Positions 1 to 64,000 of a stretch of 64,000 nucleotides of DNA are shown here, one piece after another; within the stretch, counting starts at the first letter, position 1, and the number at the start of each line of letters is the position of its first letter. Position numbers and translations under genes: made by a program. Below the pieces are notes generated by a model, which saw nothing but the letters and a program-made list of their open reading frames with translations, was not told where the DNA came from and did no database searches. The DNA comes from a virus. Lineage: Duplodnaviria > Caudoviricetes. The DNA lies in the IMG/VR virus record IMGVR_UViG_3300017716_001697, positions 192,001-256,000 of that record; one strand, given 5' to 3'.

Positions 1-1
1 C

Positions 2-376
2 TTCGCTAAGGCAATCAACATTGCAGCAAAGGAACTGGGTGTAACTGTAAATGATTTCCTACACACAGACGCAGGTAAACTTACCGCTGCGCTGATTGTA
101 TGGAAAGTGGCCGGTGCTGCAATTTCACATATGTTGTACGGATTTATATTCCTTACAGTCGGTCTTACGTGCATTCGTGTATTGTATGTACGTCTATTCA
201 CTAATGAATATAAGGAAGTACCTTTTAGTCATCTGTTCGGGCTCTGGTCCGGGGTGAAACTGGTTCGTATTCCTAAAACAATTGGCCAGTTTCGGACAGA
301 CGGTGAATGGTTTGCATTCTGGGTTCTTATGCTTGCTACGATTGGCGTATTATGGATAGGTGGAGCATTCTTCTAA
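2..376 (+). CDS. Membrane protein, 5'-truncated by the window edge
   Basis: Frame open from base 2 (FAKAINIAAKELGV...) into track ORF 107..376; several hydrophobic segments. Confidence 0.7.
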   Translation, partial: FAKAINIAAKELGVTVNDFLHTDAGKLTAALIVWKVAGAAISHMLYGFIFLTVGLTCIRVLYVRLFTNEYKEVPFSHLFGLWSGVKLVRIPKTIGQFRTDGEWFAFWVLMLATIGVLWIGGAFF

Positions 377-380
377 TCAG

Positions 381-408
381 TTGACAATTACTGTAGTAAT
401 AGTATAAT
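381..408 (+). promoter_or_regulatory. sigma70-type early promoter
   Basis: TTGACA-N16-TATAAT. Confidence 0.75.
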
Positions 409-430
409 TAGGGTAACAGAGTTTGCCCTA

Positions 431-799
431 ATGCCATTTAAGGAGTTTATAATGGGTTCAGTAAAATATGAAAAATATCTGCAGACAGATATTGGACGCA
501 GCCTTATCAGTAAGCATACATGTGATGAAATAAGTCTGTGGAGAATTAGAAGTGAAGGTGACGTCGATTTTGGTGGCGTCGATTTAGGGATTGTTAATGG
601 TAAGCTAGACGATGTAATTGAATATGCTGTAAATCTGCCCGAATTTTGGTCCTGGGGTAGCGGTGGCTCAATAGACCCTTACGGCCCTATACCGACAATT
701 ACGGCCGCCAACAATGAAGCAAAAATTGCAAAGCAACGTGAGGTTGTAGAGCTAGAAAAACGGTTACTGATTGCAAAGGCAGAATTGGAGAACATGTGA
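431..799 (+). CDS. Hypothetical protein with C-terminal coiled coil
   Basis: 122-aa ORF directly after a promoter; start could be 452. Confidence 0.7.
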   Translation: MPFKEFIMGSVKYEKYLQTDIGRSLISKHTCDEISLWRIRSEGDVDFGGVDLGIVNGKLDDVIEYAVNLPEFWSWGSGGSIDPYGPIPTITAANNEAKIAKQREVVELEKRLLIAKAELENM

Positions 800-972
800 T
801 AATTCGTGTACCCAATGATAACTGTGGACCGGAAATTGATACATGGCTGGTTGCAAATGCAGGGTACGGTGGCTACAAAGAATGGCTCAATCCATTCGTT
901 AGACAGCCATACAGATGCTTCGAAATTTTTGATGAAGAACTTGCAATCATATTCAAACTTATGTGGTTATGA
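796..972 (+). CDS. Family A small protein (58 aa, absent from ORF track)
   Basis: GTG start overlapping the upstream TGA; ends FEIFDEELAIIFKLMWL. Confidence 0.8.
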   Translation: MIIRVPNDNCGPEIDTWLVANAGYGGYKEWLNPFVRQPYRCFEIFDEELAIIFKLMWL

Positions 973-1169
973 ATACAAGAGCCTACTATGCATTATACAA
1001 ATATCATGTACCGTATAAACGGACTAATGATTGGTATCCCACAGTATGGAGAGAATTGAGTGGGTGGTGTGATACTGCATTTGGAACCGGGCATTGGGAA
1101 TATTTTAATGAAAATTTTATGTTCGAAACCGAAGAACAGAAACTCTTATTTAAACTAAGGTGGTTGTAA
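969..1169 (+). CDS. Family A small protein
   Basis: Ends FETEEQKLLFKLRWL; ATGA overlap. Confidence 0.8.
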   Translation: MNTRAYYALYKYHVPYKRTNDWYPTVWRELSGWCDTAFGTGHWEYFNENFMFETEEQKLLFKLRWL

Positions 1170-1498
1170 TGGCACAAGAATTCGGATTCATTGGTTGGTG
1201 TAAAGAAGATAATCACGATAAGGTCTGGGGATACTTTTATCGCCCTACACCAGATGCAAGCACCTGGGCCCGTAAGAGTAGCGGCTGGAATTGCTGTGTT
1301 TTTTGGGCAAAGCGCGGTGCCGCTATGCGATTTAAAGCTGATGTTACCGGCTGGGAACTCGATAAGTTAGTTAATTCTAAACTTAAGAAAGGATACAGCA
1401 GAATTTATGAACCAAGGCTTTTCGAAATTTGGCCAACCTTTGTCGAAGAGGCAGAAGCTAAATTAATGTGGGACGTTCTTGCAGGAAAGATAAAATGA
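1169..1498 (+). CDS. WGR-like domain protein
   Basis: DKVW...FWAKRG...KLKKGY pattern resembles WGR domains. Confidence 0.5.
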   Translation: MAQEFGFIGWCKEDNHDKVWGYFYRPTPDASTWARKSSGWNCCVFWAKRGAAMRFKADVTGWELDKLVNSKLKKGYSRIYEPRLFEIWPTFVEEAEAKLMWDVLAGKIK

Positions 1499-1872
1499 AT
1501 GAGTTACAACTGTTTGGTAAGAAAGTGTTTGCTAGGATGAAAATGCGCCGCGGCAAAGAAAGTCTACGCACACGGCTTTGGTGGAGATTTATGCCCGGTA
1601 CCTACATACATATGAATTGGCCTACAGGCCCTGTAAATGTTAAAAATCCATGCGGAGAAATTTTCCTACACATGCCCGGTCCAGACTCAGCTGACCCAAA
1701 TGATCACTGGCGTGCATGGTTAGAACGAGAAGTAGGTAAACAGGGCATGGCGTGGGACTGGGAGGTTGGTTCAATAGGCGGGCCACAAACACATGGTCAG
1801 GATACCGTAGTGATTAAGTTTAGATTCGATAAAGGGAGTGTTGCAACAGCATTCAAACTAATATATGGATGA
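1495..1872 (+). CDS. Family A protein
   Basis: Ends FRFDKGSVATAFKLIYG. Confidence 0.7.
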   Translation: MNELQLFGKKVFARMKMRRGKESLRTRLWWRFMPGTYIHMNWPTGPVNVKNPCGEIFLHMPGPDSADPNDHWRAWLEREVGKQGMAWDWEVGSIGGPQTHGQDTVVIKFRFDKGSVATAFKLIYG

Positions 1873-2227
1873 AGAATTTAGAAAAATAATGCTCCCTATG
1901 ATTCGGAGGATAGCGCCTGCCCTAATTGCGCAAGATATGCTCGGTGTGCAGCCAATGGCGTATCCGACTAAATTATCGTATACTACTGGTGCAGATTATT
2001 CAATTGAAAATCCATTTGAAATAGAGTGGCACTGGGTCCAAACAAGATCGCCATTTATTTTCAGTCTAAAGTTTGGAAAGAAGCCACCACTCACCGATAT
2101 GGAAGACTGGTGTAACGAAGCGTTTGGCGCGGACCAGACAACATGGAAAACGCATCTGTCAAAATACTATTTTAAAGAAGAAGAAATGCGCACCATGTTT
2201 ATTCTAAGGTGGTCAAATGAGTTATAA
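1865..2227 (+). CDS. Family A protein with N-terminal gp23 (major capsid)-like peptide
   Basis: N-term IRRIAPALIAQDMLGVQPM; C-term YFKEEEMRTMFILRW. Confidence 0.75.
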   Translation: MDEEFRKIMLPMIRRIAPALIAQDMLGVQPMAYPTKLSYTTGADYSIENPFEIEWHWVQTRSPFIFSLKFGKKPPLTDMEDWCNEAFGADQTTWKTHLSKYYFKEEEMRTMFILRWSNEL

Positions 2228-2453
2228 ATTCGAATTAGAACATTCGTGGTCACATTGTCCAGTCTCGTGGAAAAACTTCATAAGTTCTTTGGATCATCAA
2301 CCAGGCGAAAATGGCGTAAGTATAGAAACCATAAATGGTGCATTGCAACCCTATGATGCTAATTACGTAAAGATGGGAGATATCAATGGTCCATATGTCG
2401 AGTTCAGAGACGAAGCTGACTTACTGATGTTTATACTGAAATATACTACTTAA
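2217..2453 (+). CDS. Family A small protein
   Basis: Ends VEFRDEADLLMFILKY. Confidence 0.8.
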   Translation: MSYKFELEHSWSHCPVSWKNFISSLDHQPGENGVSIETINGALQPYDANYVKMGDINGPYVEFRDEADLLMFILKYTT

Positions 2454-2470
2454 CAAATTACAGGATTTAT

Positions 2471-3118
2471 ATGCCACAAATTATCGCATGGCAATGTGCT
2501 AACACAAAAAAGGTGTTTGTTGAAAAAGATGATTACACTAAACATCTTCGTAAACTTGCTAATGAGCGTAGAAAAGACAAACGGTATGCAGACCTAAAGA
2601 CCAATTTTTATAATTGGCTTACAGCAGAAAAAGAGAATATTCATTCTGTTACTGAAATTGCATCCTGGGTGTTGCTAAATCAGAAGAAGTTGATGGACGC
2701 ATCTAATGCTCTTAAAATCGGAACATTCACCAATGACAAATATTTTGACGATGATGAATTTATAAAATTCATGTTAGTTGATATGCGTTACTCGCAATCT
2801 GTAAGTAACACTCATTCATGCCCACACAACGGTGTGCAGAACTGGCGTGGTGACACTAAATTAAAAGATGGGACACCTGCACCAAATGGTTATCCCGGAT
2901 GGGCCGGAAACATTAAAGGCGCATTGAGCCGCAACAAGAACAGAATGGGGTCTTATCCATATGACAACATACTAAAATTGATTAGACTACACACCGGCAC
3001 CGGTGGCGGCGGAAATGAAAGTTGGGGATACGATTGCAAGATTTTTCTTGCCGATTGGCCAGGACTCTCAAATCAAGTGTTATTTGACAAATTAAAGGGC
3101 GTAAAAATAACCAATTGA
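2471..3118 (+). CDS. Hypothetical phage protein
   Basis: 215-aa ORF in operon context. Confidence 0.75.
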   Translation: MPQIIAWQCANTKKVFVEKDDYTKHLRKLANERRKDKRYADLKTNFYNWLTAEKENIHSVTEIASWVLLNQKKLMDASNALKIGTFTNDKYFDDDEFIKFMLVDMRYSQSVSNTHSCPHNGVQNWRGDTKLKDGTPAPNGYPGWAGNIKGALSRNKNRMGSYPYDNILKLIRLHTGTGGGGNESWGYDCKIFLADWPGLSNQVLFDKLKGVKITN

Positions 3119-3183
3119 CGTTACCCTGGTATTAACATACAATACATACATAGCAACTTTTTAACAACTGGAGAAAACACACA

Positions 3184-4278
3184 ATGGCTACACTTGATAC
3201 TTCCCGCGTTGAACGTCCCCGTGATGTACGCACACTTTTGACACGCTGCATGAAGGTGGGTCGTCCTGCAATGATCTGGGGTCCTCCCGGCATTGGCAAG
3301 TCTGAACTGATTGCAGAAATTGGTTTGGAAACCGGGCGCCCTGTTATCGACATGCGTTTGCTGTTGTTGGAACCAACTGACATTAAGGGCATCCCATACT
3401 TCGACGTTGACACAAAGACAATGAAGTGGGCTCAACCTGCAGATTTGCCAACAGATACGCATCTGGCTGACGCAATCCTGTTCCTGGACGAAATTAACGC
3501 TGCCGCTCCTAGCGTGCAGGCTGCTGCGTATCAGTTGATTCTGAATCGCCGAGTTGGTGAATATCACCTGCCTAAGGGTGTTAGCATGGTGTGTGCAGGT
3601 AACCGTGACAGCGACAAGGGTGTTACATATCGTATGCCAAGCCCGCTGGCAAATCGTTTGGTGCACATCGAAATGACTGCTAACTTCGAAGACTGGCAGA
3701 AATGGGCGATCGGTGCAAAGATTCACGCAGACGTGGTTGGCTTCTTGTCGCACCACAAGCAAAAGCTGTTTAACTTCGACAGCAAGAGCCCAGACAAGGC
3801 ATTTGCTACACCGCGTAGCTGGGTGTTCGTTTCGCAACTGATTAGCGACGACATGCCAGAATCGATGAATACATCGCTGGTCGCTGGTACAGTTGGTGAT
3901 GGTCTGGCTACTGAGTTTGCATCGCACCGCAAGGTTGCATCTAAGATGCCTAAGTCGGAAGACGTGCTGTTGGGCAAGGAAAAGACGCTCAATGTCAAGG
4001 ACCTGAGTGCTATGTACTCGCTGACGATCTCTATGTGCTACACACTCCAAGAGTGGGTTGCAAAGGCTAAAGCCAAGGAAGATGGCTTCGACGTTAAGGC
4101 GTGGCACGAATGTGTCGACCGGTTCTTTGAATTCATGATGGACAACTTCCAGACTGAAATGATTGTGCTGGGTGCTAAGACTGCGCTGCGTGACTATCAG
4201 CTGCCAATCAACCATCGTGAACTGAAGAAGTTTAAGGCCTTCCACGACAAGTTCGGTAAGTACATCCTGGAAGATTAA
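3184..4278 (+). CDS. MoxR-like AAA+ ATPase
   Basis: Walker A GPPGIGKS, Walker B ILFLDEIN, AGNR sensor, PLANRL; RBS GGAGA. Confidence 0.93.
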   Translation: MATLDTSRVERPRDVRTLLTRCMKVGRPAMIWGPPGIGKSELIAEIGLETGRPVIDMRLLLLEPTDIKGIPYFDVDTKTMKWAQPADLPTDTHLADAILFLDEINAAAPSVQAAAYQLILNRRVGEYHLPKGVSMVCAGNRDSDKGVTYRMPSPLANRLVHIEMTANFEDWQKWAIGAKIHADVVGFLSHHKQKLFNFDSKSPDKAFATPRSWVFVSQLISDDMPESMNTSLVAGTVGDGLATEFASHRKVASKMPKSEDVLLGKEKTLNVKDLSAMYSLTISMCYTLQEWVAKAKAKEDGFDVKAWHECVDRFFEFMMDNFQTEMIVLGAKTALRDYQLPINHRELKKFKAFHDKFGKYILED

Positions 4279-4290
4279 TAACAGGCAACA

Positions 4291-4320
4291 ATAAAACCCG
4301 CCTGGTGCGGGTTTTATTTT
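4291..4320 (+). terminator. Intrinsic terminator
   Basis: ATAAAACCCGC/GCGGGTTTTAT stem plus T tract after the ATPase gene. Confidence 0.85.
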
Positions 4321-4339
4321 GGTTTAAATTAAGGTAGAT

Positions 4340-4603
4340 ATGAGTTTTGATTTTGGATCGATGCCAACAAAATTCCTTAACCTAACAGGTAGAACGTGGA
4401 ATTATAGTGGCAATAACGATATAAACGGACTGGCTAGACTGACTACTGAAGTAGTTGTCAATATACCGATAGCGGACGTAGCATTTCTCTCAATAAGAGA
4501 TTGGTGCCAGGATAATTTTGGTGACGACTGGATTTATAATTGGAATGAATTCTACTTTAAGCATAAAGAAGATGCACTACTGTTTAGGCTAAGATATCCA
4601 TGA
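4340..4603 (+). CDS. Family A small protein
   Basis: Ends FYFKHKEDALLFRLRYP. Confidence 0.8.
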   Translation: MSFDFGSMPTKFLNLTGRTWNYSGNNDINGLARLTTEVVVNIPIADVAFLSIRDWCQDNFGDDWIYNWNEFYFKHKEDALLFRLRYP

Positions 4604-4830
4604 AATATATAATCACAACAGGTGATGTCGAAGGAAGAGCACACCATTGGTTTGCTGTGTTCCTGGCATACGCATATGATCATACTATAGATGGTGATTA
4701 CAATCTTCAACATCTTCTCGATCGTCATATTTCTAATGCAACATTATCTGTTGACTATTTTAAGATCGGCGACTCGATTGAATTTAAGTCCGAAGCTGAC
4801 TTCTTGGTATTTAAACTAAAATGGTCATAA
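4600..4830 (+). CDS. Family A small protein
   Basis: Ends IEFKSEADFLVFKLKWS. Confidence 0.85.
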   Translation: MKYIITTGDVEGRAHHWFAVFLAYAYDHTIDGDYNLQHLLDRHISNATLSVDYFKIGDSIEFKSEADFLVFKLKWS

Positions 4831-5042
4831 AGTTTGATCAGGCTGTGACTGATTTGCAGAACAAGTTCTGGATGCAGCCAGTTGATGCATATATATGGGC
4901 AGAGATTAAAAGATTATTGCAAGAAGATTATCCAGGTGAATATGACGTTAACTTGGGATATGATCAGCATGATTATCTACACATTAGTATTGACTTCGGA
5001 AGCCCAGAATATGAAACATACTTTAGGTTAAAATACTCATGA
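4821..5042 (+). CDS. Family A small protein
   Basis: Ends IDFGSPEYETYFRLKYS. Confidence 0.8.
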   Translation: MVIKFDQAVTDLQNKFWMQPVDAYIWAEIKRLLQEDYPGEYDVNLGYDQHDYLHISIDFGSPEYETYFRLKYS

Positions 5043-5242
5043 TATCATTCAAATACCCTAATGGCCCGTACACACTTCTGTGGCAAGCATATGTTGATGC
5101 TGGCTGGGCAAAAGACGGATTTAAGGGGTTTACTTCTAGACTAATCCCATACGCTACAGTAGAGGGCACAACACAAAAGGGTCTGATCCTGCATTTCGAC
5201 AATGAAGAAGATTTCATTGCATTTAAATTGGGGTGGCTATGA
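5039..5242 (+). CDS. Family A small protein
   Basis: Ends LHFDNEEDFIAFKLGWL. Confidence 0.85.
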   Translation: MISFKYPNGPYTLLWQAYVDAGWAKDGFKGFTSRLIPYATVEGTTQKGLILHFDNEEDFIAFKLGWL

Positions 5243-5511
5243 GACCAGATTATGTTGTCATGTTAGATTTCAGGTCCAGGGCCGATGATGAAGAAAAAAG
5301 CAAATGGTGCATGAAAAATGTAGGGAAACCATTTACTGTAGTCGATCATCCGTACGAGGGTGTGCCATACGGATTTAATTATGAAAACGATGACGGTAAA
5401 TGGTGTGCATATGTTAATAACACATATGTCTATGGACCCGAGCGGCCAGTTAATACATGGTGTTTTGTTGATAGCATCGATGCAGATGCCTTTAAACTGA
5501 GGTGGATATGA
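5239..5511 (+). CDS. Family A small protein
   Basis: Ends WCFVDSIDADAFKLRWI. Confidence 0.8.
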   Translation: MRPDYVVMLDFRSRADDEEKSKWCMKNVGKPFTVVDHPYEGVPYGFNYENDDGKWCAYVNNTYVYGPERPVNTWCFVDSIDADAFKLRWI

Positions 5512-5732
5512 GATCTCACGAAAAGGTGCAATGTGTATACCTAGACGAGGTATTCTACGCAATAGAAGATCTAGGGTGGCAAGGTGTATTTCTTAAATAC
5601 ATGGATTATAAATTTAACAAATTGGTTGCATGGCTGAATGACAACTGTGTCGACCGTGTAGTATTTCATGCCGCAGGATTTGCATTCGAAAACAAAGAGG
5701 ATGCGATATTCTTTAAACTAAAGTGGGCTTGA
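5508..5732 (+). CDS. Family A small protein
   Basis: Ends FAFENKEDAIFFKLKWA. Confidence 0.85.
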   Translation: MRSHEKVQCVYLDEVFYAIEDLGWQGVFLKYMDYKFNKLVAWLNDNCVDRVVFHAAGFAFENKEDAIFFKLKWA

Positions 5733-5757
5733 CACCTGACATCGATTAGTATATAAT
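5729..5757 (+). promoter_or_regulatory. sigma70-type early promoter
   Basis: TTGACA-N17-TATAAT. Confidence 0.8.
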
Positions 5758-5763
5758 ATAAGA

Positions 5764-6003
5764 ATGTCAAGATATACACTAAAAACTTTTTGCAATGATA
5801 AGGTGCTAGAGGTGTTCGAACATCGCAACCCGTCTAAACTCCGGGTAATCTTATCACACGATAGATTCCATCATGCAGGTAAAACAGGCCCATTTGGGGA
5901 ACCATCGGCCCATCCAGACAAATTTATTATTGTTGATTCTCAACGATACAGGCTATTCGAAGGCAGCATTGTCGACGCAATAGCATTCTTAAAGAAATTG
6001 TAA
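5764..6003 (+). CDS. Hypothetical protein
   Basis: 79-aa ORF just after a promoter (near-leaderless). Confidence 0.65.
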   Translation: MSRYTLKTFCNDKVLEVFEHRNPSKLRVILSHDRFHHAGKTGPFGEPSAHPDKFIIVDSQRYRLFEGSIVDAIAFLKKL

Positions 6004-6015
6004 ATAAGGTAAACT

Positions 6016-6192
6016 ATGGAAGATATTGACAAGACACATGCTATCTTGGTACACGGATTATGTGAAAGATGTAATATAGAACCGGGGACAGATGTGCATA
6101 CATGCCCGTACTCCGAAGAAATAAATGGTGACTACCTCTCTGAGTGCAATTGTTGTAATGATTGCTGTGGGCAATGTTCAGACGACATTTGA
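6016..6192 (+). CDS. Small Cys-rich metal-binding protein (58 aa, absent from ORF track)
   Basis: CERC...HTCPY...CNCCNDCCGQC; RBS AAGG. Confidence 0.7.
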   Translation: MEDIDKTHAILVHGLCERCNIEPGTDVHTCPYSEEINGDYLSECNCCNDCCGQCSDDI

Positions 6193-6201
6193 ATTTAGTA
6201 G

Positions 6202-6230
6202 TTGACTAACCATCAGCATTGTATTATAAT
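6202..6230 (+). promoter_or_regulatory. sigma70-type early promoter
   Basis: TTGACT-N17-TATAAT. Confidence 0.75.
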
Positions 6231-6253
6231 TACTGTAACACATAGGAGTTTAC

Positions 6254-7453
6254 ATGGCAGACAACAGTCCAGAAGCAGTACTAGAACAACTTACACGAGC
6301 ACGAATTTCGTTGTTGCTCCAACAACCATTTTGGGGCACATTGGCCACACGTCTTATTCTGCGTGACAAGACCGACGACGAATGGTGCAAGACCGCAGCA
6401 ACTGATGGTCGCTATTTTTACTACAATCGCGATTTCATTTCTAAGCTGAACAAGCAGGAATGTATTTTCTTGATGGCACACGAAGTTGAGCATTGCGTGT
6501 ATGATCACATGGATCGTCGTGGTAGCCGCAAGCCTAAATTGTGGAATGCAGCCGCAGACTATGTTATCAACTGGGAGTTGCACGAACATAACATCGGCAA
6601 ATTGCCAGACGCAAAGACATCCGGTGTGCAGGCATGTTTTGATCCAAAGTACAAAGGCATGTTTGCTGAAGAAGTGTACGAATTGTTGATGCAAGACCCG
6701 GACAAACAATATCCGGAATTTGATATTCACCTCGAACCAGGTGATGGCAAGGGCGAACCTATGTCGTCCGAAGAACAACGTGTACTCAGCGACGAAATTC
6801 GTAATGCTGTTATGCAAGCCGCTAAAGGCGCATCCGGTGGTAATGTACCGGCTGGTGTAAAGCGCATGTTGAAGGACTTAACTGATCCACAGATGGATTG
6901 GCGCGAAATCTTGAACATGAAATTGCAGTCCATGGTTAAGTCTGATTTTACATGGGAGCGTTGCTCGCGTAAAATGCAAGCAAGCGGTATCTATCTGCCA
7001 GCAACCAAGAATGATTTCAAGGTTAAAGCAGCAGTGGCAATCGATTGTTCCGGGTCAATGGGCGACGATATGTTGCGTGATTTGCTGTCTGAAACCAAAG
7101 GCATTATGCAACAGTTTATGGACTTTGAACTCGAAGTGTGGTGCTTTGATACAAAGGTGTATAGTTACGAAAAATATACACCAGACAACCTCGATGACAT
7201 TGACAGTTACGAAATCAAGGGTGGTGGCGGCACTGACTTTGTGTGTAACTTCGACTTCATGAAAGAGAAGGGTATCGAACCAGAACGCTTCATTATGATG
7301 ACAGACGGTTATCCATGTGGTAGCTGGGGTGATGAAAATTACTGCGATACGTTGTTCCTGATTCACGGTGATCCTGGTCGCAGGTTAGTAGCACCGTTTG
7401 GTATGACAGCATGGTACGAGCCAGATAGTCATTCTCCTGGTAAGAAAAAATAA
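6254..7453 (+). CDS. VWA-like domain metallopeptidase (DUF2201-type), MoxR partner
   Basis: AHEVEH zinc motif; C-terminal MIDAS DCSGSM, GGGGTDF, MTDGY; RBS AGGAG. Confidence 0.9.
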   Translation: MADNSPEAVLEQLTRARISLLLQQPFWGTLATRLILRDKTDDEWCKTAATDGRYFYYNRDFISKLNKQECIFLMAHEVEHCVYDHMDRRGSRKPKLWNAAADYVINWELHEHNIGKLPDAKTSGVQACFDPKYKGMFAEEVYELLMQDPDKQYPEFDIHLEPGDGKGEPMSSEEQRVLSDEIRNAVMQAAKGASGGNVPAGVKRMLKDLTDPQMDWREILNMKLQSMVKSDFTWERCSRKMQASGIYLPATKNDFKVKAAVAIDCSGSMGDDMLRDLLSETKGIMQQFMDFELEVWCFDTKVYSYEKYTPDNLDDIDSYEIKGGGGTDFVCNFDFMKEKGIEPERFIMMTDGYPCGSWGDENYCDTLFLIHGDPGRRLVAPFGMTAWYEPDSHSPGKKK

Positions 7454-7461
7454 GGACTAAT

Positions 7462-7704
7462 ATGAAGAAAGTATTATTGGCACTAGTTGCCGTGGCAATG
7501 TTAGCTGGATGTACACAGCGCACCGAACACGGTGCATGCATTGGTGTCACTGAAGATAAAGATCCTGCACTTACATACAAGGTAAGTGCGTGGAATGTAT
7601 TCTTAGGTATTATCTTTGTCGAGACAATTATTGTGCCGTTGGTTGTGGTATTTGATAATATTCAATGCCCATCCGGCAAGAAAATGTCTGCACCGAAGGA
7701 GTAA
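7462..7704 (+). CDS. Lipoprotein
   Basis: Lipobox LAGC after signal peptide, plus a second hydrophobic helix. Confidence 0.75.
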   Translation: MKKVLLALVAVAMLAGCTQRTEHGACIGVTEDKDPALTYKVSAWNVFLGIIFVETIIVPLVVVFDNIQCPSGKKMSAPKE

Positions 7705-7705
7705 G

Positions 7706-7984
7706 ATGAATATATTGTTACCAGTTGACGATCAATTTATTGAGCATGTAGCCAAGGCTGTAGGAAAAGATCGTTTGCACAGGGAGGCAGCGGAAATTCT
7801 ACAGGAGGCTGCTGGGCTCGATATTAATGCCACACCGGCACTTGATGCTAAATTTGATCGTGAATTTGACCGTCTGTGGAAGAGTGACGAAGAAGAGTGC
7901 GTGTGGAATAGAGAACATTACAGGGCCGATGCACGTGCCGCTGTCAACCACATTAATTTTCTTTTACTGACAATGATGACTTGA
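7706..7984 (+). CDS. Hypothetical protein
   Basis: ATG 2 nt after the upstream stop; RBS AAGGAG. Confidence 0.7.
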   Translation: MNILLPVDDQFIEHVAKAVGKDRLHREAAEILQEAAGLDINATPALDAKFDREFDRLWKSDEEECVWNREHYRADARAAVNHINFLLLTMMT

Positions 7985-8009
7985 GGATAAATACATTAAG
8001 GGCAACTTA

Positions 8010-8279
8010 ATGTATCAAACATCACTCTTCTTTAAATTAAAAGATTCGGTTACTTTAGAAAAACATCGGATACTCGAGATATTTTTTAAATCTTGGGTAG
8101 ACGATGTTTGCAACAATGATGTAGATTACACATTAGTGGATGTTTCAGAGGCGCCGCCTGGATCTTTTCAGTGGGAAGAAACATACCGGGTAGACTTCGA
8201 ATATCTAGAAGATGCTTTAGCATTAAAACTCAGAGATGTTCCTTTAGAATTCAAAAGTTATATAGAAATGGTCCATTAG
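8010..8279 (+). CDS. Family A-like small protein
   Basis: VDFEYLEDALALKLR; late-type GATAAATA box upstream. Confidence 0.7.
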   Translation: MYQTSLFFKLKDSVTLEKHRILEIFFKSWVDDVCNNDVDYTLVDVSEAPPGSFQWEETYRVDFEYLEDALALKLRDVPLEFKSYIEMVH

Positions 8280-8285
8280 GACTGC

Positions 8286-8314
8286 TTGACATACCTTGTT
8301 ATACAGTATATAAT
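8286..8314 (+). promoter_or_regulatory. sigma70-type early promoter
   Basis: TTGACA-N17-TATAAT. Confidence 0.8.
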
Positions 8315-8358
8315 GTAGGTACGGATTATAAATCCAAAACAAATAAACATAAATTATC

Positions 8359-8967
8359 ATGGCTGATTGCTTATTACTCAACGCTGACGGAATGCCGTTA
8401 TCCCTTGTCCCACTATCTGTGGTAGACTGGACTGTAGCCATGCGTCTGTTGTTTACAGACAAGGTTAAGGTACTTAAAAGCTACGATGATTGGATTGTAA
8501 GATCACAGCATCTGGAAATGCCGGTACCGTCAATCATCATTATGAGTGAACAAGTCAAGTGGACAAAGACGCTGAAGTACAGCAGAACAAACGTCTATTT
8601 ACGTGATGATTTCACCTGTCAGTTGCAGATCACTAGCAGATGCCGTGACAGGCACGGCAAGTCACATATCGACGAATTAACACTCGATCACGTGGTACCG
8701 AGATCGCACGGTGGTAAGACCGTGTGGAATAACGTCACTACATGCTGCAAGGCATGCAATGGTGAAAAAGGTGACGATAAGACTATTGTGCCAAAGAAGG
8801 TACCAGTCAAACCGACCTATTACCAGATTCTTGCAAAGCGTAAGACTTTACCTATTCATATTAAAGATGAAGATTGGAAATTTTACATACAGTGGCCGGA
8901 ACATTTGGTTAAGGTTGTGCCGCACATGCAGGGCACAAAACCAAAACCATTAACTGATGATGAATAA
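8359..8967 (+). CDS. HNH endonuclease (McrA/HNH_5-like)
   Basis: RDDFTCQ...C...LTLDHVVPRSHGG...WNNVTTCCKACNGEKG. Confidence 0.9.
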   Translation: MADCLLLNADGMPLSLVPLSVVDWTVAMRLLFTDKVKVLKSYDDWIVRSQHLEMPVPSIIIMSEQVKWTKTLKYSRTNVYLRDDFTCQLQITSRCRDRHGKSHIDELTLDHVVPRSHGGKTVWNNVTTCCKACNGEKGDDKTIVPKKVPVKPTYYQILAKRKTLPIHIKDEDWKFYIQWPEHLVKVVPHMQGTKPKPLTDDE

Positions 8968-8995
8968 ACAAAAGGGCTATATGCCCTTTTGTTTT
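8967..8995 (+). terminator. Intrinsic terminator
   Basis: AACAAAAGGGC/GCCCTTTTGTT stem. Confidence 0.75.
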
Positions 8996-9116
8996 GGCCG
9001 TTTTCTGCATACTTAATGGTTAAAATGTCCAATAAAAGGCCGTATTTTTGTGTACGATGGTAAATAATATTAGCATTTAAACATGTTAACAAACCATTTT
9101 TATACGGAGAATTACA

Positions 9117-9416
9117 ATGGCAAAACCAAACAAGAAACAAGTATCGGCACCAGTTGCAGCACCAGTGACAGAGGCCACAGAGGCACCAACTACTACGCTA
9201 GAACCAGTGCAATTAACAATTGCTGATCTACAGTTGTTGGCTCGCATCATTGACCTAGCTTCGCGTCGTGGCGCATTCCAGGCCGGCGAATTGTCGCAAG
9301 TCGGTGATACATACAACAAGCTGTCTAGCTTCCTTACTTATGTTGAAAGCACACAGGCTAAAGATGCAGCTACTGAAGAAGCTGAATCACCAGCGGTTAC
9401 CGAAACAGCAGCATAA
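9117..9416 (+). CDS. Hypothetical phage protein (acidic, helical)
   Basis: RBS GGAGA; LTIADL...ASRRGAFQAGEL core. Confidence 0.8.
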   Translation: MAKPNKKQVSAPVAAPVTEATEAPTTTLEPVQLTIADLQLLARIIDLASRRGAFQAGELSQVGDTYNKLSSFLTYVESTQAKDAATEEAESPAVTETAA

Positions 9417-9421
9417 ACATC

Positions 9422-9445
9422 GGGGGTATTATCCCCCTTTGTTTT
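9422..9445 (+). terminator. Intrinsic terminator
   Basis: GGGGGT/ATCCCCC stem plus T tract. Confidence 0.7.
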
Positions 9446-9460
9446 CTTAAGGAAAATATC

Positions 9461-10219
9461 ATGGCTTTAGAAAATCTAAAGAAGCACCAAGGGCTTCTTA
9501 AAAATACAGGAGTGCGTGTTGCTGTCGTCTTTAGAAAATTACCTAATGATGATAAGACATGTTTGATTGTCGAAACTGAGAGGCTACCCGATAGCTATCA
9601 TGACTATGTTATGCAAGTCCTTAGTTCACGCGAAGCTTCTGAAACAAACGAATTTTACGAAATTCTTAATCGCAGAACATTCCCAGATGGAACTAACTGC
9701 CTTACATCTTTGCACCAACGCGGATTCTTACGTAGGGAACCTGTTACGAATGTAACAATGGTACCACTACCAGGCCAATCGGTCCCACTAGAACTCATTA
9801 ATGCAACTATTGATAAGAAAGTTGACGAATATGTAGCCCGTCAGAAGGCAGAGAGCGAAGCAGCTAATCCAGTAGCCGATCTTATTGCTAGCACGGTAGC
9901 TAGTGCATCGCCATCTGCCAATGCAGAGTCTATTGCTAAGGGATTAATTGTCCAGGCTGAAATGTTAGAAGCAGATGCTGCTGCAAAGCGTGAAGAAGCA
10001 TACACACTGTATCCTGATTCACGCCCGGGAAGAGGCCGCCCAGCATTGCCAGAAGACACGAAAGCTGTCAAGCTTGAAGAACGTAAGGCAAAGCGTAGAG
10101 AGCGTGATCAACGCAAGGCTGCTGAAGCTAAAGTCGAAAAGAAGGACTCAGCAATCGACGCCAAGGTAAAAGCAAAACTAGTTAGAGATGCATCTCCTAC
10201 TCGTAAGACTGCTATCTAA
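9461..10219 (+). CDS. Hypothetical phage protein with AT-hook-like motif and basic coiled-coil tail
   Basis: 252 aa; RPGRGRP motif; RBS AAGGA. Confidence 0.8.
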   Translation: MALENLKKHQGLLKNTGVRVAVVFRKLPNDDKTCLIVETERLPDSYHDYVMQVLSSREASETNEFYEILNRRTFPDGTNCLTSLHQRGFLRREPVTNVTMVPLPGQSVPLELINATIDKKVDEYVARQKAESEAANPVADLIASTVASASPSANAESIAKGLIVQAEMLEADAAAKREEAYTLYPDSRPGRGRPALPEDTKAVKLEERKAKRRERDQRKAAEAKVEKKDSAIDAKVKAKLVRDASPTRKTAI

Positions 10220-10286
10220 CCGTGTTAAGTTAGCCGGTATCATTCCGGCTAACTTACATAAATACTTGTAACTGGGAGATACAAGT

Positions 10287-10619
10287 ATGGCAAAAAAAGT
10301 AACAAGTTTCAGTTTCGATAAAGCTATTAATCGAATAGCACGCCCCTCGGTATTCGATCGCATCGTGAAGGAAATAGATGCAAAAGAAATACCAGCGAAG
10401 TATGTAGAACAGATACTTGTTCAGTATTACGACGGTAATGTTGTTGAGCTAAGTGGTAACGAAATAACACATCCTATCCCAATGAACAGAAATGCGCAAT
10501 GGGCAAAGATGGAAGAATCGTTTAAGCGTATGCGCGATGTGAAAGTCTTTATCAACACAGATGTGTTAGAAGAAGACATAAATGAGTTAGTAGAGAAATA
10601 TCTAGGATCATATTGCTAA
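10287..10619 (+). CDS. Hypothetical phage protein
   Basis: RBS GGGAG; late-type CATAAATA at 10257..10264. Confidence 0.8.
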   Translation: MAKKVTSFSFDKAINRIARPSVFDRIVKEIDAKEIPAKYVEQILVQYYDGNVVELSGNEITHPIPMNRNAQWAKMEESFKRMRDVKVFINTDVLEEDINELVEKYLGSYC

Positions 10620-11677
10620 TCAGCAAATTTAGACTCCAACCAGGCATAGTTATTAATCAACCCGAGCATATCGGGTTGATTCTTATGTGATGTACCAAAC
10701 ATAACGCCAGCCTTTGCACCAGCGATTGCGAAATCACCAAATTCGCGATCATGCCCTTTTTCACACCATATTGCTAAACGTTCTTCTGTTTCGACATCAA
10801 CGCCGTTAGATATTAGTTTAGCAGACAGTTTAGTGCATTCTCTAAACCCGCTTCTCCAAGCAGAGAATGGGTCAACGTTAAACTTAGTGACATTACTTAC
10901 TTCCGGCATAACTTTGAAATGTGGTGATACCGTTGTAGTGAAATCTATTGGTGCACCAGAATATTCCAGCACCATCTGTCTAGGGAACAGCTTGACACCA
11001 CCATATCCGTAAATAAGATCGTTTACTGGATTTCTGGAATACCATACGTGTGTAGAATCTTCATTATATCCGTTGGGCTTATAATCGAAATTAAACGAAG
11101 GTTCGATTTCTGCGTCTGCATCAACAACAAAGAACATATGTGATTCGGCTTTTCTTGCTGCGGCCTTGTGTGCTTCAAGAATACCCTTAACACCGTGAGA
11201 CCGTTTTGCTAAAGGAAATCTATCCTTTAATTTAGCATAGCTATCATCTGCATTGCTTTCATCAAAACTTATGAATACAATGTCTAGTGGCATGTACTCA
11301 AATATCTTACCATACATTACCTTGATAGGCACATTACCTAATTTCATTTGACTGTCGGTATATTTTTCTGCATCGGCCAACACCAAATCTTTATTAAATA
11401 ATCTAACGTTAGAATTGTTATTCCATAGGTGAACCAATTTACTATCCCAGGCCGGTGGCTTGAATGAGAAATCGAACATAGGGAATTTTATTTCTATGTC
11501 ACTGTTTATGACATAGAAGAATTCAGTAGTACTTAATAACGCCATACGATACAGTTCAGCGGCCGATATTTCATCTGACTCTAACTGTATTTTGGCATTA
11601 AAGAATGTGTGACTACCTATTGCATCTGCTACTCGTTTTAATAGATTGGTATATGTTATGAATACGTGTTGTGACAT
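10616..11677 (-). CDS. GT-A fold glycosyltransferase-like protein
   Basis: DIVFISFDE, FFVVDAD (DxD motif), YGYGGVKLFP; degenerate N-terminal copy of the domain. Confidence 0.7.
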   Translation of the reverse strand: MSQHVFITYTNLLKRVADAIGSHTFFNAKIQLESDEISAAELYRMALLSTTEFFYVINSDIEIKFPMFDFSFKPPAWDSKLVHLWNNNSNVRLFNKDLVLADAEKYTDSQMKLGNVPIKVMYGKIFEYMPLDIVFISFDESNADDSYAKLKDRFPLAKRSHGVKGILEAHKAAARKAESHMFFVVDADAEIEPSFNFDYKPNGYNEDSTHVWYSRNPVNDLIYGYGGVKLFPRQMVLEYSGAPIDFTTTVSPHFKVMPEVSNVTKFNVDPFSAWRSGFRECTKLSAKLISNGVDVETEERLAIWCEKGHDREFGDFAIAGAKAGVMFGTSHKNQPDMLGLINNYAWLESKFAD

Positions 11678-11714
11678 GATGTTATTATAATGCATTTATT
11701 TATAGTATATCAAG

Positions 11715-11743
11715 TTGACAAGGATCAAAAGTGACATTATAAT
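11715..11743 (+). promoter_or_regulatory. sigma70-type early promoter
   Basis: TTGACA-N17-TATAAT. Confidence 0.8.
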
Positions 11744-11750
11744 TTAATGT

Positions 11751-12239
11751 ATGAATATACTTCTTGCCCTTGTCATTGCATTATCGTGTACCACAACATT
11801 TGCTGCCGATAACTGGAAGCTTACTGCGGTATTGGGTAACGATAAACCCGTAGGATATGTGTATCACACATCGTCTATGGGTACGCAGACAAATCCAGTA
11901 AACAAGTCATACAGTGGCCTAAGATTAATATGTTCGTTAAAGGGTGGTGAACCAGTTGTTGCATTATATTGGAACAACGGAATGAACATCCGTGAAGAAA
12001 TTCTGGTCACTGTTATAGCAGATAATAAGGCAACAGTACATCCTACACTCTGGGGCTCAGAGGGGGATCTATTGTTTAGAAATGTTGCTGAATCAAAGGA
12101 ACTGTTAGCATTGATTAAAACCAGTAAGGTTGTAAAATTTCAATGGATGGCAGGTGCTGCATCCCAGTACACAACTGCATTCAATGTGGCAGGTATAAAT
12201 CTTAGTGATTTTAACGCAAAATGTAAGACAGAGTTATAA
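11751..12239 (+). CDS. Exported protein
   Basis: Signal peptide ending TFA-A. Confidence 0.7.
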   Translation: MNILLALVIALSCTTTFAADNWKLTAVLGNDKPVGYVYHTSSMGTQTNPVNKSYSGLRLICSLKGGEPVVALYWNNGMNIREEILVTVIADNKATVHPTLWGSEGDLLFRNVAESKELLALIKTSKVVKFQWMAGAASQYTTAFNVAGINLSDFNAKCKTEL

Positions 12240-12242
12240 ATA
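12235..12242 (+). promoter_or_regulatory. T4-type late promoter box
   Basis: TATAAATA upstream of gene 12268. Confidence 0.5.
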
Positions 12243-12267
12243 GGGGTATAATATATTGGAGCTCTCT

Positions 12268-12609
12268 ATGAGGCATGGTCTAGTGACAGTTGGCATTTCT
12301 TTGGCAGTTGCAGCAGTTGGCGCAGTGTTGGTACTCAATTGGTTAGTTAACGACGACATCGCTAAGTCGTTTTTAATTCATGCTACTGTCGAGCATAGGC
12401 AGAGTGGCATTGGCGAGATGAATGTTGCATTTGAGGACAACGACATCCTGTTAAATGTCAATCTGACTAGACCAATGTCGTGCTACGATGTTATAGACTT
12501 GTTAGGAGTAGAAGATCTCCCTTTGCGTGGAAGAATCTATGTGCCAACATGCAAGATTGTTAAACCGGAATATGTGGTTATTACATATAAGAAACAGGAT
12601 TTGATGTGA
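12268..12609 (+). CDS. Membrane-anchored hypothetical protein
   Basis: N-terminal TM helix. Confidence 0.65.
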   Translation: MRHGLVTVGISLAVAAVGAVLVLNWLVNDDIAKSFLIHATVEHRQSGIGEMNVAFEDNDILLNVNLTRPMSCYDVIDLLGVEDLPLRGRIYVPTCKIVKPEYVVITYKKQDLM

Positions 12610-12869
12610 ATGAATTTGTATTGGCAGAATTCACATTTACACGCGACGGATTAATTGATGGATATAAACTGTTAGGTGAACTAGGTGATGATTTTGTTCT
12701 TATAGGGTCAGCAATAGACATCGAGGCGTACCCGTCATCTACCTTAATCGTATCTGGTAAGTTAAGTTCCTCTATGGCGACTGTGATTAAATTAGGTAAT
12801 ACGGTGCTGGCCGATGCAATGCATGTCTCGTATATCTCAGACGATTTAAAGAATAAGTATCGGCGATGA
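12606..12869 (+). CDS. Small hypothetical protein (loose family A)
   Basis: GTGA overlap; SSSMATVIKLG. Confidence 0.6.
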   Translation: MNEFVLAEFTFTRDGLIDGYKLLGELGDDFVLIGSAIDIEAYPSSTLIVSGKLSSSMATVIKLGNTVLADAMHVSYISDDLKNKYRR

Positions 12870-13168
12870 AACATTATTGGTCGTGTTGGTTCACTAAAGA
12901 TGAACTGAAAGCTGCTGGAGCATTTGATATTCATCCTGCATCTTTTTGCGGGTCAGGCCTGGTACCATATCAGCCGTCTGGGTATGAACATAATTGGGTG
13001 TTTAAGGCAGATACAGAGTTCGCCACTTTTGTAAAATTAATGAAAGATAAATCTGTAGCAGAAATATCGAACAAACAATTCATGCTATTATATCGAAACG
13101 AATGTGCTACCATTGGGCGTAGATCAAAAACATTCGATGCATTAAACAGTTGCCACCTAGATTTTTAA
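12866..13168 (+). CDS. Small hypothetical protein (loose family A)
   Basis: FKADTEFATFVKLM. Confidence 0.6.
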   Translation: MKHYWSCWFTKDELKAAGAFDIHPASFCGSGLVPYQPSGYEHNWVFKADTEFATFVKLMKDKSVAEISNKQFMLLYRNECATIGRRSKTFDALNSCHLDF

Positions 13169-13169
13169 A

Positions 13170-13484
13170 ATGCTATTCTACACTGATGCTGTATACTACA
13201 ACCTATTAGAAAGTATGGGGTGCCTATTTCTGGAACAGGTGAATGTAAAACTCCACGGGTGCTCTACACTAAAGTTATCACGCTGGCCCACAGGGTTTAT
13301 CGTCGAGTCAGATGATCAATTTGACGTATATTGCACTATGATGAAAGGCTTTGCTCCTGCTAAAGTCATGGAGGAGGAATATTACGAACTCGTGGAAAAT
13401 GGCATCGTGTTCCTTAGTAAACCACGCAGTAAAGAATTAAGAGAAGGTGTGCTCAAACTTAGGAACCGGCTAAATAATAGATGA
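13170..13484 (+). CDS. Hypothetical protein
   Basis: Operon-coupled ORF. Confidence 0.6.
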   Translation: MLFYTDAVYYNLLESMGCLFLEQVNVKLHGCSTLKLSRWPTGFIVESDDQFDVYCTMMKGFAPAKVMEEEYYELVENGIVFLSKPRSKELREGVLKLRNRLNNR

Positions 13485-13867
13485 CTATATCTATTACTGG
13501 CATTATTGCTCTCCCTACAAGCCCTTTTCAGGGCACTGGCATAAACGGAATTGTTATTACACCGGGTGTCCCAAGCTACTTCAAAGTTGAGGGCGCTGAA
13601 TTAGATAAGATAGTTGATGTGAATTGGTACCCTATAGATCCTGCGTCAGTTGAGTTTGAAACACGTAAACTGATATTAATGGGTACCACAGTAGGAACAT
13701 TCATGATTAAGGTAACTAACAATTTCTTATCGACCGCCGATCGTGGTGGGAAGATAAGTTTCCGGTTAGACACAGGGGAAACACTAGCATTTCCTGTTAG
13801 GACATATGGCCCTGTATCCTATCAGCCATTGTGGCAGAGTCCGTACGAAGGCCTAAACACCGGTTGA
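13481..13867 (+). CDS. Beta-rich, possibly Ig-like or virion protein
   Basis: Alternating beta-strand pattern, Gly/Thr/Pro-rich. Confidence 0.5.
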   Translation: MTISITGIIALPTSPFQGTGINGIVITPGVPSYFKVEGAELDKIVDVNWYPIDPASVEFETRKLILMGTTVGTFMIKVTNNFLSTADRGGKISFRLDTGETLAFPVRTYGPVSYQPLWQSPYEGLNTG

Positions 13868-13908
13868 GCATGTTAGCATAACTGTGTATAATTACACAAA
13901 GGATTAAT

Positions 13909-14109
13909 ATGCACTTCGATTTTAAATCATTCTGGGATTCGAGCACTGTAGTTGATCAACAACGCCGTGCAGAAGCAATGGCCAACGGCCTTGTGGCAAT
14001 TGGCTATAGCCCTGCTGAGGCAAAAGCCACAGTAGAAATATTTCAGCAGACTGCGTTCTATGATGGGGAGATGGAAGAGTCGTTCAACAATTGTGGCGAA
14101 GACGCATGA
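13909..14109 (+). CDS. Hypothetical protein
   Basis: RBS AAGGA; -10 TATAAT upstream. Confidence 0.65.
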   Translation: MHFDFKSFWDSSTVVDQQRRAEAMANGLVAIGYSPAEAKATVEIFQQTAFYDGEMEESFNNCGEDA

Positions 14110-14891
14110 ATAGGTTGATTCTTACCTTACTCTGCATGTCAGTTGCTACCAGTGTATATGCACGACAACCAGTAAAGAAGAAAATTAGGGCTGTTGTGGC
14201 AGTGTCGGCATTTACTACAGAAAGTTATCTTATAGCTGATAACCAAGGTCTAATACTTCAGGAACGCGACAGCGACCTGCAACGACCAATCGCGTCAATA
14301 TCAAAATTAATGGTAGGGTTACTAGCATCTGAGCAAGATCTCGATGAACAGTTATTGATACCGAAAAAGCGTACAGTTCAAAGCGGCATTCCTTACCGGC
14401 ATGTTAGCATGTCTCGAAAAGAATTGCTAACACTTGCATTAGTGAAGTCTGATAATTTCGCAGCGCAGATACTCTGTGAAAATTTAGATAACTGTGTTGA
14501 ATTAATGAATTCAAAGGCAACCGAACTAGGCATGACACATACTCGCTATGTTGAGCCTACGGGGCTCAGTAAAGAGAATGTAAGCACAGCATCTGACCTG
14601 CTGAAACTAATGCTCAACGTTGCGTCAAACCAAACAATAACATCATTGTCAAGTCTTGCTAGCGCGGAAATTCTGGTGGGTAAGACTACTATGAGAATTA
14701 GGAATACAAACCCGTTGACCGCAAAATTAGACGTATTTTTGTCTAAGACAGGTTTCACCAACCCTGCTGGCGGGTGTTTAGTTATGGCTGTAAATTCGCC
14801 GATTGGGCAACGATTTTTAGTGTTACTAGGCAGTCGCAATGCACATACTCGTATCCCGTCTATGGAAAAATTGTACAAAGAGATGATCTAA
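14106..14891 (+). CDS. D-Ala-D-Ala carboxy/endopeptidase (peptidase S11, PBP7/PbpG-like)
   Basis: SxxK (ASISK), SxN (SDN) and KTG motifs; signal peptide. Confidence 0.92.
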   Translation: MNRLILTLLCMSVATSVYARQPVKKKIRAVVAVSAFTTESYLIADNQGLILQERDSDLQRPIASISKLMVGLLASEQDLDEQLLIPKKRTVQSGIPYRHVSMSRKELLTLALVKSDNFAAQILCENLDNCVELMNSKATELGMTHTRYVEPTGLSKENVSTASDLLKLMLNVASNQTITSLSSLASAEILVGKTTMRIRNTNPLTAKLDVFLSKTGFTNPAGGCLVMAVNSPIGQRFLVLLGSRNAHTRIPSMEKLYKEMI

Positions 14892-14897
14892 ACTCGG

Positions 14898-14926
14898 TTG
14901 ATATAATTACGATTATAGTGTATAAT
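14898..14926 (+). promoter_or_regulatory. sigma70-type early promoter
   Basis: TTGATA-N17-TATAAT. Confidence 0.7.
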
Positions 14927-14931
14927 ATATT

Positions 14932-15150
14932 ATGATTACGCTAATATACATGGTAGAGCCAGAGAAAGAATTAGCTGAGCGAGCTTGGCTGAAAGAACTG
15001 AAGATTTATCCTTCTACCCAAAAATATTATGATCCAACACACGACTACAAATTAATGACTAGATTTGCAGCCATTGTTTCGCCGGATGCTGCCGTAACAA
15101 TAAAGTTACGTCATCCACTGCAATTCCAGGGCGAGTACAAGCCGCGATGA
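14932..15150 (+). CDS. Small protein (loose family A)
   Basis: VSPDAAVTIKLRHP. Confidence 0.65.
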   Translation: MITLIYMVEPEKELAERAWLKELKIYPSTQKYYDPTHDYKLMTRFAAIVSPDAAVTIKLRHPLQFQGEYKPR

Positions 15151-15371
15151 TAGCACTTACATTATATGTAGATGAATATGAAGATCAACAACCATACATA
15201 GATTATGTGAAAGGGCTGGCAGGGGTAACATTCAGGCCATTCAGTCCTGTGTATGTATACGGCGAAGATGAGCCGTTAGGGTTCACGATGATAATTTTTG
15301 CGATAGATGATGAAGTAGCAACAATGCTATCATTGAGATACGGTGACAAGATTGAAACAAGGTCAGCATAA
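15147..15371 (+). CDS. Small protein (loose family A)
   Basis: FAIDDEVATMLSLRYG. Confidence 0.7.
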   Translation: MIALTLYVDEYEDQQPYIDYVKGLAGVTFRPFSPVYVYGEDEPLGFTMIIFAIDDEVATMLSLRYGDKIETRSA

Positions 15372-15384
15372 ACAAAATAACAAA

Positions 15385-15630
15385 ATGGTAAAGAACTATT
15401 ATATCAGAGTTGATCGAGAGATATTACCTGCATTCTTTGATTTCTGTGCTAGGACAAAATTAGAAGAGCATCACCACTCGACAGGGTTTGTTACAAAGCA
15501 TGCAGGCACTACTTTATTCAGATTGACAATGACTGAATCAGATAGAACAGCAATGGCACTGGCGGTTCCGGTAAGTATAATGCTTGATCCGAACAGCGAC
15601 CGAAATATTAAACAACCCGTAGGAGCATAA
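15385..15630 (+). CDS. Small protein (loose family A)
   Basis: LTMTESDRTAMALA. Confidence 0.6.
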   Translation: MVKNYYIRVDREILPAFFDFCARTKLEEHHHSTGFVTKHAGTTLFRLTMTESDRTAMALAVPVSIMLDPNSDRNIKQPVGA

Positions 15631-15631
15631 G

Positions 15632-15973
15632 ATGGAAGAAGATCGTACACAGTATACATTCACATTCAACCCGAATGATGAAAAATCATTCAATCGAATT
15701 AAAAGTAGATTGGATCCAGAAGAATATACAGTTGACGAAGAAATTCGCAAGGTTGATGAAGAGCAAGGCAAATATAGCGACCTAACTACCAAAATGACTA
15801 TGGTGCCGGAAGCAGCATCAACATTCCGCTTTGGGATGAAGGAAGTTAAGATCCGTCGGTATCGCACAGAAGCAGAAGAAGCCGAAATTAAGGCCCAGGA
15901 AGAAAAGAACAAGATCTCAATCACCATTAAGGTCGACGGGTGGGATGGTACAGGGCCACTACCTAAGATTTAA
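15632..15973 (+). CDS. Acidic hypothetical protein
   Basis: RBS AGGAG. Confidence 0.7.
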   Translation: MEEDRTQYTFTFNPNDEKSFNRIKSRLDPEEYTVDEEIRKVDEEQGKYSDLTTKMTMVPEAASTFRFGMKEVKIRRYRTEAEEAEIKAQEEKNKISITIKVDGWDGTGPLPKI

Positions 15974-16476
15974 TGGGCTTAACTGAAGAGCAAATCTGCG
16001 AACTTATAGCGTGTAAGGATTTGGATACATTCTGTGCTAAAATAGGGCATCATCCTCTTAAGATGGTGTTCGATCTTAAACAGATTATGTATCCAACCAG
16101 AGCGGACATAATTGTCTATATGCTGTGGTCAGTGATATACAATTTCGATAAAACGTATTTCATTATAGAAAATTCTATAACACAATGCAGAGAGACAATG
16201 CGGCAATTTTATCAGCTAGCTGCTAGACTGCCTATGTGGATGCAACCCGAACCTTGGAAAATGCAAAGTGCATGCATTGATTTTGCAAACGGGTGTAAAT
16301 TAAGGACAATCAGTAATAGCACAAATTTAAGAGGATGGACAATATCCGGTGCTATGATATCCACTGACATTGTTGGTGAGAAGTCACAGAAACTTTGTCA
16401 CGATCTAATACCTGCTATAATATCTAACCGACCTATAATAGAATTCAACAATGGAGCAGAAATATGGGACACATAA
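15973..16476 (+). CDS. Truncated, degenerate terminase-large-subunit (gp17) ATPase-like protein
   Basis: LPMWMQP...IDFANGCKL...STNLRG resembles gp17 LP.(F/W)LQP...IELxNGS...xxRG; no Walker A and no DE Walker B. Confidence 0.55.
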   Translation: MGLTEEQICELIACKDLDTFCAKIGHHPLKMVFDLKQIMYPTRADIIVYMLWSVIYNFDKTYFIIENSITQCRETMRQFYQLAARLPMWMQPEPWKMQSACIDFANGCKLRTISNSTNLRGWTISGAMISTDIVGEKSQKLCHDLIPAIISNRPIIEFNNGAEIWDT

Positions 16477-16745
16477 TGAATAACCGACTTAAAACACTTG
16501 CCGCTGAAGCACATGTTATTGTATATGCAGACAGCCCGGGTAAAGGTCCCGTGGATGTTGCACTCAATCTAAAAGCTTTGGAAAAATTTGCTGAACTGAT
16601 TATCGCAGATTGTTCTAATGCAATAGGTAAGAATATTGTCGGTAGTGTACACAGTGCAGCAGGACCGTGGAATAGTGCGGTTGCAAAATGTCAACAGGTA
16701 TTGCGCGATCATTATACCGGGCACGGAGGTGTAGAGAATGAATAA
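16476..16745 (+). CDS. Family D small protein
   Basis: MNNRLKTLAAEA...EKFAELIIADC. Confidence 0.75.
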   Translation: MNNRLKTLAAEAHVIVYADSPGKGPVDVALNLKALEKFAELIIADCSNAIGKNIVGSVHSAAGPWNSAVAKCQQVLRDHYTGHGGVENE

Positions 16746-16880
16746 ACCTAGGGAGCGAATTGGCTACTATATAGGAAGTTTTTTCCTATTGCCGTTAGCA
16801 CTGGTACTAAACATTCTTCGATATATAGAACATGCTAACTATAAACGCAACGAAGCAAGAGAGAATAAGAAGAGACTAAA

Positions 16881-17144
16881 ATGAGTAATCTACACAACAA
16901 TATTAAGAACCCGATAATTAGACAGATAGCAGATGAATGTACGCATCGTAGCGTAGGTGACTTTGGATTAATAATTGTTGGTGGCGTTAAGATTGAAGAG
17001 TTTGCACAAGCAATTATCAAGGAATGTGTTAAACGTATCCTAGATGATTGTAATGCACAGCTTAATTCTGGTGCTACAATTAACCTTGGTGGAATAACGC
17101 AGGCAAAGAAATCAATCAAGAATCATTTTGGTGTAGATGTATGA
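16881..17144 (+). CDS. Family D small protein
   Basis: EEFAQAIIKEC...IKNHFGV. Confidence 0.75.
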   Translation: MSNLHNNIKNPIIRQIADECTHRSVGDFGLIIVGGVKIEEFAQAIIKECVKRILDDCNAQLNSGATINLGGITQAKKSIKNHFGVDV

Positions 17145-17335
17145 ACACGCGAATTAACGAACTGCTGGTAAAGTGTACTCAACCATCCATTGATGGTATA
17201 GGCAACTGGGTTGATCAGGATAAACTTATCAAACTGATTATTGCTGAATGTGCAGATACAATTGATACATGGGGAGATTCTGGGCGGTTTAAAACTTTCG
17301 GCCAAAGGTTGAAAGCACACTTTGACGAAAATTGA
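17141..17335 (+). CDS. Family D small protein
   Basis: MNTRINEL...LIIAEC...LKAHF. Confidence 0.75.
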   Translation: MNTRINELLVKCTQPSIDGIGNWVDQDKLIKLIIAECADTIDTWGDSGRFKTFGQRLKAHFDEN

Positions 17336-17354
17336 CACTATTGGTAAATATAGT

Positions 17355-17804
17355 ATGCTTAAATTATTTGTTAAATTACTGTTACTTGTATCTTGCGTAG
17401 CCTATGCACAGCAACCTATAAGAGAAATACAATGGGTTAAGATACACGATCTTACGCATCCAGAATTTACTACATACTTCGATGCTAAGACATTAAATCG
17501 TACAGTTGATAAGGACGGTGATTTTGGTGTAGGTGTTATTGCATATCACAGAGCTGAACCTATTACTGTGGATTTTGGGTTAGGTAAGAAAACTGTTACT
17601 ACGTTTGCTAGACACTATATGGTCGATTGTAAACATGCAAGAATAACTCCGATGGAAGATTTCTATTTCAACAATGCTAATAGATTACCTACAGCACTGG
17701 ACCGCCCAGTGGGTGCAGTTAATTACGAAAGTGCTACCGCTGAGCCAACAAAGATATCAAGAGACAATCCGGTATTTAAAACCTTGTGTCCGACATACAT
17801 CTGA
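17355..17804 (+). CDS. Exported protein
   Basis: Signal peptide ending AYA-Q; two Cys, one near the C-terminus. Confidence 0.7.
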   Translation: MLKLFVKLLLLVSCVAYAQQPIREIQWVKIHDLTHPEFTTYFDAKTLNRTVDKDGDFGVGVIAYHRAEPITVDFGLGKKTVTTFARHYMVDCKHARITPMEDFYFNNANRLPTALDRPVGAVNYESATAEPTKISRDNPVFKTLCPTYI

Positions 17805-17810
17805 TTTACA

Positions 17811-17897
17811 ATCTCAGTTTTCGATCTCAGATTTGTATCTCAGATTTGGATTTTAAAATAGGAAAGTTGCACGGGAATCGTGCACGAAAATCGCACG
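17811..17897. repeat. Three 13-bp-period tandem repeats (ATCTCAGWTTT) followed by three GCACG repeats
   Basis: Units start at 17811, 17824 and 17837; intergenic. Confidence 0.75.
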
Positions 17898-17915
17898 TAT
17901 AGACACACCCGCTAT

Positions 17916-17944
17916 TTGACTTGTGTACGCATATCGTGTATTAT
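17916..17944 (+). promoter_or_regulatory. sigma70-type early promoter
   Basis: TTGACT-N17-TATTAT. Confidence 0.65.
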
Positions 17945-17950
17945 ACGTGT

Positions 17951-18478
17951 ATGAATAATAAAGAAGACAACGGCGAACAACTGTTCGAAGAGCTGGCGAA
18001 GTCATACCCAGAATTGATGCAGAAATCGACTATAGGTGAGCACTTAGGTGTCGACGATGGTTGGTTTAATATCATCAATGCATTATGTTCCTGTATCTAC
18101 AGTAAATTGTACCAAGCAAAAAGTAGACTGGCGGGTGCTACAGAATACCCGCGTGATGATGGCGGTGCCTATTTGCAAGAGACTACCGCAGCAGTAGAAG
18201 CCGAGTTAGAAGCATTGCCAGAGATTGTGCAGATAAAAGAAAAATACGGAACGCTGAGATTCTATGTACATAATGGATCAGATCGGGTATATGACTTAAT
18301 CGACTTTGCTGAGACAATGTCCGAAACCACATGCGAGGTTTGTGGTAAGCCCGGTGAAGCAGACCACGGAAGTGGATGGGTTAAGACGCATTGCATCGAT
18401 CATAGGCATCCAGAAAAAAACAGTAAAATGCAGGCTGACGGAAAGGTTTTCGCGGCTATCGACGACGAAAATGCTTAA
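17951..18478 (+). CDS. Hypothetical phage protein with C-terminal Zn ribbon
   Basis: GWFNII...QIKEKYGTLRFY...CEVCG...HC. Confidence 0.8.
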   Translation: MNNKEDNGEQLFEELAKSYPELMQKSTIGEHLGVDDGWFNIINALCSCIYSKLYQAKSRLAGATEYPRDDGGAYLQETTAAVEAELEALPEIVQIKEKYGTLRFYVHNGSDRVYDLIDFAETMSETTCEVCGKPGEADHGSGWVKTHCIDHRHPEKNSKMQADGKVFAAIDDENA

Positions 18479-18602
18479 AGAATTTCGCGTGTTGCGAATA
18501 CCTGATTCCAATCCTTACAATTGTTGGGTTTAGACAACACCGATCAACTTGACATTGGTCATTTCAAAAAGTTTAATTATTACATCTTGTTACAACTATC
18601 AG

Positions 18603-18631
18603 TTGACAAGTTTCAAGTTTTACTATATAAT
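18603..18631 (+). promoter_or_regulatory. sigma70-type early promoter
   Basis: TTGACA-N17-TATAAT. Confidence 0.8.
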
Positions 18632-18651
18632 AAAGGCTTACGGGAGATACT

Positions 18652-18807
18652 ATGCTAGAAGACGAAAACGAAGACTGGTACGACGCTGACGGAAACTGTG
18701 ATGAAAACGGTTGCTTCGACGCTGGTGGCCACTTCTATAGTGAGCGTGGTGCGGCAGCAGGTGATGATTACAAAGATCGCATGCAAGACAGGGATATGGG
18801 GCTCTAA
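18652..18807 (+). CDS. Very acidic 51-aa protein (absent from ORF track)
   Basis: Own promoter and RBS GGGAG; MLEDENEDWYDADGNCDENG... Confidence 0.7.
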   Translation: MLEDENEDWYDADGNCDENGCFDAGGHFYSERGAAAGDDYKDRMQDRDMGL

Positions 18808-18912
18808 TGATTGAGCTTCTGCTGATTGTCTGTGTGACAATTGTCATTCTACCATTAGCGCATGCTAAAGCAGAAGAAATTCACGAACGTGCAAGAAAAA
18901 TGGAAATAGAAA

Positions 18913-19209
18913 ATGACCGTGCCGAACTCGAATAGTATGAAAGAACAGATTGCACGATTTGCCGATATGGCCGGGTGGTATGTGTCAGACGAAGGTGTGA
19001 TATTCTCGAACAATCGTAGCGGCATTGTTAACAATGAGCTAGAAAAGTTTGCCAATCTCATTATCTTGCAGTGTATATCGTCTTGCCGTACTGTAGGTAA
19101 CGTGGCCGAGATTACTAACGACGGCGAAATGGCACGCAAGACTAAGGCTACCGCTAACAGTTGTGAAATGTTAATCAAGCAATATTTTGGAATTACAAAT
19201 GAAGACTGA
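18913..19209 (+). CDS. Family D small protein
   Basis: EKFANLIILQC...IKQYFGI. Confidence 0.75.
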   Translation: MTVPNSNSMKEQIARFADMAGWYVSDEGVIFSNNRSGIVNNELEKFANLIILQCISSCRTVGNVAEITNDGEMARKTKATANSCEMLIKQYFGITNED

Positions 19210-19579
19210 ACAATTCATCGACCCTGTCGAAGCACTAGACCGTTTAAAAGTGCTCACCGAAGGGGACAACACCATTGAGGTCTATAAAACCGATGATGGG
19301 TTATATCAGTTGTCGTGGGTGGAAAACGTAAAATACACGGCATTCGATGGTACAGAATACACTGATGAGGTGTGGACTAAAGAAGATGGCACTATGATGC
19401 CCGTCCAAACTATCGAATTAGCCCATGCTCATAACATCATTCGTATGATGCTCAGGAACGAGCGGCTACAGAATATGGATGATTCACTCGTAATCGACCA
19501 ATTAGAGGCACTACTAGACAGCGCAGAGGATGTGATATCTACTGTGCTGACAACTGACTCTAATCGGGTGCTTCATTAA
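19199..19579 (+). CDS. Acidic hypothetical protein
   Basis: EVWTKEDG...HAHNIIRMMLR. Confidence 0.7.
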   Translation: MKTEQFIDPVEALDRLKVLTEGDNTIEVYKTDDGLYQLSWVENVKYTAFDGTEYTDEVWTKEDGTMMPVQTIELAHAHNIIRMMLRNERLQNMDDSLVIDQLEALLDSAEDVISTVLTTDSNRVLH

Positions 19580-19603
19580 TTTGATAAATAAATAATATAA
19601 CAG

Positions 19604-19632
19604 TTGACAGCATTGTCAAACACTGTTACAAT
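19604..19632 (+). promoter_or_regulatory. sigma70-type early promoter of the tRNA-Arg/rtcB unit
   Basis: TTGACA-N17-TACAAT. Confidence 0.75.
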
Positions 19633-19658
19633 ACATACATCGCAACAAGGAGTCTATT

Positions 19659-19739
19659 ATGCTTAATCAAATTGCAATGTATGTTAACTGGGAATTCATG
19701 GCTTCAGTCGTCATCCCGGTTCTGACTCGACTGTTTTAA
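19659..19739 (+). CDS. 26-aa hydrophobic peptide
   Basis: RBS AAGGAG; MLNQIAMYVNWEFMASVVIPVLTRLF. Confidence 0.55.
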   Translation: MLNQIAMYVNWEFMASVVIPVLTRLF

Positions 19740-19745
19740 ACACTT

Positions 19746-19820
19746 CTGGCGTTAGTACAATGGATAGTACAGGGGATTTCTACTCCCTAGATAGGGGTTC
19801 GATTCCTCTACGCCGGACCA
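19746..19820 (+). tRNA. trnR: tRNA-Arg(UCU)
   Basis: Full cloverleaf: acceptor CTGGCGT/ACGCCGG, anticodon loop TT-TCT-AC, T-loop TTCGATT, encoded CCA. Confidence 0.95.
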
Positions 19821-19837
19821 CCTAATTGAGAATACAA

Positions 19838-20095
19838 ATGACTATTTTACAAGAAACCAAACGTGTTGATTTCGACCCCGCTATTACCGAGCATCGTCAT
19901 GCTGTGGTAGCGTTCATGAAGCGTACAGCGTGGATGGACTCGCCTTTGCGATTCAATTACGACCCTGACTACGGCAGCGTTGCCGACCAAGTTCGCATTA
20001 AGATGCTGGACTGGTACATCGAGCAAGACACAGGCTTCAAGCCAGCGCCACACAAGAATCTCCCGGTGTTCGAACGCAGGCACGAAGATGTTTAG
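19838..20095 (+). CDS. Hypothetical protein
   Basis: ORF directly after the tRNA. Confidence 0.7.
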   Translation: MTILQETKRVDFDPAITEHRHAVVAFMKRTAWMDSPLRFNYDPDYGSVADQVRIKMLDWYIEQDTGFKPAPHKNLPVFERRHEDV

Positions 20096-20372
20096 TCCAC
20101 GTAACAAAATTGAAACTGTGACAATGATGGCATCCGAAGTTGAGACAGTGGACACACTGTACGAACTTTGCGATGCTGAATTCAACAGCAGAAGTGATGT
20201 GCATAACAGCTTCCAATCCGCACGTGGTGCAGCGAGCTGGGCACGATACTTCCTATTGCACGAAGTGCGTAAGGTAGCGGCTCGTGAAGATATCTTCTGT
20301 AGCTATCACATGGCATTTGTGGTTGCATCTAAGCTGTCAGAAGTCTGGTTTGAACAGAAAGAAACAGCGTGA
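20088..20372 (+). CDS. Hypothetical protein
   Basis: Overlap-coupled ORF. Confidence 0.65.
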   Translation: MFSPRNKIETVTMMASEVETVDTLYELCDAEFNSRSDVHNSFQSARGAASWARYFLLHEVRKVAAREDIFCSYHMAFVVASKLSEVWFEQKETA

Positions 20373-20566
20373 CATACGAAAGCAGAAAAGAGCAAGCAGA
20401 ACAAATTCTTGCGCTAACTCTGCTGGATATATCAGTACTCCGGCATGCCGCAGCACGCCAACAATCCATTACACACGAAAAGCATATTGATCATCATTAT
20501 CGCGACGCAATTGATGTGTTAGAAAAGAAAGCTGTGAGCGACAGAGCATATCTTGCTAGGTTTTAG
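20369..20566 (+). CDS. Hypothetical protein
   Basis: GTGA overlap. Confidence 0.6.
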   Translation: MTYESRKEQAEQILALTLLDISVLRHAAARQQSITHEKHIDHHYRDAIDVLEKKAVSDRAYLARF

Positions 20567-20574
20567 GATACGGT

Positions 20575-20745
20575 ATGATTTGTCCGAAATGTGATACACT
20601 GATGGGTGCAATGGGGTATGGTGATGAACGGTGTCCTGCTTGTGGACACACATCATATTCTGAATCTGATGAAGAATTTAATCTTCGCATATACGGTACA
20701 ACATTCCGTGAAGGCGAAGATATTGACACTGAACAAAGAGAATAA
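20575..20745 (+). CDS. Small Zn-ribbon protein (56 aa, absent from ORF track)
   Basis: MICPKC...RCPACG; stop 1 nt before the rtcB ATG. Confidence 0.7.
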   Translation: MICPKCDTLMGAMGYGDERCPACGHTSYSESDEEFNLRIYGTTFREGEDIDTEQRE

Positions 20746-20746
20746 T

Positions 20747-21940
20747 ATGGAAATCGAAAATGTAAAAATGTGGGTAGGTGATATGGAAGTAGAGCAAGCA
20801 GCTCTATCCCAAATCCTAAACATTTCCCAACTACCTATCCTTGCTGGACACATGGCTATCATGCCAGACGTACACATGGGTAAAGGTGCCACTGTGGGTT
20901 CTGTTATCCCTACACGTTCTGCAATTATTCCTGCGGCTGTGGGTGTGGATATCGGCTGTGGTATGATTGCAGCAATGACCAACCTTACTGCCGATGATCT
21001 TCCTGACTCATTGTTTTCGTTGCGTAATGCAATTGAAAAGGTAGTACCTGTAGGATTCAACGAACACGCAAAGGGCATCCCTTCTGTATCGGGACCTTAC
21101 GCAGATATCCTGCGCAAGAATTTGCACAAGACAATGGATCAATGGGATCACTTGGCAATGAAGCAGCACCTTGGTCGTGCTGACGAAAAGCGCATTGCTC
21201 GCCAAATCGGTACGCTAGGTGGTGGTAACCACTTTATCGAAATCTGTCTCGATACATCTAACCGTGTGTGGATTATGTTACACAGTGGTTCACGCGGTAT
21301 CGGCAATCAAATCGGCACTGTTGCAATCGAAATGGCTAAAGAACAGGCTGCTAAACGTGCATGGGGTCTCCCTGATGCTGATCTTGCATGGCTGGACGAA
21401 GGCACAACCGAATTCGATGCATACATTGAGGCAATGCATTGGGCACAGGACTATGCAAAATTCAACCGCGATACAATGCTGAATTTGGTTATTTCTGCAA
21501 TGAAGGTAAAGTTTCCTACAATGAAGATTGTTGGCGAAGTTGTAAACTGCCACCATAATTTTACAAGCGTGGAAGAGCACTTCAATGAAAAGATCTGGGT
21601 GACACGTAAGGGTGCAGTTTCTGCGCAGTATGGGCAAATGGGTATTATTCCCGGCTCAATGGGTGCAAAGTCATTCATTGTTCGCGGTAAAGGTAATCCT
21701 GATTCCTACTGCTCGTGTTCGCATGGTGCTGGTCGTAAGATGAGCCGCAACCAAGCTAAGAAGTTGTTCACATCACTTGATCTAGAACAACAAACAGCCG
21801 GTGTTGAGTGCCGTAAGGATGCAGACGTAGTTGATGAAATTCCGGGTGCATATAAGGATATTGATCAGGTAATGGCAGCGCAGGCTGATTTGGTTGATAT
21901 TGTACACACGTTGAAGCAAGTTCTTTGTATTAAGGGGTAA
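20747..21940 (+). CDS. rtcB: RtcB RNA ligase (joins 3'-P or 2',3'-cyclic-P to 5'-OH)
   Basis: PDVHMGKG, VGVDIGCG, GTLGGGNHFIE, HSGSRG, HHNF, RKGA, PGSMG, SHGAGR, YKDI motifs. Confidence 0.97.
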   Translation: MEIENVKMWVGDMEVEQAALSQILNISQLPILAGHMAIMPDVHMGKGATVGSVIPTRSAIIPAAVGVDIGCGMIAAMTNLTADDLPDSLFSLRNAIEKVVPVGFNEHAKGIPSVSGPYADILRKNLHKTMDQWDHLAMKQHLGRADEKRIARQIGTLGGGNHFIEICLDTSNRVWIMLHSGSRGIGNQIGTVAIEMAKEQAAKRAWGLPDADLAWLDEGTTEFDAYIEAMHWAQDYAKFNRDTMLNLVISAMKVKFPTMKIVGEVVNCHHNFTSVEEHFNEKIWVTRKGAVSAQYGQMGIIPGSMGAKSFIVRGKGNPDSYCSCSHGAGRKMSRNQAKKLFTSLDLEQQTAGVECRKDADVVDEIPGAYKDIDQVMAAQADLVDIVHTLKQVLCIKG

Positions 21941-21942
21941 TC

Positions 21943-22995
21943 ATGGGATCATGGAACGGAACATGTGCAGTATCTAACCTGCACGTACGAAGCGGGCAAG
22001 AGGTAGCAGTATTCATGCTGCTCGAAAACAAAAGATCAAAATCCTTCTGTTATGGTAATGCATTGTACGATGTATGCCCGTTACCATTCTATGGCAAGTA
22101 TAATGATTACGGTGCAGTAGAAGACTGCCAAGGCCCGGTGTTGCCCATTGTGGTTGACGAAATCAAGCGCCAGCTGTACGAATTTGGCCAAGGCCCGAAC
22201 AGTAGCCACGACATGGTAGTACGCAGGGCCGATTTTGACATTGATCTGTTATTTGAAGCCGACCACGAAGATCGTCTCGGTATTCAATATACACCCTTCT
22301 TCGACGAAGATGATTATGATCTTCGCGAATTGCGTAAAGACGGTGAAAAAGATCAACTTACACCAGATCAGCAATTCGAGCTTGACAGACTAGCCAACAA
22401 ACTCAAACAGGTAGATACATTTAGACGTGTTACACACGTAATTATTCATGGTGATATTTTCCGTGATATCATGAATAAATATTACATCGATGAATATGTT
22501 GGTGACAGCAAAGGTACAACAGGTTATGGAAATAACTATAACCGTGTATTCTTTAAGGATATTCTTGCATCTATTCCTGCATACATCGATGCCTGCAAGT
22601 CTGAAGCGGCAAGAATTAATGCTATGACTGACCCGCATGAACAATGGGCAGAACGAAACATTCCTAAGGATGAATGGAAGAATCCTAATCTTGCAGCAAG
22701 ATGGCTAAACAGCTTCAGTAATAGCAGCGAAGGATTCGGGCTTCTTCGTGTCGACGAATACATTCGCGAATATAAGAATGACGGCCGGTGGGACGAGCTG
22801 ACAGACTTTGTTACAGAAGCGTTAAAGGGTGCATGGGTAAATAGATATATGTCATCCATCCGTAAGCTGTGGTCGAAGCAGACAGGTGCCGGCTCTCAGA
22901 ATGATGAACATGATGGATACAATATCCTGATCCAATCAATGACAGACGTATTGGCGGCCGAGAAGAAGGCGTGGGATGACGAGAACGGGGAGTAG
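21943..22995 (+). CDS. Hypothetical phage protein
   Basis: 350 aa, MGSWNGTCAVSNL..., coupled to rtcB. Confidence 0.8.
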   Translation: MGSWNGTCAVSNLHVRSGQEVAVFMLLENKRSKSFCYGNALYDVCPLPFYGKYNDYGAVEDCQGPVLPIVVDEIKRQLYEFGQGPNSSHDMVVRRADFDIDLLFEADHEDRLGIQYTPFFDEDDYDLRELRKDGEKDQLTPDQQFELDRLANKLKQVDTFRRVTHVIIHGDIFRDIMNKYYIDEYVGDSKGTTGYGNNYNRVFFKDILASIPAYIDACKSEAARINAMTDPHEQWAERNIPKDEWKNPNLAARWLNSFSNSSEGFGLLRVDEYIREYKNDGRWDELTDFVTEALKGAWVNRYMSSIRKLWSKQTGAGSQNDEHDGYNILIQSMTDVLAAEKKAWDDENGE

Positions 22996-23006
22996 TTGGT
23001 AATCAG

Positions 23007-23035
23007 TTGACATTGTTGCTGTGATAGTATATAAT
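23007..23035 (+). promoter_or_regulatory. sigma70-type early promoter
   Basis: TTGACA-N17-TATAAT. Confidence 0.8.
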
Positions 23036-23054
23036 TTGTTAACAGGAGAAATTT

Positions 23055-23297
23055 ATGATTTTTACCGAAGACGAGCTTGCTCAAATAGATAAGTTGTTGC
23101 GCTGCAATGCGCCAGATTTGCCAGAGACTGTTGCAGCGGCCAGTAAGTTGGGAGCCGAGTTGAAAGCAAAATACGGGAATGATTTGCGAATACAAGGTAT
23201 GAATGAAGCTAGTGCTTTCTTCAAGGAAGCTCATGCTGCTGCCCGTCCGCAAGAAGAGGCAATAAAGTGGATTAAGAAGAATTCGAAGATTCACTAA
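23055..23297 (+). CDS. Hypothetical protein
   Basis: RBS AGGAG after a promoter. Confidence 0.75.
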   Translation: MIFTEDELAQIDKLLRCNAPDLPETVAAASKLGAELKAKYGNDLRIQGMNEASAFFKEAHAAARPQEEAIKWIKKNSKIH

Positions 23298-23317
23298 ATA
23301 GTTTGTAAGAATATCGT

Positions 23318-23395
23318 GCGATGGTAGCTTAGATGGCCTAAAGCCCTCGACTCATAATCGAGATATCGTGGGTTCGACTCCCACCCGTCGCACCA
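23318..23395 (+). tRNA. tRNA with CAU anticodon (elongator Met or Ile2)
   Basis: Acceptor GCGATGG/CCGTCGC, anticodon arm CTCGA-CTCATAA-TCGAG, T-arm GTGGG-TTCGACT-CCCAC, ACCA end. Confidence 0.95.
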
Positions 23396-23399
23396 TTTA

Positions 23400-23720
23400 A
23401 TAAGGTAATAACAATGTTGTTCATTACGGACAATGGAAATATATAGAGACTCCTGATCACAGTAGCTTGCTATATTTCGCGATTGTTGAATCCTCGACGC
23501 GGATTCGTCTGTGGGTCAATGAGGACTGGTTGCGTGTGACCGGCGCAACAGGTAATAGATATATTTGTGTACGAGACGCTTCAATAATCGTGATTACCAA
23601 CCTTTAAGGTGTATAGCGGTCGTTCCGTTATGTACTGGTAGTGGAAGTATCTCTGCCTACAATCGTTGAGAGACGCCCTAGGCACATCTCTACATCGCGA
23701 CTGCCAACTATTATAAAATA
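23400..23720 (+). ncRNA. Candidate structured non-coding RNA downstream of the CAU tRNA
   Basis: No ORF of 60 aa or more; stems GAAATATA/TATATTTC, GAATCC/GGATTC, GTTGCG/CGCAAC, GGTAAT/ATTACC. Confidence 0.4.
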
Positions 23721-23724
23721 GTGC

Positions 23725-23753
23725 TTGCCCTGATTCCTGTTATATTGTATAAT
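23725..23753 (+). promoter_or_regulatory. sigma70-type promoter
   Basis: TTGCCC-N17-TATAAT. Confidence 0.6.
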
Positions 23754-23759
23754 AGGGTT

Positions 23760-24272
23760 ATGAAGCACATACTATTACTACTGGCATTAATCCCTACCAC
23801 TGTAGAATTAGGTAAAGACATCATCTGCCGACGTGACCCACCTAAGATTGATGCTGCACAAGCAAAATGTTTGGCCACTACCATTTACGGCGAAGCTCGC
23901 GGGGAGAGCGAGAAGGGTCAGGTAGCAGTAGCATATACTGTCATGAATCGTGCTGTAAACCGCACATTATGCCAGGTTGCACTAGCACCTAAGCAGTACA
24001 GCATCTTTAACAATAACCCTGAATTACGAGCTGCGGCTACAAGCATGCATATCGAGCCAAAGCAGAAAAATGTCATCGATCAGAAAAGTTGGGATCGTGC
24101 TGTTAAGGTTGCTAACATGGTAATCCAACGTGCAGTCAAGGACCCAACTAACGGTGCAACACATTATCTTGCACCAATCGTAATGAAGGCTAAAAACTAT
24201 CGTTATCCGCGCTGGTCTAGGGAATACAAATTGGTCGCAGTGATTGACGGGCACAAATTCTTCAAAGCATAA
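23760..24272 (+). CDS. SleB-like cell wall hydrolase (Hydrolase_2)
   Basis: CLATTIYGEARGES...QVAVAYTVMNR, QYS, GATHY, IDGHKFF; signal peptide. Confidence 0.92.
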   Translation: MKHILLLLALIPTTVELGKDIICRRDPPKIDAAQAKCLATTIYGEARGESEKGQVAVAYTVMNRAVNRTLCQVALAPKQYSIFNNNPELRAAATSMHIEPKQKNVIDQKSWDRAVKVANMVIQRAVKDPTNGATHYLAPIVMKAKNYRYPRWSREYKLVAVIDGHKFFKA

Positions 24273-24273
24273 C

Positions 24274-24546
24274 ATGGCTATTAAACCAACTGACTATGTT
24301 GTCAACGTGAGTAAACTGCCAAATATACCTATGGATATGTGGCCCGCGTTCTGGATGAATTTCCAGAGACATATTGAGAAGAATATAAACTGGTCTGTCC
24401 GATATAACGGCGATCGTGTCGGGGACGAAATTAACAAATATCTTAGAAATATCGACGCCGAAATGAAACATAATAAGAAGAATGAAATCATTGTGAAATT
24501 TAAATCCGAAGCTGATTTCTTAATCTTCAAAATGAGATGGCTATGA
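24274..24546 (+). CDS. Family A small protein
   Basis: PxxWxNF...VKFKSEADFLIFKMRWL. Confidence 0.85.
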   Translation: MAIKPTDYVVNVSKLPNIPMDMWPAFWMNFQRHIEKNINWSVRYNGDRVGDEINKYLRNIDAEMKHNKKNEIIVKFKSEADFLIFKMRWL

Positions 24547-24794
24547 GTGGATATAGGGTTAACTTCGAAACACTCGAGCCCGATTTACCTACCTATCCTA
24601 CATGTTGGATTAATTTCTGCGACAAAGTACGAGAAGATGATGATTTTGTATCTAGGAGCGGCGGAATGCATTGCGCACTTACTGAGCGTCTCAAATCAAT
24701 TGGTATCAAACGCATAAAAGACCCCGCGCAGTGGGTTATACTTGAGTTCGAATCAGAGGCAGATTTTCTTGTCTTTAAACTAAGGTGGGGTTGA
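24543..24794 (+). CDS. Family A small protein
   Basis: PTCWINF...LEFESEADFLVFKLRWG. Confidence 0.85.
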   Translation: MSGYRVNFETLEPDLPTYPTCWINFCDKVREDDDFVSRSGGMHCALTERLKSIGIKRIKDPAQWVILEFESEADFLVFKLRWG

Positions 24795-24795
24795 T

Positions 24796-25080
24796 ATGTA
24801 TCGCGTAAACATACAGGAGGTATCCGAAATTGTTGATCACGGTGATGCGTATATTCCTCCGCAGTGGTGGATTAATTTTGAAAAATATGCGAATACGCTT
24901 GTTGACTGGACCGAAGCATGGCGTCGCGATCCTCATGCATTTAATGAATGCTCGCCAGGATTTTATGCAATGAAGGGGTTACTTAGGGGATTAGGTGCAG
25001 ACATTATCGCAGATGGCAGCTATACTCTCTTGTTCGCAGATGAGGCTGACTTCTTGGTATTTAAACTAAAGTGGGGCTAA
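24796..25080 (+). CDS. Family A small protein
   Basis: PQWWINF...LLFADEADFLVFKLKWG. Confidence 0.85.
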   Translation: MYRVNIQEVSEIVDHGDAYIPPQWWINFEKYANTLVDWTEAWRRDPHAFNECSPGFYAMKGLLRGLGADIIADGSYTLLFADEADFLVFKLKWG

Positions 25081-25092
25081 TTCATAAACCTG

Positions 25093-25120
25093 TTGACATT
25101 ACTGTGTAAGACTGTATAAT
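25093..25120 (+). promoter_or_regulatory. sigma70-type early promoter
   Basis: TTGACA-N16-TATAAT. Confidence 0.75.
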
Positions 25121-25176
25121 TAACTTCTTAGCAAGTAAAAACGTTTAATTTTATTAACACACATAGGAATTAACAA

Positions 25177-25506
25177 ATGACACAACTGAACGCAAAATCC
25201 AATCCTATCGAGTACATGCATTTCCGACCGATCTTCCGTGATGTGTCCGGTGGCGCAACTGTTGCCATCATGCCACGTGCAAGTTTGGGCACTGCATTGA
25301 TCTCTGTTGCTCGCTGCGGCCCAATGGACAACTTCAACAAGAAGATTGGCCGCGATGTTGCTACTGGTCGTCTGAGTGCATACCTGGCAGGTCGCCAATC
25401 TGTTGCAGGCCACGTGCGCGAAATTGCTGTGCCAGACATGCTCAAACTCAAAGAGACTGTTGCGATGGCCCTTGAAAACGAAATGGCTGACAACGATCTG
25501 GCGTAA
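25177..25506 (+). CDS. Hypothetical phage protein
   Basis: SVARC..DNFNKKIGRDVATGRL; biased codon usage. Confidence 0.8.
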   Translation: MTQLNAKSNPIEYMHFRPIFRDVSGGATVAIMPRASLGTALISVARCGPMDNFNKKIGRDVATGRLSAYLAGRQSVAGHVREIAVPDMLKLKETVAMALENEMADNDLA

Positions 25507-25570
25507 GGCAGTTGACATTGTACGCAAAATAGCGTACAATTAATAGGCAGTGTGAGTGCAGACCCAGAGG

Positions 25571-25603
25571 GGGCGGTGTTTAATTACATCGCCCTTTCTT
25601 TTT
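25571..25603 (+). terminator. Intrinsic terminator
   Basis: GGGCGGTGT/ACATCGCCC stem plus T tract. Confidence 0.8.
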
Positions 25604-25663
25604 GGCTCTGTTTTAAGTTAAAAATTGCGTATACCAGATAAATAAGTGTAGGAGACTACACTT

Positions 25664-26290
25664 ATGATATGCGAATACGGATGTAATGGGGAGGCCAATC
25701 ATCAATTACTAAACGGTAAATGGTGTTGCAGTAAACGGCCCGCTGGTTGCAAGGTGCTAAAGGCAGTTAACTCGGCAGGTCTGAAGAAAGCGCATAGTGA
25801 GGGTAGGGGCGGATATATTTACAAAGATCTATCTGACGAAACCAAAGCCCGAATGAATTGGGCTAAGGGTAAGACTATTACACCCGATAGCGAAATATTT
25901 ACAGAAAATAGCACATACTCTAACGAGATGGTTAAACATAGAATTGTTAAAGGTGATCTATTAGAATACAAATGCTCTAATCCGAAATGTGGAATAACCG
26001 AATGGTGCGACGAATCTATTGTGTTAGATTTGGATCATATAAATGGTAACAACACAGATAACAGATTATCTAATTTACGATACTTATGCCCAAATTGCCA
26101 TTCTCAGACAGACACATACAAGGGCAGAAATAAGAATACAGGTAAGTTGAAAGTAACCGACACTGAATTGTTGGCAGCATATAAGGAATGCAATAATATT
26201 AGGCAAGCATTAATCAGCGTAGGAATTGCTGCAAAGGGTGGCAATTATGAAAGATTAAAAAAATTAATTAGCAAAACGCTTGCCCTATAG
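25664..26290 (+). CDS. Free-standing HNH homing endonuclease
   Basis: LDLDHINGNNTDNRLSNLRYLCPNCHSQT; N-terminal CEYGC..WCC Zn motif; C-terminal HTH-like tail; late box GATAAATA and RBS AGGAG. Confidence 0.9.
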   Translation: MICEYGCNGEANHQLLNGKWCCSKRPAGCKVLKAVNSAGLKKAHSEGRGGYIYKDLSDETKARMNWAKGKTITPDSEIFTENSTYSNEMVKHRIVKGDLLEYKCSNPKCGITEWCDESIVLDLDHINGNNTDNRLSNLRYLCPNCHSQTDTYKGRNKNTGKLKVTDTELLAAYKECNNIRQALISVGIAAKGGNYERLKKLISKTLAL

Positions 26291-26308
26291 CTAAATATGT
26301 TGTATAAT
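26280..26308 (+). promoter_or_regulatory. Promoter for the tRNA/ncRNA array
   Basis: TTGCCC-N17-TATAAT with an internal TAAATA. Confidence 0.6.
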
Positions 26309-26358
26309 TAATGCATAGCAGCTGATTACAGTAGCTTGTAGAGATCATTAATAAATTA

Positions 26359-26648
26359 GCGGGTATGGAGAAATTGGTAAACTCACCAGACTTAGAGAAA
26401 TAAAATTTGAGTGCCCGGTCGGAAACGATCGGAGTAGAACCTGTCAAATTCGGCGAACACTTTAACATGTCAACGCCGAGCGAAGCCCGAAAGGGAACGT
26501 GTAGAGACTTGACGGCAGGTACCTAACGCAGAAATGCTACGGTAAAGACAAAGTCCAGACTATCAAACCGAGAGGGTAGCGAAAGCTATAGTAGTAAGAA
26601 AATCTGGCGCCGCAAGGCTTGACGGTTCAAGTCCGTCTACCCGCACCA
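26359..26648 (+). tRNA. trnL: tRNA-Leu(UAA) interrupted by a group I intron
   Basis: Exons 26359..26393 and 26599..26648 join into GCGGGTA/TACCCGC acceptor, CCAGA-CTTAAAA-TCTGG anticodon arm, long variable arm and ACCA. Confidence 0.93.
26394..26598 (+). mobile_element. Group I intron (IC3-like, 205 nt, no ORF)
   Basis: P1 ACTT/GAGT with U-G at the splice site; P AAATTCGGCGAA, Q AACGCCGAGCGAAG, R GTGTAGAGACT, S AAGACAAAGTCC; terminal G. Confidence 0.92.
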
Positions 26649-26746
26649 TATTAGGATACATTGTGCAGACGCGGTAGCTAGCCCAAAAGGGACTTTACTA
26701 GCGACAATGGTGAATGCAGGTACAACAGTGTATCCCAATATGGTGC
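26643..26746 (+). ncRNA. Array element E1 (long closing stem, branched interior)
   Basis: GCACCATATT-A-GGATACATTGT / ACAGTGTATCC-C-AATATGGTGC. Confidence 0.75.
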
Positions 26747-26927
26747 CATATTAAAACGCATAAATGCATTAGTTGCATTGGTAATCTGAATGACGTGGAT
26801 AGCTGCATCTTACCCACTGTCAAACAGAGGACATTGCAGGTGATAGCAAATGTAATGGTTTACAGCTAGGCGATTAGAGTCTGGTAGGTGGGTTCAACTC
26901 CTGCTAATGCGGTTTAACATGGCACCA
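26744..26927 (+). ncRNA. Array element E2 (long stem enclosing a tRNA-like domain, ends in CCA)
   Basis: TGCCATATTAAAACGCAT / ATGCGGTTTAACATGGCA; internal T-arm GTGGG-TTCAACT-CCTGC. Confidence 0.7.
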
Positions 26928-27017
26928 TATCGAAGTACATTAACTGAGTACAAGGCTCAGCGTGCGAATTTTAGTAACTAAGCCTCAAGAGGAAGCTATA
27001 GTGTACTTCGATATGGT
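26924..27017 (+). ncRNA. Array element E3
   Basis: Perfect 16-bp stem ACCATATCGAAGTACA/TGTACTTCGATATGGT with three small internal hairpins. Confidence 0.8.
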
Positions 27018-27065
27018 ATAATGTAGACGTATATTGTAACATACACGGAAGGTAATTGGTCCGTG

Positions 27066-27189
27066 AAACTCGACTGTGGTGTAATGGTAGCACTCAAAAG
27101 TTCCTGGTTCGAATCCAGGCCCGCAATAACCAAAGGGGGTTCGGCACAACGAGTAGGAGAGATGGTTCGATTCCGTCCGAATAGAGTTT
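27066..27189 (+). ncRNA. Element E4: D-arm plus two T-arms, no anticodon arm
   Basis: GTGT-AATGGTA-GCAC; CCTGG-TTCGAAT-CCAGG; GATGG-TTCGATT-CCGTC; closed by AAACTC/GAGTTT. Confidence 0.6.
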
Positions 27190-27190
27190 G

Positions 27191-27269
27191 CATATTAGAG
27201 GGCATTATGCTTCTATTTAAAAAGGGAGCCTGTGCTGGCACATTGGCACATCTAATGTCCTCTAATATG
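27191..27269 (+). ncRNA. Array element E5
   Basis: 17-bp stem CATATTAGAGGGCATTA/TAATGTCCTCTAATATG. Confidence 0.8.
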
Positions 27270-27423
27270 ATGCAGGTAGGCAAATGTGGTAAAGCCGCCG
27301 GTTCGGTCCGGTGAGAGATATGTTGAAGTCTTACATGATGACGGGTAGCTGGGTCGACACAGTCCGTACAGTGGCAGGAGCGATATATTTCGTTTATGGG
27401 TTCGATTCCCATCTTGTATCCCA
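27269..27423 (+). ncRNA. tRNA-His-like RNA with 84-nt variable region and 6-nt anticodon loop
   Basis: G-1:C73 pair, acceptor ATGCAGG/CTTGTAT, D-arm GGC/GCC, T-arm ATGGG-TTCGATT-CCCAT, CCA end. Confidence 0.7.
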
Positions 27424-27428
27424 GAATA

Positions 27429-27628
27429 GCCAGGGTAGCTCAGTCAGGCACGAAACTTAAAGGGAAGATGTTGCAACATTCAACGGAGAGAAGTAATGAC
27501 TTAGGAAGGTTAAGTAGTAAGCATCTTATGATACGCGGTGTAAGGTGTGTAGGTGATAGCCAACTATTAAGTAGAGCAACCAGTATCTAACTGGAAGGTC
27601 GTTGGTTCAATTCCATCCGCTGGCACCA
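27429..27628 (+). ncRNA. tRNA-like RNA with a ~120-nt structured D-loop insertion
   Basis: Acceptor GCCAGGG/CGCTGGC, D-stem GCTC/GAGC enclosing 132 nt, anticodon arm CCAG-TATCTAA-CTGG, T-loop TTCAATT, ACCA. Confidence 0.75.
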
Positions 27629-27634
27629 AATTAT

Positions 27635-27749
27635 GCGATGATAGCTTCAGGTTGGTAGAGCGCGTCATTGAATGCCCTATTTATTCTACGTTATGGTATA
27701 TAGGCGAGTGGTCAGGACGAGGTCGCAGGTTCAACGCCTGCTCATTGTA
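27635..27749 (+). ncRNA. tRNA-Phe(GAA)-like RNA with ~40 extra nt in the anticodon loop
   Basis: Acceptor GCGATGA/TCATTGT, D-arm GCTT/GAGC, CGTCA-TT-GAA...GGACG, T-arm GCAGG-TTCAACG-CCTGC. Confidence 0.72.
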
Positions 27750-27753
27750 TAAG

Positions 27754-27861
27754 CCATATGAGAATACACTGTGGAGAGCACTGCGTATGACTGGGAAGGT
27801 TTGAACCCGACTCACATCGTCACTCGGTATCCTGCGGCCGCAACAGTGTATTCCCATATGG
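27754..27861 (+). ncRNA. Array element E7 (paralog of E1)
   Basis: CCATATG-A-GAATACACTGT / ACAGTGTATTC-C-CATATGG; compensatory changes relative to E1. Confidence 0.8.
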
Positions 27862-28185
27862 TACGAAGGGTAGAAGATGATATCAAAGGCTATTTCCTTT
27901 TTTGATAGACGAAACGCTGTGGCCACGGTGTTAGACTACTTATTGGTTAACCATTGTACCGCCAGATTCCGAAGCCTGTAATCAGGCCTGCCAAACAGTA
28001 AATTGGAGTGTGGGAGGACGCACTTAAAACCATCTCCCGCAGGGTCACCATGTGTTATGAGCGGTGATAGTTTAGCGAACCGGAGTCCTAAAAACCGGAA
28101 GGGTAAAGCAAACTTACCTACAAGTAGCGAAAGGTCTGCTATAGCAGTCAAGCCATCCTAGTCTGGAAAACTAGGGTGCATTTAT
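27862..28185 (+). ncRNA. Unassigned multi-hairpin RNA ending in a terminator-like stem
   Basis: Stems TATCAAA/TTTGATA, GCCTG/CAGGC, GAGTGTG/CGCACTT, TCACC/GGTGA, GGGTAA/TTACCT, CATCCTAG/CTAGGGTG. Confidence 0.45.
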
Positions 28186-28348
28186 TTTAGAAAGATATCC
28201 ATATGTACACTTATGCATGGACCATATTTGGTTATTACGGTGGACCTACTATGACAACAAATTATCAACAACACTGTTCGTGGTACACTGTTGACGATTT
28301 TGGTGATCTCGTACCTGCCACATACAAAATGGATTATTTGGAGACAAC

Positions 28349-28558
28349 ATGACACAGAAAATTTACGGATTAATTGCTGACGGCGGTGACGGAAGTTCTA
28401 GCATGCGTTGGTTTCGATCTTTTGATAAGGTTAACGAATTGCTCGACGAAGAGAATGGGCACGAGGAATATTGGGCGAACGAAGGCGGACCTGCCGAAAG
28501 ACTTACCTTCCCCGATGATCTTAATCTTGAGGAGTGCGGATTCTACTTTAGTGACTGA
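28349..28558 (+). CDS. Acidic hypothetical protein
   Basis: RBS GGAG; DGGDGSSS...WF. Confidence 0.7.
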   Translation: MTQKIYGLIADGGDGSSSMRWFRSFDKVNELLDEENGHEEYWANEGGPAERLTFPDDLNLEECGFYFSD

Positions 28559-28563
28559 AACGT

Positions 28564-28797
28564 ATGACGTACAAATACGTGATTACTGTAGACTATCCTG
28601 AGCGAAGGCATATCTGGGATTGGTGTGTAGAACACATAGGTAAGTCAGCGCATGATACATTTTACTATGATCCGGGACAAGGGCAGTGGCCCAATATTCC
28701 GAAATTCATAATTTATAATCCAGAACATGCTACATTGTTTAAATTAGTATGGGGTGAATATATAAAGGGCAACGTGAAGGCCCCGTGCAGTATATAG
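28564..28797 (+). CDS. Family A small protein
   Basis: IWDWCVEHIG...FIIYNPEHATLFKLVWG. Confidence 0.8.
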   Translation: MTYKYVITVDYPERRHIWDWCVEHIGKSAHDTFYYDPGQGQWPNIPKFIIYNPEHATLFKLVWGEYIKGNVKAPCSI

Positions 28798-28874
28798 CGG
28801 CATACCCGTATCTACTGCATAAAGGTATAGACTAGTAATACCACGGCTCTTGGTTGTTATCGGACTAAACAACC

Positions 28875-29011
28875 ACCATATCAAATCATATTGCCCTACC
28901 CATTGGGTAGCAGACAGTGGTTGGAAGGATCTGCTCGTTACTCGCCGCGTTGGATGCACTCGGGTTGCACCGATGCCAACAGACAGTGATTGCAGTATGA
29001 TTTGATATGGT
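28875..29011 (+). ncRNA. Array element E8
   Basis: 20-bp stem ACCATATCAAATCATATTGC/GCAGTATGATTTGATATGGT with a branched interior. Confidence 0.8.
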
Positions 29012-29119
29012 CATTATATAGAAACAGAATTCTATGTTACAGGCGTGGGGGGTACGAACCACATTAAATAAATAAGTAACTGAAAATCCTGTGCCCCTCG
29101 AGTATGTTTCTATATGGTG
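29012..29119 (+). ncRNA. Array element E9
   Basis: 15-bp stem CATTATATAGAAACA/TGTTTCTATATGGTG abutting E8. Confidence 0.7.
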
Positions 29120-29242
29120 ATGTAGTGTCCTCGAAAGGGACTGTGGCGGGGCGGAACGGATCGTTATACGGTGATGCCCATGAGAATTCAATCCACACGG
29201 AGCAAGAGTAAGTGAACGTGAGTAGCCGACTACCAATCACCA
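29115..29242 (+). ncRNA. Array element E10
   Basis: TGGTGAT-GTAGT / ACTAC-CA-ATCACCA; overlaps the 3' end of E9. Confidence 0.55.
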
Positions 29243-29275
29243 TAACCATTAGACAGCGGCGGCGCCGGGTGTTAT

Positions 29276-29333
29276 AATATGCTGAGCCTAGTACAAAGGG
29301 TCGACACGCAAGATACATAATTCGCAGCATATT
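29276..29333 (+). ncRNA. Array element E11
   Basis: AATATGCTG/CAGCATATT stem abutting E12. Confidence 0.5.
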
Positions 29334-29463
29334 TCTTATTGAAGTACATTTTTGTCCACATTTCTCCAGGGAGCGACTGTGGGTGCGTTGTCACTAAACT
29401 ATACGACGCCAACCATCCCTAGACTGTACGTAAGACACACAGTTGGAATGTGCTTCAATAAGA
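29334..29463 (+). ncRNA. Array element E12 (paralog of E3)
   Basis: 17-bp stem TCTTATTGAAGTACATT/AATGTGCTTCAATAAGA. Confidence 0.78.
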
Positions 29464-29480
29464 TTTAACACATAAATTAT

Positions 29481-29750
29481 ATGTCACACTCAATGCAACT
29501 TAACATACCAGACCGAGTTTTCGGTAATTGTCATTACCTTGTGGCTCCTCGCATCAGAGAATGGATGGATGAATATAAGTTGCATATCTCGTACTGTGGA
29601 TCTAATTTATCGGGTACAGGATACAACAAGAACGGGGAATCTAATAAAGAATGGTCCTACATGGTGTACAATATCAAAGAAGAAGATGCATCCATGTTTA
29701 AAATCCGATTCCCGGATTGCAAAGTGTATCTTAGTGAACAGGTTGCATAA
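29481..29750 (+). CDS. Family A small protein
   Basis: YNIKEEDASMFKIRFP. Confidence 0.75.
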   Translation: MSHSMQLNIPDRVFGNCHYLVAPRIREWMDEYKLHISYCGSNLSGTGYNKNGESNKEWSYMVYNIKEEDASMFKIRFPDCKVYLSEQVA

Positions 29751-29965
29751 TGGTAACATTTGAGCGTGGTACACACTATTGGCGTCAGATACGTAGGGAA
29801 TTCATTATGACACCAATGAATGCAAGAGCATACAAAGATGGATATGCAACGTATGGAGACTGGCTATTTAAACTAGGTGCAATGGAAGATAAGGCAACTA
29901 ATATAATTTTCGTTAACGACGAAGATGCCACATTAATCAAGCTACAGCATGGTTGGTGTGGATAA
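29750..29965 (+). CDS. Family A small protein
   Basis: IIFVNDEDATLIKLQHG. Confidence 0.75.
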   Translation: MVTFERGTHYWRQIRREFIMTPMNARAYKDGYATYGDWLFKLGAMEDKATNIIFVNDEDATLIKLQHGWCG

Positions 29966-30061
29966 GCTGTGAGGGTCGGCCACCGGGAACCGTAAATACC
30001 AAAGCAGAGGCAATGGAAGTATGTTCGACAAAATAACTATCTACAATCGCGATTGCCAACC

Positions 30062-30310
30062 ATGACTGAAGACGATACATTTCGTAAGTTAACTCAACGC
30101 CCATTTAAGGAAGTTCAGAGACGGATAATAAATGAACAGTTTGGGCGCATTGGCGGCGTTCGTGGATGGTCTGTTAGCAAGGATGGCACTACCCAGGCGG
30201 TAATACTAAAAGAATGCGGATGGACACGCGAAGAATATAACAAAGCTGAAGAACTATCAAATCCGTTATTGTACAAATATTTGAAAATGATTAAAGCTAT
30301 TCAAGTATAA
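30062..30310 (+). CDS. Family B small protein
   Basis: MTEDDTFRKL...GWTREEY. Confidence 0.8.
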   Translation: MTEDDTFRKLTQRPFKEVQRRIINEQFGRIGGVRGWSVSKDGTTQAVILKECGWTREEYNKAEELSNPLLYKYLKMIKAIQV

Positions 30311-30312
30311 TT

Positions 30313-30555
30313 ATGACTGAAGACGATACATTCCGTTTACTAAAGCGAACACCATATAGTGAAGTCCGTAGACTTATATACAAAGCAGAATATAATGTGT
30401 TGATGGGCATTGGCCGCACGTCTGTTACAAAGTCATCTCATATCTTAGCAGCCAATGGTTGGACAAGGGACGAGTACGACAATACAACACGGGACGAAAA
30501 CCCGTTGTTACATGCTTATCTCGATTCCATTAAAGATCTCAAACGGCTTGACTAA
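30313..30555 (+). CDS. Family B small protein
   Basis: MTEDDTFRLL...GWTRDEY. Confidence 0.8.
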   Translation: MTEDDTFRLLKRTPYSEVRRLIYKAEYNVLMGIGRTSVTKSSHILAANGWTRDEYDNTTRDENPLLHAYLDSIKDLKRLD

Positions 30556-30576
30556 TGTTGTTGCTCGCGTTATAAT
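30548..30576 (+). promoter_or_regulatory. sigma70-type early promoter
   Basis: TTGACT-N17-TATAAT. Confidence 0.75.
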
Positions 30577-30582
30577 ATACAC

Positions 30583-31029
30583 ATGGCAAAACCTAAACTA
30601 ACCACAGAAGAACGCGCAATGCGTAAGGCATTGAAACTTGCAGAAGAAGCTAATGCTCGCATGACCTATGAAGCAGAGAAAGCTGCGGCCGATGCAGTAT
30701 ATAAAGCTGGTCTACCAAAACGCTTAATGGATGCACAAGCATTGGCAGGTAGTTGTGGTGTCGCAACACATGTCGAACTTACTGCCACAGGCCCATCAGT
30801 TCGATTCGAATATGAGGATCATTCTCATAAATCATACATCGACGAGACACTAACGTACAAAAGCGAAGAATGGGAAGTTGAGTTCCTCGAGGGTAAGCTT
30901 CGTGACCTAAAGGCTCTACGTGATGCTGCTGCTGCACGATTACTCCTTGCCAAAACAGTCTTCGCCAAGTTAACTGATGATGAGAAGATTGCACTAAAAG
31001 AAAACATCATGTGGCTGCGGCTAACATAA
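30583..31029 (+). CDS. Hypothetical coiled-coil protein (near-leaderless)
   Basis: ATG 6 nt after the -10 box. Confidence 0.75.
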   Translation: MAKPKLTTEERAMRKALKLAEEANARMTYEAEKAAADAVYKAGLPKRLMDAQALAGSCGVATHVELTATGPSVRFEYEDHSHKSYIDETLTYKSEEWEVEFLEGKLRDLKALRDAAAARLLLAKTVFAKLTDDEKIALKENIMWLRLT

Positions 31030-31032
31030 ATG

Positions 31033-31061
31033 TTGACCTAGATTGATATCTGTCGTATAAT
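31033..31061 (+). promoter_or_regulatory. sigma70-type early promoter
   Basis: TTGACC-N17-TATAAT. Confidence 0.75.
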
Positions 31062-31091
31062 ACATTTAACGTAACAAAGAAGGATACTAAA

Positions 31092-31265
31092 ATGGCTGGT
31101 AAAGCAAAATCAATCTACCTTACAGTTTGCCCAAAAGGCAATCACAAAAGCGTATTGAAGAAGGTGTTCTTCGAAGCCAAGGCTTACAACGAGTTTGTGG
31201 GCACCGAAGAATTCAAAGCCCAATATCCTAAAGAAGAATTTGACATCATCAAAGAGACATACTGA
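31092..31265 (+). CDS. 57-aa protein (absent from ORF track)
   Basis: RBS AAGGA; MAGKAKSIYLTV...KETY. Confidence 0.75.
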   Translation: MAGKAKSIYLTVCPKGNHKSVLKKVFFEAKAYNEFVGTEEFKAQYPKEEFDIIKETY

Positions 31266-31266
31266 A

Positions 31267-31545
31267 ATGGACAACTGTGAAATCTGCAAGGGTGCCAGCG
31301 GTGGGGTTCTCGGCAACGAGAACATCATTGAAGGTGTTGTGATGTGTGATTATTGCAGTGCAGATTTCAAAGGTCCATATCTGATTGGTGGAACTACTAA
31401 ACCATCACCCGGCAAATACAACGTGGTTGTTGAGGGTGTACATACTTTCCTCCCAATATTTGCAACATATGACGGAGAGAATTGGAGTAAGATTCCTTTC
31501 TACGGCACGGGAAAGAAGGCATACTGGTATCCTAACAAGGAATGA
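31267..31545 (+). CDS. Small Zn-binding protein
   Basis: CEICKG...GNEN...MCDYC. Confidence 0.7.
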   Translation: MDNCEICKGASGGVLGNENIIEGVVMCDYCSADFKGPYLIGGTTKPSPGKYNVVVEGVHTFLPIFATYDGENWSKIPFYGTGKKAYWYPNKE

Positions 31546-31546
31546 G

Positions 31547-31813
31547 ATGAAAGATATTGTATTTGAAATAAATTCACCCGAATATATTACACGGCACCGT
31601 GATGATGACCGTGTAAATGTTGGGAGAATAGGCCCCGGTGGCAATCTGCAAATTGATTACTGGAATACAAAAAAGAAATGGTATATTTCTGCATACCATG
31701 CATATGACAATTGGTCAGCATATGTGGAAATCCCGGGCTCCCCATCAATTGATGAGTTTATTGAAAAATACAAAGTGGGCGATACGGTAGAATCAACAGT
31801 TATTCGGAACTAA
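31547..31813 (+). CDS. Hypothetical protein
   Basis: RBS AAGGA, coupled ORF. Confidence 0.65.
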   Translation: MKDIVFEINSPEYITRHRDDDRVNVGRIGPGGNLQIDYWNTKKKWYISAYHAYDNWSAYVEIPGSPSIDEFIEKYKVGDTVESTVIRN

Positions 31814-31819
31814 TACAAG

Positions 31820-33202
31820 ATGTCACATAAACTACTCGCAGAAATCGCAGCCGACAATGGTAAGCTGTACAAGATTGCTGTTATCAACCGCGAAGCCATT
31901 AAGGGCAACAATGAATTCTTTGCTGGTCTGCGTTATGCATTGGACAATATTGATACCTTTGGTGTAAAGAAGATTCCGGTTCGCGCTGGCTACGATGGTG
32001 CTGGTTTGCCGTTTCCTGCATTCGCTACATTTGCTAATGAACTGATCGCTCGCAACCTAACGGGCGGTGCTGCGATTACTGCAATCGAGCAGCTCATGGC
32101 TATCGCAACCAATGACGAGTGGAATGGCTGGTATCGTCCGATTCTTATTAAGGACTTAGGCTCTGGATTCAGTGAGTCCACTGTTAACAAGGCGGTTAAG
32201 GGCGTTAATCCGGCATACATTATCCCTGTTACTCCTTACATGCGGTGTAGTCTGCCACCTAAGTCCAACATGGACACATGGGACTACTCTGAAGGTGTGT
32301 ATTCACAAATCAAAGCAGACGGAATGTTTGCTTATGTGAATGTAAGCAAGGATGGTTTCGTGCAGATTACTTCACGTGGCGGTACAGTGATGCCACAGGG
32401 CGTACTCGGTATCGAGGATGCTGCGTCAAAGACTTTCCGACACGGTACAAGCACACACGGCGAGCTGACAGTGTATCGTAACGGTGTGATGCTGGAACGT
32501 CAGGTCGGTAATGGTATTCTGAATTCTGTATCCAAGGGCGGTGAGTTTGGCCCTGGTGAAGTTGTTGTATTTGATTGCTGGGATCAGATCCCACTGGAAC
32601 ACTTTGTTTCTAAAGGCAAGTACAAGGTTACATACCATAATCGTTTCGTCGATCTGGAAGCACAACTAGCTGCCAGTGCATCCGATCAAATCAAAATGAT
32701 CGAAACAAAGATTGTGTACAGTCCAGATGAATTGCTGGCACACTATCGTGATGCTCGTAAGCGTAAGCTGGAAGGCACTGTAGGCAAATGGCGTCACGGT
32801 GAATGGAAGGACGGCACAAGTAAGGACCAAGTAAAGCAGAAGGAAGTGATCGATGTTGAGCTTGAAATCAAAGGTTTTACCGTTGGTAAAAACAAGTTTG
32901 CACACTTGTTTGGCTCGCTCATCTGCCGTAGTAGCTGCGACCTGCTAGAAGTCAACGCTTCGGGTATCCCGGATGATTTACGAATTGAAATTAGCAACAA
33001 CCGCGACAAGTACATGAATAGTATTGCTACCATTCGCTCGAACGGTATCATGTATTCCACTAAGGAAGGTAAGTTGCATTCGCTGTTCCTGCCACGCCTA
33101 ATTGAACTGCGTGATGACAAAACGGTTGCTGACTCGTTCGAATACATTGAAGAGCAATTTGCTGCTGCAATGGGCACTGAAGAAGTAGAGGTCGAAGAAT
33201 GA
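31820..33202 (+). CDS. lig: ATP-dependent DNA ligase (T4 gp30-like)
   Basis: Motif I KADG, HGEL, FDCW, EGTVGK, motif V KQKE, OB fold ending LFLPRLIELRDDK. Confidence 0.93.
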   Translation: MSHKLLAEIAADNGKLYKIAVINREAIKGNNEFFAGLRYALDNIDTFGVKKIPVRAGYDGAGLPFPAFATFANELIARNLTGGAAITAIEQLMAIATNDEWNGWYRPILIKDLGSGFSESTVNKAVKGVNPAYIIPVTPYMRCSLPPKSNMDTWDYSEGVYSQIKADGMFAYVNVSKDGFVQITSRGGTVMPQGVLGIEDAASKTFRHGTSTHGELTVYRNGVMLERQVGNGILNSVSKGGEFGPGEVVVFDCWDQIPLEHFVSKGKYKVTYHNRFVDLEAQLAASASDQIKMIETKIVYSPDELLAHYRDARKRKLEGTVGKWRHGEWKDGTSKDQVKQKEVIDVELEIKGFTVGKNKFAHLFGSLICRSSCDLLEVNASGIPDDLRIEISNNRDKYMNSIATIRSNGIMYSTKEGKLHSLFLPRLIELRDDKTVADSFEYIEEQFAAAMGTEEVEVEE

Positions 33203-33357
33203 GCTTTACAGAACAGACACCATATCGCAGAGGATATGAGGATGCGCAGAACGGTAAGGAGTTCTATGAGAATCCATTCTTCCCCGGTACACCGGATCAC
33301 AACCAATATCGTGACGGTTGGGAAGATGTTGCAGGCGAAATAGGGGAAGAAGAATGA
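33199..33357 (+). CDS. Rmf/CrpP-fold-like 52-aa protein (absent from ORF track)
   Basis: YRRGYEDAQNG...NPF...QYRDGWED; ATGA overlaps at both ends. Confidence 0.55.
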   Translation: MSFTEQTPYRRGYEDAQNGKEFYENPFFPGTPDHNQYRDGWEDVAGEIGEEE

Positions 33358-33740
33358 AATCGCATGAATTAGCTGCTTTATTGTTGTCTCAACCTGACGT
33401 AGAGGTGGTAGCAAAAGGCGAGTGGGGATCAGAAATCATCACAGGGACAGTAATGGTAAAGCCTGCAGATGGTAATGCGGTGTATACCGATGCTGAATTG
33501 CAATCAATACGTGATGCTGTTGTTGAGTTCGATACAAAAGACTTTGCCGGCGAATACAATACAATGATTGAAGACATTAACGCAACGGCTGATCCGAAAC
33601 ATATCAAAGAACAGTTAGAGTATTGGGGTTCTCTGGAAAAATATACAGAAGTGTTTGCACGTGGCAGGGTGTACAATATGGAAATTCTAAATGCGTGTGA
33701 CACCGCTGAATATCAACTATTGCTGGTAGTGGAGACATGA
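33354..33740 (+). CDS. Hypothetical protein
   Basis: MKSHELAALLLSQPDVEV. Confidence 0.7.
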   Translation: MKSHELAALLLSQPDVEVVAKGEWGSEIITGTVMVKPADGNAVYTDAELQSIRDAVVEFDTKDFAGEYNTMIEDINATADPKHIKEQLEYWGSLEKYTEVFARGRVYNMEILNACDTAEYQLLLVVET

Positions 33741-34063
33741 AACAAGAAACTGCTATAACCCGTGTGTGGGCTCTTATCAGCACACGAAAGTATGTTGAAG
33801 CTGATGCGCTGATGCGTAAGTATAGACGCAAGTTTGGTAATCGCAAATTCGATTATTGGATGCGTCTTAACATCTTAAATGGACTTTGGGAACTGGAGTG
33901 CGAAATGATACAAAAATATCCATCAGCGTATTACTGCCACATAGGCACTGAACACTACATGATGTGCGAAGGAATTCGTAGCAGACATGTGACAAAGGAA
34001 GAAGTGATTGGATTGTGCAAGAAATACAATGCAGAACATAATCTGCCGAATGTAACATTATGA
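33737..34063 (+). CDS. Hypothetical protein
   Basis: Overlap-coupled ORF. Confidence 0.65.
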   Translation: MKQETAITRVWALISTRKYVEADALMRKYRRKFGNRKFDYWMRLNILNGLWELECEMIQKYPSAYYCHIGTEHYMMCEGIRSRHVTKEEVIGLCKKYNAEHNLPNVTL

Positions 34064-34371
34064 ACTTCGTATTTGTTAGACTGTGTGATAACGACTTTCA
34101 GAGTCTTGCTGAAGCAACAGAATACGTCTGGAAGAACAAAGAGCATCCGCTTACTGAAGCAGAGTTTAAGCACTTTGTGGTAAACTATGTTGTGTTCCAG
34201 AATAGCGTAAGAAGAATTGGTAAAAACTTCATGAACAAGGACCATGAACACACACGCAAATATTTAGAAGGTCGCATCAAGGTCGAATACGTTGATATCA
34301 AACCAAACGTCGATCACGATGGTGGTAGCGTTATTCTGGATGTAAATACAGGATATACCTGGAGAACATAA
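34060..34371 (+). CDS. Hypothetical protein
   Basis: Overlap-coupled ORF. Confidence 0.65.
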   Translation: MNFVFVRLCDNDFQSLAEATEYVWKNKEHPLTEAEFKHFVVNYVVFQNSVRRIGKNFMNKDHEHTRKYLEGRIKVEYVDIKPNVDHDGGSVILDVNTGYTWRT

Positions 34372-35189
34372 TGGCGCAGCACGCACACTACTGGTCGTGT
34401 TCCACATTTGCAGATTGGCTGCGTGGTACACCAAAATTGAAGTCAGGAACAAGCAAACAGTGGTCTGAGTGGAAAAAGGCTGCACGTAAGGCGCATCCGC
34501 ATCGGTATTGGATGGCCGAAGAAGCATTGGGTAAGATTCAGGATGCAGTAACTTGGCCTGTGCGATCACTCTACGACATCAAATATTATTGCGTTAATAG
34601 ATGGGTTACCAAATCACATGCTCTTACTGCTCATTCAACAGACATTAAACCCGGCGCGTGGTGCGATCTGAGCAACAGATTCCTGTTCTGCATGTTCAAC
34701 GAGTTGGTTGACTTTGTAGAAATCGAGACTGCATGGAGTCACATTGCATGGGGCGACAAAGAGCTACGTGAAAAATATGACGCACCGTGGAATGCAACAG
34801 GATGGTTCCGCACACGTAAATGGCGTAGTGCCGAAGCTGGATTAGACCATCTCAAATGGGCAAGTGAACTAACGTGGCCAGAGGACAACACAGGCGAACC
34901 CACGTCCCAAGCACTCACTGCTATTAAAATTCGAATGCTGTATGATTGGTGGAAAAATGTTCGACCTGCCAGGCCTGATCCTTACGATGCAAGTGGATGG
35001 AGTGAAATTTGCGATGCACGCCGTGAGCGTGACGGTGATAGCATCTTCGGCGAAGATCGTTCAGACGAAGAGCGTGCCCAAAGTAAGGTAGCATTAGACA
35101 AGCTGCACGAAATCGAAGAGCGGTACGAAGACGAAGACGAAACTATGATGATCCAGCTTATTAAGATAAGAAAAGGATTGTGGACATAA
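34371..35189 (+). CDS. Trp-rich hypothetical phage protein
   Basis: 272 aa, HYWSCSTFADWLRG...LIKIRKGLWT. Confidence 0.8.
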   Translation: MAQHAHYWSCSTFADWLRGTPKLKSGTSKQWSEWKKAARKAHPHRYWMAEEALGKIQDAVTWPVRSLYDIKYYCVNRWVTKSHALTAHSTDIKPGAWCDLSNRFLFCMFNELVDFVEIETAWSHIAWGDKELREKYDAPWNATGWFRTRKWRSAEAGLDHLKWASELTWPEDNTGEPTSQALTAIKIRMLYDWWKNVRPARPDPYDASGWSEICDARRERDGDSIFGEDRSDEERAQSKVALDKLHEIEERYEDEDETMMIQLIKIRKGLWT

Positions 35190-35308
35190 TTAATTTCTGA
35201 AATGGGGATGCGCTGGATGTAATATGTCATCGGGCCCTACAAGTATGCCTTCGTGACCATTCAGTGGCTGGTTCAAGACCAGCGCAGGAATTTTAAAGGA
35301 TAAAATAT

Positions 35309-35509
35309 ATGGAAGATACAGTTCAAATAACTATTACCTCGTGTGATAAATGTCCACAGGTAGCAATTAGACGCCACTACACTGCTGATTCGTTTGAGCA
35401 TGTTATGGCATGGGAGTGTAGGAAAAGCGACATGAAGCACATCACATTCAACGAGTGGAATGATCCAAAACCGCCTATACCGAAGTGGTGTTTGCTTCGT
35501 AAGGGTTAA
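35309..35509 (+). CDS. Small Cys-containing protein
   Basis: SCDKCP...WEC...IPKWCLL. Confidence 0.65.
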   Translation: MEDTVQITITSCDKCPQVAIRRHYTADSFEHVMAWECRKSDMKHITFNEWNDPKPPIPKWCLLRKG

Positions 35510-35511
35510 GA

Positions 35512-35850
35512 ATGGGAGTATCTACAAATTTTTACACAATATACGGAGTACGCACTGAGTGGGACAGCGATTTCTCAGAGGCGTATGACGAAGTATACAA
35601 AGATCCCGATGTACCATTTGTGTTGATGGATAGCATGGGTGGCGAATATTTTATATTTGGTATTGTGTTATTCAACTCTGGCGATATGCGCTGGGGATTC
35701 GAAAATGGTGATGCATTCAAAGAAATTGATTTAGGCGCGCTATCGGGATTAGAAACAGAATATCGTCAGAAATTTATTCCTAAATTTCCGCAATTTGCAT
35801 CATTGATTGACCAACCATTTAAACTAATGACTCTTGCCCATTACGGATGA
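35512..35850 (+). CDS. Hypothetical protein
   Basis: MGVSTNFYTIYG...LAHYG. Confidence 0.7.
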   Translation: MGVSTNFYTIYGVRTEWDSDFSEAYDEVYKDPDVPFVLMDSMGGEYFIFGIVLFNSGDMRWGFENGDAFKEIDLGALSGLETEYRQKFIPKFPQFASLIDQPFKLMTLAHYG

Positions 35851-35860
35851 ATTCATCCGA

Positions 35861-35889
35861 TTTACAAGCTGTATAAATAGCATTATAAT
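35861..35889 (+). promoter_or_regulatory. Composite promoter: sigma70 with an embedded T4-late box
   Basis: TTTACA-N17-TATAAT with TATAAATA at 35872..35879. Confidence 0.65.
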
Positions 35890-35894
35890 TAGAT

Positions 35895-36068
35895 ATGAAC
35901 AAAAGAGGACGGCGAGAAGCATTGATGGAAAGGCGGCGAGGCCCTAAGCCACTAAAGACTCGCGAACAATGGATAGCAGAAATGCAAGAACAGTGGAATC
36001 AGATAAAGGAATATAAAGAAATAAATCCCGAAAGTGTAAGGATTGCTAAAGAATTAGGTTTGAAGTAA
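35895..36068 (+). CDS. 57-aa basic protein directly upstream of the ribozyme (absent from ORF track)
   Basis: MNKRGRREALMERRRGPKP...; stop 2 nt before hammerhead stem I. Confidence 0.55.
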   Translation: MNKRGRREALMERRRGPKPLKTREQWIAEMQEQWNQIKEYKEINPESVRIAKELGLK

Positions 36069-36070
36069 AT

Positions 36071-36228
36071 CACAACTGATGAGCCTGTAAGGGCGAAATC
36101 ACAGAACTTGTAGAACTGTTTGGGAACCTTTTAACTCGGTGTATACAACATCCGAAAGGATGCCCGTAAGGAAACGAAGGGAACTGCCTGAGACTAGGAT
36201 ATAGGACTTCTCGTTCTGTGATATTGTG
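36071..36228 (+). ncRNA. Type I hammerhead ribozyme with ~105-nt insertion in loop III
   Basis: Stem I CACAA/TTGTG, core CTGATGA, stem II GCC-TGTAAG-GGC, GAAA, 10-bp stem III ATCACAGAAC/GTTCTGTGAT, cleavage triplet AUA (cut 36223/36224). Confidence 0.88.
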
Positions 36229-36510
36229 TTAGAAAGGTTGATCCACTGGCTTTCACTGCCCACTGGCTTGCTGCTTAAAATTGGCCGCCATGGATTTGTA
36301 CTAAGGATCAAAGGTAACTTGCGCTCATCCAAACGCAGAAGGAGATATATCCAAAGGATCTTTAACCAACTCTAATAGACGATGATAGTAGGGCAAAATA
36401 TTAACGCCCGAGCCACTTACTCGTACCGATAGCCGGGGTGTAATGCATATAGATTATAAATGTAGTATAGATAGAGTTAGGAAGGTAGTAATACTGAAAC
36501 TAACAGGAGT
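36229..36510 (+). ncRNA. Structured RNA downstream of the hammerhead
   Basis: No plausible ORF; stems GGTT-GATCC/GGATC-AACC, AACTCTA/TAGAGTT, GGGC/GCCC, CGAG/CTCG; repeat CCACTGGCTT x2. Confidence 0.55.
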
Positions 36511-36538
36511 AAGCCCATGTAACAGTGGGCTTTCTTTT
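36511..36538 (+). terminator. Intrinsic terminator
   Basis: AAGCCCA/TGGGCTT stem plus T tract. Confidence 0.8.
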
Positions 36539-36553
36539 GACTTAAAATAGCAG

Positions 36554-36582
36554 TTGACAAGATTGACAAACTACGTTACAAT
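36554..36582 (+). promoter_or_regulatory. sigma70-type early promoter
   Basis: TTGACA-N17-TACAAT. Confidence 0.75.
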
Positions 36583-36604
36583 ATAAGCATACAAAGGAGA
36601 TAGT

Positions 36605-36940
36605 ATGAACAATTCTGTAAAAGGCTGGTTGGGTGGTGTGGGTTTTATCGCAACAGGTATTGCCGTTGTGTTCGGTATGGCGTATGGCAGTTTCGCACTG
36701 TATTCATACTTCAATCCAAAGTACACCGCCGTGAATAACCAAACATTCAAGGAATCGCAACAGTACAACGACGGTATGGTTCGTGATCTGGAAAACCTGC
36801 AGATGGAATACATCAATGGCGACCAGGGTAAGAAAGACGCTATACGTGCCATTGTGTTGCATCGCTTCTCCGTCTACCCAATGGACAAGATGCCTATCAA
36901 TCTCCGCAATTTTTACAACTCTCTTAAGTCTGGAAACTAA
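36605..36940 (+). CDS. Single-pass membrane protein
   Basis: RBS AAGGAG, TM helix, ESQQYNDG. Confidence 0.8.
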   Translation: MNNSVKGWLGGVGFIATGIAVVFGMAYGSFALYSYFNPKYTAVNNQTFKESQQYNDGMVRDLENLQMEYINGDQGKKDAIRAIVLHRFSVYPMDKMPINLRNFYNSLKSGN

Positions 36941-36942
36941 AA

Positions 36943-37407
36943 ATGAAATACACACTAATCCTTGCTATTCTCTCTGTTGCAGCATTGTCTGCTTGCAATG
37001 AAACGAGCACTGAAATTCAGCAGCGACAACAAGAACAAGTCAGTCTGCAAGGAGCTCAATCGGTTGGCATGCCGGCTATCACAAATTTTGCTGAAAAGCG
37101 GATGATGAAGGACATCATCGAGATGCGTGACCAGAGCGTTGCTACCATTACTTATATCGTTGGCATGAACAATGAATATAAGAAACTGTGCAACAGTGTT
37201 GGTTTTGGTCTTCCGTATGCTACGCAATACACGAACCCAATGCGGTCACAGCAATACGGACCGATTCCACAGGCTGATCCAAATGGTTTGTTTAGCCCAT
37301 CTTCGGCTGAAGGTACATGGATTCTGTGTGTGAATCCGGAGACAAAGAAAGCGGTCCCAATCTATGTGGAACCACGTGTCATCATTAGTCAATTCGAACT
37401 GAAGTGA
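36943..37407 (+). CDS. Lipoprotein
   Basis: Lipobox LSAC; SVGFGLPYATQYTNP, PQADPNGLF, VEP motifs. Confidence 0.8.
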   Translation: MKYTLILAILSVAALSACNETSTEIQQRQQEQVSLQGAQSVGMPAITNFAEKRMMKDIIEMRDQSVATITYIVGMNNEYKKLCNSVGFGLPYATQYTNPMRSQQYGPIPQADPNGLFSPSSAEGTWILCVNPETKKAVPIYVEPRVIISQFELK

Positions 37408-37414
37408 GTTTAGC

Positions 37415-37870
37415 ATGAAAAAGGGCGAAGAACTTTCCACAATGATCTTGTTGGCCGTAAATGGTCACTCGGGTCAATTTGATAGGGGCGGTAATCCATA
37501 CATCTTGCATACACTGAAAGTGATGCATTATCTGAAATCAGACGACGAAGCATTGCAGGCAATGGCTGTAGGGCATGACCTTATCGAAGATACAAAAACG
37601 ACATACAAAGATCTCCGTGACGCAGGAATTAGCGAGCGTGTAATCGACGGTATCCGTGCACTGACTAAAGTGCCTGGTCAGACTCTGGAAGAATACAAGG
37701 AAGCTGTATTCGCTAATGTTGATGCGATGCGTGTGAAACTAGCTGACCTGCGTCACAACAGTGACATTAGACGCCTCAAAGGTGTCACTGAAAAAGACAT
37801 CGCAAGGATTGCAAAATATATGCAATTCTATACTGAAATTCAGGCAAGGCTTGACCAACCGAAAGGCTAA
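37415..37870 (+). CDS. HD-domain (p)ppGpp hydrolase-like protein (small alarmone hydrolase/Mesh1-like)
   Basis: H.GQFDRGG.PYILH, GHDLIEDT, VKLADLRHNSD. Confidence 0.85.
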   Translation: MKKGEELSTMILLAVNGHSGQFDRGGNPYILHTLKVMHYLKSDDEALQAMAVGHDLIEDTKTTYKDLRDAGISERVIDGIRALTKVPGQTLEEYKEAVFANVDAMRVKLADLRHNSDIRRLKGVTEKDIARIAKYMQFYTEIQARLDQPKG

Positions 37871-37871
37871 C

Positions 37872-38303
37872 ATGAAAGTGCATATTGAAGCTAACACAAA
37901 CGGTAAAGGTGCGCATTCAGAAGAAGCCCGCAAAGTCCTAATCACAGAAGTTAAGATCGGATATTCAAACCAAGAGTATTATCCGGAATCTGACTTTGCT
38001 GGCGAATTGCGTGCGTATTTTGACCCCACAGGATTGTCGCCCGGTGCGTGGAATGTGGATGCATATGGGTTCATCTGCACCGACAAGCAATGGTTGAGAG
38101 AATTCAAGGGTGGATTGCGAGCACTGGGAATCAGTATCAAGGGTGCGCAAAATATCAAATACGGCGAACAGAGCCTCCAGCGCCACAATTATGTGTCAAT
38201 GGATATCGGGCCTGTGTTTTATGCATCGTGGAAACGGGTTAACAGGGAAAAGGCAAAAGAAGATGAAATCAACTCTGCTCTATCTTCTATCACTGCCGGG
38301 TAG
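37872..38303 (+). CDS. Hypothetical protein
   Basis: GELRAYF...GFICTDKQW...YGEQSLQ...YVSMD. Confidence 0.7.
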   Translation: MKVHIEANTNGKGAHSEEARKVLITEVKIGYSNQEYYPESDFAGELRAYFDPTGLSPGAWNVDAYGFICTDKQWLREFKGGLRALGISIKGAQNIKYGEQSLQRHNYVSMDIGPVFYASWKRVNREKAKEDEINSALSSITAG

Positions 38304-38481
38304 GCTTATTGGCCTTGCGGTAGTGTTATGTATCATGTGTTATTATATGGTTAAGCACATGAGACACAACAAACGAACCATAGGAGTATATTGGAATGAT
38401 ATCGACTAAAGTAGTGTTATTAGTATGCCTTGTGGTGTTCGTTGGACTGATCCTGGTTTACGCATATCACCACATCAATAA

Positions 38482-38772
38482 ATGAATAATTTAAAATTGG
38501 TGCAGCAGGTAAACGAAGCGGTATACGGGACACATAACTATCGCTTCTTTACAGACGAAACTGGCAGCACATATGTGAAACGTACACCAAATAACGATGG
38601 CCCTATTCTGTGGAATCATGGTGTCATTGTCGAATCAATTAGCGTCGAGGAAGACGACTTCGACTGTATGATTCGGTGCGGAATGTTGCGCAAATGGTCT
38701 ACGTTGCAAGAGGCAATTACTTTCGTTGAGGGCAGGTTCTATGCCAGTTACGAATGTAAAGACGGCCTGTAA
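38482..38772 (+). CDS. Hypothetical protein
   Basis: 96-aa ORF. Confidence 0.6.
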   Translation: MNNLKLVQQVNEAVYGTHNYRFFTDETGSTYVKRTPNNDGPILWNHGVIVESISVEEDDFDCMIRCGMLRKWSTLQEAITFVEGRFYASYECKDGL

Positions 38773-38784
38773 TTCACAAAGTTG

Positions 38785-38830
38785 TTGACATATAGTGCAT
38801 CCTGCGTTATAATAAACACATGGCAACAAA
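38785..38830 (+). promoter_or_regulatory. Repeated promoter cassette, copy 1
   Basis: TTGACA-TATAGTGCATCCTGCGT-TATAAT-AAACACATGGCAA. Confidence 0.85.
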
Positions 38831-38838
38831 GGATCATC

Positions 38839-39147
38839 ATGAAGACATCAGAAATATTCCGTAAGGCAAAGAAACTTGTGACATATAAACCCGATAATGT
38901 CCATCGCAGATACATCTGCTTCGGCATTGAGGATTCGGATATTTCGTACAAAGATTCAGATAGGGCAAGGAAAATTATTAATCAGCGGCTTGGCCGTGGT
39001 TGCAACTCGCTGGAAGAGTGGCTGAATAAGAAAGGGTATGCACCCAGGCATTTTGGATTAACTAGGGCACATCGTATCAAAATGCAGAAGACACGGCATG
39101 CATGGTTGGATTCATTAATCAAAGAATTCGAAGCAAAAGGGGATTGA
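38839..39147 (+). CDS. Hypothetical protein
   Basis: MKTSEIFRKAK...YIC...RHAWLDSLIKEF. Confidence 0.75.
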   Translation: MKTSEIFRKAKKLVTYKPDNVHRRYICFGIEDSDISYKDSDRARKIINQRLGRGCNSLEEWLNKKGYAPRHFGLTRAHRIKMQKTRHAWLDSLIKEFEAKGD

Positions 39148-39148
39148 T

Positions 39149-39562
39149 ATGCATCCACTATTTCAAGAATGGAAAGACGCAGTCAACATACTATCGCTTG
39201 TTGAAATTGATCTTGAGAATGCAATCAGGGCACAATTTGCAGTAGAGAAGATGGCGTTCTTTGAAGTGTTCGGTAAAGACACTACACGTCGTGGCGCAGA
39301 ACTGTACGACGATCGACATATCAATTATTACGATATTGATGATGACGGTTGTCTGGAAGCGTGGATTTACGGATCGTATGGTGGCGAAAACTATATGAAG
39401 TGGGAGCGCAGCTTAATTGACAAGACAGGTGATGAACTGTATTACCACTTTATCAGCGTGTTCACAACGCTCAAAGAACATGAAGAAAACGAAGCTCGTA
39501 AATCAAAAGATGCTAAACGGGCACAACTGATAGCAGAACTTGCTGAACTCGATAAAGTATAA
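39149..39562 (+). CDS. Hypothetical protein
   Basis: Coupled ORF with a coiled-coil tail. Confidence 0.7.
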   Translation: MHPLFQEWKDAVNILSLVEIDLENAIRAQFAVEKMAFFEVFGKDTTRRGAELYDDRHINYYDIDDDGCLEAWIYGSYGGENYMKWERSLIDKTGDELYYHFISVFTTLKEHEENEARKSKDAKRAQLIAELAELDKV

Positions 39563-39712
39563 CATGACGAACAACGAATTACTGGCAGTCACATCTAAAC
39601 TCGCGTACGAGTGGGTGAAAACTGGTCATTGGAATTATGTGCAGTTTAGGCTATGGCTCGACGCAAAAATGGAAGAATGCGCTGAGCAAGCCTGGGCGCA
39701 AAGGGAATAATC

Positions 39713-40090
39713 ATGAAACCAATAAACGTATTCCCGCGTCGTATCTATGCTCGACAAATGCCGGGTTGGGTAGATTCCCCAAATCTTGCAAAGACAGTTT
39801 GGCTACGGATAAAAACAGGTTTAATCTGGTATGCTGTTGACTACGAAATCCTTTCACCAACATCTATCAGACTGTTTGTTTATGACATGGCTGATAGCTG
39901 CCACGGTGGCATTGGTAAGCAAATTTACACAACGGTGGTTACTGACCTGGAACCTGCTGAACAGGCTATGCTCGATGCTGTTGTGTTGCAAATTTATCAC
40001 GATGCTGCAGAACGAGTGATAAATGAACGCGCAGCGGCAAAATACGAAAAAGAAATTAGCAAAGTTCGAAAAGAACTATTTGGGGTATAA
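39713..40090 (+). CDS. Hypothetical protein
   Basis: 125-aa ORF. Confidence 0.7.
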   Translation: MKPINVFPRRIYARQMPGWVDSPNLAKTVWLRIKTGLIWYAVDYEILSPTSIRLFVYDMADSCHGGIGKQIYTTVVTDLEPAEQAMLDAVVLQIYHDAAERVINERAAAKYEKEISKVRKELFGV

Positions 40091-40243
40091 ACATGAATTT
40101 TAGTTTTCGTGGTCGTCTAATCTTTATATCTTGTTTCACATCATTATTTTTCGGCCTATGGATGTCTAGCATATGGGCAGGATTCTTTATGATGGAACTA
40201 CTGTTGTTTGTTGCCGCCTGTTTAGATTACATGAAAGCCACGA

Positions 40244-40498
40244 ATGATTAAAGTGTCAATGATCAAGGTCATTCAAATCCGCCATACTTACATATATGAT
40301 GGTAAGGAACAAGGCTACAATAATAAATTTCAGAGACCTGGTGCCGCTGCCAAAGATTGGGCAACGTGGAAACGGGTTGAATGGGATCGTAGGTTCTTCG
40401 AGATAACATCCCGGAATCCTACTTCTGCCGAATCAAGGAGACAAGAAGCCCGCTATTACAACAAATCACTACCAATTTTTAAAAGGATGCTAGCATGA
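40244..40498 (+). CDS. Hypothetical protein
   Basis: Basic 84-aa ORF. Confidence 0.6.
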   Translation: MIKVSMIKVIQIRHTYIYDGKEQGYNNKFQRPGAAAKDWATWKRVEWDRRFFEITSRNPTSAESRRQEARYYNKSLPIFKRMLA

Positions 40499-40761
40499 GT
40501 ACGTCGAAGACAAAATATATCATTGTGGACAGCTTCGGTGTACAGCTACCGGTTGTATTTCCTGAATTAATGGTCCACCAGGAGGTTGCCCAGGCGCTGG
40601 GTTTCGGCGACCGGGTGGTGGGCGCTGGCTTCTGTGAAGTAGGTGCAAATCACGATGGTACCGCCGATTACAACTGCTTCGGCGAAAGCATATCACTCCG
40701 CGTAATGAGCAGGCGCAGGCAGGATGCAGAGATTCTAAATAAATGGTGCAGAGGCTATTAA
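40495..40761 (+). CDS. Hypothetical phage protein
   Basis: YII...LPVVFP...H...VVGAGF. Confidence 0.7.
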   Translation: MSTSKTKYIIVDSFGVQLPVVFPELMVHQEVAQALGFGDRVVGAGFCEVGANHDGTADYNCFGESISLRVMSRRRQDAEILNKWCRGY

Positions 40762-40765
40762 GTTG

Positions 40766-40820
40766 TTGACATAGGACCCAACCTGCGCTATAATTAACAC
40801 ATAGCAAGCAACAAGGAGCA
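40766..40820 (+). promoter_or_regulatory. Repeated promoter cassette, copy 2
   Basis: TTGACA-N17(..CCTGCGC)-TATAAT-TAACACATAGCAA..CAAGGAG. Confidence 0.85.
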
Positions 40821-40824
40821 TACA

Positions 40825-41142
40825 ATGTCTTATGTAATCGTAAATGTTGATACAAATAAAGCGTTTAGTCTGAGATCATATCCTAAGAATGTGTATCCGA
40901 CCGAGCGTGGTGCCAAGGGTATGTGTACACGTCTGAATACAACAGTGTCAATGGATCATGCCACTGGTGAAAAACTCAGGATGTATACCGAGCAATGGAA
41001 AGTAATGCCATTGGCAGAATATAACGCAATACCTGTCAAGATGGTTGAACGCATTAACATGATGTCTGGCTTGCCGTATATGGAAGCGGAAGACACTCCG
41101 AACTACTGCTCGCCTGCTTCCGAAACGTACTGGAGCACATGA
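40825..41142 (+). CDS. Hypothetical phage protein
   Basis: Ends VERINMMSG..YME..DTPNYCSPASETYWST. Confidence 0.8.
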   Translation: MSYVIVNVDTNKAFSLRSYPKNVYPTERGAKGMCTRLNTTVSMDHATGEKLRMYTEQWKVMPLAEYNAIPVKMVERINMMSGLPYMEAEDTPNYCSPASETYWST

Positions 41143-41360
41143 TGGCTACAAAGTATTTCTGGAAAAAAGCAAAAGGCCTGAATGCCGACCTTGAACGGCA
41201 CCGTGCTGAAGAGTTCAAGTTAACCACGAAGATTGCAGAACTTGAGGCAGGAGAGCAAACCGAGTGGACTGATGGGTATCTACGAACCTATCGTAACTTT
41301 CTCTACCAGCTTGAGCTAAGTAAGGTAGGAGTTGTAACATTGATTGGAAAGAAGAAATGA
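41139..41360 (+). CDS. Hypothetical protein
   Basis: Coupled ORF. Confidence 0.65.
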   Translation: MMATKYFWKKAKGLNADLERHRAEEFKLTTKIAELEAGEQTEWTDGYLRTYRNFLYQLELSKVGVVTLIGKKK

Positions 41361-41545
41361 ATACTGCGGTAATTGTATGGATCATGATGGTGCAGACAAG
41401 CGGTGGGGCGTGGATCCCTACACTGGAATTTAAGACTGATGCGAAGTGTAATGCCGCCGTTAAAGTCATTTCTGATTTTGGCGACACACATAAATTGTTA
41501 GGTCGCAAGCCGTCTGTTCCTGTTTGCATCAAAATCGAAAAGTAA
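41357..41545 (+). CDS. Family E small exported/membrane protein
   Basis: Hydrophobic N-term, GG, FxT.xKC..A, C-terminal C. Confidence 0.7.
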   Translation: MNTAVIVWIMMVQTSGGAWIPTLEFKTDAKCNAAVKVISDFGDTHKLLGRKPSVPVCIKIEK

Positions 41546-41551
41546 ATCACA

Positions 41552-41962
41552 ATGGATACAGCATTGCAATCGAAGGTAGCGGCTATTGCTAAACGAGTGC
41601 GAATTTGGACAACGGATCGCGCTAAGAAAGCAAACTATAACCCACGCGACTTAACCGGTTGGTGCGCTATCTCTGCTGCATACTTGTTTCGTGAATTGCA
41701 GAAGGAAGGAATTAAGTCTGCAATTCACGTAAAGGATTACTACAACTGCCACTGTTTCGTTGTAGTGGATGATCATGTAGTGGATGTTACCGCAACTCAG
41801 TTTGCTGAATTTAGAAACAAGCCTATTGTGATTATGCACATCAAGGAAGCCGAAGCGTATAGTTTCTACACAACTGAAAAAGTATTTAAGTTACCTGATG
41901 AGCTTCGTGCACATCAGCTTCGTACCAAATGGCCTAAACGCCAAATTGCTGACACAAGGTGA
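41552..41962 (+). CDS. Transglutaminase/papain-like Cys-His-Asp protein
   Basis: GWCAISA...HCFVVVDDHVVDVTATQF. Confidence 0.55.
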   Translation: MDTALQSKVAAIAKRVRIWTTDRAKKANYNPRDLTGWCAISAAYLFRELQKEGIKSAIHVKDYYNCHCFVVVDDHVVDVTATQFAEFRNKPIVIMHIKEAEAYSFYTTEKVFKLPDELRAHQLRTKWPKRQIADTR

Positions 41963-41963
41963 T

Positions 41964-42191
41964 ATGCCGGGCACATATATGGTGGATATGAGCAGCGACG
42001 ATGGGCTGCTATGTGGTGACATCGAGTGTGTGGCGACATCTATATCCATAAGTTATATAGTCCGGTTGTATAAGACTAGACCACAGTGGAACACTATCGA
42101 TATTAAGGTATTCGGTAATGGTGTAGACGCGGAGGACTTTCTGATAGCCAAACTGGAATGCCCTTTATTTACTTTGTTAGGACGAATATGA
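41964..42191 (+). CDS. Small protein (CPLFTLL pair)
   Basis: Ends LECPLFTLL. Confidence 0.65.
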   Translation: MPGTYMVDMSSDDGLLCGDIECVATSISISYIVRLYKTRPQWNTIDIKVFGNGVDAEDFLIAKLECPLFTLLGRI

Positions 42192-42350
42192 TATTCTGGA
42201 TTTTGCTTTACCTGGTATATGCTGTTGTGCAGGCTGCGTGGGTCGCTGCGCATAGCGACGAATTCACGTTTGAAGCATCGCTGACTACAGTTGTGATCGC
42301 AGCACCGCTATACACAGTCCTGATCATCATTAGATACTTCAAAAAATAAT

Positions 42351-42593
42351 ATGTCTTACAAATCAAGACCAGATCCCATTCTATATCACTTCTCAAAAGA
42401 TAAGAGGATTCGTGGCAGAATAGTTAACACCACCACGGCTGTTGTGGTGTACATCATTGACAACAAGAAAGAGTCCATATTAATAAAGCAAGTATTTAAG
42501 CTCAAAGAAGTACGCGAAGCCAATGTATGGATGTATGAGCACTTGGACTGCCCGCTCTTCACATTGTTGCAATCTTTACCTAAACAAGCATAA
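42351..42593 (+). CDS. Small protein (CPLFTLL pair)
   Basis: Ends LDCPLFTLL. Confidence 0.65.
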   Translation: MSYKSRPDPILYHFSKDKRIRGRIVNTTTAVVVYIIDNKKESILIKQVFKLKEVREANVWMYEHLDCPLFTLLQSLPKQA

Positions 42594-42599
42594 TAAGTG

Positions 42600-42660
42600 T
42601 TGACAGATAGTGCTTCCTGCGTTATAATAAACACATAGCAAGTAAACAACCAAGGAGCCT
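42600..42660 (+). promoter_or_regulatory. Repeated promoter cassette, copy 3
   Basis: TTGACA-GATAGTGCTTCCTGCGT-TATAAT-AAACACATAGCAA..CAAGGAG. Confidence 0.85.
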
Positions 42661-42663
42661 ATT

Positions 42664-42912
42664 ATGGCAAGTCTTAAGAAATGCGTAGAATTAAAGTGCA
42701 AGGACTGCACCTATGATCAATACGTCCCGGGTTCCTGGCGCCAACAGGTCGAAGAATGCCGCGTGAAGTCTTGCGCACTGTGGGAAGTGCGTCCGGTCAC
42801 AATGGAGACCGTGCTGCTGCGCCGCAAGGACAAAGGTGTGGCTGGTGTAGATATTGACTCACTAGTTGACGGGCTGGAAGACGACGAAGATGAGCCTGTG
42901 GTGGCAGTATGA
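42664..42912 (+). CDS. Small Cys-rich protein with acidic tail
   Basis: KCKDCTYD...C...CALWEVRP. Confidence 0.75.
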   Translation: MASLKKCVELKCKDCTYDQYVPGSWRQQVEECRVKSCALWEVRPVTMETVLLRRKDKGVAGVDIDSLVDGLEDDEDEPVVAV

Positions 42913-43106
42913 ATTTTCTTACGTTAGAGCTCAAGCATGCAGAGCAAACAGTTATCCAGGTAGAACATATTGTACGCATGTCGCCGGCAATTGCTACAGG
43001 CACCAGAATTCGGTTTGTAGATGGCAGCGAAATAGATGTAGTTGAATCTATTGCCTGGATACTGAAATGTATTAACGCACCGAAAGATAATCATGCGAGT
43101 AACTAA
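42909..43106 (+). CDS. Small hypothetical protein
   Basis: FLTL...I.VEHIVRM...GTRI.F.DG..I.V.ES pattern. Confidence 0.6.
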   Translation: MNFLTLELKHAEQTVIQVEHIVRMSPAIATGTRIRFVDGSEIDVVESIAWILKCINAPKDNHASN

Positions 43107-43467
43107 AGACAGACTGAGAAGCCGTATTGGTGGGTTGAACATGATGCTGGAACGACCGATGGCGCTGTTTACGCCCGGCGAGACCAAACCTAACACTGGT
43201 CATCTATCACTTGATATCAACTCGACGGGTTTCCGTCTTGTCGAACAGTTGGACACCGGTGGCGAACGCGACTGGTCGCAACGGATGACTGGCAAAGAAA
43301 TGGACAATTTTATTGACGGCATTGTGCGCGGACTTGCACTGCGCAATGAGCACATAGGTGCCATTCTGGTCAAAAATAAGTTGGAAAAGGCTGGATTAAC
43401 CGCCGCTGCATTGCTTTACAGCGACGACAATGTACTCAAATTAACTGCACAGACAGAGACTGTATGA
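43093..43467 (+). CDS. Hypothetical protein
   Basis: 124-aa coupled ORF. Confidence 0.7.
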   Translation: MRVTKDRLRSRIGGLNMMLERPMALFTPGETKPNTGHLSLDINSTGFRLVEQLDTGGERDWSQRMTGKEMDNFIDGIVRGLALRNEHIGAILVKNKLEKAGLTAAALLYSDDNVLKLTAQTETV

Positions 43468-43715
43468 CATTCCTAGGTAAAAACATTCGGTTGAAGGGTA
43501 AGACACAAAAGGGCAAGAACCGCATCAGGGAACACGGTGAGTTCTGGTTTGTGTTTGCTGAGACCGATCATGTATTGTTTGCAAAGGACAAGGCTGGACC
43601 GTGGCTATTTGTTGCGCCAGCCGAAAAGAATCAGAACGACAAATCATCACGCTGGATTCACAGCACAAATGATTTGGATTTTGATGTATTTATTCAGGTT
43701 GACATTATCCCTTAA
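43464..43715 (+). CDS. Hypothetical protein
   Basis: LKGKTQKGKNRIREHG. Confidence 0.7.
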   Translation: MTFLGKNIRLKGKTQKGKNRIREHGEFWFVFAETDHVLFAKDKAGPWLFVAPAEKNQNDKSSRWIHSTNDLDFDVFIQVDIIP

Positions 43716-43727
43716 AGCCTGCATAAT
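43699..43727 (+). promoter_or_regulatory. sigma70-type early promoter
   Basis: TTGACA-N17-CATAAT. Confidence 0.7.
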
Positions 43728-43791
43728 ACATACAAGTTGATAGGGATTATCCTACTAACTTTAAATTTAACACACACAAAGGAAATTTAAA

Positions 43792-44277
43792 ATGACCACT
43801 ATCGATACCACTGTTACTACTCCTGCTGACACCACTGTTGCTGTTGCTGTTGCAACTGTTAAGGCCCCAAAGGCACCTAAGGCTGTCAAGCCCGTGGTTG
43901 TGAAGGCTCCATCCAAGACATCTTTGGCTGCTGTGATTTTTGCTGCTGCAATGGCTGATCGCACTGCTGGCGTGTACGCTACCAACAAGGCATTCCGTGC
44001 CGCTGTGTTGGGTAAGATCGAAACCGACTTGGGCGTGTCCACTGCATCTGCTGCTACCATGTTCAATGCATGCAAGATCAAGGCCGAAGCTGCTGCTACT
44101 GCTGCCGGTACTACCGTCGGTCTGGGCCGTGATCCTAAGACTGTGAAAGTCAAGGTCGAAGGTGCCAAGCGCGGGCGCCCAGCTAAGGCAAAGACTGAAG
44201 TCGCCACAGTGATTGTGGTTACCGAGCCAGTCGCTGAAGCTGTCGAAGCTGCTCCTGCAGAAGCTGTTGCTGCTTAA
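43792..44277 (+). CDS. Ala/Lys/Thr-rich DNA-binding-like protein with AT-hook
   Basis: KRGRPAK AT-hook; strong high-expression codon bias; own promoter and terminator. Confidence 0.8.
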   Translation: MTTIDTTVTTPADTTVAVAVATVKAPKAPKAVKPVVVKAPSKTSLAAVIFAAAMADRTAGVYATNKAFRAAVLGKIETDLGVSTASAATMFNACKIKAEAAATAAGTTVGLGRDPKTVKVKVEGAKRGRPAKAKTEVATVIVVTEPVAEAVEAAPAEAVAA

Positions 44278-44304
44278 TCAACCAACTAACTTGGTTTAAG
44301 GATC

Positions 44305-44330
44305 GGGCCCTAGTGGCCCTATTCTTTCTT
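44305..44330 (+). terminator. Intrinsic terminator
   Basis: GGGCC/GGCCC stem plus T tract. Confidence 0.6.
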
Positions 44331-44336
44331 AAAAAT

Positions 44337-44846
44337 ATGATCAAATATCCAAAACAACTCTATGTGGTTGCTAAGAGCCAAGGGAAAGGTGTTGCACCAC
44401 TCGGCTTCTTCCATGTGTACGAGCCCGGTAAGGCTGCGTTTGAAAAGAAGCGCGAAACTCAAATCAAGTGGGCGTACAACAACTACAGCAATATCTACGA
44501 TTTCGAATTTGTAGAGCGGCACGGACAATGGTGTGCCAAAGGATTTAGGTCGGAACGAGACCCTAATTCCCAATGGGGTACAATTAAGGTAGCAGTCTGT
44601 GAACCAGTTGAATATCAACCTGTTGTGTGGGACAATGAACCACTGGCAGGATTTAAGATTGAGAAATCTGTTAGCCGCTATTCTACATCCAACAAGCTGT
44701 GGCGCATCTTGGATCCACACGGCGTTGAGTTCGAAGTGTCGACTGATGTCATGGAAGATATCATTGATACCGCAACCATTACCAAAGGTCTCATCGAGAA
44801 CCGCTGCGTCTGGACTAAGGCAAAGGTACTCGAAGTTTTTGATTGA
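44337..44846 (+). CDS. Hypothetical phage protein
   Basis: DNEPLAGFKI..SVSRYSTSNKLWRILDP. Confidence 0.75.
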   Translation: MIKYPKQLYVVAKSQGKGVAPLGFFHVYEPGKAAFEKKRETQIKWAYNNYSNIYDFEFVERHGQWCAKGFRSERDPNSQWGTIKVAVCEPVEYQPVVWDNEPLAGFKIEKSVSRYSTSNKLWRILDPHGVEFEVSTDVMEDIIDTATITKGLIENRCVWTKAKVLEVFD

Positions 44847-44871
44847 CACCCGATGCTCTAAGTGCTATAAT
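44843..44871 (+). promoter_or_regulatory. sigma70-type early promoter
   Basis: TTGACA-N17-TATAAT. Confidence 0.8.
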
Positions 44872-44893
44872 GAATACTTTACAAGGAGTCATT

Positions 44894-45352
44894 ATGGACT
44901 TAGAGCAAATGGTAAAGGATGCTAAGGCTGCTGTCAGGAAGACAATTAATGCTTCAGCAAAGAAACATGTCAAGGCAATGGCAGCAGAATACAAATCTGC
45001 CCGTGAACGGCTTAAAGTTGATGAACCCTTATATGAAGAGTTCAAAGTTATTCGCGAAAGAATGGGAATTCCGGTAGCAGACCCTGTTGCTAATCCGTAC
45101 GGGTCTCAATCCAGAATCACAAAAATCAAATTAGATCAAGGTGTAATCACACACGTCGAATTAGATGGAATTAGATTAGTGAGCAAAGAAGAAGCAGTGA
45201 CCATTATTAAGAGTGGTGGTCGCATATTCACAGTATCACCAGATACAGGCGAACAATTAGTAGTGGTCGCAAATAGGCTGAGTGGTGAATACATAAGAGC
45301 AAGTCGCGATAAAGAGTCAAACGATAATTTACTAAGTCTGCCAAGATTGTAA
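44894..45352 (+). CDS. Coiled coil fused to a DUF3892-like domain
   Basis: RBS AAGGAG; C-term KEEAVTIIKSG...YIRASRDKESNDNLLSLP. Confidence 0.7.
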   Translation: MDLEQMVKDAKAAVRKTINASAKKHVKAMAAEYKSARERLKVDEPLYEEFKVIRERMGIPVADPVANPYGSQSRITKIKLDQGVITHVELDGIRLVSKEEAVTIIKSGGRIFTVSPDTGEQLVVVANRLSGEYIRASRDKESNDNLLSLPRL

Positions 45353-45366
45353 ATTTCAAATAGTTG

Positions 45367-45395
45367 TTGACTTCGTCCGTGTTGTGTTATATAAT
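45367..45395 (+). promoter_or_regulatory. sigma70-type early promoter
   Basis: TTGACT-N17-TATAAT. Confidence 0.75.
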
Positions 45396-45422
45396 ACATA
45401 CATACATAAACAGGAGTAGATC

Positions 45423-45953
45423 ATGAGCAACATCAAAGAACGAGCATTGGAAATTTACAATCAACATATCGCGTTGGCAGCAACCGATGGTCGGTTGTTT
45501 CGCAAGACAGTGCTCGATCAACTCCGGGCAGAAACCGGCTGTACGCTAGCTGGTGCAGCAACTCACTACAACAATTCCAAGAAAGCATCCGCACCAGTCG
45601 AAGGCCTGGGTCGTGCTCCTGTTTCAAAGAATGTACGCCGCCCCGGTGCCAACAAAGGTAAGCCGGAAGAACTGCAAGACGAAGACGAATGCTTCACAGT
45701 TATTGAATTGTTGAAGCACAATGATGGTGTCACCGTAGGCCGTTGCCGCTCACACTTGTTACAAGGTGATGCAAGCGAAGAATTCGACGATCGTGTGCAG
45801 TACAAACCGCGTAATGAATGGGTGATGATTAAAGGCATTGGTCCCAACCACGGCGACACCTTCAAGCTCAGCTCATCCGAAGTTGAAATCAAACGCTATA
45901 CGCCTGCGGTAGTAGCGGTTGTGGAACACGAAGAACCACTGTTGGTTGATTAA
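45423..45953 (+). CDS. Helical DNA-binding-like protein, paralog of 43792..44277
   Basis: FRKTVL...GCTLAGAATHYN..K...GLGR. Confidence 0.75.
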   Translation: MSNIKERALEIYNQHIALAATDGRLFRKTVLDQLRAETGCTLAGAATHYNNSKKASAPVEGLGRAPVSKNVRRPGANKGKPEELQDEDECFTVIELLKHNDGVTVGRCRSHLLQGDASEEFDDRVQYKPRNEWVMIKGIGPNHGDTFKLSSSEVEIKRYTPAVVAVVEHEEPLLVD

Positions 45954-45954
45954 T

Positions 45955-46143
45955 ATGATTGCCACATACATTTTGGTTGTGCTTCAGCAGGTGGCCAGTG
46001 GTGGGGCAACATGGCACACAATTGGCGAATTTACATCCTTCGAAACCTGTCAGAAGGCAAGTGTGCAGATATCGGCTTCTACATCTGCACACTTTAATGG
46101 CAGTTATTCGTATGTCAAGAAATTTGAATGTCTGAAGAAGTAA
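45955..46143 (+). CDS. Family E small protein
   Basis: Hydrophobic N-term, SGG, FTSFETC..A, C-terminal C. Confidence 0.7.
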   Translation: MIATYILVVLQQVASGGATWHTIGEFTSFETCQKASVQISASTSAHFNGSYSYVKKFECLKK

Positions 46144-46144
46144 C

Positions 46145-46402
46145 ATGCCTAAGTCAACAATCATCGATGGTGAAATGTATCGCACACGTCGCGGTAAACT
46201 TGTAAAAATCCCCGATGAATGGGTGGGTAACTTTACAACACGGCAAACCATCCGCAAGCGTGATAGTAAGTTAACGAATAAGCTGGCACGCGATACGAAA
46301 TGGAACAGGAACAGGGCAGGATCAACCGGCCCTCTATACATTAAGTACAGGGACGCAAAGGAACTCGGCAATCAATACATTGAGGATGTTTATGGCGAAT
46401 AA
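46145..46402 (+). CDS. Basic hypothetical protein
   Basis: RRGKLVKIPDEWVG..T..QTIRKR. Confidence 0.7.
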   Translation: MPKSTIIDGEMYRTRRGKLVKIPDEWVGNFTTRQTIRKRDSKLTNKLARDTKWNRNRAGSTGPLYIKYRDAKELGNQYIEDVYGE

Positions 46403-46522
46403 GAAACAGGGCAACCTAACACCAAGTCCGCAATGGTGGAAGCACTTGCAGGATTGGAAGCGCGTGTTCTGGAAGAGTGAGCGTCAAGCACAGAACAAAG
46501 ACATCAAGGAACGGAGCAAAGA

Positions 46523-46792
46523 ATGAACGAACAATTCAAAGAACTTGCGAAACAGTCCGGACTAAACATTGATGGGTTTGGCGACCCGATCTGGGGTTGT
46601 CTGGATAGTGCTGATGCTAAGACACAGTTTCTGGAAAAATTCGCTGAATCGATTGTTGCTGAGTGTGTGAAATCATATGAGACGGAAGTAGATACCTGGA
46701 TAGAAATGGCCTCGAAGCGAGGTGCAATTAAACGAGTGGGTGTCAGGGCAATTAAACGACCTTTTGGAATCGATGAACGGAGCAAAGAATGA
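46523..46792 (+). CDS. Family D small protein
   Basis: MNEQFKELAKQSG...EKFAESIVAEC...FGI. Confidence 0.8.
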   Translation: MNEQFKELAKQSGLNIDGFGDPIWGCLDSADAKTQFLEKFAESIVAECVKSYETEVDTWIEMASKRGAIKRVGVRAIKRPFGIDERSKE

Positions 46793-47052
46793 ACAAACGG
46801 ATTGAGGAACTCATTGAGAAGGCAGGTTTGGACTGCGATGAATGTGCAAACCTAGACCCAAACCTGCAAGAATTTGCCGCACTGGTCATTAAAGAAACAC
46901 TCGGTGTCATATTTGATGGTCGCCAACATGCAATTGCTGAATTTGAAATATCTAGCCGTGCTAATATCCAAAAATTCATTCTGGATACAAGTTGCGCAGC
47001 AATGGGTGATACAGTTAAAGAACATTTCGGGATCAAAGAATGGTCCTGCTAG
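46789..47052 (+). CDS. Family D small protein
   Basis: MNKRIEELIEKAG...EFAALVIKE...KEHFGI. Confidence 0.8.
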   Translation: MNKRIEELIEKAGLDCDECANLDPNLQEFAALVIKETLGVIFDGRQHAIAEFEISSRANIQKFILDTSCAAMGDTVKEHFGIKEWSC

Positions 47053-47199
47053 ATAAAACATACTATGGTGAAAACATTCACGAAGCCGAACAAGACATAA
47101 GTGAAATGTTCGATACCAATCAGGTGCCGCAGGATGAACACGGGTTTCATCTTGGCACATTTAAAGTTACAGTAGAGTGGATTCCACAGGAGAATTAAT

Positions 47200-47568
47200 A
47201 TGCCATGTAGAGATTATTACGACGACCATCCTGACCAGTTCTTTAAGGATCATACTGAGCCTGCACTGAAAAAGCAAATCAGCTTTGCTGAGTCAGCCCT
47301 GTGTCAGACGCTTGCTGCATTTGAGAAGGTGTTAGCAAGTGTTAAACACGACTACGATGACACAGTAGATACCGATGTAAATCATTACATTGATTTTAAA
47401 GCTGCGGGCATTACGATGAAAGAGCTTAACACGTGGTGGAAAGAACACAAAGCAATTGATGAAAAGCTTCGTGCAGAAGAAGCTGCCAAGAAGAATGCCA
47501 AACAGCTACGCAAGTCAGCATTAGCGAAACTGACAGACGAAGAAAAACTTGTTTTAGGAATCAAATGA
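47200..47568 (+). CDS. Hypothetical phage protein
   Basis: RBS AGGAG; MPCRD...WWKEHK..D...ALAKLTDEEKLVLG. Confidence 0.8.
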   Translation: MPCRDYYDDHPDQFFKDHTEPALKKQISFAESALCQTLAAFEKVLASVKHDYDDTVDTDVNHYIDFKAAGITMKELNTWWKEHKAIDEKLRAEEAAKKNAKQLRKSALAKLTDEEKLVLGIK

Positions 47569-48080
47569 ATAGTGCTATCTTTAATCCTTCTGTGCTCACA
47601 TTTCGTGTAGCAAAGAAAACAAAAGGCTTGCGAGCCAAACCGATGGTCAACCTGCTGGTTGATAAAACAGTGATGTCAAAGTTCCTTGTTGACACGCTGG
47701 AGGCAAAGGAACCAGTACATGCCGATGCAATGTTTTGCATTGGTGAAAGTAATGATGCGTGGCAGCAATCTGCAAAGAACCTGCTAAAGAAATATACAGT
47801 GGACGCAATTGATGCCGAAGGATGGTTGGTATGTAATCCTAAGGCAGAGAATAGCGTTGAGTTTGCAGAAATTACTGACGCTGGGTTGGACCTAGATACT
47901 TCATTCGGCACAGCCGGTTCTGGATGGATCGTTGGGCAATGGGGCGAAACAATTAACGGTGTGCAAAATCTACAACGATTCAAAATGGATGACTTCGTAG
48001 TGCGTAACCGCGAAGATCACAGCGATGTGTGGATTGTTGCACGTAAGATCTTCCTCAACACATATACGGAGTTGGCATAA
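47565..48080 (+). CDS. PGDYG-like hypothetical protein
   Basis: C-term DFVVRN..D..DVWIV...IF..TY pattern. Confidence 0.5.
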   Translation: MNSAIFNPSVLTFRVAKKTKGLRAKPMVNLLVDKTVMSKFLVDTLEAKEPVHADAMFCIGESNDAWQQSAKNLLKKYTVDAIDAEGWLVCNPKAENSVEFAEITDAGLDLDTSFGTAGSGWIVGQWGETINGVQNLQRFKMDDFVVRNREDHSDVWIVARKIFLNTYTELA

Positions 48081-48373
48081 TGAAATATCTATTACCATTG
48101 TTTGTAATTGCGTTAGTCGGGTGTTCGCCTACACCTCTAGAGAAAGAGGCTGCTAAAGTCGAAGCTGAAAAGGAAAAGCCGGCTGTAACAACAATTCTGG
48201 GTAAGCACGAAGATTGTACAATCTATCAAACCCACAAACCTTACACCGATAGAGTGAATTGGGTACGTTGCAAAAAAGAACCCAAGGTGACCGAAACTGA
48301 AACAACCGAGTATTGCGGCAAAAGCTGCACCAGAAAGGTTATCACAACAACAATTGACGAGGAAGCAAAATGA
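48080..48373 (+). CDS. Lipoprotein
   Basis: Lipobox LVGC. Confidence 0.75.
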   Translation: MKYLLPLFVIALVGCSPTPLEKEAAKVEAEKEKPAVTTILGKHEDCTIYQTHKPYTDRVNWVRCKKEPKVTETETTEYCGKSCTRKVITTTIDEEAK

Positions 48374-48549
48374 ATGTGACTACTGCTCTGGTATGGGTGT
48401 TAATGTCAGTGAATCCTTTGGGTAATGCGGCTGTGACCTATTCCCCACCTGCTGCCACCATGGAAGATTGCAAACGAATGCAAGAATTCACTATACGCAA
48501 TCGGGTGCCATCGCAATGTGTCCAAATCACCATGGTGGTGTCAAAATGA
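48370..48549 (+). CDS. Family E small protein (59 aa, absent from ORF track)
   Basis: LVWVLM...TMEDC...SQCVQI; ATGA overlaps. Confidence 0.65.
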   Translation: MNVTTALVWVLMSVNPLGNAAVTYSPPAATMEDCKRMQEFTIRNRVPSQCVQITMVVSK

Positions 48550-48737
48550 ATGGTGTGCAATATTACAGTCACTTCCTTATGAAAAATTCTACAGCGTATG
48601 AGCTGTATGAAGCAATGAAGAAGGATCCGTCAATCAAGACCAAACTTGATGCACATCTTAAGGAAGTGAATAAGAGTTATATTCCATTACCTGCTCATCT
48701 TGTTAACTTTAAAATTGGTAATGTCGTTGACACATAA
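48546..48737 (+). CDS. Hypothetical protein
   Basis: ATGA overlap. Confidence 0.6.
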   Translation: MNGVQYYSHFLMKNSTAYELYEAMKKDPSIKTKLDAHLKEVNKSYIPLPAHLVNFKIGNVVDT

Positions 48738-48755
48738 CCCGTAACCTGCTATAAT
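48727..48755 (+). promoter_or_regulatory. sigma70-type early promoter
   Basis: TTGACA-N17-TATAAT. Confidence 0.8.
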
Positions 48756-48813
48756 ACATTAAGCAGTTAGTGGCATACTGCATCTTATGCCACAGAGAAG
48801 AAAGAGTTAATTT

Positions 48814-49074
48814 ATGGAATCACGTGCATTTATTGTCGAAGCTCAAGCATTGATTGGCGACATCAAAACATTCCAGGTTGCATACCTGTCACCCGAAGAC
48901 GAAATGGCTCAAGGAACTGCATTGCAGCGCCGTCTGAATCAATCGTTTGCTGGATTGCAAAATCCTACCTTGCCATCGGCTTACAAACTGCGTGATGCAG
49001 CAATGGGTGCCGGTTTCAGTATCGACCCAAAGCGCCTGCATTGGTTGTCACAATTCGAAACCATTAGGGGTTAA
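48814..49074 (+). CDS. Hypothetical protein
   Basis: First ORF after a promoter. Confidence 0.7.
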   Translation: MESRAFIVEAQALIGDIKTFQVAYLSPEDEMAQGTALQRRLNQSFAGLQNPTLPSAYKLRDAAMGAGFSIDPKRLHWLSQFETIRG

Positions 49075-49076
49075 TC

Positions 49077-49322
49077 ATGCCACCCGGATTATTCACAGCC
49101 CTTGTCATCTGGGCAATCTTCCTTGGACTAATCTACATAGGGATCTTTGGATCAACATGGAAGATCGGTAAGCGGCTTCGCAATGCTACTAGTCCGTGGG
49201 AGAAGTTTTGGTTGTGGATAGTCCGGATCCTGTATATTATTGCGTTGCCTATCATCTTAGTGATGTGTGTGCTTGGTGCAAAGTTTATGTGGGATGATTT
49301 CGTTAATTTGTTTAAAGGCTAG
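49077..49322 (+). CDS. Two-TM membrane protein
   Basis: Two hydrophobic helices. Confidence 0.7.
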   Translation: MPPGLFTALVIWAIFLGLIYIGIFGSTWKIGKRLRNATSPWEKFWLWIVRILYIIALPIILVMCVLGAKFMWDDFVNLFKG

Positions 49323-49373
49323 ACAATAGGTTCTTTCTGTAGTATAATCAATGTATTGCAACAAGGAGATATA

Positions 49374-49853
49374 ATGCTCACTAAAGAATCTATTGTTACC
49401 CTGTTACAGAATGACAAACGTGCAGTGGCAAGGGCGCTTGTTGTGCTCACTGCACGTCAAACCGCAGATGAGCAGGCCACTGAGCACACTCGTCATTTGA
49501 ACGGTCGCGGCTTCCGGCCATGTCATGCGCGTATGGGTACAAACATGGCACAATTCTTCCAGCGGCAGGGCTATCTCACTGACAAGCAGATTGCATACTG
49601 GCGCATGAAGGACAAATCCGGCGCGATGCGTATTGGTATCTACGCAGGCCAATTGCTTGAAGAAGCAGAACTCAAACAAAAACAGGCAGAGGCATATGCA
49701 CTCCAAGGTCTTACACTGTTAGGTGAGATTGCCACGCAAAGAATGCTCGAGAATGAACTCGGCATGGTGTTGGATAGCGAAGATCCAACATTAATCAAAC
49801 CAGCCAAAGATGCGCTGGATAACTTTATGGCTCAGTGCCGAAACAAAACTTAA
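49374..49853 (+). CDS. Hypothetical phage protein
   Basis: RBS AAGGAG; RALVVL.ARQTADEQ...NGRGF...LTDKQ. Confidence 0.8.
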   Translation: MLTKESIVTLLQNDKRAVARALVVLTARQTADEQATEHTRHLNGRGFRPCHARMGTNMAQFFQRQGYLTDKQIAYWRMKDKSGAMRIGIYAGQLLEEAELKQKQAEAYALQGLTLLGEIATQRMLENELGMVLDSEDPTLIKPAKDALDNFMAQCRNKT

Positions 49854-49863
49854 GGAAATAGAA

Positions 49864-50070
49864 ATGAGTACAATCTTGCAATTGGCTGTCGTATTGGTGG
49901 TAATCGCTGTCATTCTGGCCATTGGGCCATGGTGCTTCATCTGGGCTATCAACACATTGGTTGCCGCTGGCGGAGTTACAACATTCGTTATCCCATTCAC
50001 GTTCTGGACTTGGCTGGCTGCTGCTATCATCGGTGGTATGGCTATCATCCCTAGCATGCGTCGCGGTTGA
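49864..50070 (+). CDS. Small membrane protein
   Basis: Two to three hydrophobic helices; RBS AAGGA. Confidence 0.75.
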   Translation: MSTILQLAVVLVVIAVILAIGPWCFIWAINTLVAAGGVTTFVIPFTFWTWLAAAIIGGMAIIPSMRRG

Positions 50071-50095
50071 CAATAATGTTGGGTGGTGTTATAAT
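50067..50095 (+). promoter_or_regulatory. sigma70-type early promoter
   Basis: TTGACA-N17-TATAAT. Confidence 0.8.
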
Positions 50096-50127
50096 AAGAC
50101 ATCACCCAACATGTTACAAAGAAATAA

Positions 50128-50508
50128 ATGACTACCTTAGCTGCAATTCCCGAAATAGTTGTCGTGTCTATCCCCGGTGGATACAGTCCTGGTCAGAATA
50201 AAATCGAGGTGATTAAGGCTCTCCGAAATCTCTCATATATGGGATTGAAGGAGGCAAAGGATTTGTCCGAGACGGCTGGCCAGCACACACTTCCCGTCAA
50301 CATGCGACTGACAGTAGATGCCGGCCGCGCCTTCGAGGATTACTGCCGCATATTGCGAAATAACGGGTGCGAAGTAGGCCCATCTATTCACAAGGTGCTT
50401 CAATCATTGCGCGAGCTCGGTGCAGAAGCATTGAGGTTGGGCGAAGACGATATCGCAAACGAAATCTTGCAAATGGTGTTAGCCGAGAAACTTAGAAAGG
50501 GGTTCTAG
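50128..50508 (+). CDS. Ribosomal protein L7/L12 C-terminal-domain-like protein
   Basis: NKIEVIKALRNLSYMGLKEAKDLSE...L..NGC matches the bL12 CTD motif KI.VIK.VR..TG.GLKEAK.LVE. Confidence 0.75.
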   Translation: MTTLAAIPEIVVVSIPGGYSPGQNKIEVIKALRNLSYMGLKEAKDLSETAGQHTLPVNMRLTVDAGRAFEDYCRILRNNGCEVGPSIHKVLQSLRELGAEALRLGEDDIANEILQMVLAEKLRKGF

Positions 50509-50661
50509 TATGAACGACAAACAACCACTCTATACCATTGTGTATCAAACACAGGCTTGGCCCGAATGGGAAAAGCAACGAGAATCATTTGAAGAAGTGT
50601 TGCTGGAACACAGCGAACTTACAGAAGCCAATGAAGTGCTTCGCAAAATCATGGATATGAA

Positions 50662-50802
50662 ATGACTGACGAAGAGTTGACTGCTATCTACAAAGATGCA
50701 AACAACATTCCTGAAGGGAAGAATCCTTCGATCAGCACAAAATTCATCTTCGCGGCAATGCGAAAGTGCTACGAACTTGGCAAAGCCGAAAAGGAAAAGT
50801 AG
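50662..50802 (+). CDS. 46-aa protein (absent from ORF track)
   Basis: MTDEELTAIY...YELGKAEKEK. Confidence 0.55.
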   Translation: MTDEELTAIYKDANNIPEGKNPSISTKFIFAAMRKCYELGKAEKEK

Positions 50803-50993
50803 AATGAAGAAGTCTGACAGAGAGCTATTGCTGCGTGCAAAATTCGAATCGGCTGTCCGATCTTCGTGGGGCTGGACAATATTAGAGCGTGATGGTGAAA
50901 GTTATGTTGCAACTATTGTCGCGACAGCATGGAAAGCATTTAAATACGGTTACGAACTTGGCAAAGCCGAAAAGGAAACACAGAATGAAGAAG
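50770..50993 (+). repeat. 43-bp direct repeat pair at gene junctions
   Basis: TACGAACTTGGCAAAGCCGAAAAGGAAA-NNN-AGAATGAAGAAG at 50770..50812 and 50951..50993. Confidence 0.9.
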
Positions 50994-51004
50994 ATCACAG
51001 TTAA
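50804..51004 (+). CDS. Small protein flanked by direct repeats
   Basis: MKKSDRELLLRAKFE...YV...AWKAF. Confidence 0.7.
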   Translation: MKKSDRELLLRAKFESAVRSSWGWTILERDGESYVATIVATAWKAFKYGYELGKAEKETQNEEDHS

Positions 51005-51458
51005 CAGTGGACGCGAAGATGCCTTCTGCGATATCGCTAAGGTAGAAGAAAAATACAACGCAAAGTTTGTCGGTCAGTTCTGCCTGAAGACCAGGGACGG
51101 CCAGTGGGCTAACAGTCCTGCTGATGTGTACTGGCAAGCCACGCCACCTGTAGCTGGTTATTCCAACTATTTTGGACTCATTATCCAAGGCGGCACACTG
51201 TACATTACGAGCGGTGCAGCTGGTGTCGAGCCAATCATCACTGCCGCTGTAGCAAAGGATGGCGAGATTATCTATAGTCGTTACAGGCACGATTATCGCA
51301 CATCCAAAGATGGATCAGTGTTCATCGACGGCGGTCGCGATTACACCAAGGGTGGTAACGGCAAGTACATCAATATCAAAGTCGTTGACGGCGAGTTCTA
51401 CGAAGTGGAAGATAGCGACTTAGCTGTTGCTACTGAAAAAGGTTGGATTGAGCCGTGA
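50985..51458 (+). CDS. Hypothetical phage protein
   Basis: IYSRYRHDYRTS..GSVFIDGGRDY. Confidence 0.8.
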   Translation: MKKITVNSGREDAFCDIAKVEEKYNAKFVGQFCLKTRDGQWANSPADVYWQATPPVAGYSNYFGLIIQGGTLYITSGAAGVEPIITAAVAKDGEIIYSRYRHDYRTSKDGSVFIDGGRDYTKGGNGKYINIKVVDGEFYEVEDSDLAVATEKGWIEP

Positions 51459-51739
51459 GAGACTATGCACAGGCAATTGAAGAAGTCGTGAGTGGCAGGA
51501 CTGCTGCTAGTTACAATGACTATCGATCTATGTATGACAGCATCTCAGCACATATGATTGCATATATTTTCAAGATCGACATTAGCATTGTATTCAGCGA
51601 TATAAGAACTGCTAAGGAAGAAATTGAAATTGCTAAGAAAGCTGCTCGTAAGGCAGCATCACAGGTAGGAAACGAGGAGCGCCGATTGGCAAATTTAGCC
51701 AGGCGCCGTAACGATGATGCAAATAGATCCACAGATTAA
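51455..51739 (+). CDS. Hypothetical protein
   Basis: GTGA overlap; basic coiled-coil tail. Confidence 0.6.
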   Translation: MRDYAQAIEEVVSGRTAASYNDYRSMYDSISAHMIAYIFKIDISIVFSDIRTAKEEIEIAKKAARKAASQVGNEERRLANLARRRNDDANRSTD

Positions 51740-51871
51740 AGAAGACCTCATTAAGATATCTAAGTTCGATATGAAGACTAAGATTAGTTTGTTGTGGATG
51801 GTTCCGTGGCTTGTCAGCGTCATTGCATTTGAAACATTTATAGCGTGGGCAACCACAAAGAAAGATACAAA

Positions 51872-52045
51872 ATGATTACCTGGACATTAGTATTCTATAT
51901 CAGCCATGGATTCGGCCTTGGCGCGACCGGTGGGCCTGCTGTCATCGACGGGTTTACTTCTGAGGAGAAATGCTTGGCGGCAAAGGCACAGGTGGAGAAA
52001 TTAAAAGGTTTTGATTATGCATATTGTTTAAGGATTGAAAAATGA
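51872..52045 (+). CDS. Family E small protein
   Basis: WTLVF...GG...FTSEEKCLAA...YCLRIEK. Confidence 0.7.
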   Translation: MITWTLVFYISHGFGLGATGGPAVIDGFTSEEKCLAAKAQVEKLKGFDYAYCLRIEK

Positions 52046-52251
52046 AAAAGATAGAAGGACTTATTATTCCAATGGAAGTTGGTGATATGATTGTTGTTGC
52101 TAGCCTTAAGGAACAGATTGGTTACCTTAAGAAGGATAACAAGAAGATTCGAAAGCTTGATGACATTCCTGACTTCAAGATGCAAGATCTGATAGCAAAC
52201 GAACAATTTATTAAGCATGCCGAATATGTAATTCAATACTACGGCGGTTGA
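52042..52251 (+). CDS. Hypothetical protein
   Basis: ATGA overlap. Confidence 0.6.
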   Translation: MKKIEGLIIPMEVGDMIVVASLKEQIGYLKKDNKKIRKLDDIPDFKMQDLIANEQFIKHAEYVIQYYGG

Positions 52252-52252
52252 T

Positions 52253-52852
52253 ATGAATGCATTCGAAATTTTAGCAGACGCGGCCATACGTTACTATCAA
52301 TTCAATCAACATGGCAGGCCTTACCACAATTATGCACATGCCATGCATGTACTGAATCATGTCGGTCAGGATGCAAGTCTTTCAGTAAGGATTGCTGCCG
52401 TGTGGCACGATGCAGTCTATATTCCACGTGGCCATGTTAACGAGCAGGCTTCGTCTGACGCGCTGACGTACGAATGGATTGAGAATAAAATCGCTGAGAA
52501 CATTCCTGTGCTTCATGCTGCCAACAAATTGATCGAAGGTACAGTGGTTGCTAATCATCTGCGTACTACCGCACTGGATGCTGATTCCGATATGGCATTG
52601 CTGTTGGATGCCGACCTTGCTAGTCTCGGTGCACCATACGATGTGTTTGTAGGTAATCAAGCCAACATCATTCTGGAAAATGGTGGAGATCCGGATAAGA
52701 AAGAATCCCGTATCCTATGCGGTAACTTCCTGAATGCATTTCTTACATGCAGGCCGTATATCTATCACACTGCGGCGTTTCGTGAAAAATATGAATCTGC
52801 CGCAAAAGATAATATTCGAAAATACGTTAAGTCACATGGTAGTGCAGAGTAA
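52253..52852 (+). CDS. HD-superfamily metal-dependent phosphohydrolase
   Basis: YHNYAHA, VWHDAVY, LLDADL motifs. Confidence 0.85.
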   Translation: MNAFEILADAAIRYYQFNQHGRPYHNYAHAMHVLNHVGQDASLSVRIAAVWHDAVYIPRGHVNEQASSDALTYEWIENKIAENIPVLHAANKLIEGTVVANHLRTTALDADSDMALLLDADLASLGAPYDVFVGNQANIILENGGDPDKKESRILCGNFLNAFLTCRPYIYHTAAFREKYESAAKDNIRKYVKSHGSAE

Positions 52853-52894
52853 AATCTGTGCTATAATACACAGTAACACAGCACAAGGTATATC

Positions 52895-53080
52895 ATGAAG
52901 ATTAACGATTCTGCACTGAAAGATTTGTTGGAGAAGATGGTTAAAGATATTAAGACCGGCTTCCACGATAGCGAAACTGCATGCATTGCTAACTTCAACG
53001 GTGTGCAGATTCATGTGAAAGTGACTGTTGATGCTGAAGAATTCATTGACAGCACCGCAGACAAGATCATCACAGGCTAA
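52895..53080 (+). CDS. Hypothetical protein
   Basis: RBS AAGG, -10 box upstream. Confidence 0.65.
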   Translation: MKINDSALKDLLEKMVKDIKTGFHDSETACIANFNGVQIHVKVTVDAEEFIDSTADKIITG

Positions 53081-53081
53081 T

Positions 53082-53840
53082 ATGAAAACAGTAACTCAAA
53101 AGGTAGCATTCGCACGTGGTCTACCAAAGTGGCCACAATTGCTCATCACAGGGAAGAATGTAACGGCCACGCAGGCCAAAGACATTATCTTCCATACCGA
53201 TTCGTTCATGAGTGCAAATCACTATGGTGGTAACAACCACGAGTGGAACGAATGGGTTAATGCTGCGTTAGGTAGAGCAGAATTGGAGAACATAAAGGAC
53301 TTTAACCGCAGTTGGCGTATTAAAGACAAACTCAACGAAGAATTAAAGTTTGTAAGTACAGAATACTTACACAATGACTGGATGTCTAGCTCATATATCT
53401 ATGGCCCACACGGCTGGTGCTCGCCGGATGGCATCATCTCTCATGTTGACAACGTAGGTAAATGGCCGGGTGTTGAAGAAGTGTATAACGACTTGGTCAC
53501 CATTGCTGCGGCATTTCCGTATCTCGTCATGACTGCCACTCTGTATGATCAGGAACACTGCGAAGACGAGGTCGAGAAGAAACCGGTAATCACGTTTGTC
53601 GTTAAGAAAGGCAAGGTGAAACTTACTGACGAACACACCGAACATCACTTCGATGTACCAAAGCCTGATCGAAGCGACGGTGCTATGCTTCGCAGATTTA
53701 GTTTGGCCAGCACCGAACAAGGTGTACCAGATAGCTGGATTCTAGACTGGGAGGGCGAATATAGTGCCGCGGTGAAACGTGCGCTTGCTCGCCAGGACGA
53801 AGAAGACCGTACAACACCAGCAGAAGAAGAGACTATGTAA
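53082..53840 (+). CDS. Hypothetical phage protein
   Basis: LPKWPQLLITG...SSYIYGPHGWCSPDG...VGKWP. Confidence 0.8.
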   Translation: MKTVTQKVAFARGLPKWPQLLITGKNVTATQAKDIIFHTDSFMSANHYGGNNHEWNEWVNAALGRAELENIKDFNRSWRIKDKLNEELKFVSTEYLHNDWMSSSYIYGPHGWCSPDGIISHVDNVGKWPGVEEVYNDLVTIAAAFPYLVMTATLYDQEHCEDEVEKKPVITFVVKKGKVKLTDEHTEHHFDVPKPDRSDGAMLRRFSLASTEQGVPDSWILDWEGEYSAAVKRALARQDEEDRTTPAEEETM

Positions 53841-53847
53841 ATAGTCG

Positions 53848-53876
53848 TTGACCTTATTGTCCACCTGTTGTATAAT
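53848..53876 (+). promoter_or_regulatory. sigma70-type early promoter
   Basis: TTGACC-N17-TATAAT. Confidence 0.75.
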
Positions 53877-53882
53877 ATGTGT

Positions 53883-54152
53883 ATGCAAAAGACAAAATAC
53901 ACAGTTTACTGGACATATGGTGGACAACATCCACATTCATTGTCCACGTTTAATATGGGCGAAGCAATGGCCCACATGGAATCGTTGCGAAAGAATGCAA
54001 AAGAAGTCGGCAATTCCGCAATCGTATTAGCATGTGAGAACGCTGACCGGGTGGGCGAGGACGGTGTTGATGAAGTGAAGGACGGAAAGACACCAGACGG
54101 TGTGGACTACACCTGGAACAAGAGTTCACGCATTGGAGCAACACGCAAATGA
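53883..54152 (+). CDS. Hypothetical phage protein (near-leaderless)
   Basis: VGEDGVDEVKDGKTPDG.DY.W.K. Confidence 0.75.
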   Translation: MQKTKYTVYWTYGGQHPHSLSTFNMGEAMAHMESLRKNAKEVGNSAIVLACENADRVGEDGVDEVKDGKTPDGVDYTWNKSSRIGATRK

Positions 54153-54367
54153 CCACCCCAATTTCAGCTAACGGTGTGAACGGTATGTTGATACAGGTAG
54201 GTTTTGGCGTACTAATGTTCCGCGTCTACAACGCAGATCACACATTCACTGACTACGATATTCATCACGCTGACTTGTCAGTAACTATCAACGATACGGA
54301 TGCATTCTTCTATCGTGATGGCACAAATCGTATCGACCATTCTCCTGCAACCTTAGGATTAAAATGA
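54149..54367 (+). CDS. Hypothetical phage protein
   Basis: FRVY...FTDYDI.H.DL.V.I.D...IDHSP.TLG. Confidence 0.75.
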   Translation: MTTPISANGVNGMLIQVGFGVLMFRVYNADHTFTDYDIHHADLSVTINDTDAFFYRDGTNRIDHSPATLGLK

Positions 54368-54527
54368 GCCAACTTGCCGATCTTACACATATTGTGAAAA
54401 TGCATACCGAGACCGATGACAAGGCTGGTGCATTGTTTTGGGATATCCTAAACGCACTAGGATGGGATATCGAAGGTGTATGCAGTGCAGAAGATGCTGC
54501 CGTATATTTAACACTGGTCAGATAATC

Positions 54528-54698
54528 ATGCATCACTTTATTACATTTCTAATGCTTGTTATTGGATTGCTTGCAGGTCATGCTGTAGGAAACTACATGC
54601 GGAATGCACCACAGCGTGAAGCTATCGAAAAGTGCGAACAACCATTGCCGCGAGAGCAACATTGTAAATTGATATTTACGGCAGAAGTGGTGAAATAA
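54528..54698 (+). CDS. Family F single-TM protein
   Basis: AIEKCEQPLPREQHC. Confidence 0.75.
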   Translation: MHHFITFLMLVIGLLAGHAVGNYMRNAPQREAIEKCEQPLPREQHCKLIFTAEVVK

Positions 54699-54699
54699 G

Positions 54700-54876
54700 A
54701 TGGAACAGTTTTTAACAGGAATACTAGCTGGTTGGGCCATAGCTGCTGTATTAGTTATACTGGTGCCAGGTTCGTATAACGAACTAGCACGGAATGCTAT
54801 TGCCGAATGCGAAAAGAACTTACCACGTGATCAACATTGCACTGTCATCGGTGTAAAGAAGGAAGACTCGAAGTGA
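54700..54876 (+). CDS. Family F single-TM protein (58 aa, absent from ORF track)
   Basis: AIAECEKNLPRDQHC. Confidence 0.75.
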   Translation: MEQFLTGILAGWAIAAVLVILVPGSYNELARNAIAECEKNLPRDQHCTVIGVKKEDSK

Positions 54877-55109
54877 GTAACATCAACACACGTACATATG
54901 TTGAAAATTTTGTCAGGACGCCCACGAAAGGATTACGTACTAAACTACGAACCGAGCTTCGCGCACGTGGGGTAACTGGTAAATTTGGCACTGATGAAAT
55001 GCGTGACGGAAGATTGCGCGTTAAGGGCAATGTTAGCGATACCTCATTGACGATGTTTGATGGGCATCCAGTTTATTATGTTTTGGAGAAAAAGAATGAC
55101 ATTATTTGA
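54873..55109 (+). CDS. Hypothetical protein
   Basis: GTGA overlap. Confidence 0.55.
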   Translation: MSNINTRTYVENFVRTPTKGLRTKLRTELRARGVTGKFGTDEMRDGRLRVKGNVSDTSLTMFDGHPVYYVLEKKNDII

Positions 55110-55524
55110 ACGAATTAAGGCAGACCAATTGGCTTCACGTAAGGCACACAATGCACTGGCATCATCCCTGTTGACTACGTTAATTGGTGAAGCAGCAGCC
55201 ATTGGCAAGAACGCGGGCAATCGAGATGTCACGGATGCCGAAGTGGTTGCACTAGTGAAGAAGTTCACTAAGGGTATGGACGACACGCTAGGCTTCTTGG
55301 GTGGCACCAATCCAGAGGCTACTGCGGTAGTAGTGGCAGAAAAGGGTATTTTGGCTAAGTATCTGCCACTACAGTTGACAGAACTTGCATTGCGCCATGC
55401 TGTTACGAGCATTATTGCAACAGAAGGCAACAACATGGGTAAGGTGATGGCTGCATTGAAATCTCGTTACGACGGTCAGTACGATGGGAAGATGGCATCA
55501 GCCATTGTTAAGGAATTGATTTAA
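55096..55524 (+). CDS. yqeY: GatB/YqeY domain protein
   Basis: LFERIKADQL.ARK...L..LIGE...D.EV...VKKF...YLP.QL...NMGKVM..LK...G.YDGK..S..VK.L. Confidence 0.88.
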   Translation: MTLFERIKADQLASRKAHNALASSLLTTLIGEAAAIGKNAGNRDVTDAEVVALVKKFTKGMDDTLGFLGGTNPEATAVVVAEKGILAKYLPLQLTELALRHAVTSIIATEGNNMGKVMAALKSRYDGQYDGKMASAIVKELI

Positions 55525-55525
55525 C

Positions 55526-55741
55526 ATGTTAACAATCTATATCGTATCAGTCTTGTTTAGCTGGAGTGTATCGGGACTCCTGTTTTATTTACAAGGTGAT
55601 GTCACGGTGTCCGATATAATCTGCTCAGTTGTTGTGGGCCTGGTCCCTGTTATAAATGTAGGCATTGCAACTTCTATGATAGTGTTTATTTTTGAGCAAA
55701 CCGACATAATGAATAAGGTAGTATTCAGGAGAAAGAAATGA
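55526..55741 (+). CDS. Small membrane protein
   Basis: Hydrophobic; VPVIN motif. Confidence 0.65.
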   Translation: MLTIYIVSVLFSWSVSGLLFYLQGDVTVSDIICSVVVGLVPVINVGIATSMIVFIFEQTDIMNKVVFRRKK

Positions 55742-56214
55742 AACAAATGTATGTAATTACCGCGGCTGGTGGCCGCTACGACAGTGCATGGGAACGTGCA
55801 GAATTTGTCACAGACGACGAAACAAAGGGCGAAGAATTTGTTGCCGCACGGAATAAACTTTCACAAGAAGTTATTGCTGCCAACGAGCAGACAGAAATGG
55901 CCATGCAACATTGGCGCAAAGTAAATCCGTGTCCACCACAGTTACCATATACAGAATTGGCTGTGCCTAGTTTCGAAGGTATTAAACAGAAAAACATTAC
56001 TAAGGAAATGCGCGACGAACGCGATACTATCCGTGCTCACAACAATACGATGTTGTCTGTTTCAATTAAACCAGTAGGCGACTGGTATCGTAAACAAGAC
56101 GAAGCGTTGGTAGCATATAGAGCGGCAACATTCAAACCCGAAGTAGTCAAGGGTATTGAACACGGTTATCACGATACCAGCTGGACTATCGACCCTATTG
56201 CGTGGCTAGAATGA
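55738..56214 (+). CDS. Hypothetical protein
   Basis: 158-aa coupled ORF. Confidence 0.7.
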   Translation: MKQMYVITAAGGRYDSAWERAEFVTDDETKGEEFVAARNKLSQEVIAANEQTEMAMQHWRKVNPCPPQLPYTELAVPSFEGIKQKNITKEMRDERDTIRAHNNTMLSVSIKPVGDWYRKQDEALVAYRAATFKPEVVKGIEHGYHDTSWTIDPIAWLE

Positions 56215-56423
56215 ACGAACGAATCGAAGAATTCCGCAAACAATGTGATATGTACGACCGCGAATTCGGTACTTCATGGTTTGACCATAAAAAGTTTGCG
56301 GAATTGCTAATTAACGAATGCATCAAGGTCGCGAAGCAGCAACACGACCCGCACATTCTAAACTACAAACCAAGCGAACGGTTTGTAGAAGATTTACGAC
56401 AGCATTTTGGAGTCGCAGAATGA
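56211..56423 (+). CDS. Family D small protein
   Basis: MNERIEEF...KKFAELLINEC...RQHFGV. Confidence 0.8.
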   Translation: MNERIEEFRKQCDMYDREFGTSWFDHKKFAELLINECIKVAKQQHDPHILNYKPSERFVEDLRQHFGVAE

Positions 56424-56683
56424 ATGAACGAATTGAAGAAATTAGGAGCATATGCTACATACCGAATAGCCAGGATCGGTATGACATGGACAAGTTTGCA
56501 GAGTTGCTCATCGAAGAATCTCTTAAGGTAATGCAACAAGAGTGGTACGACCTGAACAACGCGCCTGCAGTTGAAAACGAATCTTCCCGCGACGTTGGTC
56601 TCAGGGTAGGACAGAAAAGCGAAGTTATTATGCTGATGGCAAAAATTCGCAATCACTTTGATTTTGGAGTAAAGAATGACTGA
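56420..56683 (+). CDS. Family D small protein
   Basis: MNERIEEI...DKFAELLIEE...RNHFDFGV. Confidence 0.8.
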   Translation: MNERIEEIRSICYIPNSQDRYDMDKFAELLIEESLKVMQQEWYDLNNAPAVENESSRDVGLRVGQKSEVIMLMAKIRNHFDFGVKND

Positions 56684-56915
56684 TGTAGTATATCTAACTG
56701 AACGTAATTTGCGTACATTGCTTTCTAAGCTAGAACGTAAAGCCAAGGGTGATACAACTATGTGTACCCTGATTAAGTACAAGCAAAAGACACCGGAATA
56801 CGCACAATCTATGGACGAATTAATGGTGGTTGCTGTAGCAGATGACATCTACTATGCTGCACAGAATCGCGTGGCGGGCGATGTTCATCCTCTCGATGCC
56901 CCAAACACAAAATGA
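56676..56915 (+). CDS. Hypothetical protein
   Basis: VYLTERNLRTLLSKL...V.AV.D..YY...AG.VHP. Confidence 0.7.
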   Translation: MTDVVYLTERNLRTLLSKLERKAKGDTTMCTLIKYKQKTPEYAQSMDELMVVAVADDIYYAAQNRVAGDVHPLDAPNTK

Positions 56916-57217
56916 CTATACTGGATGTCTTACGATACCCAGTCACGGATATCTATAACCTAGGAGAGATAGATGCGCTGCCTGCGAATCTGTTCATTGA
57001 TTGGGCAACAGAATGTTCCGGACAGCCACGAGAACGTATTGCAAAAGCAGAAGCATCGGCTGGCCTCACTCGCAAATCAATCACCCATGCAATGGTGTTA
57101 GCAAAAGTGCAGACTGAAACACGTAGACAGCACCGAAACTCTGGTTGGACAGATCTATACAAAGCACAGTTTCTGAAACGGTTAAAAGAAATGATAGCAG
57201 AGTATGAGCCTATTTGA
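56912..57217 (+). CDS. Family C small protein
   Basis: MTILDVLRYPVTDIY...W...LKEMIAEY. Confidence 0.75.
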   Translation: MTILDVLRYPVTDIYNLGEIDALPANLFIDWATECSGQPRERIAKAEASAGLTRKSITHAMVLAKVQTETRRQHRNSGWTDLYKAQFLKRLKEMIAEYEPI

Positions 57218-57458
57218 TGTACTTAGATACCAAATCAGCGTGCCACCTACTGAAGCAGAGTTAGAAGCACTTCCTAAGGGTATACTTAAAAAGTGGCTCG
57301 TAGAGATAGGAGCACTCGGCTGGCATTCTTACGACGACGCATCCCATTTGCCGGGGGTTATAGCCGAATACTATCAACGAAATAATCGAAGGGATGACCT
57401 TTTCGATATACCTACATTAAAAAGAATAATCAAGGAGCACGACAATGAGTCTCTTTGA
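57204..57458 (+). CDS. Family C small protein
   Basis: MSLFDVLRYQIS...LKRIIKEH. Confidence 0.75.
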   Translation: MSLFDVLRYQISVPPTEAELEALPKGILKKWLVEIGALGWHSYDDASHLPGVIAEYYQRNNRRDDLFDIPTLKRIIKEHDNESL

Positions 57459-57786
57459 CTTAATCCGATATCCGATTACCGATATATACGATCAGAGACA
57501 ACTAGATCATGTTCCACAATTTATAATTGACACATGGGTAGAGTTGTGTGCTGTTGATGCACGACTCGACTTAAAGGAATTTTTATCATTTAATGCGATA
57601 ACATCGTTGACTGGGTTGAATACCACAGTAAACATTATCAAGGTGTGTGTGAAGCAAAAGATACTTGCCCACAATCTGCGATCAATGCAGACGTCTGATA
57701 TGCTAACCGGGTTTGAAATAAAAGCACAATATACAAGGATGCTTCGAGAGCTTGTATATGAGAATGAGTACTACGGTGAGGTATGA
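57445..57786 (+). CDS. Family C small protein
   Basis: MSLFDLIRYPITDIY...LRELVYEN. Confidence 0.75.
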   Translation: MSLFDLIRYPITDIYDQRQLDHVPQFIIDTWVELCAVDARLDLKEFLSFNAITSLTGLNTTVNIIKVCVKQKILAHNLRSMQTSDMLTGFEIKAQYTRMLRELVYENEYYGEV

Positions 57787-59114
57787 GAGCTCGTGAATTT
57801 ATCGTAGAAATACAATGGTTCCATATCCTACGGGAAGCACATAAGAATATCACTATATTACCGTACACAAAAGATTTCTCCGGGGCAGTGTATATATCCA
57901 TACCAGACATAACAAACGAAGATCTATTATACATGAAGTTAATGCATCCTAATTTTAAATATAGAGAAGTATGACTGTAACATCGCATCAACCGAAATAT
58001 AAGTTCCAGTATGTAACAATCCTGTATAGCGATCTTCAAGAGCTACATAATTACATGAATGCATTGCCGAAGAGTTATGTTGTGTGCAGTCCAAAAGTGG
58101 TACCATCCGAGTTTACAACAGTCAAGACTCCGTGTAAACTACTGTTAGATATCACAGACGAAGAACTCTTATTCCTTAAACTAAAATTTAAAACATACGA
58201 TGTCGACGAACATAAAAGTAGCAAATGAACAGATACGATCATTGTTTGATACAGTGAAAATGTCTTGCGGCGAACCATTAGTGAAATACCTGCAATACAG
58301 AAATTCAAAGGATGGCGTATCCACATTTGCATTTACTAATGCAGCTGATAAGGAATCAGTAAACTTCATTACATTAAAATTCGATCAACCGGCAAACAAC
58401 CATGGCAATTCATAAGATATCAATCAGGGCAAGTGATTACACAAGGCTGGAAGATCTCATTCTAACCATGCCCGGGCGTGATGTAACGATAATGAGAGCC
58501 GACGAATACCCTGACGGCGATGCTCCATATACTGTAGTATATCTACGTCTAGAACAGACAGAAGATCTTTCATATATCTTGTTAATGGTGGGTGGTACAC
58601 AACTGCGACATCCATGACAAACATATATTCGGTACGTTTCGATCCCGAAACATCTGCCAACGAATATAGAGAAATAAGAATCTTCTTACGTCAAATCGAT
58701 GTTCCATTCAAACGGTATCTGCAACATGCACCGGATAATGCACAGATACGAATTACCTACGATCTGTATACAACTCCAGACAACATAAGTTTTCTATCAC
58801 TAAAATATAACAAATTTGAAGTGTTATCGACTATCAAAGGGTTCAATGGATAAATATCCTAAACGGGTATTATCATGGTCAATCATTACGAAGTTACAGT
58901 AAGCACAAAAGACAAAGATAAATTTCTGAATGACTTCTACGAAATAATTGATGCATATATCTTGTATCATACCATGGTTAGTATAGACACGGATAAGATT
59001 ACAATATCAATCAACGATGAGGATCTTGCATTCCTTGCGTTGCGTTATAAAATCGCCCCTTGTAGAATTAATAATGCTCTAACCTTGTTGACAGACTTCA
59101 ACATACTGCACTAA
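57783..59114 (+). CDS. Six tandem loose family A genes (57783..57974, 57971..58228, 58200..58415, 58402..58617, 58614..58853, 58875..59114)
   Basis: C-terminal motifs ITNEDLLYMKLMHP, ITDEELLFLKLKF, DKESVNFITLKF, QTEDLSYILLMV, TPDNISFLSLKY, INDEDLAFLALRY; overlapping starts and stops. Confidence 0.7.
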
Positions 59115-59152
59115 CCAATTTACACGGCCAGACCCGCATGTTATAATGTAAC

Positions 59153-59718
59153 ATGACTGAAGACGACACATTCAACAAGCTACGCAAACCCACATTCGAC
59201 GCAATGTATAACAATTATATCGGGTGGTTGAATAATGAATTTTCATTCAATGGGCTAACATTAACCCTCTGGCTCGATAAAAACAATTGGGACTATGTTG
59301 AATTTGCCAATGCATGCATAAAACAAGCAGAAGATCATTAAAATGACTGAAGATGATACATTCGGTGCCTTGCAGAGGGAAGACTTCCATAGTGTATATT
59401 CTCGATATCTACGAGCTAGTGATTACACACCCATATCGGACGAAGATCTAAAAGGCACGGGCTGGACATTGGTAGAATTTCAGATTGCATTTAATAAATG
59501 GTTGATATCAAATGCCAGCCAAGATGAATAAACAATACACAGAAGAAGATACATTCAATGCTCTTAGGCAAACAAAACTCGAACGAGTGCAAATAGCTGT
59601 CGCTGAAGCACAAGGTAGTAATTACCGATTAGAACATGCTGATCTGATTAAGGTATTAAAGGAACATAATTGGAAAGTATCCGAATACTGGAAACAAGTC
59701 AAGGCAGCATCAAAGTGA
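59153..59718 (+). CDS. Three tandem family B genes (59153..59341, 59343..59531, 59524..59718)
   Basis: TEDDTFNKLR, TEDDTFGALQR, TEEDTFNALRQ, each with a later (N/G)W..xEF/Y. Confidence 0.8.
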
Positions 59719-60175
59719 GAACATATCTCCTTCGTGTGAGTGACATAGATAAGAGTAAGTTAAATACCATTCTTTCTCTAGATCAGCGTATGAACATAAA
59801 CTCGGATTTGGACGAGTATGGATTTCAATTTAAACAATTTAATTTAACAGACGAAGAGCTTCTTGTGATTAAACTTATATTTCCATGGTGCATCCCGATG
59901 CTGCTAAAATGAAAACATTTCTACTCGAATTCAATGTTCACGCACCATTCTACAGTTACAGTCAAGATATTAAACGTATCGAGAAAGTAATAGGGACTAA
60001 GCTAATTCAGGTCGGTACATCCTATTCGCGGTTGCGCAGATTCGAATTGGACGACACCAGTGCCATTATTATACTCAAATTTGCATGCGATGATATTATC
60101 TTAAGCCTCAAACAAGTTGAAAAAATGGATAGTATGTTCGTCGATGATTACCGTGTGGTAGCAAATATATGTTAA
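59715..60175 (+). CDS. Two loose family A genes (59715..59912, 59909..60175)
   Basis: LTDEELLVIKLIFP; LDDTSAIIILKF. Confidence 0.7.
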
Positions 60176-60762
60176 CAGAAGAAGATACATTCAATGCACT
60201 TCGCAGAATACCGCTGCGGAAGATGCATATACTATTGAAACCGCTTTTGATGCATGACGCACCAGGCGAAGTAATAGATAACCTATTGCACGCCAATGGA
60301 TGGACACTCGACGAGTATTACACAGAAAGGGATGCCACAGCAATGGCACGTATCAATGCATACTGCTGAAGATACGTTCAACACGTTAAGACGCATACCA
60401 TTTGACATGGTAAGACAGACACTTATTACTATCGCTATCGGAACCAATGTAAAGACCTTCCTGGAAAGTAATGGCTGGACAGAAAAAGAATACAGTGATA
60501 TGTGGCATCACAAATACAATAATGGCGTGCTCTTGGTTGGGCGCACCAGATAACAATAATGACTGAAGACGACACATTTAACACCCTACGGAGGCCATCT
60601 GTTACGGAGATGTATGCTATTCTGCATAATCATTCATATAGCATAACCTTAAATAATCCTGTACTAGAACAGCACGGCTGGACACGAGAAGAATATGATA
60701 AAGCAAAGTCCGGGATAGATATGGGTATATTCAAAGAGATACGACGTAGGTTGAACAAATGA
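60169..60762 (+). CDS. Three tandem family B genes (60169..60369, 60356..60553, 60559..60762)
   Basis: TEEDTFNALRRIP, TAEDTFNTLRRIP, TEDDTFNTLRRP, each with GWT..EY. Confidence 0.8.
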
Positions 60763-62721
60763 AAAGCTATAAGATAGCAGTGCATGAGGATGAAGTAGTC
60801 GCGTTTATCAAAGAAACTGGTGCAACCTGCGACACAGCATGGGATGAACAAACCAGAACAACGAAACGATTCTTCGTGTTTGGTACTAATGGCATCCCAT
60901 ACTTCCTACACCACTTGACAACAGAAGAAGAACATGTAACAATGATACTAATGAAATACAAATCCATCCGTTATAGCAGACCTATGCACGGGATGCTGTA
61001 TTGGTGTAACGCGGGTGAGGAAATATGAAAGATCACTACCGTGTCTGGATTAATTTACACGATAAAAAGAAGTTTGAAGCACTGCTGCGTATCAACGGTA
61101 TCTACATTACATGCAGCCCTGATGCATACTTTAGATCTGAGTACGTACCAGTTTGTTATGATACACTAATGAGTGGAGAAGATGAACTAATGCTCCAACT
61201 CTCAATCGATTGTGTAATACTAAACAGGAAAGACGATGCTACAGATCTTCGAACTAAGGCATTAGAAAAAGTAAGAGCAATGGTATGAAAACTTATATCA
61301 TAGACTTTGGCGACCACACACTAGATCAATTCAATAGTATTGTGGAGCCATCACGCAGACTTAAGGATGAGAATACAGGCTGGGTAAGACGCTGGCGTGC
61401 AGTAAAGCTAACAGACGAAGAAGCCACAGTAGTGTGTCTCATCTTCAAACATATCAGAGTAAATGAAGGAGAAGGCGTCCAACTTCTCACCAAGCACTTT
61501 AGCGATCCAAAATGAACAATACACGCGAAATAGAAATAACAGTACAAACCGAAAGGTGTAACGAGCTTGCCGATGTATTGTCAACCCTGAGGCTGACATA
61601 CTATGCCTCAGATCAAGCAACCGGTACAATCACATCCACATTCAGTATCAGAGCAACCCCAGAAGACCTAGTATTGCTGAAACTTAGTATTAGCGATATA
61701 GTATTAACTGATGTATCACTTAGTATTAATGATGCAGGATATAAGGCAAGGATGACAGGCGAAGTGATAGCTCTCCGCCACAAGTATGTAGGTAAATGGC
61801 TGGGATTGAAACTGTGATAGATTGTCTTATATACTTAGATGAAACAACTGTGTCTCGCTTTAATGAACTTGTCGCACCATGTCACAGACATAAAACTTCG
61901 ATAAGCGATGTTCCACAATGGTATAGAGTTGTGCTGTATGACGAAGAAGCTACCGCAGTGTTTCTAGTATTCAAACACTTAGCAGCACAAAGAATGCCTC
62001 CATATTTCCGGGAAATGTTAGGGGATATCCATGAGTATTAAAATGCATAAGATATTTCTTGACCATAATTCCGCACAAGGATTCAATAATGTAGTGTGCG
62101 AAGAGCATCAAGTACACCACAACTTAATAGATTACTTCCCACACGGTGCCTGGTTTAATGTACTACTATCAGACGAGGAATTGACCATAATTACGCTAAA
62201 ATTCGAACCTAATCTCATTAATACATATAGACCCACCCAATAGCTCATCAATCATATTTGTGCTATAGTATTGTTATGAGTAAACTCCACTATTTGGCAT
62301 TCCTTAGTAATGATGAAATCCCCGAGTTCAACAAGATAGTATCCAACGAATCACAACTCACAATGTGCAGCCACGGCCTATCAGCTCAGTGGTTTTATAT
62401 CACACTATCACCCGAAGAATCGACCATAATTAAGCTAAAATTCAGATATGTAGAGCGAGACACACATCAACGCAATGTCACCGCTTATTCTGAATAAAGA
62501 GAACGAAAATGAATGATATTACAAAGAACTATAGTGTATTCATACATAGGAAAGATGTAGATAGATTCTATACTATAGTGAGTAACTTCGATCACAACAG
62601 CGGCCTAATGGAAACACTCTTCAATAAGCTACATGCAGGCTATCGCTTAAAAATGCATGATCATGAAACAATTATACTAAGACTTAGTATAGAAGACATA
62701 TCGATCACAGAATCCCACTAA
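60759..62721 (+). CDS. Eight tandem loose family A genes (60759..61028, 61025..61288, 61285..61515, 61512..61817, 61814..62041, 62031..62243, 62276..62497, 62509..62721)
   Basis: TTEEEHVTMILMKY, MSGEDELMLQLS, LTDEEATVVCLIF, ATPEDLVLLKLS, LYDEEATAVFLVF, LSDEELTIITLKF, LSPEESTIIKLKF, MHDHETIILRLS. Confidence 0.72.
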
Positions 62722-62793
62722 GGAAAAATACACTGTGTACGAAACATGTACAGTAAAGAACCTTAGCATAATATTGCTTGAATAGTGAGAATG

Positions 62794-62810
62794 ATAGCAT
62801 AGTATGCTAT
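62794..62810. promoter_or_regulatory. Palindromic operator-like site, copy 1
   Basis: ATAGCATA-G-TATGCTAT. Confidence 0.5.
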
Positions 62811-62899
62811 AGAAAAAGACTTAATTGGACGTAGCGGTTTAAAGGTTATTTGCAGAGGCCTCTCTCCAGGAAATAGAATGAAAAAGGGAAAGCCCCCAT

Positions 62900-63650
62900 A
62901 GGTCTAAGATAGGAATCCTGTGTGAATTTCACGGTCAGATTTGGAAATCAGATTTGGAATCCTAGGTGCCCTTTTCAAATAGGAATCCTACGGGAGGTTT
63001 TGGCGGCAGATTCCTGCCTATGCGCCTAAAGGGCGGTCTAGGTGCCAATATGCGGCGCAATGCCCACATCAGTGCGCCGTGGCGTATGCGTATATGTGAA
63101 ATCCTTTCCACTTTAATTCACTTTGGCTTATGGTTATCGATTCGATGCCCTATAGCTTTTCACTGTGGAATCCTTATGTGCGCAATATTATGCTAAGATT
63201 TCCACGATTCGAAGCATAGAATCAAGATCTTGCACTGTGTGAATCTAAACTTTTCACTACGATCAAAGCTTTTCTTAGCATACTATGCTATGCATACCAC
63301 ATTGGAAACCTTAGTTAAACCACTAGACTGTGCTTATGCCAACAGTTATAATGGTAGGGCACGCTAGCGGGAGCAGAACAGTCACTGTAAAAGATTACAT
63401 ACAGTAAGGCCTGTACACCGGTCCGTCTCTGTTCGCCGCTAGCAACTTTATACTATAGTAGAGATCATGAACTTCTTTACTATACGTTTCTTTACTACAT
63501 AGAGTTTCTATGAATTTCACACTGTGGTTTTCTGTGAATTTCGATAAAGAGTTTCGGATTTCATAAGAATTTCACAGTGCGGATTTCGATCGGTTAGTAA
63601 GTGCTTACCAACATAGTGTGGTTTTCTTGCTACTGTGAGTTTCATGCAAC
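62900..63650. repeat. Non-coding region with strand-biased short repeats (GGAATCCT x4, TCAGATTTGG x2 at 13-bp period, many GAATTTC/TTTCAC)
   Basis: GGAATCCT at 62912, 62956, 62982 and 63167; TCAGATTTGG at 62935 and 62948. Confidence 0.65.
63276..63290. promoter_or_regulatory. Palindromic operator-like site, copy 2
   Basis: TAGCATA-C-TATGCTA. Confidence 0.5.
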
Positions 63651-64000
63651 GAAACGTGGAATCGGTTCCGCTTCGGTGTGGCGTATGGCCAACAGCGTTT
63701 GATCTGGTGGTTGGTGGCTTTCAACCTCGGAGGGCTGGTCTTGTGATCGTAGTACGGCCACGTGGGTTAATGCGAGGATTGTGCCCTAAGGTGTCTAAGG
63801 TATCGTTTAGCCTCGGCAGTAAAATCTTAGGTATCGTGCTCTTATCCGAGGTGGGCCGTAAGAGCATTGATTCTTATAGTGATTCTGTCTAACCTAAGCA
63901 CTAAGCCTCGCAAACGGTTCTTAAGACTCTGCAGACAGATTGCGAGGCTGTAGATATCGCTTTACTTTGAGTGTGTGCTATGCTATAATAAGGTATCAAC

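Follow-up and report, generated by a model that had tools for sequence, protein, structure and literature searches.

The window is a stretch of 64,000 nucleotides (G000:C1:192001-256000) from a 364,576-bp virus record that has terminal repeats. Its source phage, called G000 where a label is needed, is giant, freshwater and uncultured. The tract of 17 kb described here holds rtcB, tRNA genes, tRNA look-alikes, stem-closed RNA units and a hammerhead ribozyme, all on one strand (Table 1). Promoters are sigma70-like consensus matches out of 12, and terminators are terminator-like hairpins. The RNA elements listed in a preliminary description of this tract are partly confirmed overall, and nearly every one of them is real.

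Table 1. Features of the tract; positions are those of the window.
Feature	Position	Strand	Remarks
sigma70-like promoter, TTGACA-17-TACAAT with TG	19604..19632	+	11/12 matches; upstream of tRNA-Arg and rtcB
tRNA-Arg(UCU), canonical	19746..19820	+	59.3 bits
rtcB, RNA 3'-phosphate/5'-OH ligase	20744..21940	+	Pfam RtcB, 8e-128
350-aa protein, phrog_5960	21943..22995	+	adjoins rtcB; 3.4 kb from rtcB in G001
tRNA-Met(CAU), canonical	23318..23395	+	64.5 bits
HNH endonuclease, free-standing	25664..26290	+	just upstream of intron-bearing tRNA-Leu
sigma70-like promoter of first RNA array	26280..26308	+	10/12 matches
tRNA-Leu(UAA)	26359..26648	+	exons 26359-26393, 26599-26648; group I intron 26394-26598
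Stem unit E1	26643..26746	+	stem begins on ACCA end of tRNA-Leu
Stem unit E2, diverged stem	26741..26927	+	T-arm and D-arm-like hairpins in cargo
T-arm-bearing fragment	~26840-26912	+	within E2 span
Stem unit E3, canonical stem	26924..27017	+	
Two partial look-alikes	27070..27186, approximate (~27070-27135, ~27136-27186)	+	T-arms 27103-27119, 27161-27177
Stem unit E5	27191..27269	+	
tRNA look-alike, 6-nt anticodon loop	27270..27423	+	~80-nt stem-closed variable arm
tRNA-Arg(UCU)-like RNA	27429..27628	+	~125-nt D-loop insertion
tRNA-Phe(GAA)-like RNA	27634..27756	+	19-40 extra nt just 3' of anticodon
Stem unit E7, canonical stem	27753..27862	+	cargo family common to L040, L014, L034
Terminator-like hairpin (intrinsic) and T-run	28154..28190	+	closes first array
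Stem unit E8	28875..29011	+	
Stem unit E9, diverged stem	29010..29121	+	
Stem unit E12	29334..29463	+	UAUUGAAGUACAUU core, stem base altered
Type I hammerhead	36072..36229	+	stem III carries 105 inserted nt; cleavage predicted after A36224
Terminator-like hairpin	36511..36540	+	ends hammerhead transcript

The presence of rtcB is borne out by its Pfam match and by a complete set of metal- and GMP-binding motifs (PDVHMG, DIGCG, GGGNHF, HSGSRG, CHHN and SHGAGR); judged by its sequence, the gene is intact, with all catalytic motifs. The two normal tRNAs reported earlier, tRNA-Arg(UCU) and tRNA-Met(CAU), are likewise present. That rtcB and tRNA-Arg share a transcript, as reported, is only an inference from the upstream promoter and the finding of no terminator-like site between it and the end of rtcB. 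In six sister contigs (L137-L142, RtcB 71-75% identical) rtcB sits directly between same-strand tRNA genes, and in two of these, L137 and L138, only 11-25 nt separate it from them. The association of rtcB with tRNA genes recurs across relatives and is the link that holds up. It fits the established view, invoked in the preliminary description, that phages counter host anticodon nucleases with RNA ligases and tRNAs of their own (PMC7824862). Like T4, whose Pnkp and Rnl1 counter PrrC, and like jumbo phages with RtcB, Rnl1, Rnl2 and tRNA sets (PMC7824862), this phage has an intact RtcB-family ligase and its own tRNAs, and its sister phages hold rtcB inside a tRNA array. The present case differs in being known from genes alone, not from a target nuclease, a cut site or a repaired tRNA, and in having neighbouring odd RNAs that do not co-occur with rtcB.

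Between rtcB and the first RNA array are separate strong promoters at 23007 and 25093 (12/12 each), 25512 and 26280, and a 14-bp terminator at 25566. By such calls rtcB, the RNA array and the hammerhead fall into separate promoter/terminator units.

The one intron-split tRNA noted earlier is upheld as tRNA-Leu(UAA). Its 205-nt intron follows U34 and scores 53 bits against Rfam RF00028 (gathering score 50), and the spliced form is called as a tRNA by ARAGORN when introns are permitted. The group I intron of cyanobacterial and plastid tRNA-Leu(UAA) interrupts the same tRNA at the same point, and the phage intron passes the Rfam group I model. It differs from these in being phage-encoded, in having a second, uninterrupted tRNA-Leu(UAA) in the same genome (genome 15366-15442), and in adjoining an HNH endonuclease gene while holding none. 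Homologues of this endonuclease are found inside the tRNA arrays of other phages.

Look-alikes are here ARAGORN calls obtained only once one internal segment is deleted. At least four altered tRNAs had been proposed; three complete look-alikes stand, and the remainder are at least three T-arm fragments that are not full-size, including two partial look-alikes (27070..27186) in which no tRNA is callable even with deletion scanning. The variable arm of the look-alike at 27270..27423 resembles a degenerate stem unit. The T4 tRNA cluster similarly combines genes for stable RNAs that are not tRNAs, rnaC and rnaD (species 1 and 2), with a free-standing homing endonuclease, segB; the function of these RNAs is still unassigned (PMC9697503). 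T4 rnaC combines a canonical T-arm with an acceptor-like stem. Unlike the present array, the T4 cluster does not have the conserved CCAUAU...AUAUGG clamp stem, its modules are far fewer, and it has no counterpart of the three look-alikes, in which the full cloverleaf is preserved apart from a single large insertion.

About ten stem-cargo units had been counted. Their existence is confirmed, but with units taken as stem-closed and stems of 17-24 bp there are eight in the window, and of the 16 stems in the window that reach 15 bp or more, 8 fall in their 2.9 kb. Members of the same family occur in 39 viral contigs of IMG/VR, in tRNA arrays of uncultured phages, and in 92 metagenome stretches that partly overlap the viral set. 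Prokaryote genomes gave only 3 matches in 596 Gb, two of them in phage-type tRNA arrays, and Rfam gave no match to the family. This clamp-stem family is widespread, undescribed and, by its distribution, specific to phage tRNA arrays. Its stems run to about 18 bp, the consensus being ACCAUAUUGAAGUACAUU opposite AGUGUAUUUCAAUAUGGU. Each one starts on the NCCA tail of whichever tRNA or tRNA-like RNA comes before, finishes at the next RNA or a few nt short of it, and encloses an exchangeable structured cargo.

Across 80 distinct units the stems contain 1217 Watson-Crick, 110 G-U, 22 A-C and 11 other pairs, and wobbles are conserved at two positions (U-G at position 16 in 51/80, G-U at position 11 in 30/80). 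CCA begins 65 of the 80 units, and in 69 the nucleotide preceding CCA is paired to the one that follows UGG. The upstream tRNA supplies its CCA as the first three bases of the stem in at least 27 units, where the downstream tRNA starts 0-15 nt past the stem. The excess of G-U over A-C, the conserved wobbles and the CCA register together suggest that the stems act as RNA on the tRNA strand. The cargo of E8 is ~95% identical to that of a unit in a distant relative (G006) whose proteins are only ~44% identical to those of the present phage, and the stems of the two units differ with compensating changes. A wastewater relative lacks E1 and E2, its tRNA-Leu running straight into E3. These two observations suggest that the cargos are functional and modular, and the near-invariant stem sequence suggests a specific binding or cutting partner. 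As a candidate for this partner, no ORF of at least 100 aa was common to all unit-bearing genomes yet absent from G001, the closest complete relative.

Alternatively, the stems could work mainly as DNA, either as inverted repeats belonging to small mobile cassettes or as sites of recombination by which cargo is shuffled between phage tRNA arrays, with the RNA hairpin a by-product. The indel in the wastewater relative falls exactly at a unit boundary, one cargo can be found in more than one stem and genome, the variable arm of a look-alike contains a degenerate unit, and homing endonucleases inhabit the same arrays. We nevertheless regard this as improbable: on the tRNA strand there are five times as many G-U as A-C pairs, with wobbles kept at two positions, the arms co-vary within units so that no single protein-binding sequence is preserved, the stems line up exactly, at the RNA level, with where the flanking tRNAs have their CCA and +1 ends, and no recombinase was found to co-occur with the units.

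The hammerhead has a complete core (CUGAUGA, GAAA, an A15.1-U16.1 pair and A at H17) and stems I, II and III, and a syntenic copy in G001 shows compensatory changes in stems II and III. Its earlier identification is thereby sustained, at a score below the Rfam gathering threshold (18.5 bits against 52), probably because of the 105-nt insertion in stem III. It resembles type I hammerheads in having all core nucleotides and three stems, with stems II and III co-varying between the two phages, and differs in the ~100 nt inserted in stem III and the sub-threshold score. It occurs in both rtcB-bearing genomes (G000 and G001) and was not found in four genomes lacking rtcB; this association, weak and confounded by the relatedness of the two phages, still counts somewhat against independence. 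The hammerhead is probably a separate conserved self-cleaving element with its own transcription unit.

The preliminary description had joined RtcB, the altered tRNAs, the stem arrays and the hammerhead into one anti-defence system in which the array RNAs serve as decoys to host tRNA nucleases or, once cut, are matured or resealed by RtcB. All parts do lie within 17 kb on the same strand. Hammerhead cleavage leaves 2',3'-cyclic phosphate and 5'-OH ends, which RtcB can join, and G001, which also bears rtcB, has kept the hammerhead. Three rtcB-holding tRNA arrays (L138, L140 and L142) also contain units. Co-occurrence of rtcB with the arrays, proposed there as a check, instead gave a double dissociation. 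Only 1 of 39 unit-bearing contigs has rtcB (PF01139) and the other 38 have units without it; the gene is missing from all four contigs whose completeness reaches 90%, and the base rate of RtcB is 710 in 50,697 phage records. G006 has at least five units and no rtcB. Conversely, G001 (RtcB 80% identical; 259 of 503 ORFs matching, median amino-acid identity 59%) lacks units throughout its genome, despite 47 tRNA/tmRNA genes, and 13 of 19 close RtcB loci are without units.

Look-alikes are no rarer in relatives lacking rtcB: orphan tRNA-like T-arms on the tRNA strand are equally frequent with or without the gene (G000 22, G001 17, G006 18, G012 11, G017 7, G034 7). The arrangement itself is not conserved in the nearest relative, where the block syntenic to the window, at 56-33 kb, has neither rtcB (20 kb away) nor arrays, and the parts lie in separate transcription units. 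EndA, RNase III and Ro/TROVE protein, three possible cut-and-reseal partners that could supply cuts or a scaffold, were not found encoded in the phage genome, and a single hammerhead leaves no excised ribozyme-flanked RNA to circularise. Many hosts carry an RtcB of their own, so absence of a phage rtcB is no proof that the units never meet one. Taken together, we consider the single system very unlikely; the link of rtcB to tRNA genes is what survives of that interpretation.

The units and look-alikes could instead be decoys or sponges acting independently of RtcB, with tRNA-like cargos and masked NCCA ends that soak up or evade tRNA nucleases. A canonical T-arm abutting the stem ends 15 of 80 cargos, and conservation of cargos between distant phages is strong. 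The tRNA most often found upstream is tRNA-Lys (~15 of ~33 assignable cases), the target of PrrC and PARIS, but this bias may just mirror synteny common to related phages. Most cargos have no tRNA-like feature, and we think this explanation unlikely.

The rsr-yrlA-rtcBA operon, with Ro60 and tRNA-like Y RNAs, also places RNAs with a long stem and tRNA-like module near rtcB. The present phage differs in encoding no Ro/TROVE protein, its RNAs have no Rfam Y RNA or YrlA match, and its stem is unrelated in sequence and replaces the acceptor end, not the anticodon stem. Other parallels are the RNase III processing stems found in rRNA operons and in early transcripts of T7, where a long duplex of flanking sequences brackets an RNA for release, and the removal of a whole hairpin by a single RNase E cut right after CCA (PMC5291269), where no gap separates the 3' end of the tRNA from the hairpin. 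Both differ from the clamp stem, which is nearly invariant across very different phages and includes the CCA itself, its cleavage being only presumed.

We therefore favour, with somewhat better than even confidence, a mosaic tract whose RNA elements are inherited independently, and reject a single machine centred on RtcB. The best reading is an accessory, mobile-element-rich tRNA island beside an independently placed tRNA-repair gene. The island lies ~4.3 kb past rtcB and has a promoter (26280) and a terminator (28154) of its own, plus a second patch at 28.8-29.5 kb. It would comprise tRNA-Leu(UAA) with a self-splicing group I intron and the neighbouring homing endonuclease, stable-RNA-like look-alikes of the kind seen as rnaC in T4, and the eight clamp-stem members. 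The array may be transcribed as a polycistronic precursor. One cut would be made by a host tRNA-processing nuclease, either at CCA or beside it (RNase E/Z type) or within the stem (RNase III type), and a second by RNase P at the next tRNA, releasing tRNAs and hairpin-closed cargo RNAs that the long stem may shield from exonucleases. RNase E prefers single-stranded sites, and CCAUAU is paired within the clamp stem, which counts against an RNase E cut there. None of these steps would need RtcB.

In this phage lineage rtcB would be a tRNA-repair ligase gene, a single-gene resident of tRNA arrays that here retains its upstream tRNA-Arg(UCU) and downstream tRNA-Met. It likely does what such ligases are known to do, repairing tRNAs that host anticodon nucleases have cut, and the stems, by pairing with the NCCA end of the preceding tRNA, probably mark spacer RNAs freed by tRNA-processing nucleases.

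Phage tRNA arrays with an RNA-repair gene are a known kind of locus, and the tract is an unusually rich version of one. Of most interest in it is a family of CCA-clamping RNA stems that is widespread, independent of rtcB and undescribed in the sources searched. The phage genome (G000) is a complete virus record of 364,576 bp with direct terminal repeats; a freshwater metagenome, the sole full match to the window among public runs, is probably the source sample. Elsewhere this genome carries 44 canonical tRNA genes and a tmRNA, with 42 of the 44 tRNAs at genome 3.8-56 kb, so the tract studied here is a second, accessory RNA region. All genes and RNAs of the tract are on the + strand. The genome also has a tRNA with the anticodon CUA (amber-reading, labeled Pyl by ARAGORN); a CUA tRNA occurs in another phage locus, L050, as well.

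Features of the tract and of related loci (window coordinates unless marked genome or preceded by a locus name)
Feature	Coordinates	Strand	Basis or remark
tRNA-Arg(UCU)	19746-19820	+	ARAGORN and Rfam concordant
rtcB	20744-21940	+	PF01139
tRNA-Met(CAU)	23318-23395	+	ARAGORN and Rfam concordant
ORF-free stretch, ~320 nt	23396-23720		directly after tRNA-Met
ADFL-type small proteins	24244-25080, 28564-28797, 29481-29750	+	a tandem trio before the arrays, then one copy between them and one after
HNH gene	25664-26290	+	
Group I intron	26339-26574	+	Rfam model
tRNA-Leu(UAA)	26359-26648	+	ARAGORN, introns allowed; also read in the sequence
tRNA look-alike, 6-nt anticodon loop, ~80-nt variable arm	27270-27423	+	ARAGORN deletion scan
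Arg-UCU-like RNA, ~125-nt D-loop insertion	27429-27628	+	ARAGORN deletion scan
Phe-GAA-like RNA, 19-40 nt extra just 3' of the anticodon	27634-27756	+	ARAGORN deletion scan
Stem unit E8	28875-29011	+	
Isolated T-arm with upstream hairpins	35200-35295	+	
Hammerhead ribozyme candidate	36072-36229	+	read in the sequence
ORF-free, apparently structured stretch, ~280 nt	36230-36510		between hammerhead cleavage site and terminator
HD-domain protein	37415-37870	+	weak HD_4 match
tRNA with anticodon CUA	genome 33705-33780		ARAGORN
tmRNA	genome 30533-30892		
rtcB inserts in sister clade	L137:2567-3950; L138:9901-11280; L139:9602-11188		
rtcB inserts in sister clade, approximate	L140 around 10001-11188; L142 around 4792-5979		

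The rtcB gene of the preliminary description is intact. PF01139 matches it over its full length (8e-128, 427.7 bits, profile positions 1-426), and alignment to solved RtcB structures shows that the metal-binding and GMP-histidine motifs PDVHMG, DIGCG, GGGNHF, HSGSRG, CHHN, and SHGAGR are all kept. A strong sigma70-like promoter followed by tRNA-Arg lies upstream, and there is no terminator before the end of rtcB. In a sister clade whose RtcB is 71-75% identical, rtcB forms a one-gene insert with tRNA genes immediately on either side; the distance to them is 11-25 nt in loci L137 and L138, and a tRNA-Arg(UCU)/tRNA-Met pair is often nearby, as in the window. It is an established idea that phage RtcB reseals tRNAs cut by metal-independent nucleases (PMC7824862). 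The residence of rtcB among tRNA genes, which is tight in L137 and L138, supports such a tRNA-resealing role; it also makes co-transcription with tRNA-Arg in the window, previously put forward as apparent, plausible. Phage RtcB and phage tRNAs as insurance against anticodon nucleases are the known, ordinary part of the tract.

Both normal tRNAs of the preliminary description, tRNA-Arg(UCU) and tRNA-Met(CAU), were recovered by two callers, and its intron-split tRNA also stands. The anticodon loop of tRNA-Leu(UAA) is split after U34, the Rfam group I intron model scores 53 bits against a gathering score of 50, and ARAGORN, with introns allowed, calls a tRNA-Leu(taa) with a 205-nt intron at position 36 whose removal restores a canonical tRNA. 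Judged from these sequence features, the insert is a group I intron, and self-splicing is predicted. Homologues of the adjacent HNH gene occur within or next to tRNA arrays in several other phages, and the position of the gene by the intron-bearing tRNA-Leu would fit a homing role.

At least four altered tRNA-like RNAs had been reported. ARAGORN deletion scanning, in which a look-alike is an RNA that yields a callable cloverleaf once one internal segment is removed, confirms three of them (see the table); three further T-arm-bearing pieces in the array never became callable. The look-alikes are no closer to the phage tRNA-Arg, tRNA-Phe, and tRNA-His than to any other tRNA, and an origin as recent copies or pseudogenes of the phage's own tRNAs was rejected. 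Orphan T-arms are abundant in all six genomes examined, with or without rtcB (22, 17, 18, 11, 7, and 7 on the tRNA strand versus 1-5 on the other strand). Thirteen such motifs are interspersed among the canonical tRNAs of the G000 main array (genome 5-56 kb), so that tRNA look-alikes are not confined to the accessory island. One of the thirteen, at genome 30598, is close to the tmRNA call. Another, at genome 10179-10275, is called as tRNA-Trp only with a 26-nt intron allowed. The isolated T-arm (GCUGG UUCAAGA CCAGC) and its upstream hairpins, located in a gap between two ORFs, are a further partial tRNA look-alike outside the arrays.

The ~3 kb after tRNA-Leu are devoid of credible ORFs and contain eight stems of 17-24 bp with enclosed cargos of 45-145 nt; these account for half of the stems of ≥15 bp found anywhere in the 64-kb window. 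The stem-cargo units described earlier are real, and by stem scan they number eight, not about ten. CCAUAU...AUAUGG ends and an inner UACAYU/ARUGUA box are common to five of the local stems. The family was defined by a ~17-18-bp stem that starts on NCCA, ends in UGGN, and contains this inner box. Units E1, E3, and E7 match the strict pattern and E5, E8, and E12 a relaxed consensus; E2 and E9 have diverged. The main array, too, has a clamp-stem-like unit (UCAUAUUUAAAUGCACU / AGUGCAUUUAAAUAUAC), at genome 3685-3756 (L121:186-257), a short way upstream of its first tRNA. The ADFL-type small proteins that flank the arrays (77-100 aa, ending in a sequence like (E/D)ADFL(V/I)FK(L/M)RW) fall in no family of Pfam or PHROG; neither they nor the other small ORFs beside the arrays have homologues near units in other contigs.

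Across 80 distinct units, the stems comprise 1217 Watson-Crick, 110 G-U, 22 A-C, and 11 other pairs, with conserved wobbles at position 16 (U-G in 51/80) and position 11 (G-U in 30/80). The asymmetry between G-U and A-C pairs and the co-variation at positions 7-14 indicate an RNA hairpin on the tRNA strand, not paired protein-binding DNA repeats. Co-variation of each 5' arm with the 3' arm of its own unit led us to reject pairing between neighboring arms of the CRISPR-repeat type. CCA is present at the unit start in 65 of the 80, and in 69 the nucleotide preceding it is paired with the one following UGG. In at least 27 units this CCA coincides with the annotated 3' terminus of an upstream tRNA, tRNA-Lys being the commonest, and the next tRNA begins 0-15 nt past the stem. 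Where no upstream tRNA is called, several flanks, read by eye, show a short helix followed by N-CCA. The stem thus takes in the entire single-stranded NCCA tail of the RNA before it, as E1, whose stem starts on the CCA of tRNA-Leu, does to that tRNA.

An IMG/VR scan with a pattern of ~23 fixed bases, for which the chance expectation was estimated to be well below one, detected the stem in 39 other viral contigs. It is also present in 92 metagenome stretches, which are partly the same DNA as the viral matches. In 596 Gb of prokaryote genomes it occurs in only three places, two of which are phage-type tRNA arrays binned into metagenome-assembled genomes. Among cultured phages (50,697 records), megablast and blastn with the region or with single units as query gave no match. 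Rfam has no family matching the stem units, the literature sources searched contain no description of the stem family, and the array DNA shows no more than chance-level similarity to the genomes G001-G005. At nearly all of the loci listed, the units are inside large phage tRNA arrays and on the tRNA strand; L029 has no tRNA within its 13 kb.

The cargos form several families that recur across contigs, and 15 of the 80 have a canonical T-arm at their end, directly against the 3' arm. The E8 cargo is ~95% identical to a cargo in G006, a unit-bearing phage genome (131046-131182; L078:11046-11182), although the proteins are only ~44% identical, and the stems of the two units differ by compensating changes. 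This identity points to very strong selection on, or recent transfer of, an RNA of ~100 nt without an Rfam match. In a comparison of contigs from ~85-95% relatives, a wastewater relative lacks E1 and E2, and its tRNA-Leu is followed immediately by E3. The recurring, conserved cargos and this indel indicate that the units behave as exchangeable cassettes with conserved cargo. As to a dedicated stem protein, no G000 ORF of ≥100 aa combines occurrence in each of the four complete unit-bearing genomes with absence from G001, the nearest complete relative. Three partial candidates offered no useful lead: a UDP-glucose dehydrogenase, a protein without a family, and one encoded at G000 71082-72317.

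Co-occurrence of rtcB with the units across relatives, proposed as a check of the integrated cut-and-repair and decoy system, fails from both sides. PF01139 is found in 1 of the 39 unit-bearing contigs, which is no more than the RtcB base rate among phage records (710/50,697), and in none of the four unit-bearing genomes that are ≥90% complete (G006, 353 kb; G012, 167 kb; G017, 192 kb; G034, 168 kb). G001, with an RtcB 80% identical, shares 259 of 503 long ORFs with G000 at a median identity of 59%; its genome contains 47 tRNA/tmRNA genes and not a single unit. Of the 19 loci whose RtcB is ≥71% identical, 13 lack both tRNAs and true units within 10 kb. The remaining six have rtcB between tRNA genes, and three of these arrays also contain canonical units.

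A common transcription unit or a conserved adjacency finds no support either. Perfect promoters at 23007 and 25093, further promoters at 25512 and 26280, and a 14-bp terminator at 25566 lie between rtcB and the array, which ends in its own terminator (28154). The G001 block syntenic to window 17.9-37.9 kb, at 56-33 kb, has neither rtcB nor arrays; rtcB of G001 is at 78 kb and its 350-aa neighbor at 74 kb. Candidate partner proteins are also missing. Archaeal-type protein-spliced tRNA introns, processed by EndA and RtcB, were rejected because the splicing endonuclease EndA (PF01974) was not found in G000; it is not expected from bacterial hosts. A Ro60/Y RNA (YrlA) repair module was rejected on the absence of a Ro/TROVE gene (PF05731) from the complete genome, with control genomes positive, and of any Rfam match. 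A phage-encoded RNase III as stem cutter was not found in G000 either. The preliminary description was largely right in its observations, but without co-occurrence, a shared transcription unit, EndA, RNase III or Ro, the integrated system it built on them is unsupported. In our reading, rtcB and the clamp-stem units each reside in phage tRNA arrays independently of the other. Any of these RNAs could be acted on by a host's own RtcB.

The hammerhead has the complete core (CUGANGA, GAAA, A15.1-U16.1, H17) and stems I-III, and its minimum-free-energy fold reproduces the three stems. Its Rfam HH9 score, 18.5 bits, is below the gathering score of 52, presumably because the ~105-nt stem III insertion is unmodelled. 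The pattern is rare, with one match each in G000, G001, and one other locus in ~7 Mb of loci, both strands, and the window. The syntenic G001 copy (L055:1235-1358, minus strand; G001 ~41.2-41.4 kb) has the same stem I (CACAA/UUGUG) and the cleavage triplet AUA; stems II and III differ in sequence and are still paired, and stem III again carries an insertion, of ~95 nt. With these compensatory changes the earlier claim is upheld, and the hammerhead is accepted as a real ribozyme candidate. It has its own promoter (35861) and terminator (36511), and the apparently structured stretch downstream of the cleavage site would be released as a 5'-OH RNA. The hammerhead is present in both rtcB-bearing genomes and was found in none of the four rtcB-less ones (G006, G012, G017, and G034). 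These two closely related positives are not evidence of coupling; they are the one thread of the original idea that is left. The HD-domain protein encoded farther downstream is well conserved in G006 (76%) and G001 (61%), and may be a (p)ppGpp-type hydrolase.

We propose that the stems define spacer RNAs that would be set free by the nucleases maturing the flanking tRNAs. RNase E of Escherichia coli takes off a whole hairpin by one cut immediately after CCA, with the cleavage consensus R-N↓A-U (PMC5291269), and CCAU↓AU of the stem fits that consensus. This hairpin removal and the fit make spacer release credible. The paired cut site and the near-invariant stem sequence suggest that a specific reader of the stem is still missing. 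The best comparison for the island is the T4 tRNA cluster, with its stable RNAs and the free-standing homing endonuclease segB (PMC9697503); T4 rnaC has a T-arm and an acceptor-like stem. A more speculative reading, which we consider improbable, is that the cassettes are a new class of phage RNA device that hides in a helix the NCCA terminus of tRNAs or tRNA mimics and displays exchangeable structured cargos, some of them tRNA-shaped, as decoys or sponges for the tRNA-targeting defense nucleases of the host, and that, with rtcB, cut decoys and hammerhead products would be resealed. If so, the co-location of rtcB and array would be functional after all, in the minority of phages with both, this one included.

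On the preferred reading of independent residents, the RNA zoo beside rtcB is not an rtcB accessory. The island samples the wider content of phage tRNA arrays: clamp-stem cassettes, look-alikes resembling T4 rnaC, a tRNA group I intron, and homing endonucleases. The question moves from how RtcB deals with these RNAs to which conserved factor reads the near-invariant 18-bp, CCA-capturing stem and what roles the highly conserved cargos have. Work on the clamp stems may help to solve the T4 stable-RNA puzzle, now 50 years old.

Follow-up and report, generated by a model that had tools for sequence, protein, structure and literature searches.

Hairpins that directly abut tRNAs, and whose ends are set by the enzymes acting on tRNA ends, are known from mitochondrial tRNA punctuation and from the tRNA-pre-miRNA transcripts of murid herpesvirus 68. 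Both systems are eukaryotic and rely on RNase Z and Dicer. In phages, non-tRNA small RNAs are co-transcribed within the tRNA cluster of T4 (species 1 and 2; rnaC and rnaD) and in its T5 and N4 counterparts, and some of them carry a T-arm. Y RNAs and YrlA have ends that form a conserved stem around an internal module that varies, with a tRNA-like module in the bacterial and phage Y RNAs. RNase III stalks, such as the rRNA operon stems and the T7 sites R1.1-R5, are built from approximately two turns of dsRNA formed by cargo-flanking sequences in a polycistronic transcript. The enzyme binds ~22 bp of dsRNA, and if its target site contains mismatches, cutting of one strand only is favoured, with a protective 3' hairpin left behind (PMC3867540; PMC6212723), while its distal box has no conserved sequence and its proximal boxes are degenerate (PMC3867540).

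Here, a window of 64,000 nucleotides from the 364.6-kb genome of an uncultured jumbo phage was analyzed. Its first array runs from a promoter-like site at 26280 to a terminator at 28154-28188 and holds an intron-split tRNA-Leu, aberrant tRNA-like RNAs and the hairpins E1, E2, E3, E5 and E7, followed downstream by a second group with E8, E9 and E12. Each of these E units is closed by a long helix around a variable interior, referred to as the cargo, and together they belong to a widespread, previously undescribed family of phage RNA modules. The features are, in order of position:

26280..26308, + strand: putative sigma-70-like promoter of the first array, TTGCCC-17-TATAAT, a consensus match only (10/12 positions).
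26359..26648, + strand: tRNA-Leu(UAA) interrupted by a group I intron of 205 nt at 26394-26598 (Rfam Intron_gpI, 53 bits; ARAGORN intron search).
26644..26745, + strand: E1, 19-22 bp helix with an A.C mismatch at position 8 (A8.C) and a 64-nt cargo (covariance model R1, 44.9 bits, E 1.8e-9; minus strand 34.5 bits).
26745..26923, + strand: E2, degenerate member with two helix mismatches and a 140-nt cargo (fold; arm judged by eye).
26923..27018, + strand: E3, the top-scoring member in the window (R1, 53.8 bits, E 7.9e-12).
27019..27188, + strand: tRNA-like block that combines a D-arm-like hairpin with T-arm motifs at 27107 and 27165 (T-loop motif search, fold).
27188..27272, + strand: E5, with GCAUAU in place of CCAUAU (R1 with filters off, 26.2 bits, E 7.8e-6).
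27269..27752, + strand: three aberrant tRNA-like RNAs (folds; low-stringency ARAGORN), namely the next three entries.
27269-27426, + strand: His-like RNA whose anticodon loop has 6 nt and whose variable arm is long (fold).
27427-27626, + strand: tRNA-like RNA with a ~120-nt D-loop insert (fold).
27627-27752, + strand: tRNA-like RNA with a ~40-nt anticodon-loop insert (fold).
27752..27863, + strand: E7, its helix paralogous to that of E1 (R1, 40.3 bits, E 2.9e-8).
27864..28188, + strand: 3'-terminal structured RNA of the first array with an intrinsic terminator (28154-28188), conserved in loci L102 and L108.
28874..29121, + strand: E8 and E9, abutting, in the second array (R1, 39.4 bits for E8 and 19.6 bits for E9).
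29332..29465, + strand: E12, its helix paralogous to that of E3, with UCUUAU in place of CCAUAU (R1, 27.3 bits, E 7.2e-5).

This layout agrees with the initial annotation of the first array as non-coding, co-oriented and served by one promoter-like site. E12 is flanked by a promoter-like site (29250-29278) and a terminator-like site (29512-29525). Orthologues of the tRNA-Leu in L108, L004 and L002 are intron-less or intron-bearing. A usable anticodon arm was not found in the tRNA-like block at 27019-27188, where neither ARAGORN nor Rfam called a tRNA. Two further ARAGORN calls, a tRNA-Ile with a 52-nt intron inside E2 and a tRNA-Pyl with a 62-nt intron at 27270-27423, were dismissed as unreliable low-quality predictions. 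With regard to the genomic surroundings, no useful relatives were found for the small flanking genes at 28564-28794 and 25177-25503, and the upstream 208-aa protein, an HNH endonuclease with hundreds of relatives, proved a poor synteny marker.

The five elements first proposed, E1, E2, E3, E5 and E7, are all present, each with a long closing stem when folded. Folding energies were -43.7 kcal/mol for E1 (z -6.0), -62.3 for E2 (z -4.5), -37.2 for E3 (z -7.3), -33.1 for E5 (z -5.7) and -38.6 for E7 (z -3.3). A scan of the whole 364.6-kb genome located CATAT...ATATG stems of at least 16 pairs only between 26647 and 29009 of the window, a clustering in one region that is far above chance expectation. 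The C-A-Y reported at stem positions 14-16 holds for all five elements; in E8, position 14 is U. The E2 arm, read by eye, is CCAUAUUAAAACGCAU, and its cargo forms a four-way junction with a T-arm-like hairpin (T-loop motif at 26892). The helices of E1 and E7 differ by compensated pairs, U-A versus G-C at position 7 and G-C versus A-U at position 10, and share the A8.C mismatch, as had been noted; a U.G pair at position 16 (U16.G) occurs in E1, E3 and E8. In E9, the helix contains tandem U.G pairs that are possible only on the plus strand. Head-to-tail tiling, also part of the initial description, applies to E1, E2 and E3, which overlap by 0-3 nt, but not to E5 and E7, which are separated by tRNA-like units.

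The initial annotation had overlooked the further units at 28874-29465, the conservation of the helix sequence on hundreds of other phage contigs, and the fact that the constant CCA of each 5' arm belongs to the tRNA or tRNA-like unit before it, whose 3' end it forms. The ACCA end of tRNA-Leu(UAA) is the opening part of the E1 helix, and E3 starts in the ACCA of E2; E5 and E7 are preceded by tRNA-like units without an exact CCA. In wastewater relatives from three studies, the tRNA-Leu is fused straight to E3, and both E1 and E2 are missing. Judged from this presence and absence among relatives, the units act as modules.

For a wider comparison, a covariance model (R1) was trained solely on other phages and then run on the window. 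As the check proposed with the initial annotation, it recovered, in falling order of score, E3, E1, E7, E8, E12, E5 and E9, with the plus strand outscoring the minus strand for every one of them; E2 was not detected by this model. The family form is a helix of at least 17 pairs with CCAUAU-N7-CAYU opposite ARUG-N7-AUAUGG, and these seven units were assigned to it by the model. Pattern scans of IMG/VR yielded at least 274 matches, with a complementary N7 segment in 263 of those listed, and at least 243 distinct units on at least 195 viral contigs. The consensus helix of the family reads UACCAUAU-WR-AAACACAYU paired with ARUGUGUUUYWAUAUGGUA, where the search pattern itself accounts for part of the constancy of positions 1-6, 14-15 and 17 in this large set. 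Among the units found without the pattern constraint (n=59), position 14 was U in 40, for example as CAUAUU opposite AGUGUG. The link to tRNAs is close: among the matches listed, tRNAs are present on 190 of the 195 family contigs, the CCA of a same-strand tRNA is the exact start of 163 of the 243 units, and the next tRNA begins at the GG of AUAUGG for 60 of the 243. The carriers are uncultured phages of freshwater and wastewater that form a clade, with genomes either T4-like (~160 kb) or jumbo (350-400 kb).

For cultured phages, a BLAST search with a canonical unit over 50,697 GenBank phage records gave chance matches only, and the arm of E1/E7 alone produced 13 matches in IMG/VR, all coding and lacking a partner arm, which we regard as chance matches as well. 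Scanning 185,579 species genomes of cellular organisms for the pattern returned five stretches, all on short MAG contigs, and these are probably phage DNA. The earlier remark that the units were not recognised as a described family is borne out by Rfam 15 and by the literature, searched by topic and by exact arm sequence. In the window, Rfam 15 reported only tRNA and group I intron above the gathering threshold, with a best E of 0.06 over the units, and on the canonical units of L132 it gave noise only.

The family also provides a view of the selection acting on the helix. Among the units listed, positions 11-13 contain 65 G.U pairs and no A.C pair when read in tRNA sense, and this strand asymmetry of the wobbles argues for selection at the RNA level on the tRNA-sense strand. 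Position 16 is U.G in 75% of the units listed and C.A in none, while A8.C occurs in 39%. Helix covariation exceeded all 500 shuffles and all slid controls. Together with the compensated E1/E7 pairs, these data support the original proposal of selection on RNA structure. Roughly one helical turn separates the constant block of positions 1-6 from that of positions 14-17, and both occupy the same face of the helix. Divergence from the consensus grows with the number of units per contig, and the window phage, with an unusually long array of at least eight units, has helix positions 7-13 that have diverged with compensation, so that each of its units pairs only with itself (mean arm pairing of -22 kcal/mol for cognate and -8.6 kcal/mol for non-cognate arms within the array). 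In the family at large, N7 segments are identical in 20% of same-contig unit pairs, and orthogonal stems are therefore no general requirement; the idea that stems differ more within than between contigs was rejected, the mean distance being 2.28 within and 2.51 between contigs.

The combination of a constant helix and a variable cargo, proposed from the window, extends to the family, with ~169 cargo classes among 236 units in the listed matches. Classes have covarying members on different contigs. A search for swapped cargos elsewhere, suggested at the outset, showed that those of E3, E7 and E8 recur in other phages with differently compensated stems. The E3 cargo is 96.6% identical to L108:7012-7068, and the two helices have six differing positions, with both strands altered at five. 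The E7 cargo shares 88% identity with L260:10167-10239, found inside a canonical helix with five differences, three of them two-sided, and for E8 the cargo identity to G019/L346:11065-11165 is 93%, again in a canonical helix. Over the three comparisons with L108, L260 and G019, four to six helix positions differ and three to five pairs are changed on both sides, the remaining changes being one-sided wobbles or mismatches at positions 8 or 16. Of the 236 cargos, 19 contain a T-arm-like hairpin in sense, compared with none in antisense and 0.2 in shuffles. The smallest family units, of 63-70 nt, have a small loop region only. The cargos are conserved RNAs, some of them tRNA-like.

Transcript data are available from metatranscriptomes. 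Contigs span 27436-27615 with the D-loop insert retained, and RNA-library contigs span 27978-28171 of the 3'-terminal RNA. A single RNA contig continues without a break from a tRNA-Leu into an arm resembling that of E1. In the contigs of three metatranscriptome runs, at very low depth, none of the E units of this phage was found. The pattern fits E units that are unstable or poorly captured, and not abundant stable RNAs.

The reading that we favour, and to which we would give an even chance, is that a 19-20 bp helix closes a variable, independently folded cargo within a tRNA-operon transcript and serves as a handle for processing and protection. The 5' strand starts with A73-CCA of the upstream tRNA or tRNA-like RNA and the 3' strand, in many phages, ends in G1-G2 of the next tRNA, so that a unit fills the exact space between two tRNA processing sites. 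The precursor would be cut at or inside the helix, with host RNase III as a candidate whose cut may be biased by A8.C, and with RNase P at the downstream tRNA and 3'-end nucleases at the CCA as other candidates. As a result, the tRNAs would be freed and the cargo left as a small RNA with its ends clamped in a stable stem, the partly tRNA-like cargos representing the putative functional payload.

Host RNase III, initially proposed alongside a phage nuclease as the enzyme that would release the cargos, is a plausible candidate for cleaving the helix. At 19-22 bp, the helices have the dsRNA size of RNase III substrates (~20-22 bp; PMC3867540, PMC6212723), and their A/U-rich sequence would be compatible with the absence of inhibitory G-C pairs at proximal-box positions 2/4. 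Neither an RNase III domain nor a dsRBD was found in the phage genome, and hence only the host enzyme could act. The exact match of E5 to the classical RNase III consensus, as initially claimed, is a putative one. The family helix is far more constant in sequence than recognition by RNase III demands (PMC3867540). Since RNase III substrates are degenerate in sequence, RNase III alone leaves the constant CCAUAU, A9-A10, C14-A15 and U17 unexplained.

This constancy beyond pairing, with the blocks 1-6 and 14-17 on one face together with A8.C and U16.G, is what a binding handle of a dedicated protein would lead one to expect, in an RNP resembling Ro60-Y RNA in which the cargo would make each particle specific, acting for instance as a decoy or aptamer aimed at proteins of host defence or RNA processing. 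The many conserved cargos, some tRNA-like as in bacterial Y RNAs, point the same way, and the phage encodes a protein joining DUF2828 with a vWA-like DUF7788 domain. However, DUF2828 is found in just 7 of the 27 E-positive records (4 of the 11 that are complete), a comparison of the protein with PDB sequences gave nothing informative, and no partner protein was found: the commonest neighbour gene families occur in at most 22% of loci each and are ordinary T4-like genes. The TROVE domain is absent from the genome, and the Rfam Y_RNA and YrlA models had no match at E up to 10. We hold a dedicated binding protein to be unlikely. Units could also be mere insulating spacers with a functionless cargo, the hairpin preventing misfolding of neighbouring tRNAs and blocking exonucleases. 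Their flush position between tRNA ends, the little loop of the minimal 63-70 nt units and the lack of E units in RNA-library contigs would suit such a role, but it has no need of a conserved helix sequence, and cargo classes are kept across contigs with compensatory changes. The cargos of E3, E7 and E8 are even more conserved than their own helices, and T-arm modules are enriched ~100-fold over shuffles, which leaves pure insulation quite unlikely.

A different possibility places the function at the DNA level, in the ends of small mobile elements or in integron-like recombination sites that exchange tRNA and cargo cassettes, with RNA folding being incidental. E1 and E2 come or go together, and the junction falls precisely at ACCAUAU, one cargo was found in different helices, and HNH homing endonuclease genes lie within arrays. 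Against this, the 65 G.U versus 0 A.C pairs at positions 11-13 and U.G without C.A at position 16 fit folding in tRNA sense and not duplex sites, no recombinase lies consistently near the units, and target duplications of a fixed kind are absent, with TA...TA flanking just 40% of units. Interiors are unrelated between copies, unlike in MITEs, and a MITE or small inverted-repeat transposon was rejected on the 169 cargo clusters among 236 units, the unfixed flanks and the strand-asymmetric mismatches. A purely DNA-level feature is accordingly improbable in our view, while recombination homology may be a secondary role of the constant ends. In a more far-reaching reading, the helix would be the handle of a dedicated phage system with exchangeable cargos, and the tRNA arrays of this clade would be cassettes of RNA effectors (decoys or aptamers against host tRNA-targeting defences or RNA-processing enzymes), swapped from handle to handle and from phage to phage by recombination at the ACCAUAU ends; this we regard as unlikely. 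Finally, an RtcB gene 4.7 kb upstream (window 20606-21937; Pfam E 1e-127), together with a closing helix that juxtaposes both unit ends, raises the option that units are excised by a cyclic-phosphate-leaving endonuclease and joined by phage RtcB to circular cargo RNAs or spliced products, as with the archaeal bulge-helix-bulge. RtcB is encoded in 1 of 27 E-positive and 0 of 11 complete records, versus 5 of 23 E-negative ones, the helices are continuous without a bulge-helix-bulge motif, and the D-loop insert is unspliced in the RNA contig, which renders this option highly improbable.

Phage tRNA arrays are usually read as lists of tRNAs, but in this clade they would also serve to express a large and diverse repertoire of small structured RNAs, each of them set in the same 19-bp helix that is joined to tRNA ends. 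The new RNA family comprises hundreds of members in ~170 cargo classes and can be searched for by its signature; it forms a natural parallel to the 'tRNA scaffold' used in synthetic biology for RNA expression. The window phage is an extreme case, in that crippled tRNA-like RNAs lie among its units, of which there are at least eight. Certainly, the family raises the question of what reads a sequence-conserved dsRNA with an A.C mismatch in bacteria.

Compared with known systems, the CRISPR analogy drawn at the outset stands for the architecture of constant elements and variable inserts in one transcript, but not for the constant parts, which here are the inverted arms of one helix. Phage inserts are structured RNAs conserved between phages and not acquired spacers; cas genes are absent, as stated earlier, and no Rfam CRISPR direct-repeat family matched in the window. 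Y RNAs and YrlA share with the units the conserved stem formed by the ends, the varying internal module and the tRNA-like module, whereas the phage helix has a different sequence without a bulged-C Ro site, and DUF2828 does not track the family. The T4 species 1 and 2 RNAs resemble the units as non-tRNA small RNAs of a phage tRNA cluster; however, they have no 19-bp closing helix and form no series of constant handle and variable cargo, and their homology was ruled out, as R1 on the T4 locus (L348) scored 10 bits at best (E 0.2) outside both genes. The RNase III stalks come close in their two turns of dsRNA within a polycistronic transcript, and here too a central mismatch could steer the cut to one strand, so that a protective hairpin is left (PMC3867540). 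They differ in that known sites lack strong sequence conservation, whereas the phage helix is near constant over hundreds of contigs and is fused to the CCA and G1G2 of tRNAs, with cleavage being predicted only. As in the tRNA-punctuated hairpins of eukaryotic systems, a hairpin here abuts a tRNA, but in the phage units the base of the helix includes the CCA itself, and the payload lies in the loop and not in the stem.

The window comprises bases 192001-256000 of a record of 364,576 bp with direct terminal repeats (IMG/VR), which is a complete jumbo phage. According to the ORF listing, the stretch 26290-28200 holds no credible plus-strand gene. A sigma-70-like site is present where the initial annotation had placed a promoter, and the layout of the region is as follows.

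26280-26308: sigma-70-like site, array start
26359-26648: tRNA-Leu(UAA), interrupted after U34 by an intron of 205 nt (ARAGORN, intron search on)
28154-28188: 9-pair hairpin, then a T run
28875-29011: hairpin unit E8 (unbiased stem scan)
29010-29121: hairpin unit E9 (unbiased stem scan)
29334-29463: hairpin unit E12 (unbiased stem scan)

At default settings, ARAGORN and Rfam detected no more than a group I intron at 26339-26574 and a pair of ordinary tRNAs located elsewhere in the window. The array region contains seven T-loop motifs, and several of its tRNA-like RNAs fold with damaged or expanded arms; taken with the restored tRNA-Leu, this means that a genuine tRNA and several tRNA-like RNAs are interspersed among the hairpins. 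One of the tRNA-like RNAs (27427-27626) carries a D-loop insert of about 120 nt. The 205-nt intron of the tRNA-Leu recurs in the relative L002 (6617-6907) and is absent from L108 (6681-6767), L004 and L003. A homologue of the HNH endonuclease gene at 25664-26290 ends directly before a tRNA-Leu in at least six relatives (L002-L007), and a search for relatives of this protein returned about 590 encoding stretches. Before the terminator, a structured RNA of about 300 nt (27864-28190) matches no Rfam family; it is 75% conserved in L102, and its terminator (last ~40 nt) is 90% conserved in L108.

The closing stems proposed for E1, E2, E3, E5 and E7 were all recovered by folding. Those of E1, E3, E5 and E7 comprise 17-22 pairs with z-scores of -3.3 to -7.3 against dinucleotide shuffles, and the long stem of E2 closes a four-way junction (z -4.5). 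In the entire genome, stems that start with CATAT, end with ATATG and have 16 or more pairs are confined to window positions 26647-29009. The compensatory differences described between E1 and E7 were found at positions 7 and 10, as was their common A.C mismatch, at position 8. The mean pairing energy is -22 kcal/mol for cognate arms versus -8.6 for non-cognate arms, so each window unit closes on itself. The hairpin finding is real and not due to chance. What the initial annotation did not see is that the constant CCA opening each 5' arm belongs to the preceding RNA as its 3' end: the arm of E1 starts inside the ACCA of tRNA-Leu, and that of E3 inside the ACCA ending E2.

To describe the family, IMG/VR was scanned by the arms alone (CCATAT and CAYT separated by seven free bases; ARTG and ATATGG with the same spacing) with two cargo-length ranges, all counts being lower bounds. 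Among the matches listed, the seven free bases were complementary at 6 or 7 positions in 263 of 274 cases. The family comprises at least 243 distinct units on at least 195 contigs, and 190 of the 195 listed contigs carry tRNAs. The "free" helix bases are in fact not free, as a consensus emerges from the matches listed: UACCAUAU-WR-AAACACAYU paired with ARUGUGUUUYWAUAUGGUA, in which the invariance of positions 1-6, 14-15 and 17 is partly imposed by the search pattern. A further 59 units, recognised solely by their pairing, mostly have U at position 14 (40/59), commonly facing the conserved G of the 3' arm.

The exact CCA of a same-strand tRNA forms the start of 163 of the 243 listed units, the flush upstream tRNAs among the matches listed including Lys (76), Gln (25) and Glu (19), and for 60 of the 243 the next tRNA begins at the GG of AUAUGG. 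The unit therefore exactly fills the gap between a tRNA 3' processing site and the next RNase P site. Some units (L132 1340-1400 and similar loci) come first after a TTGACC-17-TACAAT promoter and not after a tRNA, so a unit can also begin a transcript. At L065 2391-2946, a GOLLD RNA (Rfam, 204 bits) lies in a phage tRNA array with a family unit (2862-2946, 35.8 bits) within 5 nt after it; from this adjacency, the helix may punctuate large ornate RNAs too. Stems diverge more from the consensus on contigs with several units, but 20% of same-contig unit pairs have identical stems, so orthogonality of stems does not hold as a general rule.

A covariance model of the stems, which the initial annotation had suggested, was built from 70 units of other contigs with the window sequence excluded (R1). 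It finds E1, E3, E5 and E7 and misses E2, whose arm is visible by eye with two mismatches and a 140-nt cargo.

Matches of R1 to window units; the plus strand always outscores the minus strand
E3: 53.8 bits, E 8e-12
E1: 44.9 bits, E 1.8e-9
E7: 40.3 bits, E 2.9e-8
E8: 39.4 bits, E 4.7e-8
E12: 27.3 bits, E 7.2e-5
E5: 26.2 bits, E 7.8e-6 (filters off)
E9: 19.6 bits, E 4e-4 (filters off)

Strong matches in the phage's own genome are confined to this region, with one further weak match at genome positions 3686-3755 (25.9 bits, E 9.5e-4). R1 matched all 27 large records chosen for carrying units, with hits clustered in one region per record; it matched none of 23 further large phage records, which came from the search with the HNH protein.

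Pair types were counted after the units had been oriented by their tRNAs. Helix positions 11-13 held 65 G.U and no A.C pairs, and at position 16, 75% of units have U.G and none has C.A; the exception is position 8 (A.C 39%, G-C 34%, A-U 17%, G.U never). These statistics fit RNA and not DNA, as wobbles become mismatches on the opposite strand. For the 20-pair helix, covariation was higher than in all 500 shuffles and in every slid control. Similarity clustering sorted the 236 oriented cargos into 169 clusters, of which 130 have a single member; cargos that share a cluster derive from different contigs and carry compensatory changes. Hairpins resembling a T-arm were found in 19 of the 236 cargos in sense and in none in antisense (shuffled mean 0.2).

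Relatives identified by the DNA ligase 4 kb downstream (58-79% identity, IMG/VR) include L108, a 237-kb contig with a syntenic array in which an intron-less tRNA-Leu and a tRNA-Thr precede a row of units each starting ACCAUAU. The same cargo can occur in different helices. The E3 cargo recurs in the L108 unit after tRNA-Thr with only 2 changes in 58 nt, while the helices differ by two-sided changes at positions 7, 8, 9, 11 and 13 and by U.G to C-G at 16. Likewise, a cargo in a canonical helix of L260 shares 88% identity with that of E7, with five helix positions differing (7, 9 and 12 altered on both sides); a cargo of the 353-kb phage G019 behaves similarly, at 93% identity to that of E8. Between E9 and E12, the second array contains a conserved RNA module that is not a hairpin (29112-29244, 133 nt); it is 84% identical to L108 7471-7601, which also lies between two units. 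In wastewater contigs from three studies, tRNA-Leu is joined straight to E3 and E1 and E2 are absent, so units are acquired or dropped in blocks, with ACCAUAU as the junction.

RNA-library contigs from three metatranscriptome studies offer weak hints (96-99% identity, 1-7 differences each): they cover the tRNA-like RNA with the D-loop insert and the 3'-terminal RNA, leaving the adjacent coding region and all E units of this phage uncovered. Positions 27436-27615 are covered with the insert retained (two studies), so the insert seems not to be spliced out; 27978-28171 of the 3'-terminal RNA is also covered (two studies). In one RNA contig, another tRNA-Leu continues directly into an E1-like arm.

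With regard to mechanism, the best reading, which we hold with roughly even confidence, is that the helix would serve as a handle for processing and protection, which host enzymes (RNase III, RNase P, 3'-end nucleases) would cut or trim, with the cargos as payload. The helix is 19-20 bp long and A/U-rich with a central mismatch. Bacterial RNase III has a binding valley of ~22 bp, is inhibited by G-C pairs at two proximal-box positions, and at mismatches makes single-strand cuts that leave protective hairpins (PMC3867540, PMC6212723); length, A/U-richness and mismatch thus appear compatible with such a substrate. Neither an RNase III domain nor a dsRBD is encoded in the phage genome. Sequence conservation is lacking at RNase III sites (PMC3867540), so this enzyme fails to explain the constant helix blocks, and the main rival is that a dedicated protein binds the helix. 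The genes beside the units belong to ordinary T4-like families, none of which occurs in more than 22% of listed loci.

Two candidate partner genes were rejected on co-occurrence, DUF2828 (7 of 27 unit-positive records) and RtcB (1 of 27). DUF2828 occurs together with a vWA-like DUF7788 in a 477-aa protein outside the window (G000:C1:51302-52735), an architecture found near tRNA arrays in 17 of 195 listed unit-bearing loci. Directly after the RtcB RNA ligase gene (window 20606-22995 with adjoining ORF; Pfam E 1e-127) comes a 350-aa ORF that lacks any Pfam match; the closest relative (G025/L108) has RtcB as well, and other unit-carrying phages do not.

The unit was found in none of 50,697 GenBank records of cultured phages and, among 185,579 species genomes, on five short MAG contigs, which are probably phage DNA. 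Their bins, freshwater MAGs of Planktophila, Polynucleobacter, Crocinitomicaceae and a gammaproteobacterium (L334-L338), may hint at hosts. Neither the window units nor canonical units are matched by any Rfam 15 family, and literature searches by topic and exact sequence gave no description of the unit; the family is not previously known, in agreement with the initial annotation. T4 rnaC and rnaD, the classical examples of non-tRNA RNAs within a phage tRNA cluster, lack the family helix and give no match to R1, and were therefore rejected as homologues. The architecture is a variation on known ideas, namely processing stalks, tRNA punctuation and the stable RNAs of phage tRNA clusters.

Follow-up and report, generated by a model that had tools for sequence, protein, structure and literature searches.

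CCA-anchored stems in the tRNA cluster of a large phage as predicted RNase III sites of a tRNA and small-RNA transcript

Processing of the T4 tRNA cluster, which also gives rise to the stable RNAs species 1 and 2, includes an RNase III step, and we know of no repeated, conserved family of CCA-anchored stems with exchangeable inserts in that phage. An RNase III substrate is double-helical over about 20 bp in total, with 11 bp or more lying to one side of the cut, and E. coli RNase III reads an 11-bp helix with a proximal box (A/U, A-U, A/U and G-C, counted from the cut; PMC1540722) and a distal box consisting of a U.G and a U-A pair (PMC1540722; PMC6212723 labels these positions D and J). In T7, the RNase III signals R0.3, R0.5, R1, R1.1 and R1.3, with uR1.1 as a minimal substrate (PMC1540722), punctuate a polycistronic phage transcript with stems that close loops of 3-5 nt and separate mRNAs. 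At the 3' ends of E. coli tRNAs RNase E cuts 1-3 nt past the CCA and is followed by exonucleases (PMC2190699), and theta ribozymes, which are self-cleaving HDV-like folds of gut phages, are cis-elements fused to tRNA 3' ends for which trailer removal has been proposed (PMC10879173).

The locus compared here with these systems lies in a complete phage genome of 364,576 bases with terminal repeats and about 50 tRNA genes, of which the 64,000-nucleotide stretch analysed is referred to as the window. Its cluster of tRNAs and long stems is gene-free, is preceded by an HNH-type ORF and is flanked by an rtcB-like gene and a DNA ligase gene. The HNH-type ORF (25664-26290) is free-standing, lies just 5' of the intron-bearing tRNA-Leu and, judging by motif and position, is possibly a free-standing homing endonuclease. 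The features of the region are as follows.

20606-21940: rtcB-like gene, recognised from sequence
26280-26308, plus strand: sigma-70-like promoter 5' of the cluster (10/12), a consensus match only
26359-26648, plus strand: tRNA-Leu(UAA), exons 26359-26393 and 26599-26648, encoded CCA 26646-26648
26394-26598, plus strand: group I intron in the anticodon (Rfam RF00028, 53 bits; ARAGORN, 205-nt intron)
26645-26744, plus strand: E1, family stem from A73-CCA of tRNA-Leu, insert of about 60 nt
26739-26931, plus strand: E2, RNA between E1 and E3, tRNA-shaped core with T-arm (about 26765-26912)
26924-27017, plus strand: E3, family stem, conserved 58-nt insert, predicted cuts 26931^26932 and 27011^27012
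27191-27269, plus strand: family stem starting at CATAT, without CCA
27634-27750, plus strand: tRNA-shaped RNA 5' of E7, no CCA at the canonical position
27753-27862, plus strand: E7, family stem, predicted cuts 27760^27761 and 27856^27857
28154-28188, plus strand: terminator-like hairpin, conserved in the relative L013
28852-28878, plus strand: 7-bp hairpin (28852-28874) with ACCA, an acceptor-like microhelix without T-arm, 5' of E8
28875-29011, plus strand: E8, family stem, predicted cuts 28882^28883 and 29005^29006
29334-29463, plus strand: family stem without CCA
31820-33202: DNA ligase

With its intron removed the tRNA-Leu transcript folds into an 85-nt cloverleaf ending in ACCA (-30.5 kcal/mol). 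The 3' end of the tRNA is at the same time the 5' arm of a 22-bp stem (26643-26664 with 26725-26746), and in the folded precursor A73-C74-C75-A76 pair with 26741-26744 (P~1.0) and G71 and C72 remain in the acceptor stem. When 1589 arbitrary segments of 16 nt from the window were examined for a partner of such quality, a single one had it; the arms of E1, E3, E7 and E8 score 14.6-15.6 of 16 in the same test. The proposal of the initial annotation that the tRNA-Leu 3' end is the first strand of E1's stem is upheld. The stem of E1 contains an A.C mismatch at 26653/26736, which also occurs in E7. A search for homologues of the E1 insert gave 26 pattern matches, on inspection all unrelated.

Only the first of the five CCAs named in that annotation is a canonical tRNA end. 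Overlaps of the same kind had been claimed at 27754 and 28875, where E7 and E8 do start, but at neither is the CCA a canonical tRNA end: that at 27754 comes 4 nt later than in a canonical tRNA, the acceptor strand (27742-27748) and A27749 of the tRNA-shaped RNA being followed by TAA, and no tRNA lies 5' of E8, the ACCA at 28875 following just the 7-bp hairpin. The motif CCATAT alone is not enriched in the window (50 occurrences against 45 expected), only its paired form is, and a search with the E7 arm pattern gave two matches, neither with a stem. Between 27075 and 27632 there are further tRNA-shaped RNAs at 27075-27130, without an anticodon arm, at 27270-27423, and at 27429-27628, the last with a large D-loop insertion and a 3' part that is 79% identical in L007. 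An unannotated non-coding stretch of 230 nt (27966-28195) shares 70% identity with L007:3261-3494, where it follows tRNA-Leu, and non-coding 29111-29243 shares 84% identity with L013:7471-7601, both lying between family stems.

The RNA between E1 and E3 has a 7-bp acceptor-like stem, a T-arm and a long arm that replaces the D and anticodon arms; a T-arm resembling that of E2 is found at C1:32729 of the genome, and a search for E2 homologues found none. Segments are shared between neighbours, as had been noticed from the sequence, 26741-26746 being common to the 3' arm of E1 and a possible 5' arm of E2 and 26922-26930 to the 3' arm of E2 and the 5' arm of E3, but the TGCCA that had been read as E1's end is the start of E2's own stem, in which 26747-26748 pair with 26921-26920 (P~1.0). 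Cutting as predicted would leave E2 with its two ends paired in a stem of 11 bp, the 3' end overhanging by exactly 2 nt, a geometry also present in its positional counterpart L013:7081-7204.

From these overlaps it had been suggested that the folds exclude each other and may form a regulated switch for tRNA-Leu maturation, with E1 and E2 perhaps ending in chargeable CCAs, a reading that we now regard as very unlikely. The unconstrained minimum-energy fold (-169.2 kcal/mol) contains the cloverleaf, E1, E2 and E3 together, and the folds are therefore compatible and not mutually exclusive. A 35-bp alternative helix does exist, but forcing it costs 15.1 kcal/mol (-154.1 kcal/mol) and forcing the NCCA free costs 8.9 kcal/mol (-160.3 kcal/mol), so that mutually exclusive folds close to each other in energy are lacking, and no more than 2-8 pairs at the junctions change partners. 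In equilibrium folding of transcripts of increasing length the pairing of C74 is 1.0, falls to 0.09 and 0.03 at 26930-26945 and returns to 1.0: the CCA is transiently displaced by the 3' end of E2 while E3 is incomplete, and complete E3 reclaims that strand. This transient release is the part of the switch idea that survives, and E2's own stem also reaches its ACCA, here and in L013, but the release is branch migration in an equilibrium calculation, arising because the 5' arms of E1 and E3 are near-identical. A ligand or sensor element is absent, an E2-like partner is missing from most family members, all 11 syntenic tRNA-Leu orthologues are without the stem (0/11 show conserved coupling to the gene supposedly controlled), and the same genome has a second, intron-free tRNA-Leu(UAA). 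As for charging, a chargeable RNA would present an unpaired NCCA at the end of an acceptor helix with a T-loop 12 bp away, which neither E1 nor E2 does: E1 lacks a T-arm and what was taken for its CCA is the 5' strand of E2, and E2's CCA lies about 17 nt past the tRNA-shaped core and pairs with E3 or with E2's own 5' end. Of the idea that processing is ordered or switchable the order remains plausible, with the stem opened before the tRNA 3' end matures, and the regulated switch is unsupported. The CCA overlap most likely marks a site at which the transcript is cut, and is probably not a folding switch.

The arrangement is not confined to this genome. A two-arm pattern drawn from the window's stems, which does not itself enforce pairing, matched at least 120 viral contig stretches and at least 120 metagenome stretches. 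Among the matches listed there were 138 unique viral members, related to one another so that counts are not independent events, of which 137 lie near a called tRNA, 86 start exactly on the ARAGORN CCA against 3 at other offsets, and 36 have the G of ATATG as G1 of the next tRNA. At the columns left free by the pattern the members' own arms form 7.19 Watson-Crick pairs compared with 6.12±0.06 for shuffled arms. Among 1865 phage tRNAs scanned without the motif, 169 have a long stem that begins at C75, compared with 1-2 at offsets +20 and +30; 81 of the 169 do not fit the search pattern, and the resulting 9% is not a general frequency since the loci were fetched mostly via the pattern. Taken by tRNA, CCA-anchored stems at loci L031-L157 concentrate on Lys(UUU), with 50 of 73 cases, Glu(UUC) with 35/83, Gln(UUG) with 14/71 and Leu(UAG) with 13/69, counts that may reflect descent as well as selection. 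The excess of stems at C75 supports CCA sequestration as a selected, widespread design.

Apart from the group I intron and weak hits, Rfam gave no match up to E=10, so the family is without an Rfam model, and the stems had no BLAST match in cultured phages; they are also absent at 13 tRNAs in 24-kb stretches of XaC1 and GAP32. All 7 matches in prokaryote genomes are in metagenome-assembled bins of unrelated taxa and are probably mis-binned phage DNA. Our literature searches found no description of a CCA-anchored stem family: punctuation of phage transcripts by RNase III is already known, whereas the use of CCA as a recognition box and the insert library were not found described in the papers searched or in Rfam. 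Two known classes were considered and set aside, a theta or other known ribozyme as there was no Rfam ribozyme match, and a Y RNA as the genome has no Ro60/Rsr (TROVE) gene and gave no Rfam match for it.

The inserts carried by the stems comprise 260 sequences in 151 clusters among the matches listed, and they are modular, moving between tRNAs and between stems across phages. The E3 insert is 97% identical in L013, where it follows the CCA of tRNA-Thr, and 93% identical in L030, where it sits in an unrelated stem without a tRNA, and the E7 insert is 87.5% identical to one following the CCA of tRNA-Phe in L064. Such mobility, together with the absence of the elements at orthologous tRNA-Leu loci, could suggest that the elements are small mobile or recombining units with inverted repeats, inserted as DNA at the 3' ends of tRNAs, their RNA pairing being incidental. 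We consider this hardly probable, as no target duplication was seen and as the fixed columns hold strand-specific U.G pairs (114/138 among the matches listed) and A.C mismatches (59/138), which are RNA features and make the DNA repeat imperfect. The CCATAT motif itself had been proposed to derive from a tRNA CCA plus TAT. In other phages a tRNA-Thr lies immediately before the orthologue of E3 and a tRNA-Phe before that of E7, which agrees with this, and E3 and E7 have probably kept tRNA-derived CCA ends; CATA is, however, kept in members without a tRNA (27191), and a nuclease recognition box therefore fits better than a tRNA relic. On the minus strand of L030, at 5039-5270, two long-stem RNAs carry the inserts of the window's E3 and of L013:7595-7721 in different stems, among promoter-like repeats and distant from tRNAs.

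The genome encodes a permuted two-piece tmRNA outside the window (C1:30533-30892, tag ANADTFALVA) with a long intervening hairpin after the CCA, a form also seen at L009:8616-8733. The hairpin after the CCA is the likeness to the stems described here; the difference is that the tmRNA's intervening segment joins two halves of one acceptor stem, whereas after E1 just 2 nt match the 5' end of tRNA-Leu, and a circularly permuted tRNA was rejected on this ground. A further permuted-looking arrangement at C1:13480-13650 runs from a T-arm and GGTCCACCA through a 14-bp stem with an insert to GGGCC, giving a G3.U70 alanine-like acceptor, and then to another T-arm ending in CTCCACCA. At C1:10343-10499 there is a tRNA-Ala-like RNA (GGGGC/GCTCC acceptor, T-arm and CCA) whose leader pairs with the CCA and trailer. 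A tRNA-Met lies within a long leader-trailer stem at L002:4474-4570, L006:5321-5420 and L013:4329-4444, which is a second way of putting a tRNA in a helix.

In order to compare the stems with RNase III sites we used a simple box score with boxes from PMC1540722 and PMC6212723, an E. coli consensus that may not be that of the host, and a register, CCAUAUN^, chosen by us from the motif so that the cut falls 4 nt after the CCA. Read from its own cut the far strand gives UAUG, which matches the proximal box at every position, C75 and A76 being the partners in its G-C and A/U pairs. Inside the stem a U.G and a U-A pair stand at positions 9 and 10. The stems are 17-26 bp long, with 11-14 bp inside the predicted cuts and just 6-8 bp outside them. 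Over the 169 C75-anchored stems the outer half agrees with the proximal box at frequencies of 0.98, 0.93, 0.99 and 0.99, two of these positions being set by the CCA, and position 3 of the inner proximal box is A/U in 91%; the inner box has G-C at position 4 in 13% of the family only. The distal box is exact in E1, E3 and E8. The two central pairs are mostly A-U or U-A and do not show the preference for G-C, which in E. coli in vivo sites is a preference and not a requirement (PMC6212723).

Stems of the cluster that were picked by complementarity alone reach 7.5, and 6.2 after shuffling; other stems of the genome score 5.8 against 5.8, and only 4 of the 8 cluster stems are individually significant. 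The stems are near-palindromic, and on the minus strand the score is still 7.1. A set of 39 dereplicated CCA-anchored stems outside the search motif scores 6.72 in the chosen register and 4.82 in the best of seven others; for the inner half taken by itself the values are 3.08 and no more than 2.64. U.G pairs in these stems peak at the distal-box column (11/39), on the inner side only, and U follows the CCA in 32/39 compared with 291/1709. Six window stems share 32 of 66 pairs with the upper helix of T7 R1.1, against a null of 12.5±3.0 and a maximum of 25 in 20000 shuffles, the helix being read from its record. E3 is the best box match, with 7 of 11 pairs as in R1.1. The inner half of E1 has an inhibitory G-C at position 2 or 3 of the proximal box and a box score of 6 (p=0.8); a G-C at position 2 prevents E. 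coli RNase III binding in vitro.

Searches found neither an RNase III nor a dsRNA-binding domain nor a phage CCA-adding enzyme in this genome, and no RNase III in 10 relatives, so that the enzyme would be the host's. The possibility that some other nuclease, either a phage enzyme of no known family or one of the Mini-III type, cuts at or near the CCA draws on the exact CCA anchoring, on the many unannotated ORFs of the genome and on the resemblance of ACCA/UGGU to the Mini-III site ACC^U (PMC6212723). We judge it quite improbable given that the U.G and U-A pairs coincide with the RNase III distal box in the chosen register, that members without CCA retain the same inner pattern and that an RNase III-fold gene is absent from all 11 genomes.

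It is somewhat less improbable, though still unlikely, that the stem is bound and not cut, serving as a fixed docking point, either a decoy that occupies RNase III or a site for some protein of host or phage, while the inserts are interchangeable functional domains. The family is more sequence-invariant than cellular RNase III sites, staying near-invariant around at least 151 unrelated insert clusters, which counts against cutting and which a protein-binding site would explain too. Moreover 116 of 138 members among the matches listed have A.C or G-C at the pair that adjoins the predicted 5' cut, and G-C beside the cut uncouples binding from cleavage (PMC1540722). On the other hand the stem hides the CCA, often along with G1 of the next tRNA, and has to release it, the outer half departs little from the ideal proximal box and carries a U-A, which is permissive, at the cut, and there is the lack of a phage dsRNA-binding domain noted above.

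On the sequence evidence we think it likely that the stems are host RNase III sites punctuating a polycistronic transcript of tRNAs and small RNAs, with a maturation that is predicted to be ordered and unregulated. In this mechanism C75, A76 and the next UA would pair with the far-strand UAUG to form an outer proximal box, and the inner 11 bp would bear a second proximal box and the U.G/U-A distal box. RNase III would cut the 3' strand before UAUGG (E1: 26738^26739), just 5' of the next RNA, and, where the inner half permits as in E3 and E8, also the 5' strand 4 nt past the CCA (26652^26653 in E1). An A.C mismatch or G-C is frequent next to the 5' cut, which suggests that in E1 and many other members, as in T7 R1.1, the 3' strand is the main one to be cut; R1.1 too has a mismatch at this first position, and its far strand alone is cut, as may apply to E1. 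The leftover helix of 6-8 bp (-6.2 kcal/mol) would then be displaced by the pairing of the E2 ends (-18.2 kcal/mol), freeing the CCA, whereupon RNase E or 3' exonucleases together with RNase P would finish the tRNA, exonucleases trimming CCAUAUU, and the inserts would come off as small, structured RNAs. In its substrates RNase P pairs with a CCA that is free, and 5' maturation should therefore follow the cut too. The order of events would arise without regulatory input, and the overlaps of E1, E2 and E3 would follow from sites placed back to back, 3' arms ending in UAUGG and 5' arms starting with CCAUA.

Measured against the described systems, the stems share with the T7 signals the 11-bp helix, the A-A-G proximal box, the U.G/U-A distal box, the mismatch beside the 5' scissile bond and the punctuation of a polycistronic phage transcript (PMC1540722). 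Unlike those signals they close structured inserts of 40-200 nt, separate tRNAs and non-coding RNAs, and take the tRNA CCA as part of the outer box. With T4 they would have in common that a host double-strand nuclease helps to cut a phage precursor of tRNAs and stable RNAs. The short AU-rich trailer is like those of E. coli, CCAUAUU resembling the RNase E sites of tyrT and hisR (PMC2190699), but here trailer and CCA are double-stranded and RNase E would thus be blocked until the stem is opened. As with theta ribozymes a phage cis-element is fused to tRNA 3' ends, the difference being that here a plain helix is conserved. The stems are likely a variant that acts in the manner of the RNase III signals of T7 and takes on the task suggested for theta ribozymes (PMC10879173), membership being inferred from sequence.

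More tentatively, and with a good deal less confidence than in the cutting itself, the large phages concerned, mostly from aquatic metagenomes, may have in one CCA-anchored RNase III cassette a socket into which more than 150 unrelated small structured RNAs are fitted, so that the release of selected tRNAs (Lys-UUU, Glu-UUC, Gln-UUG) and of effector or decoy RNAs would depend on a single host enzyme and the CCA would be shielded until then. If the RNase III reading is correct, it would define a route of tRNA 3' maturation whose nuclease recognises the CCA itself as part of its site, with cuts predicted to the nucleotide, and it would provide a simple tag that delimits hundreds of unannotated phage small RNAs, in at least 151 insert clusters.
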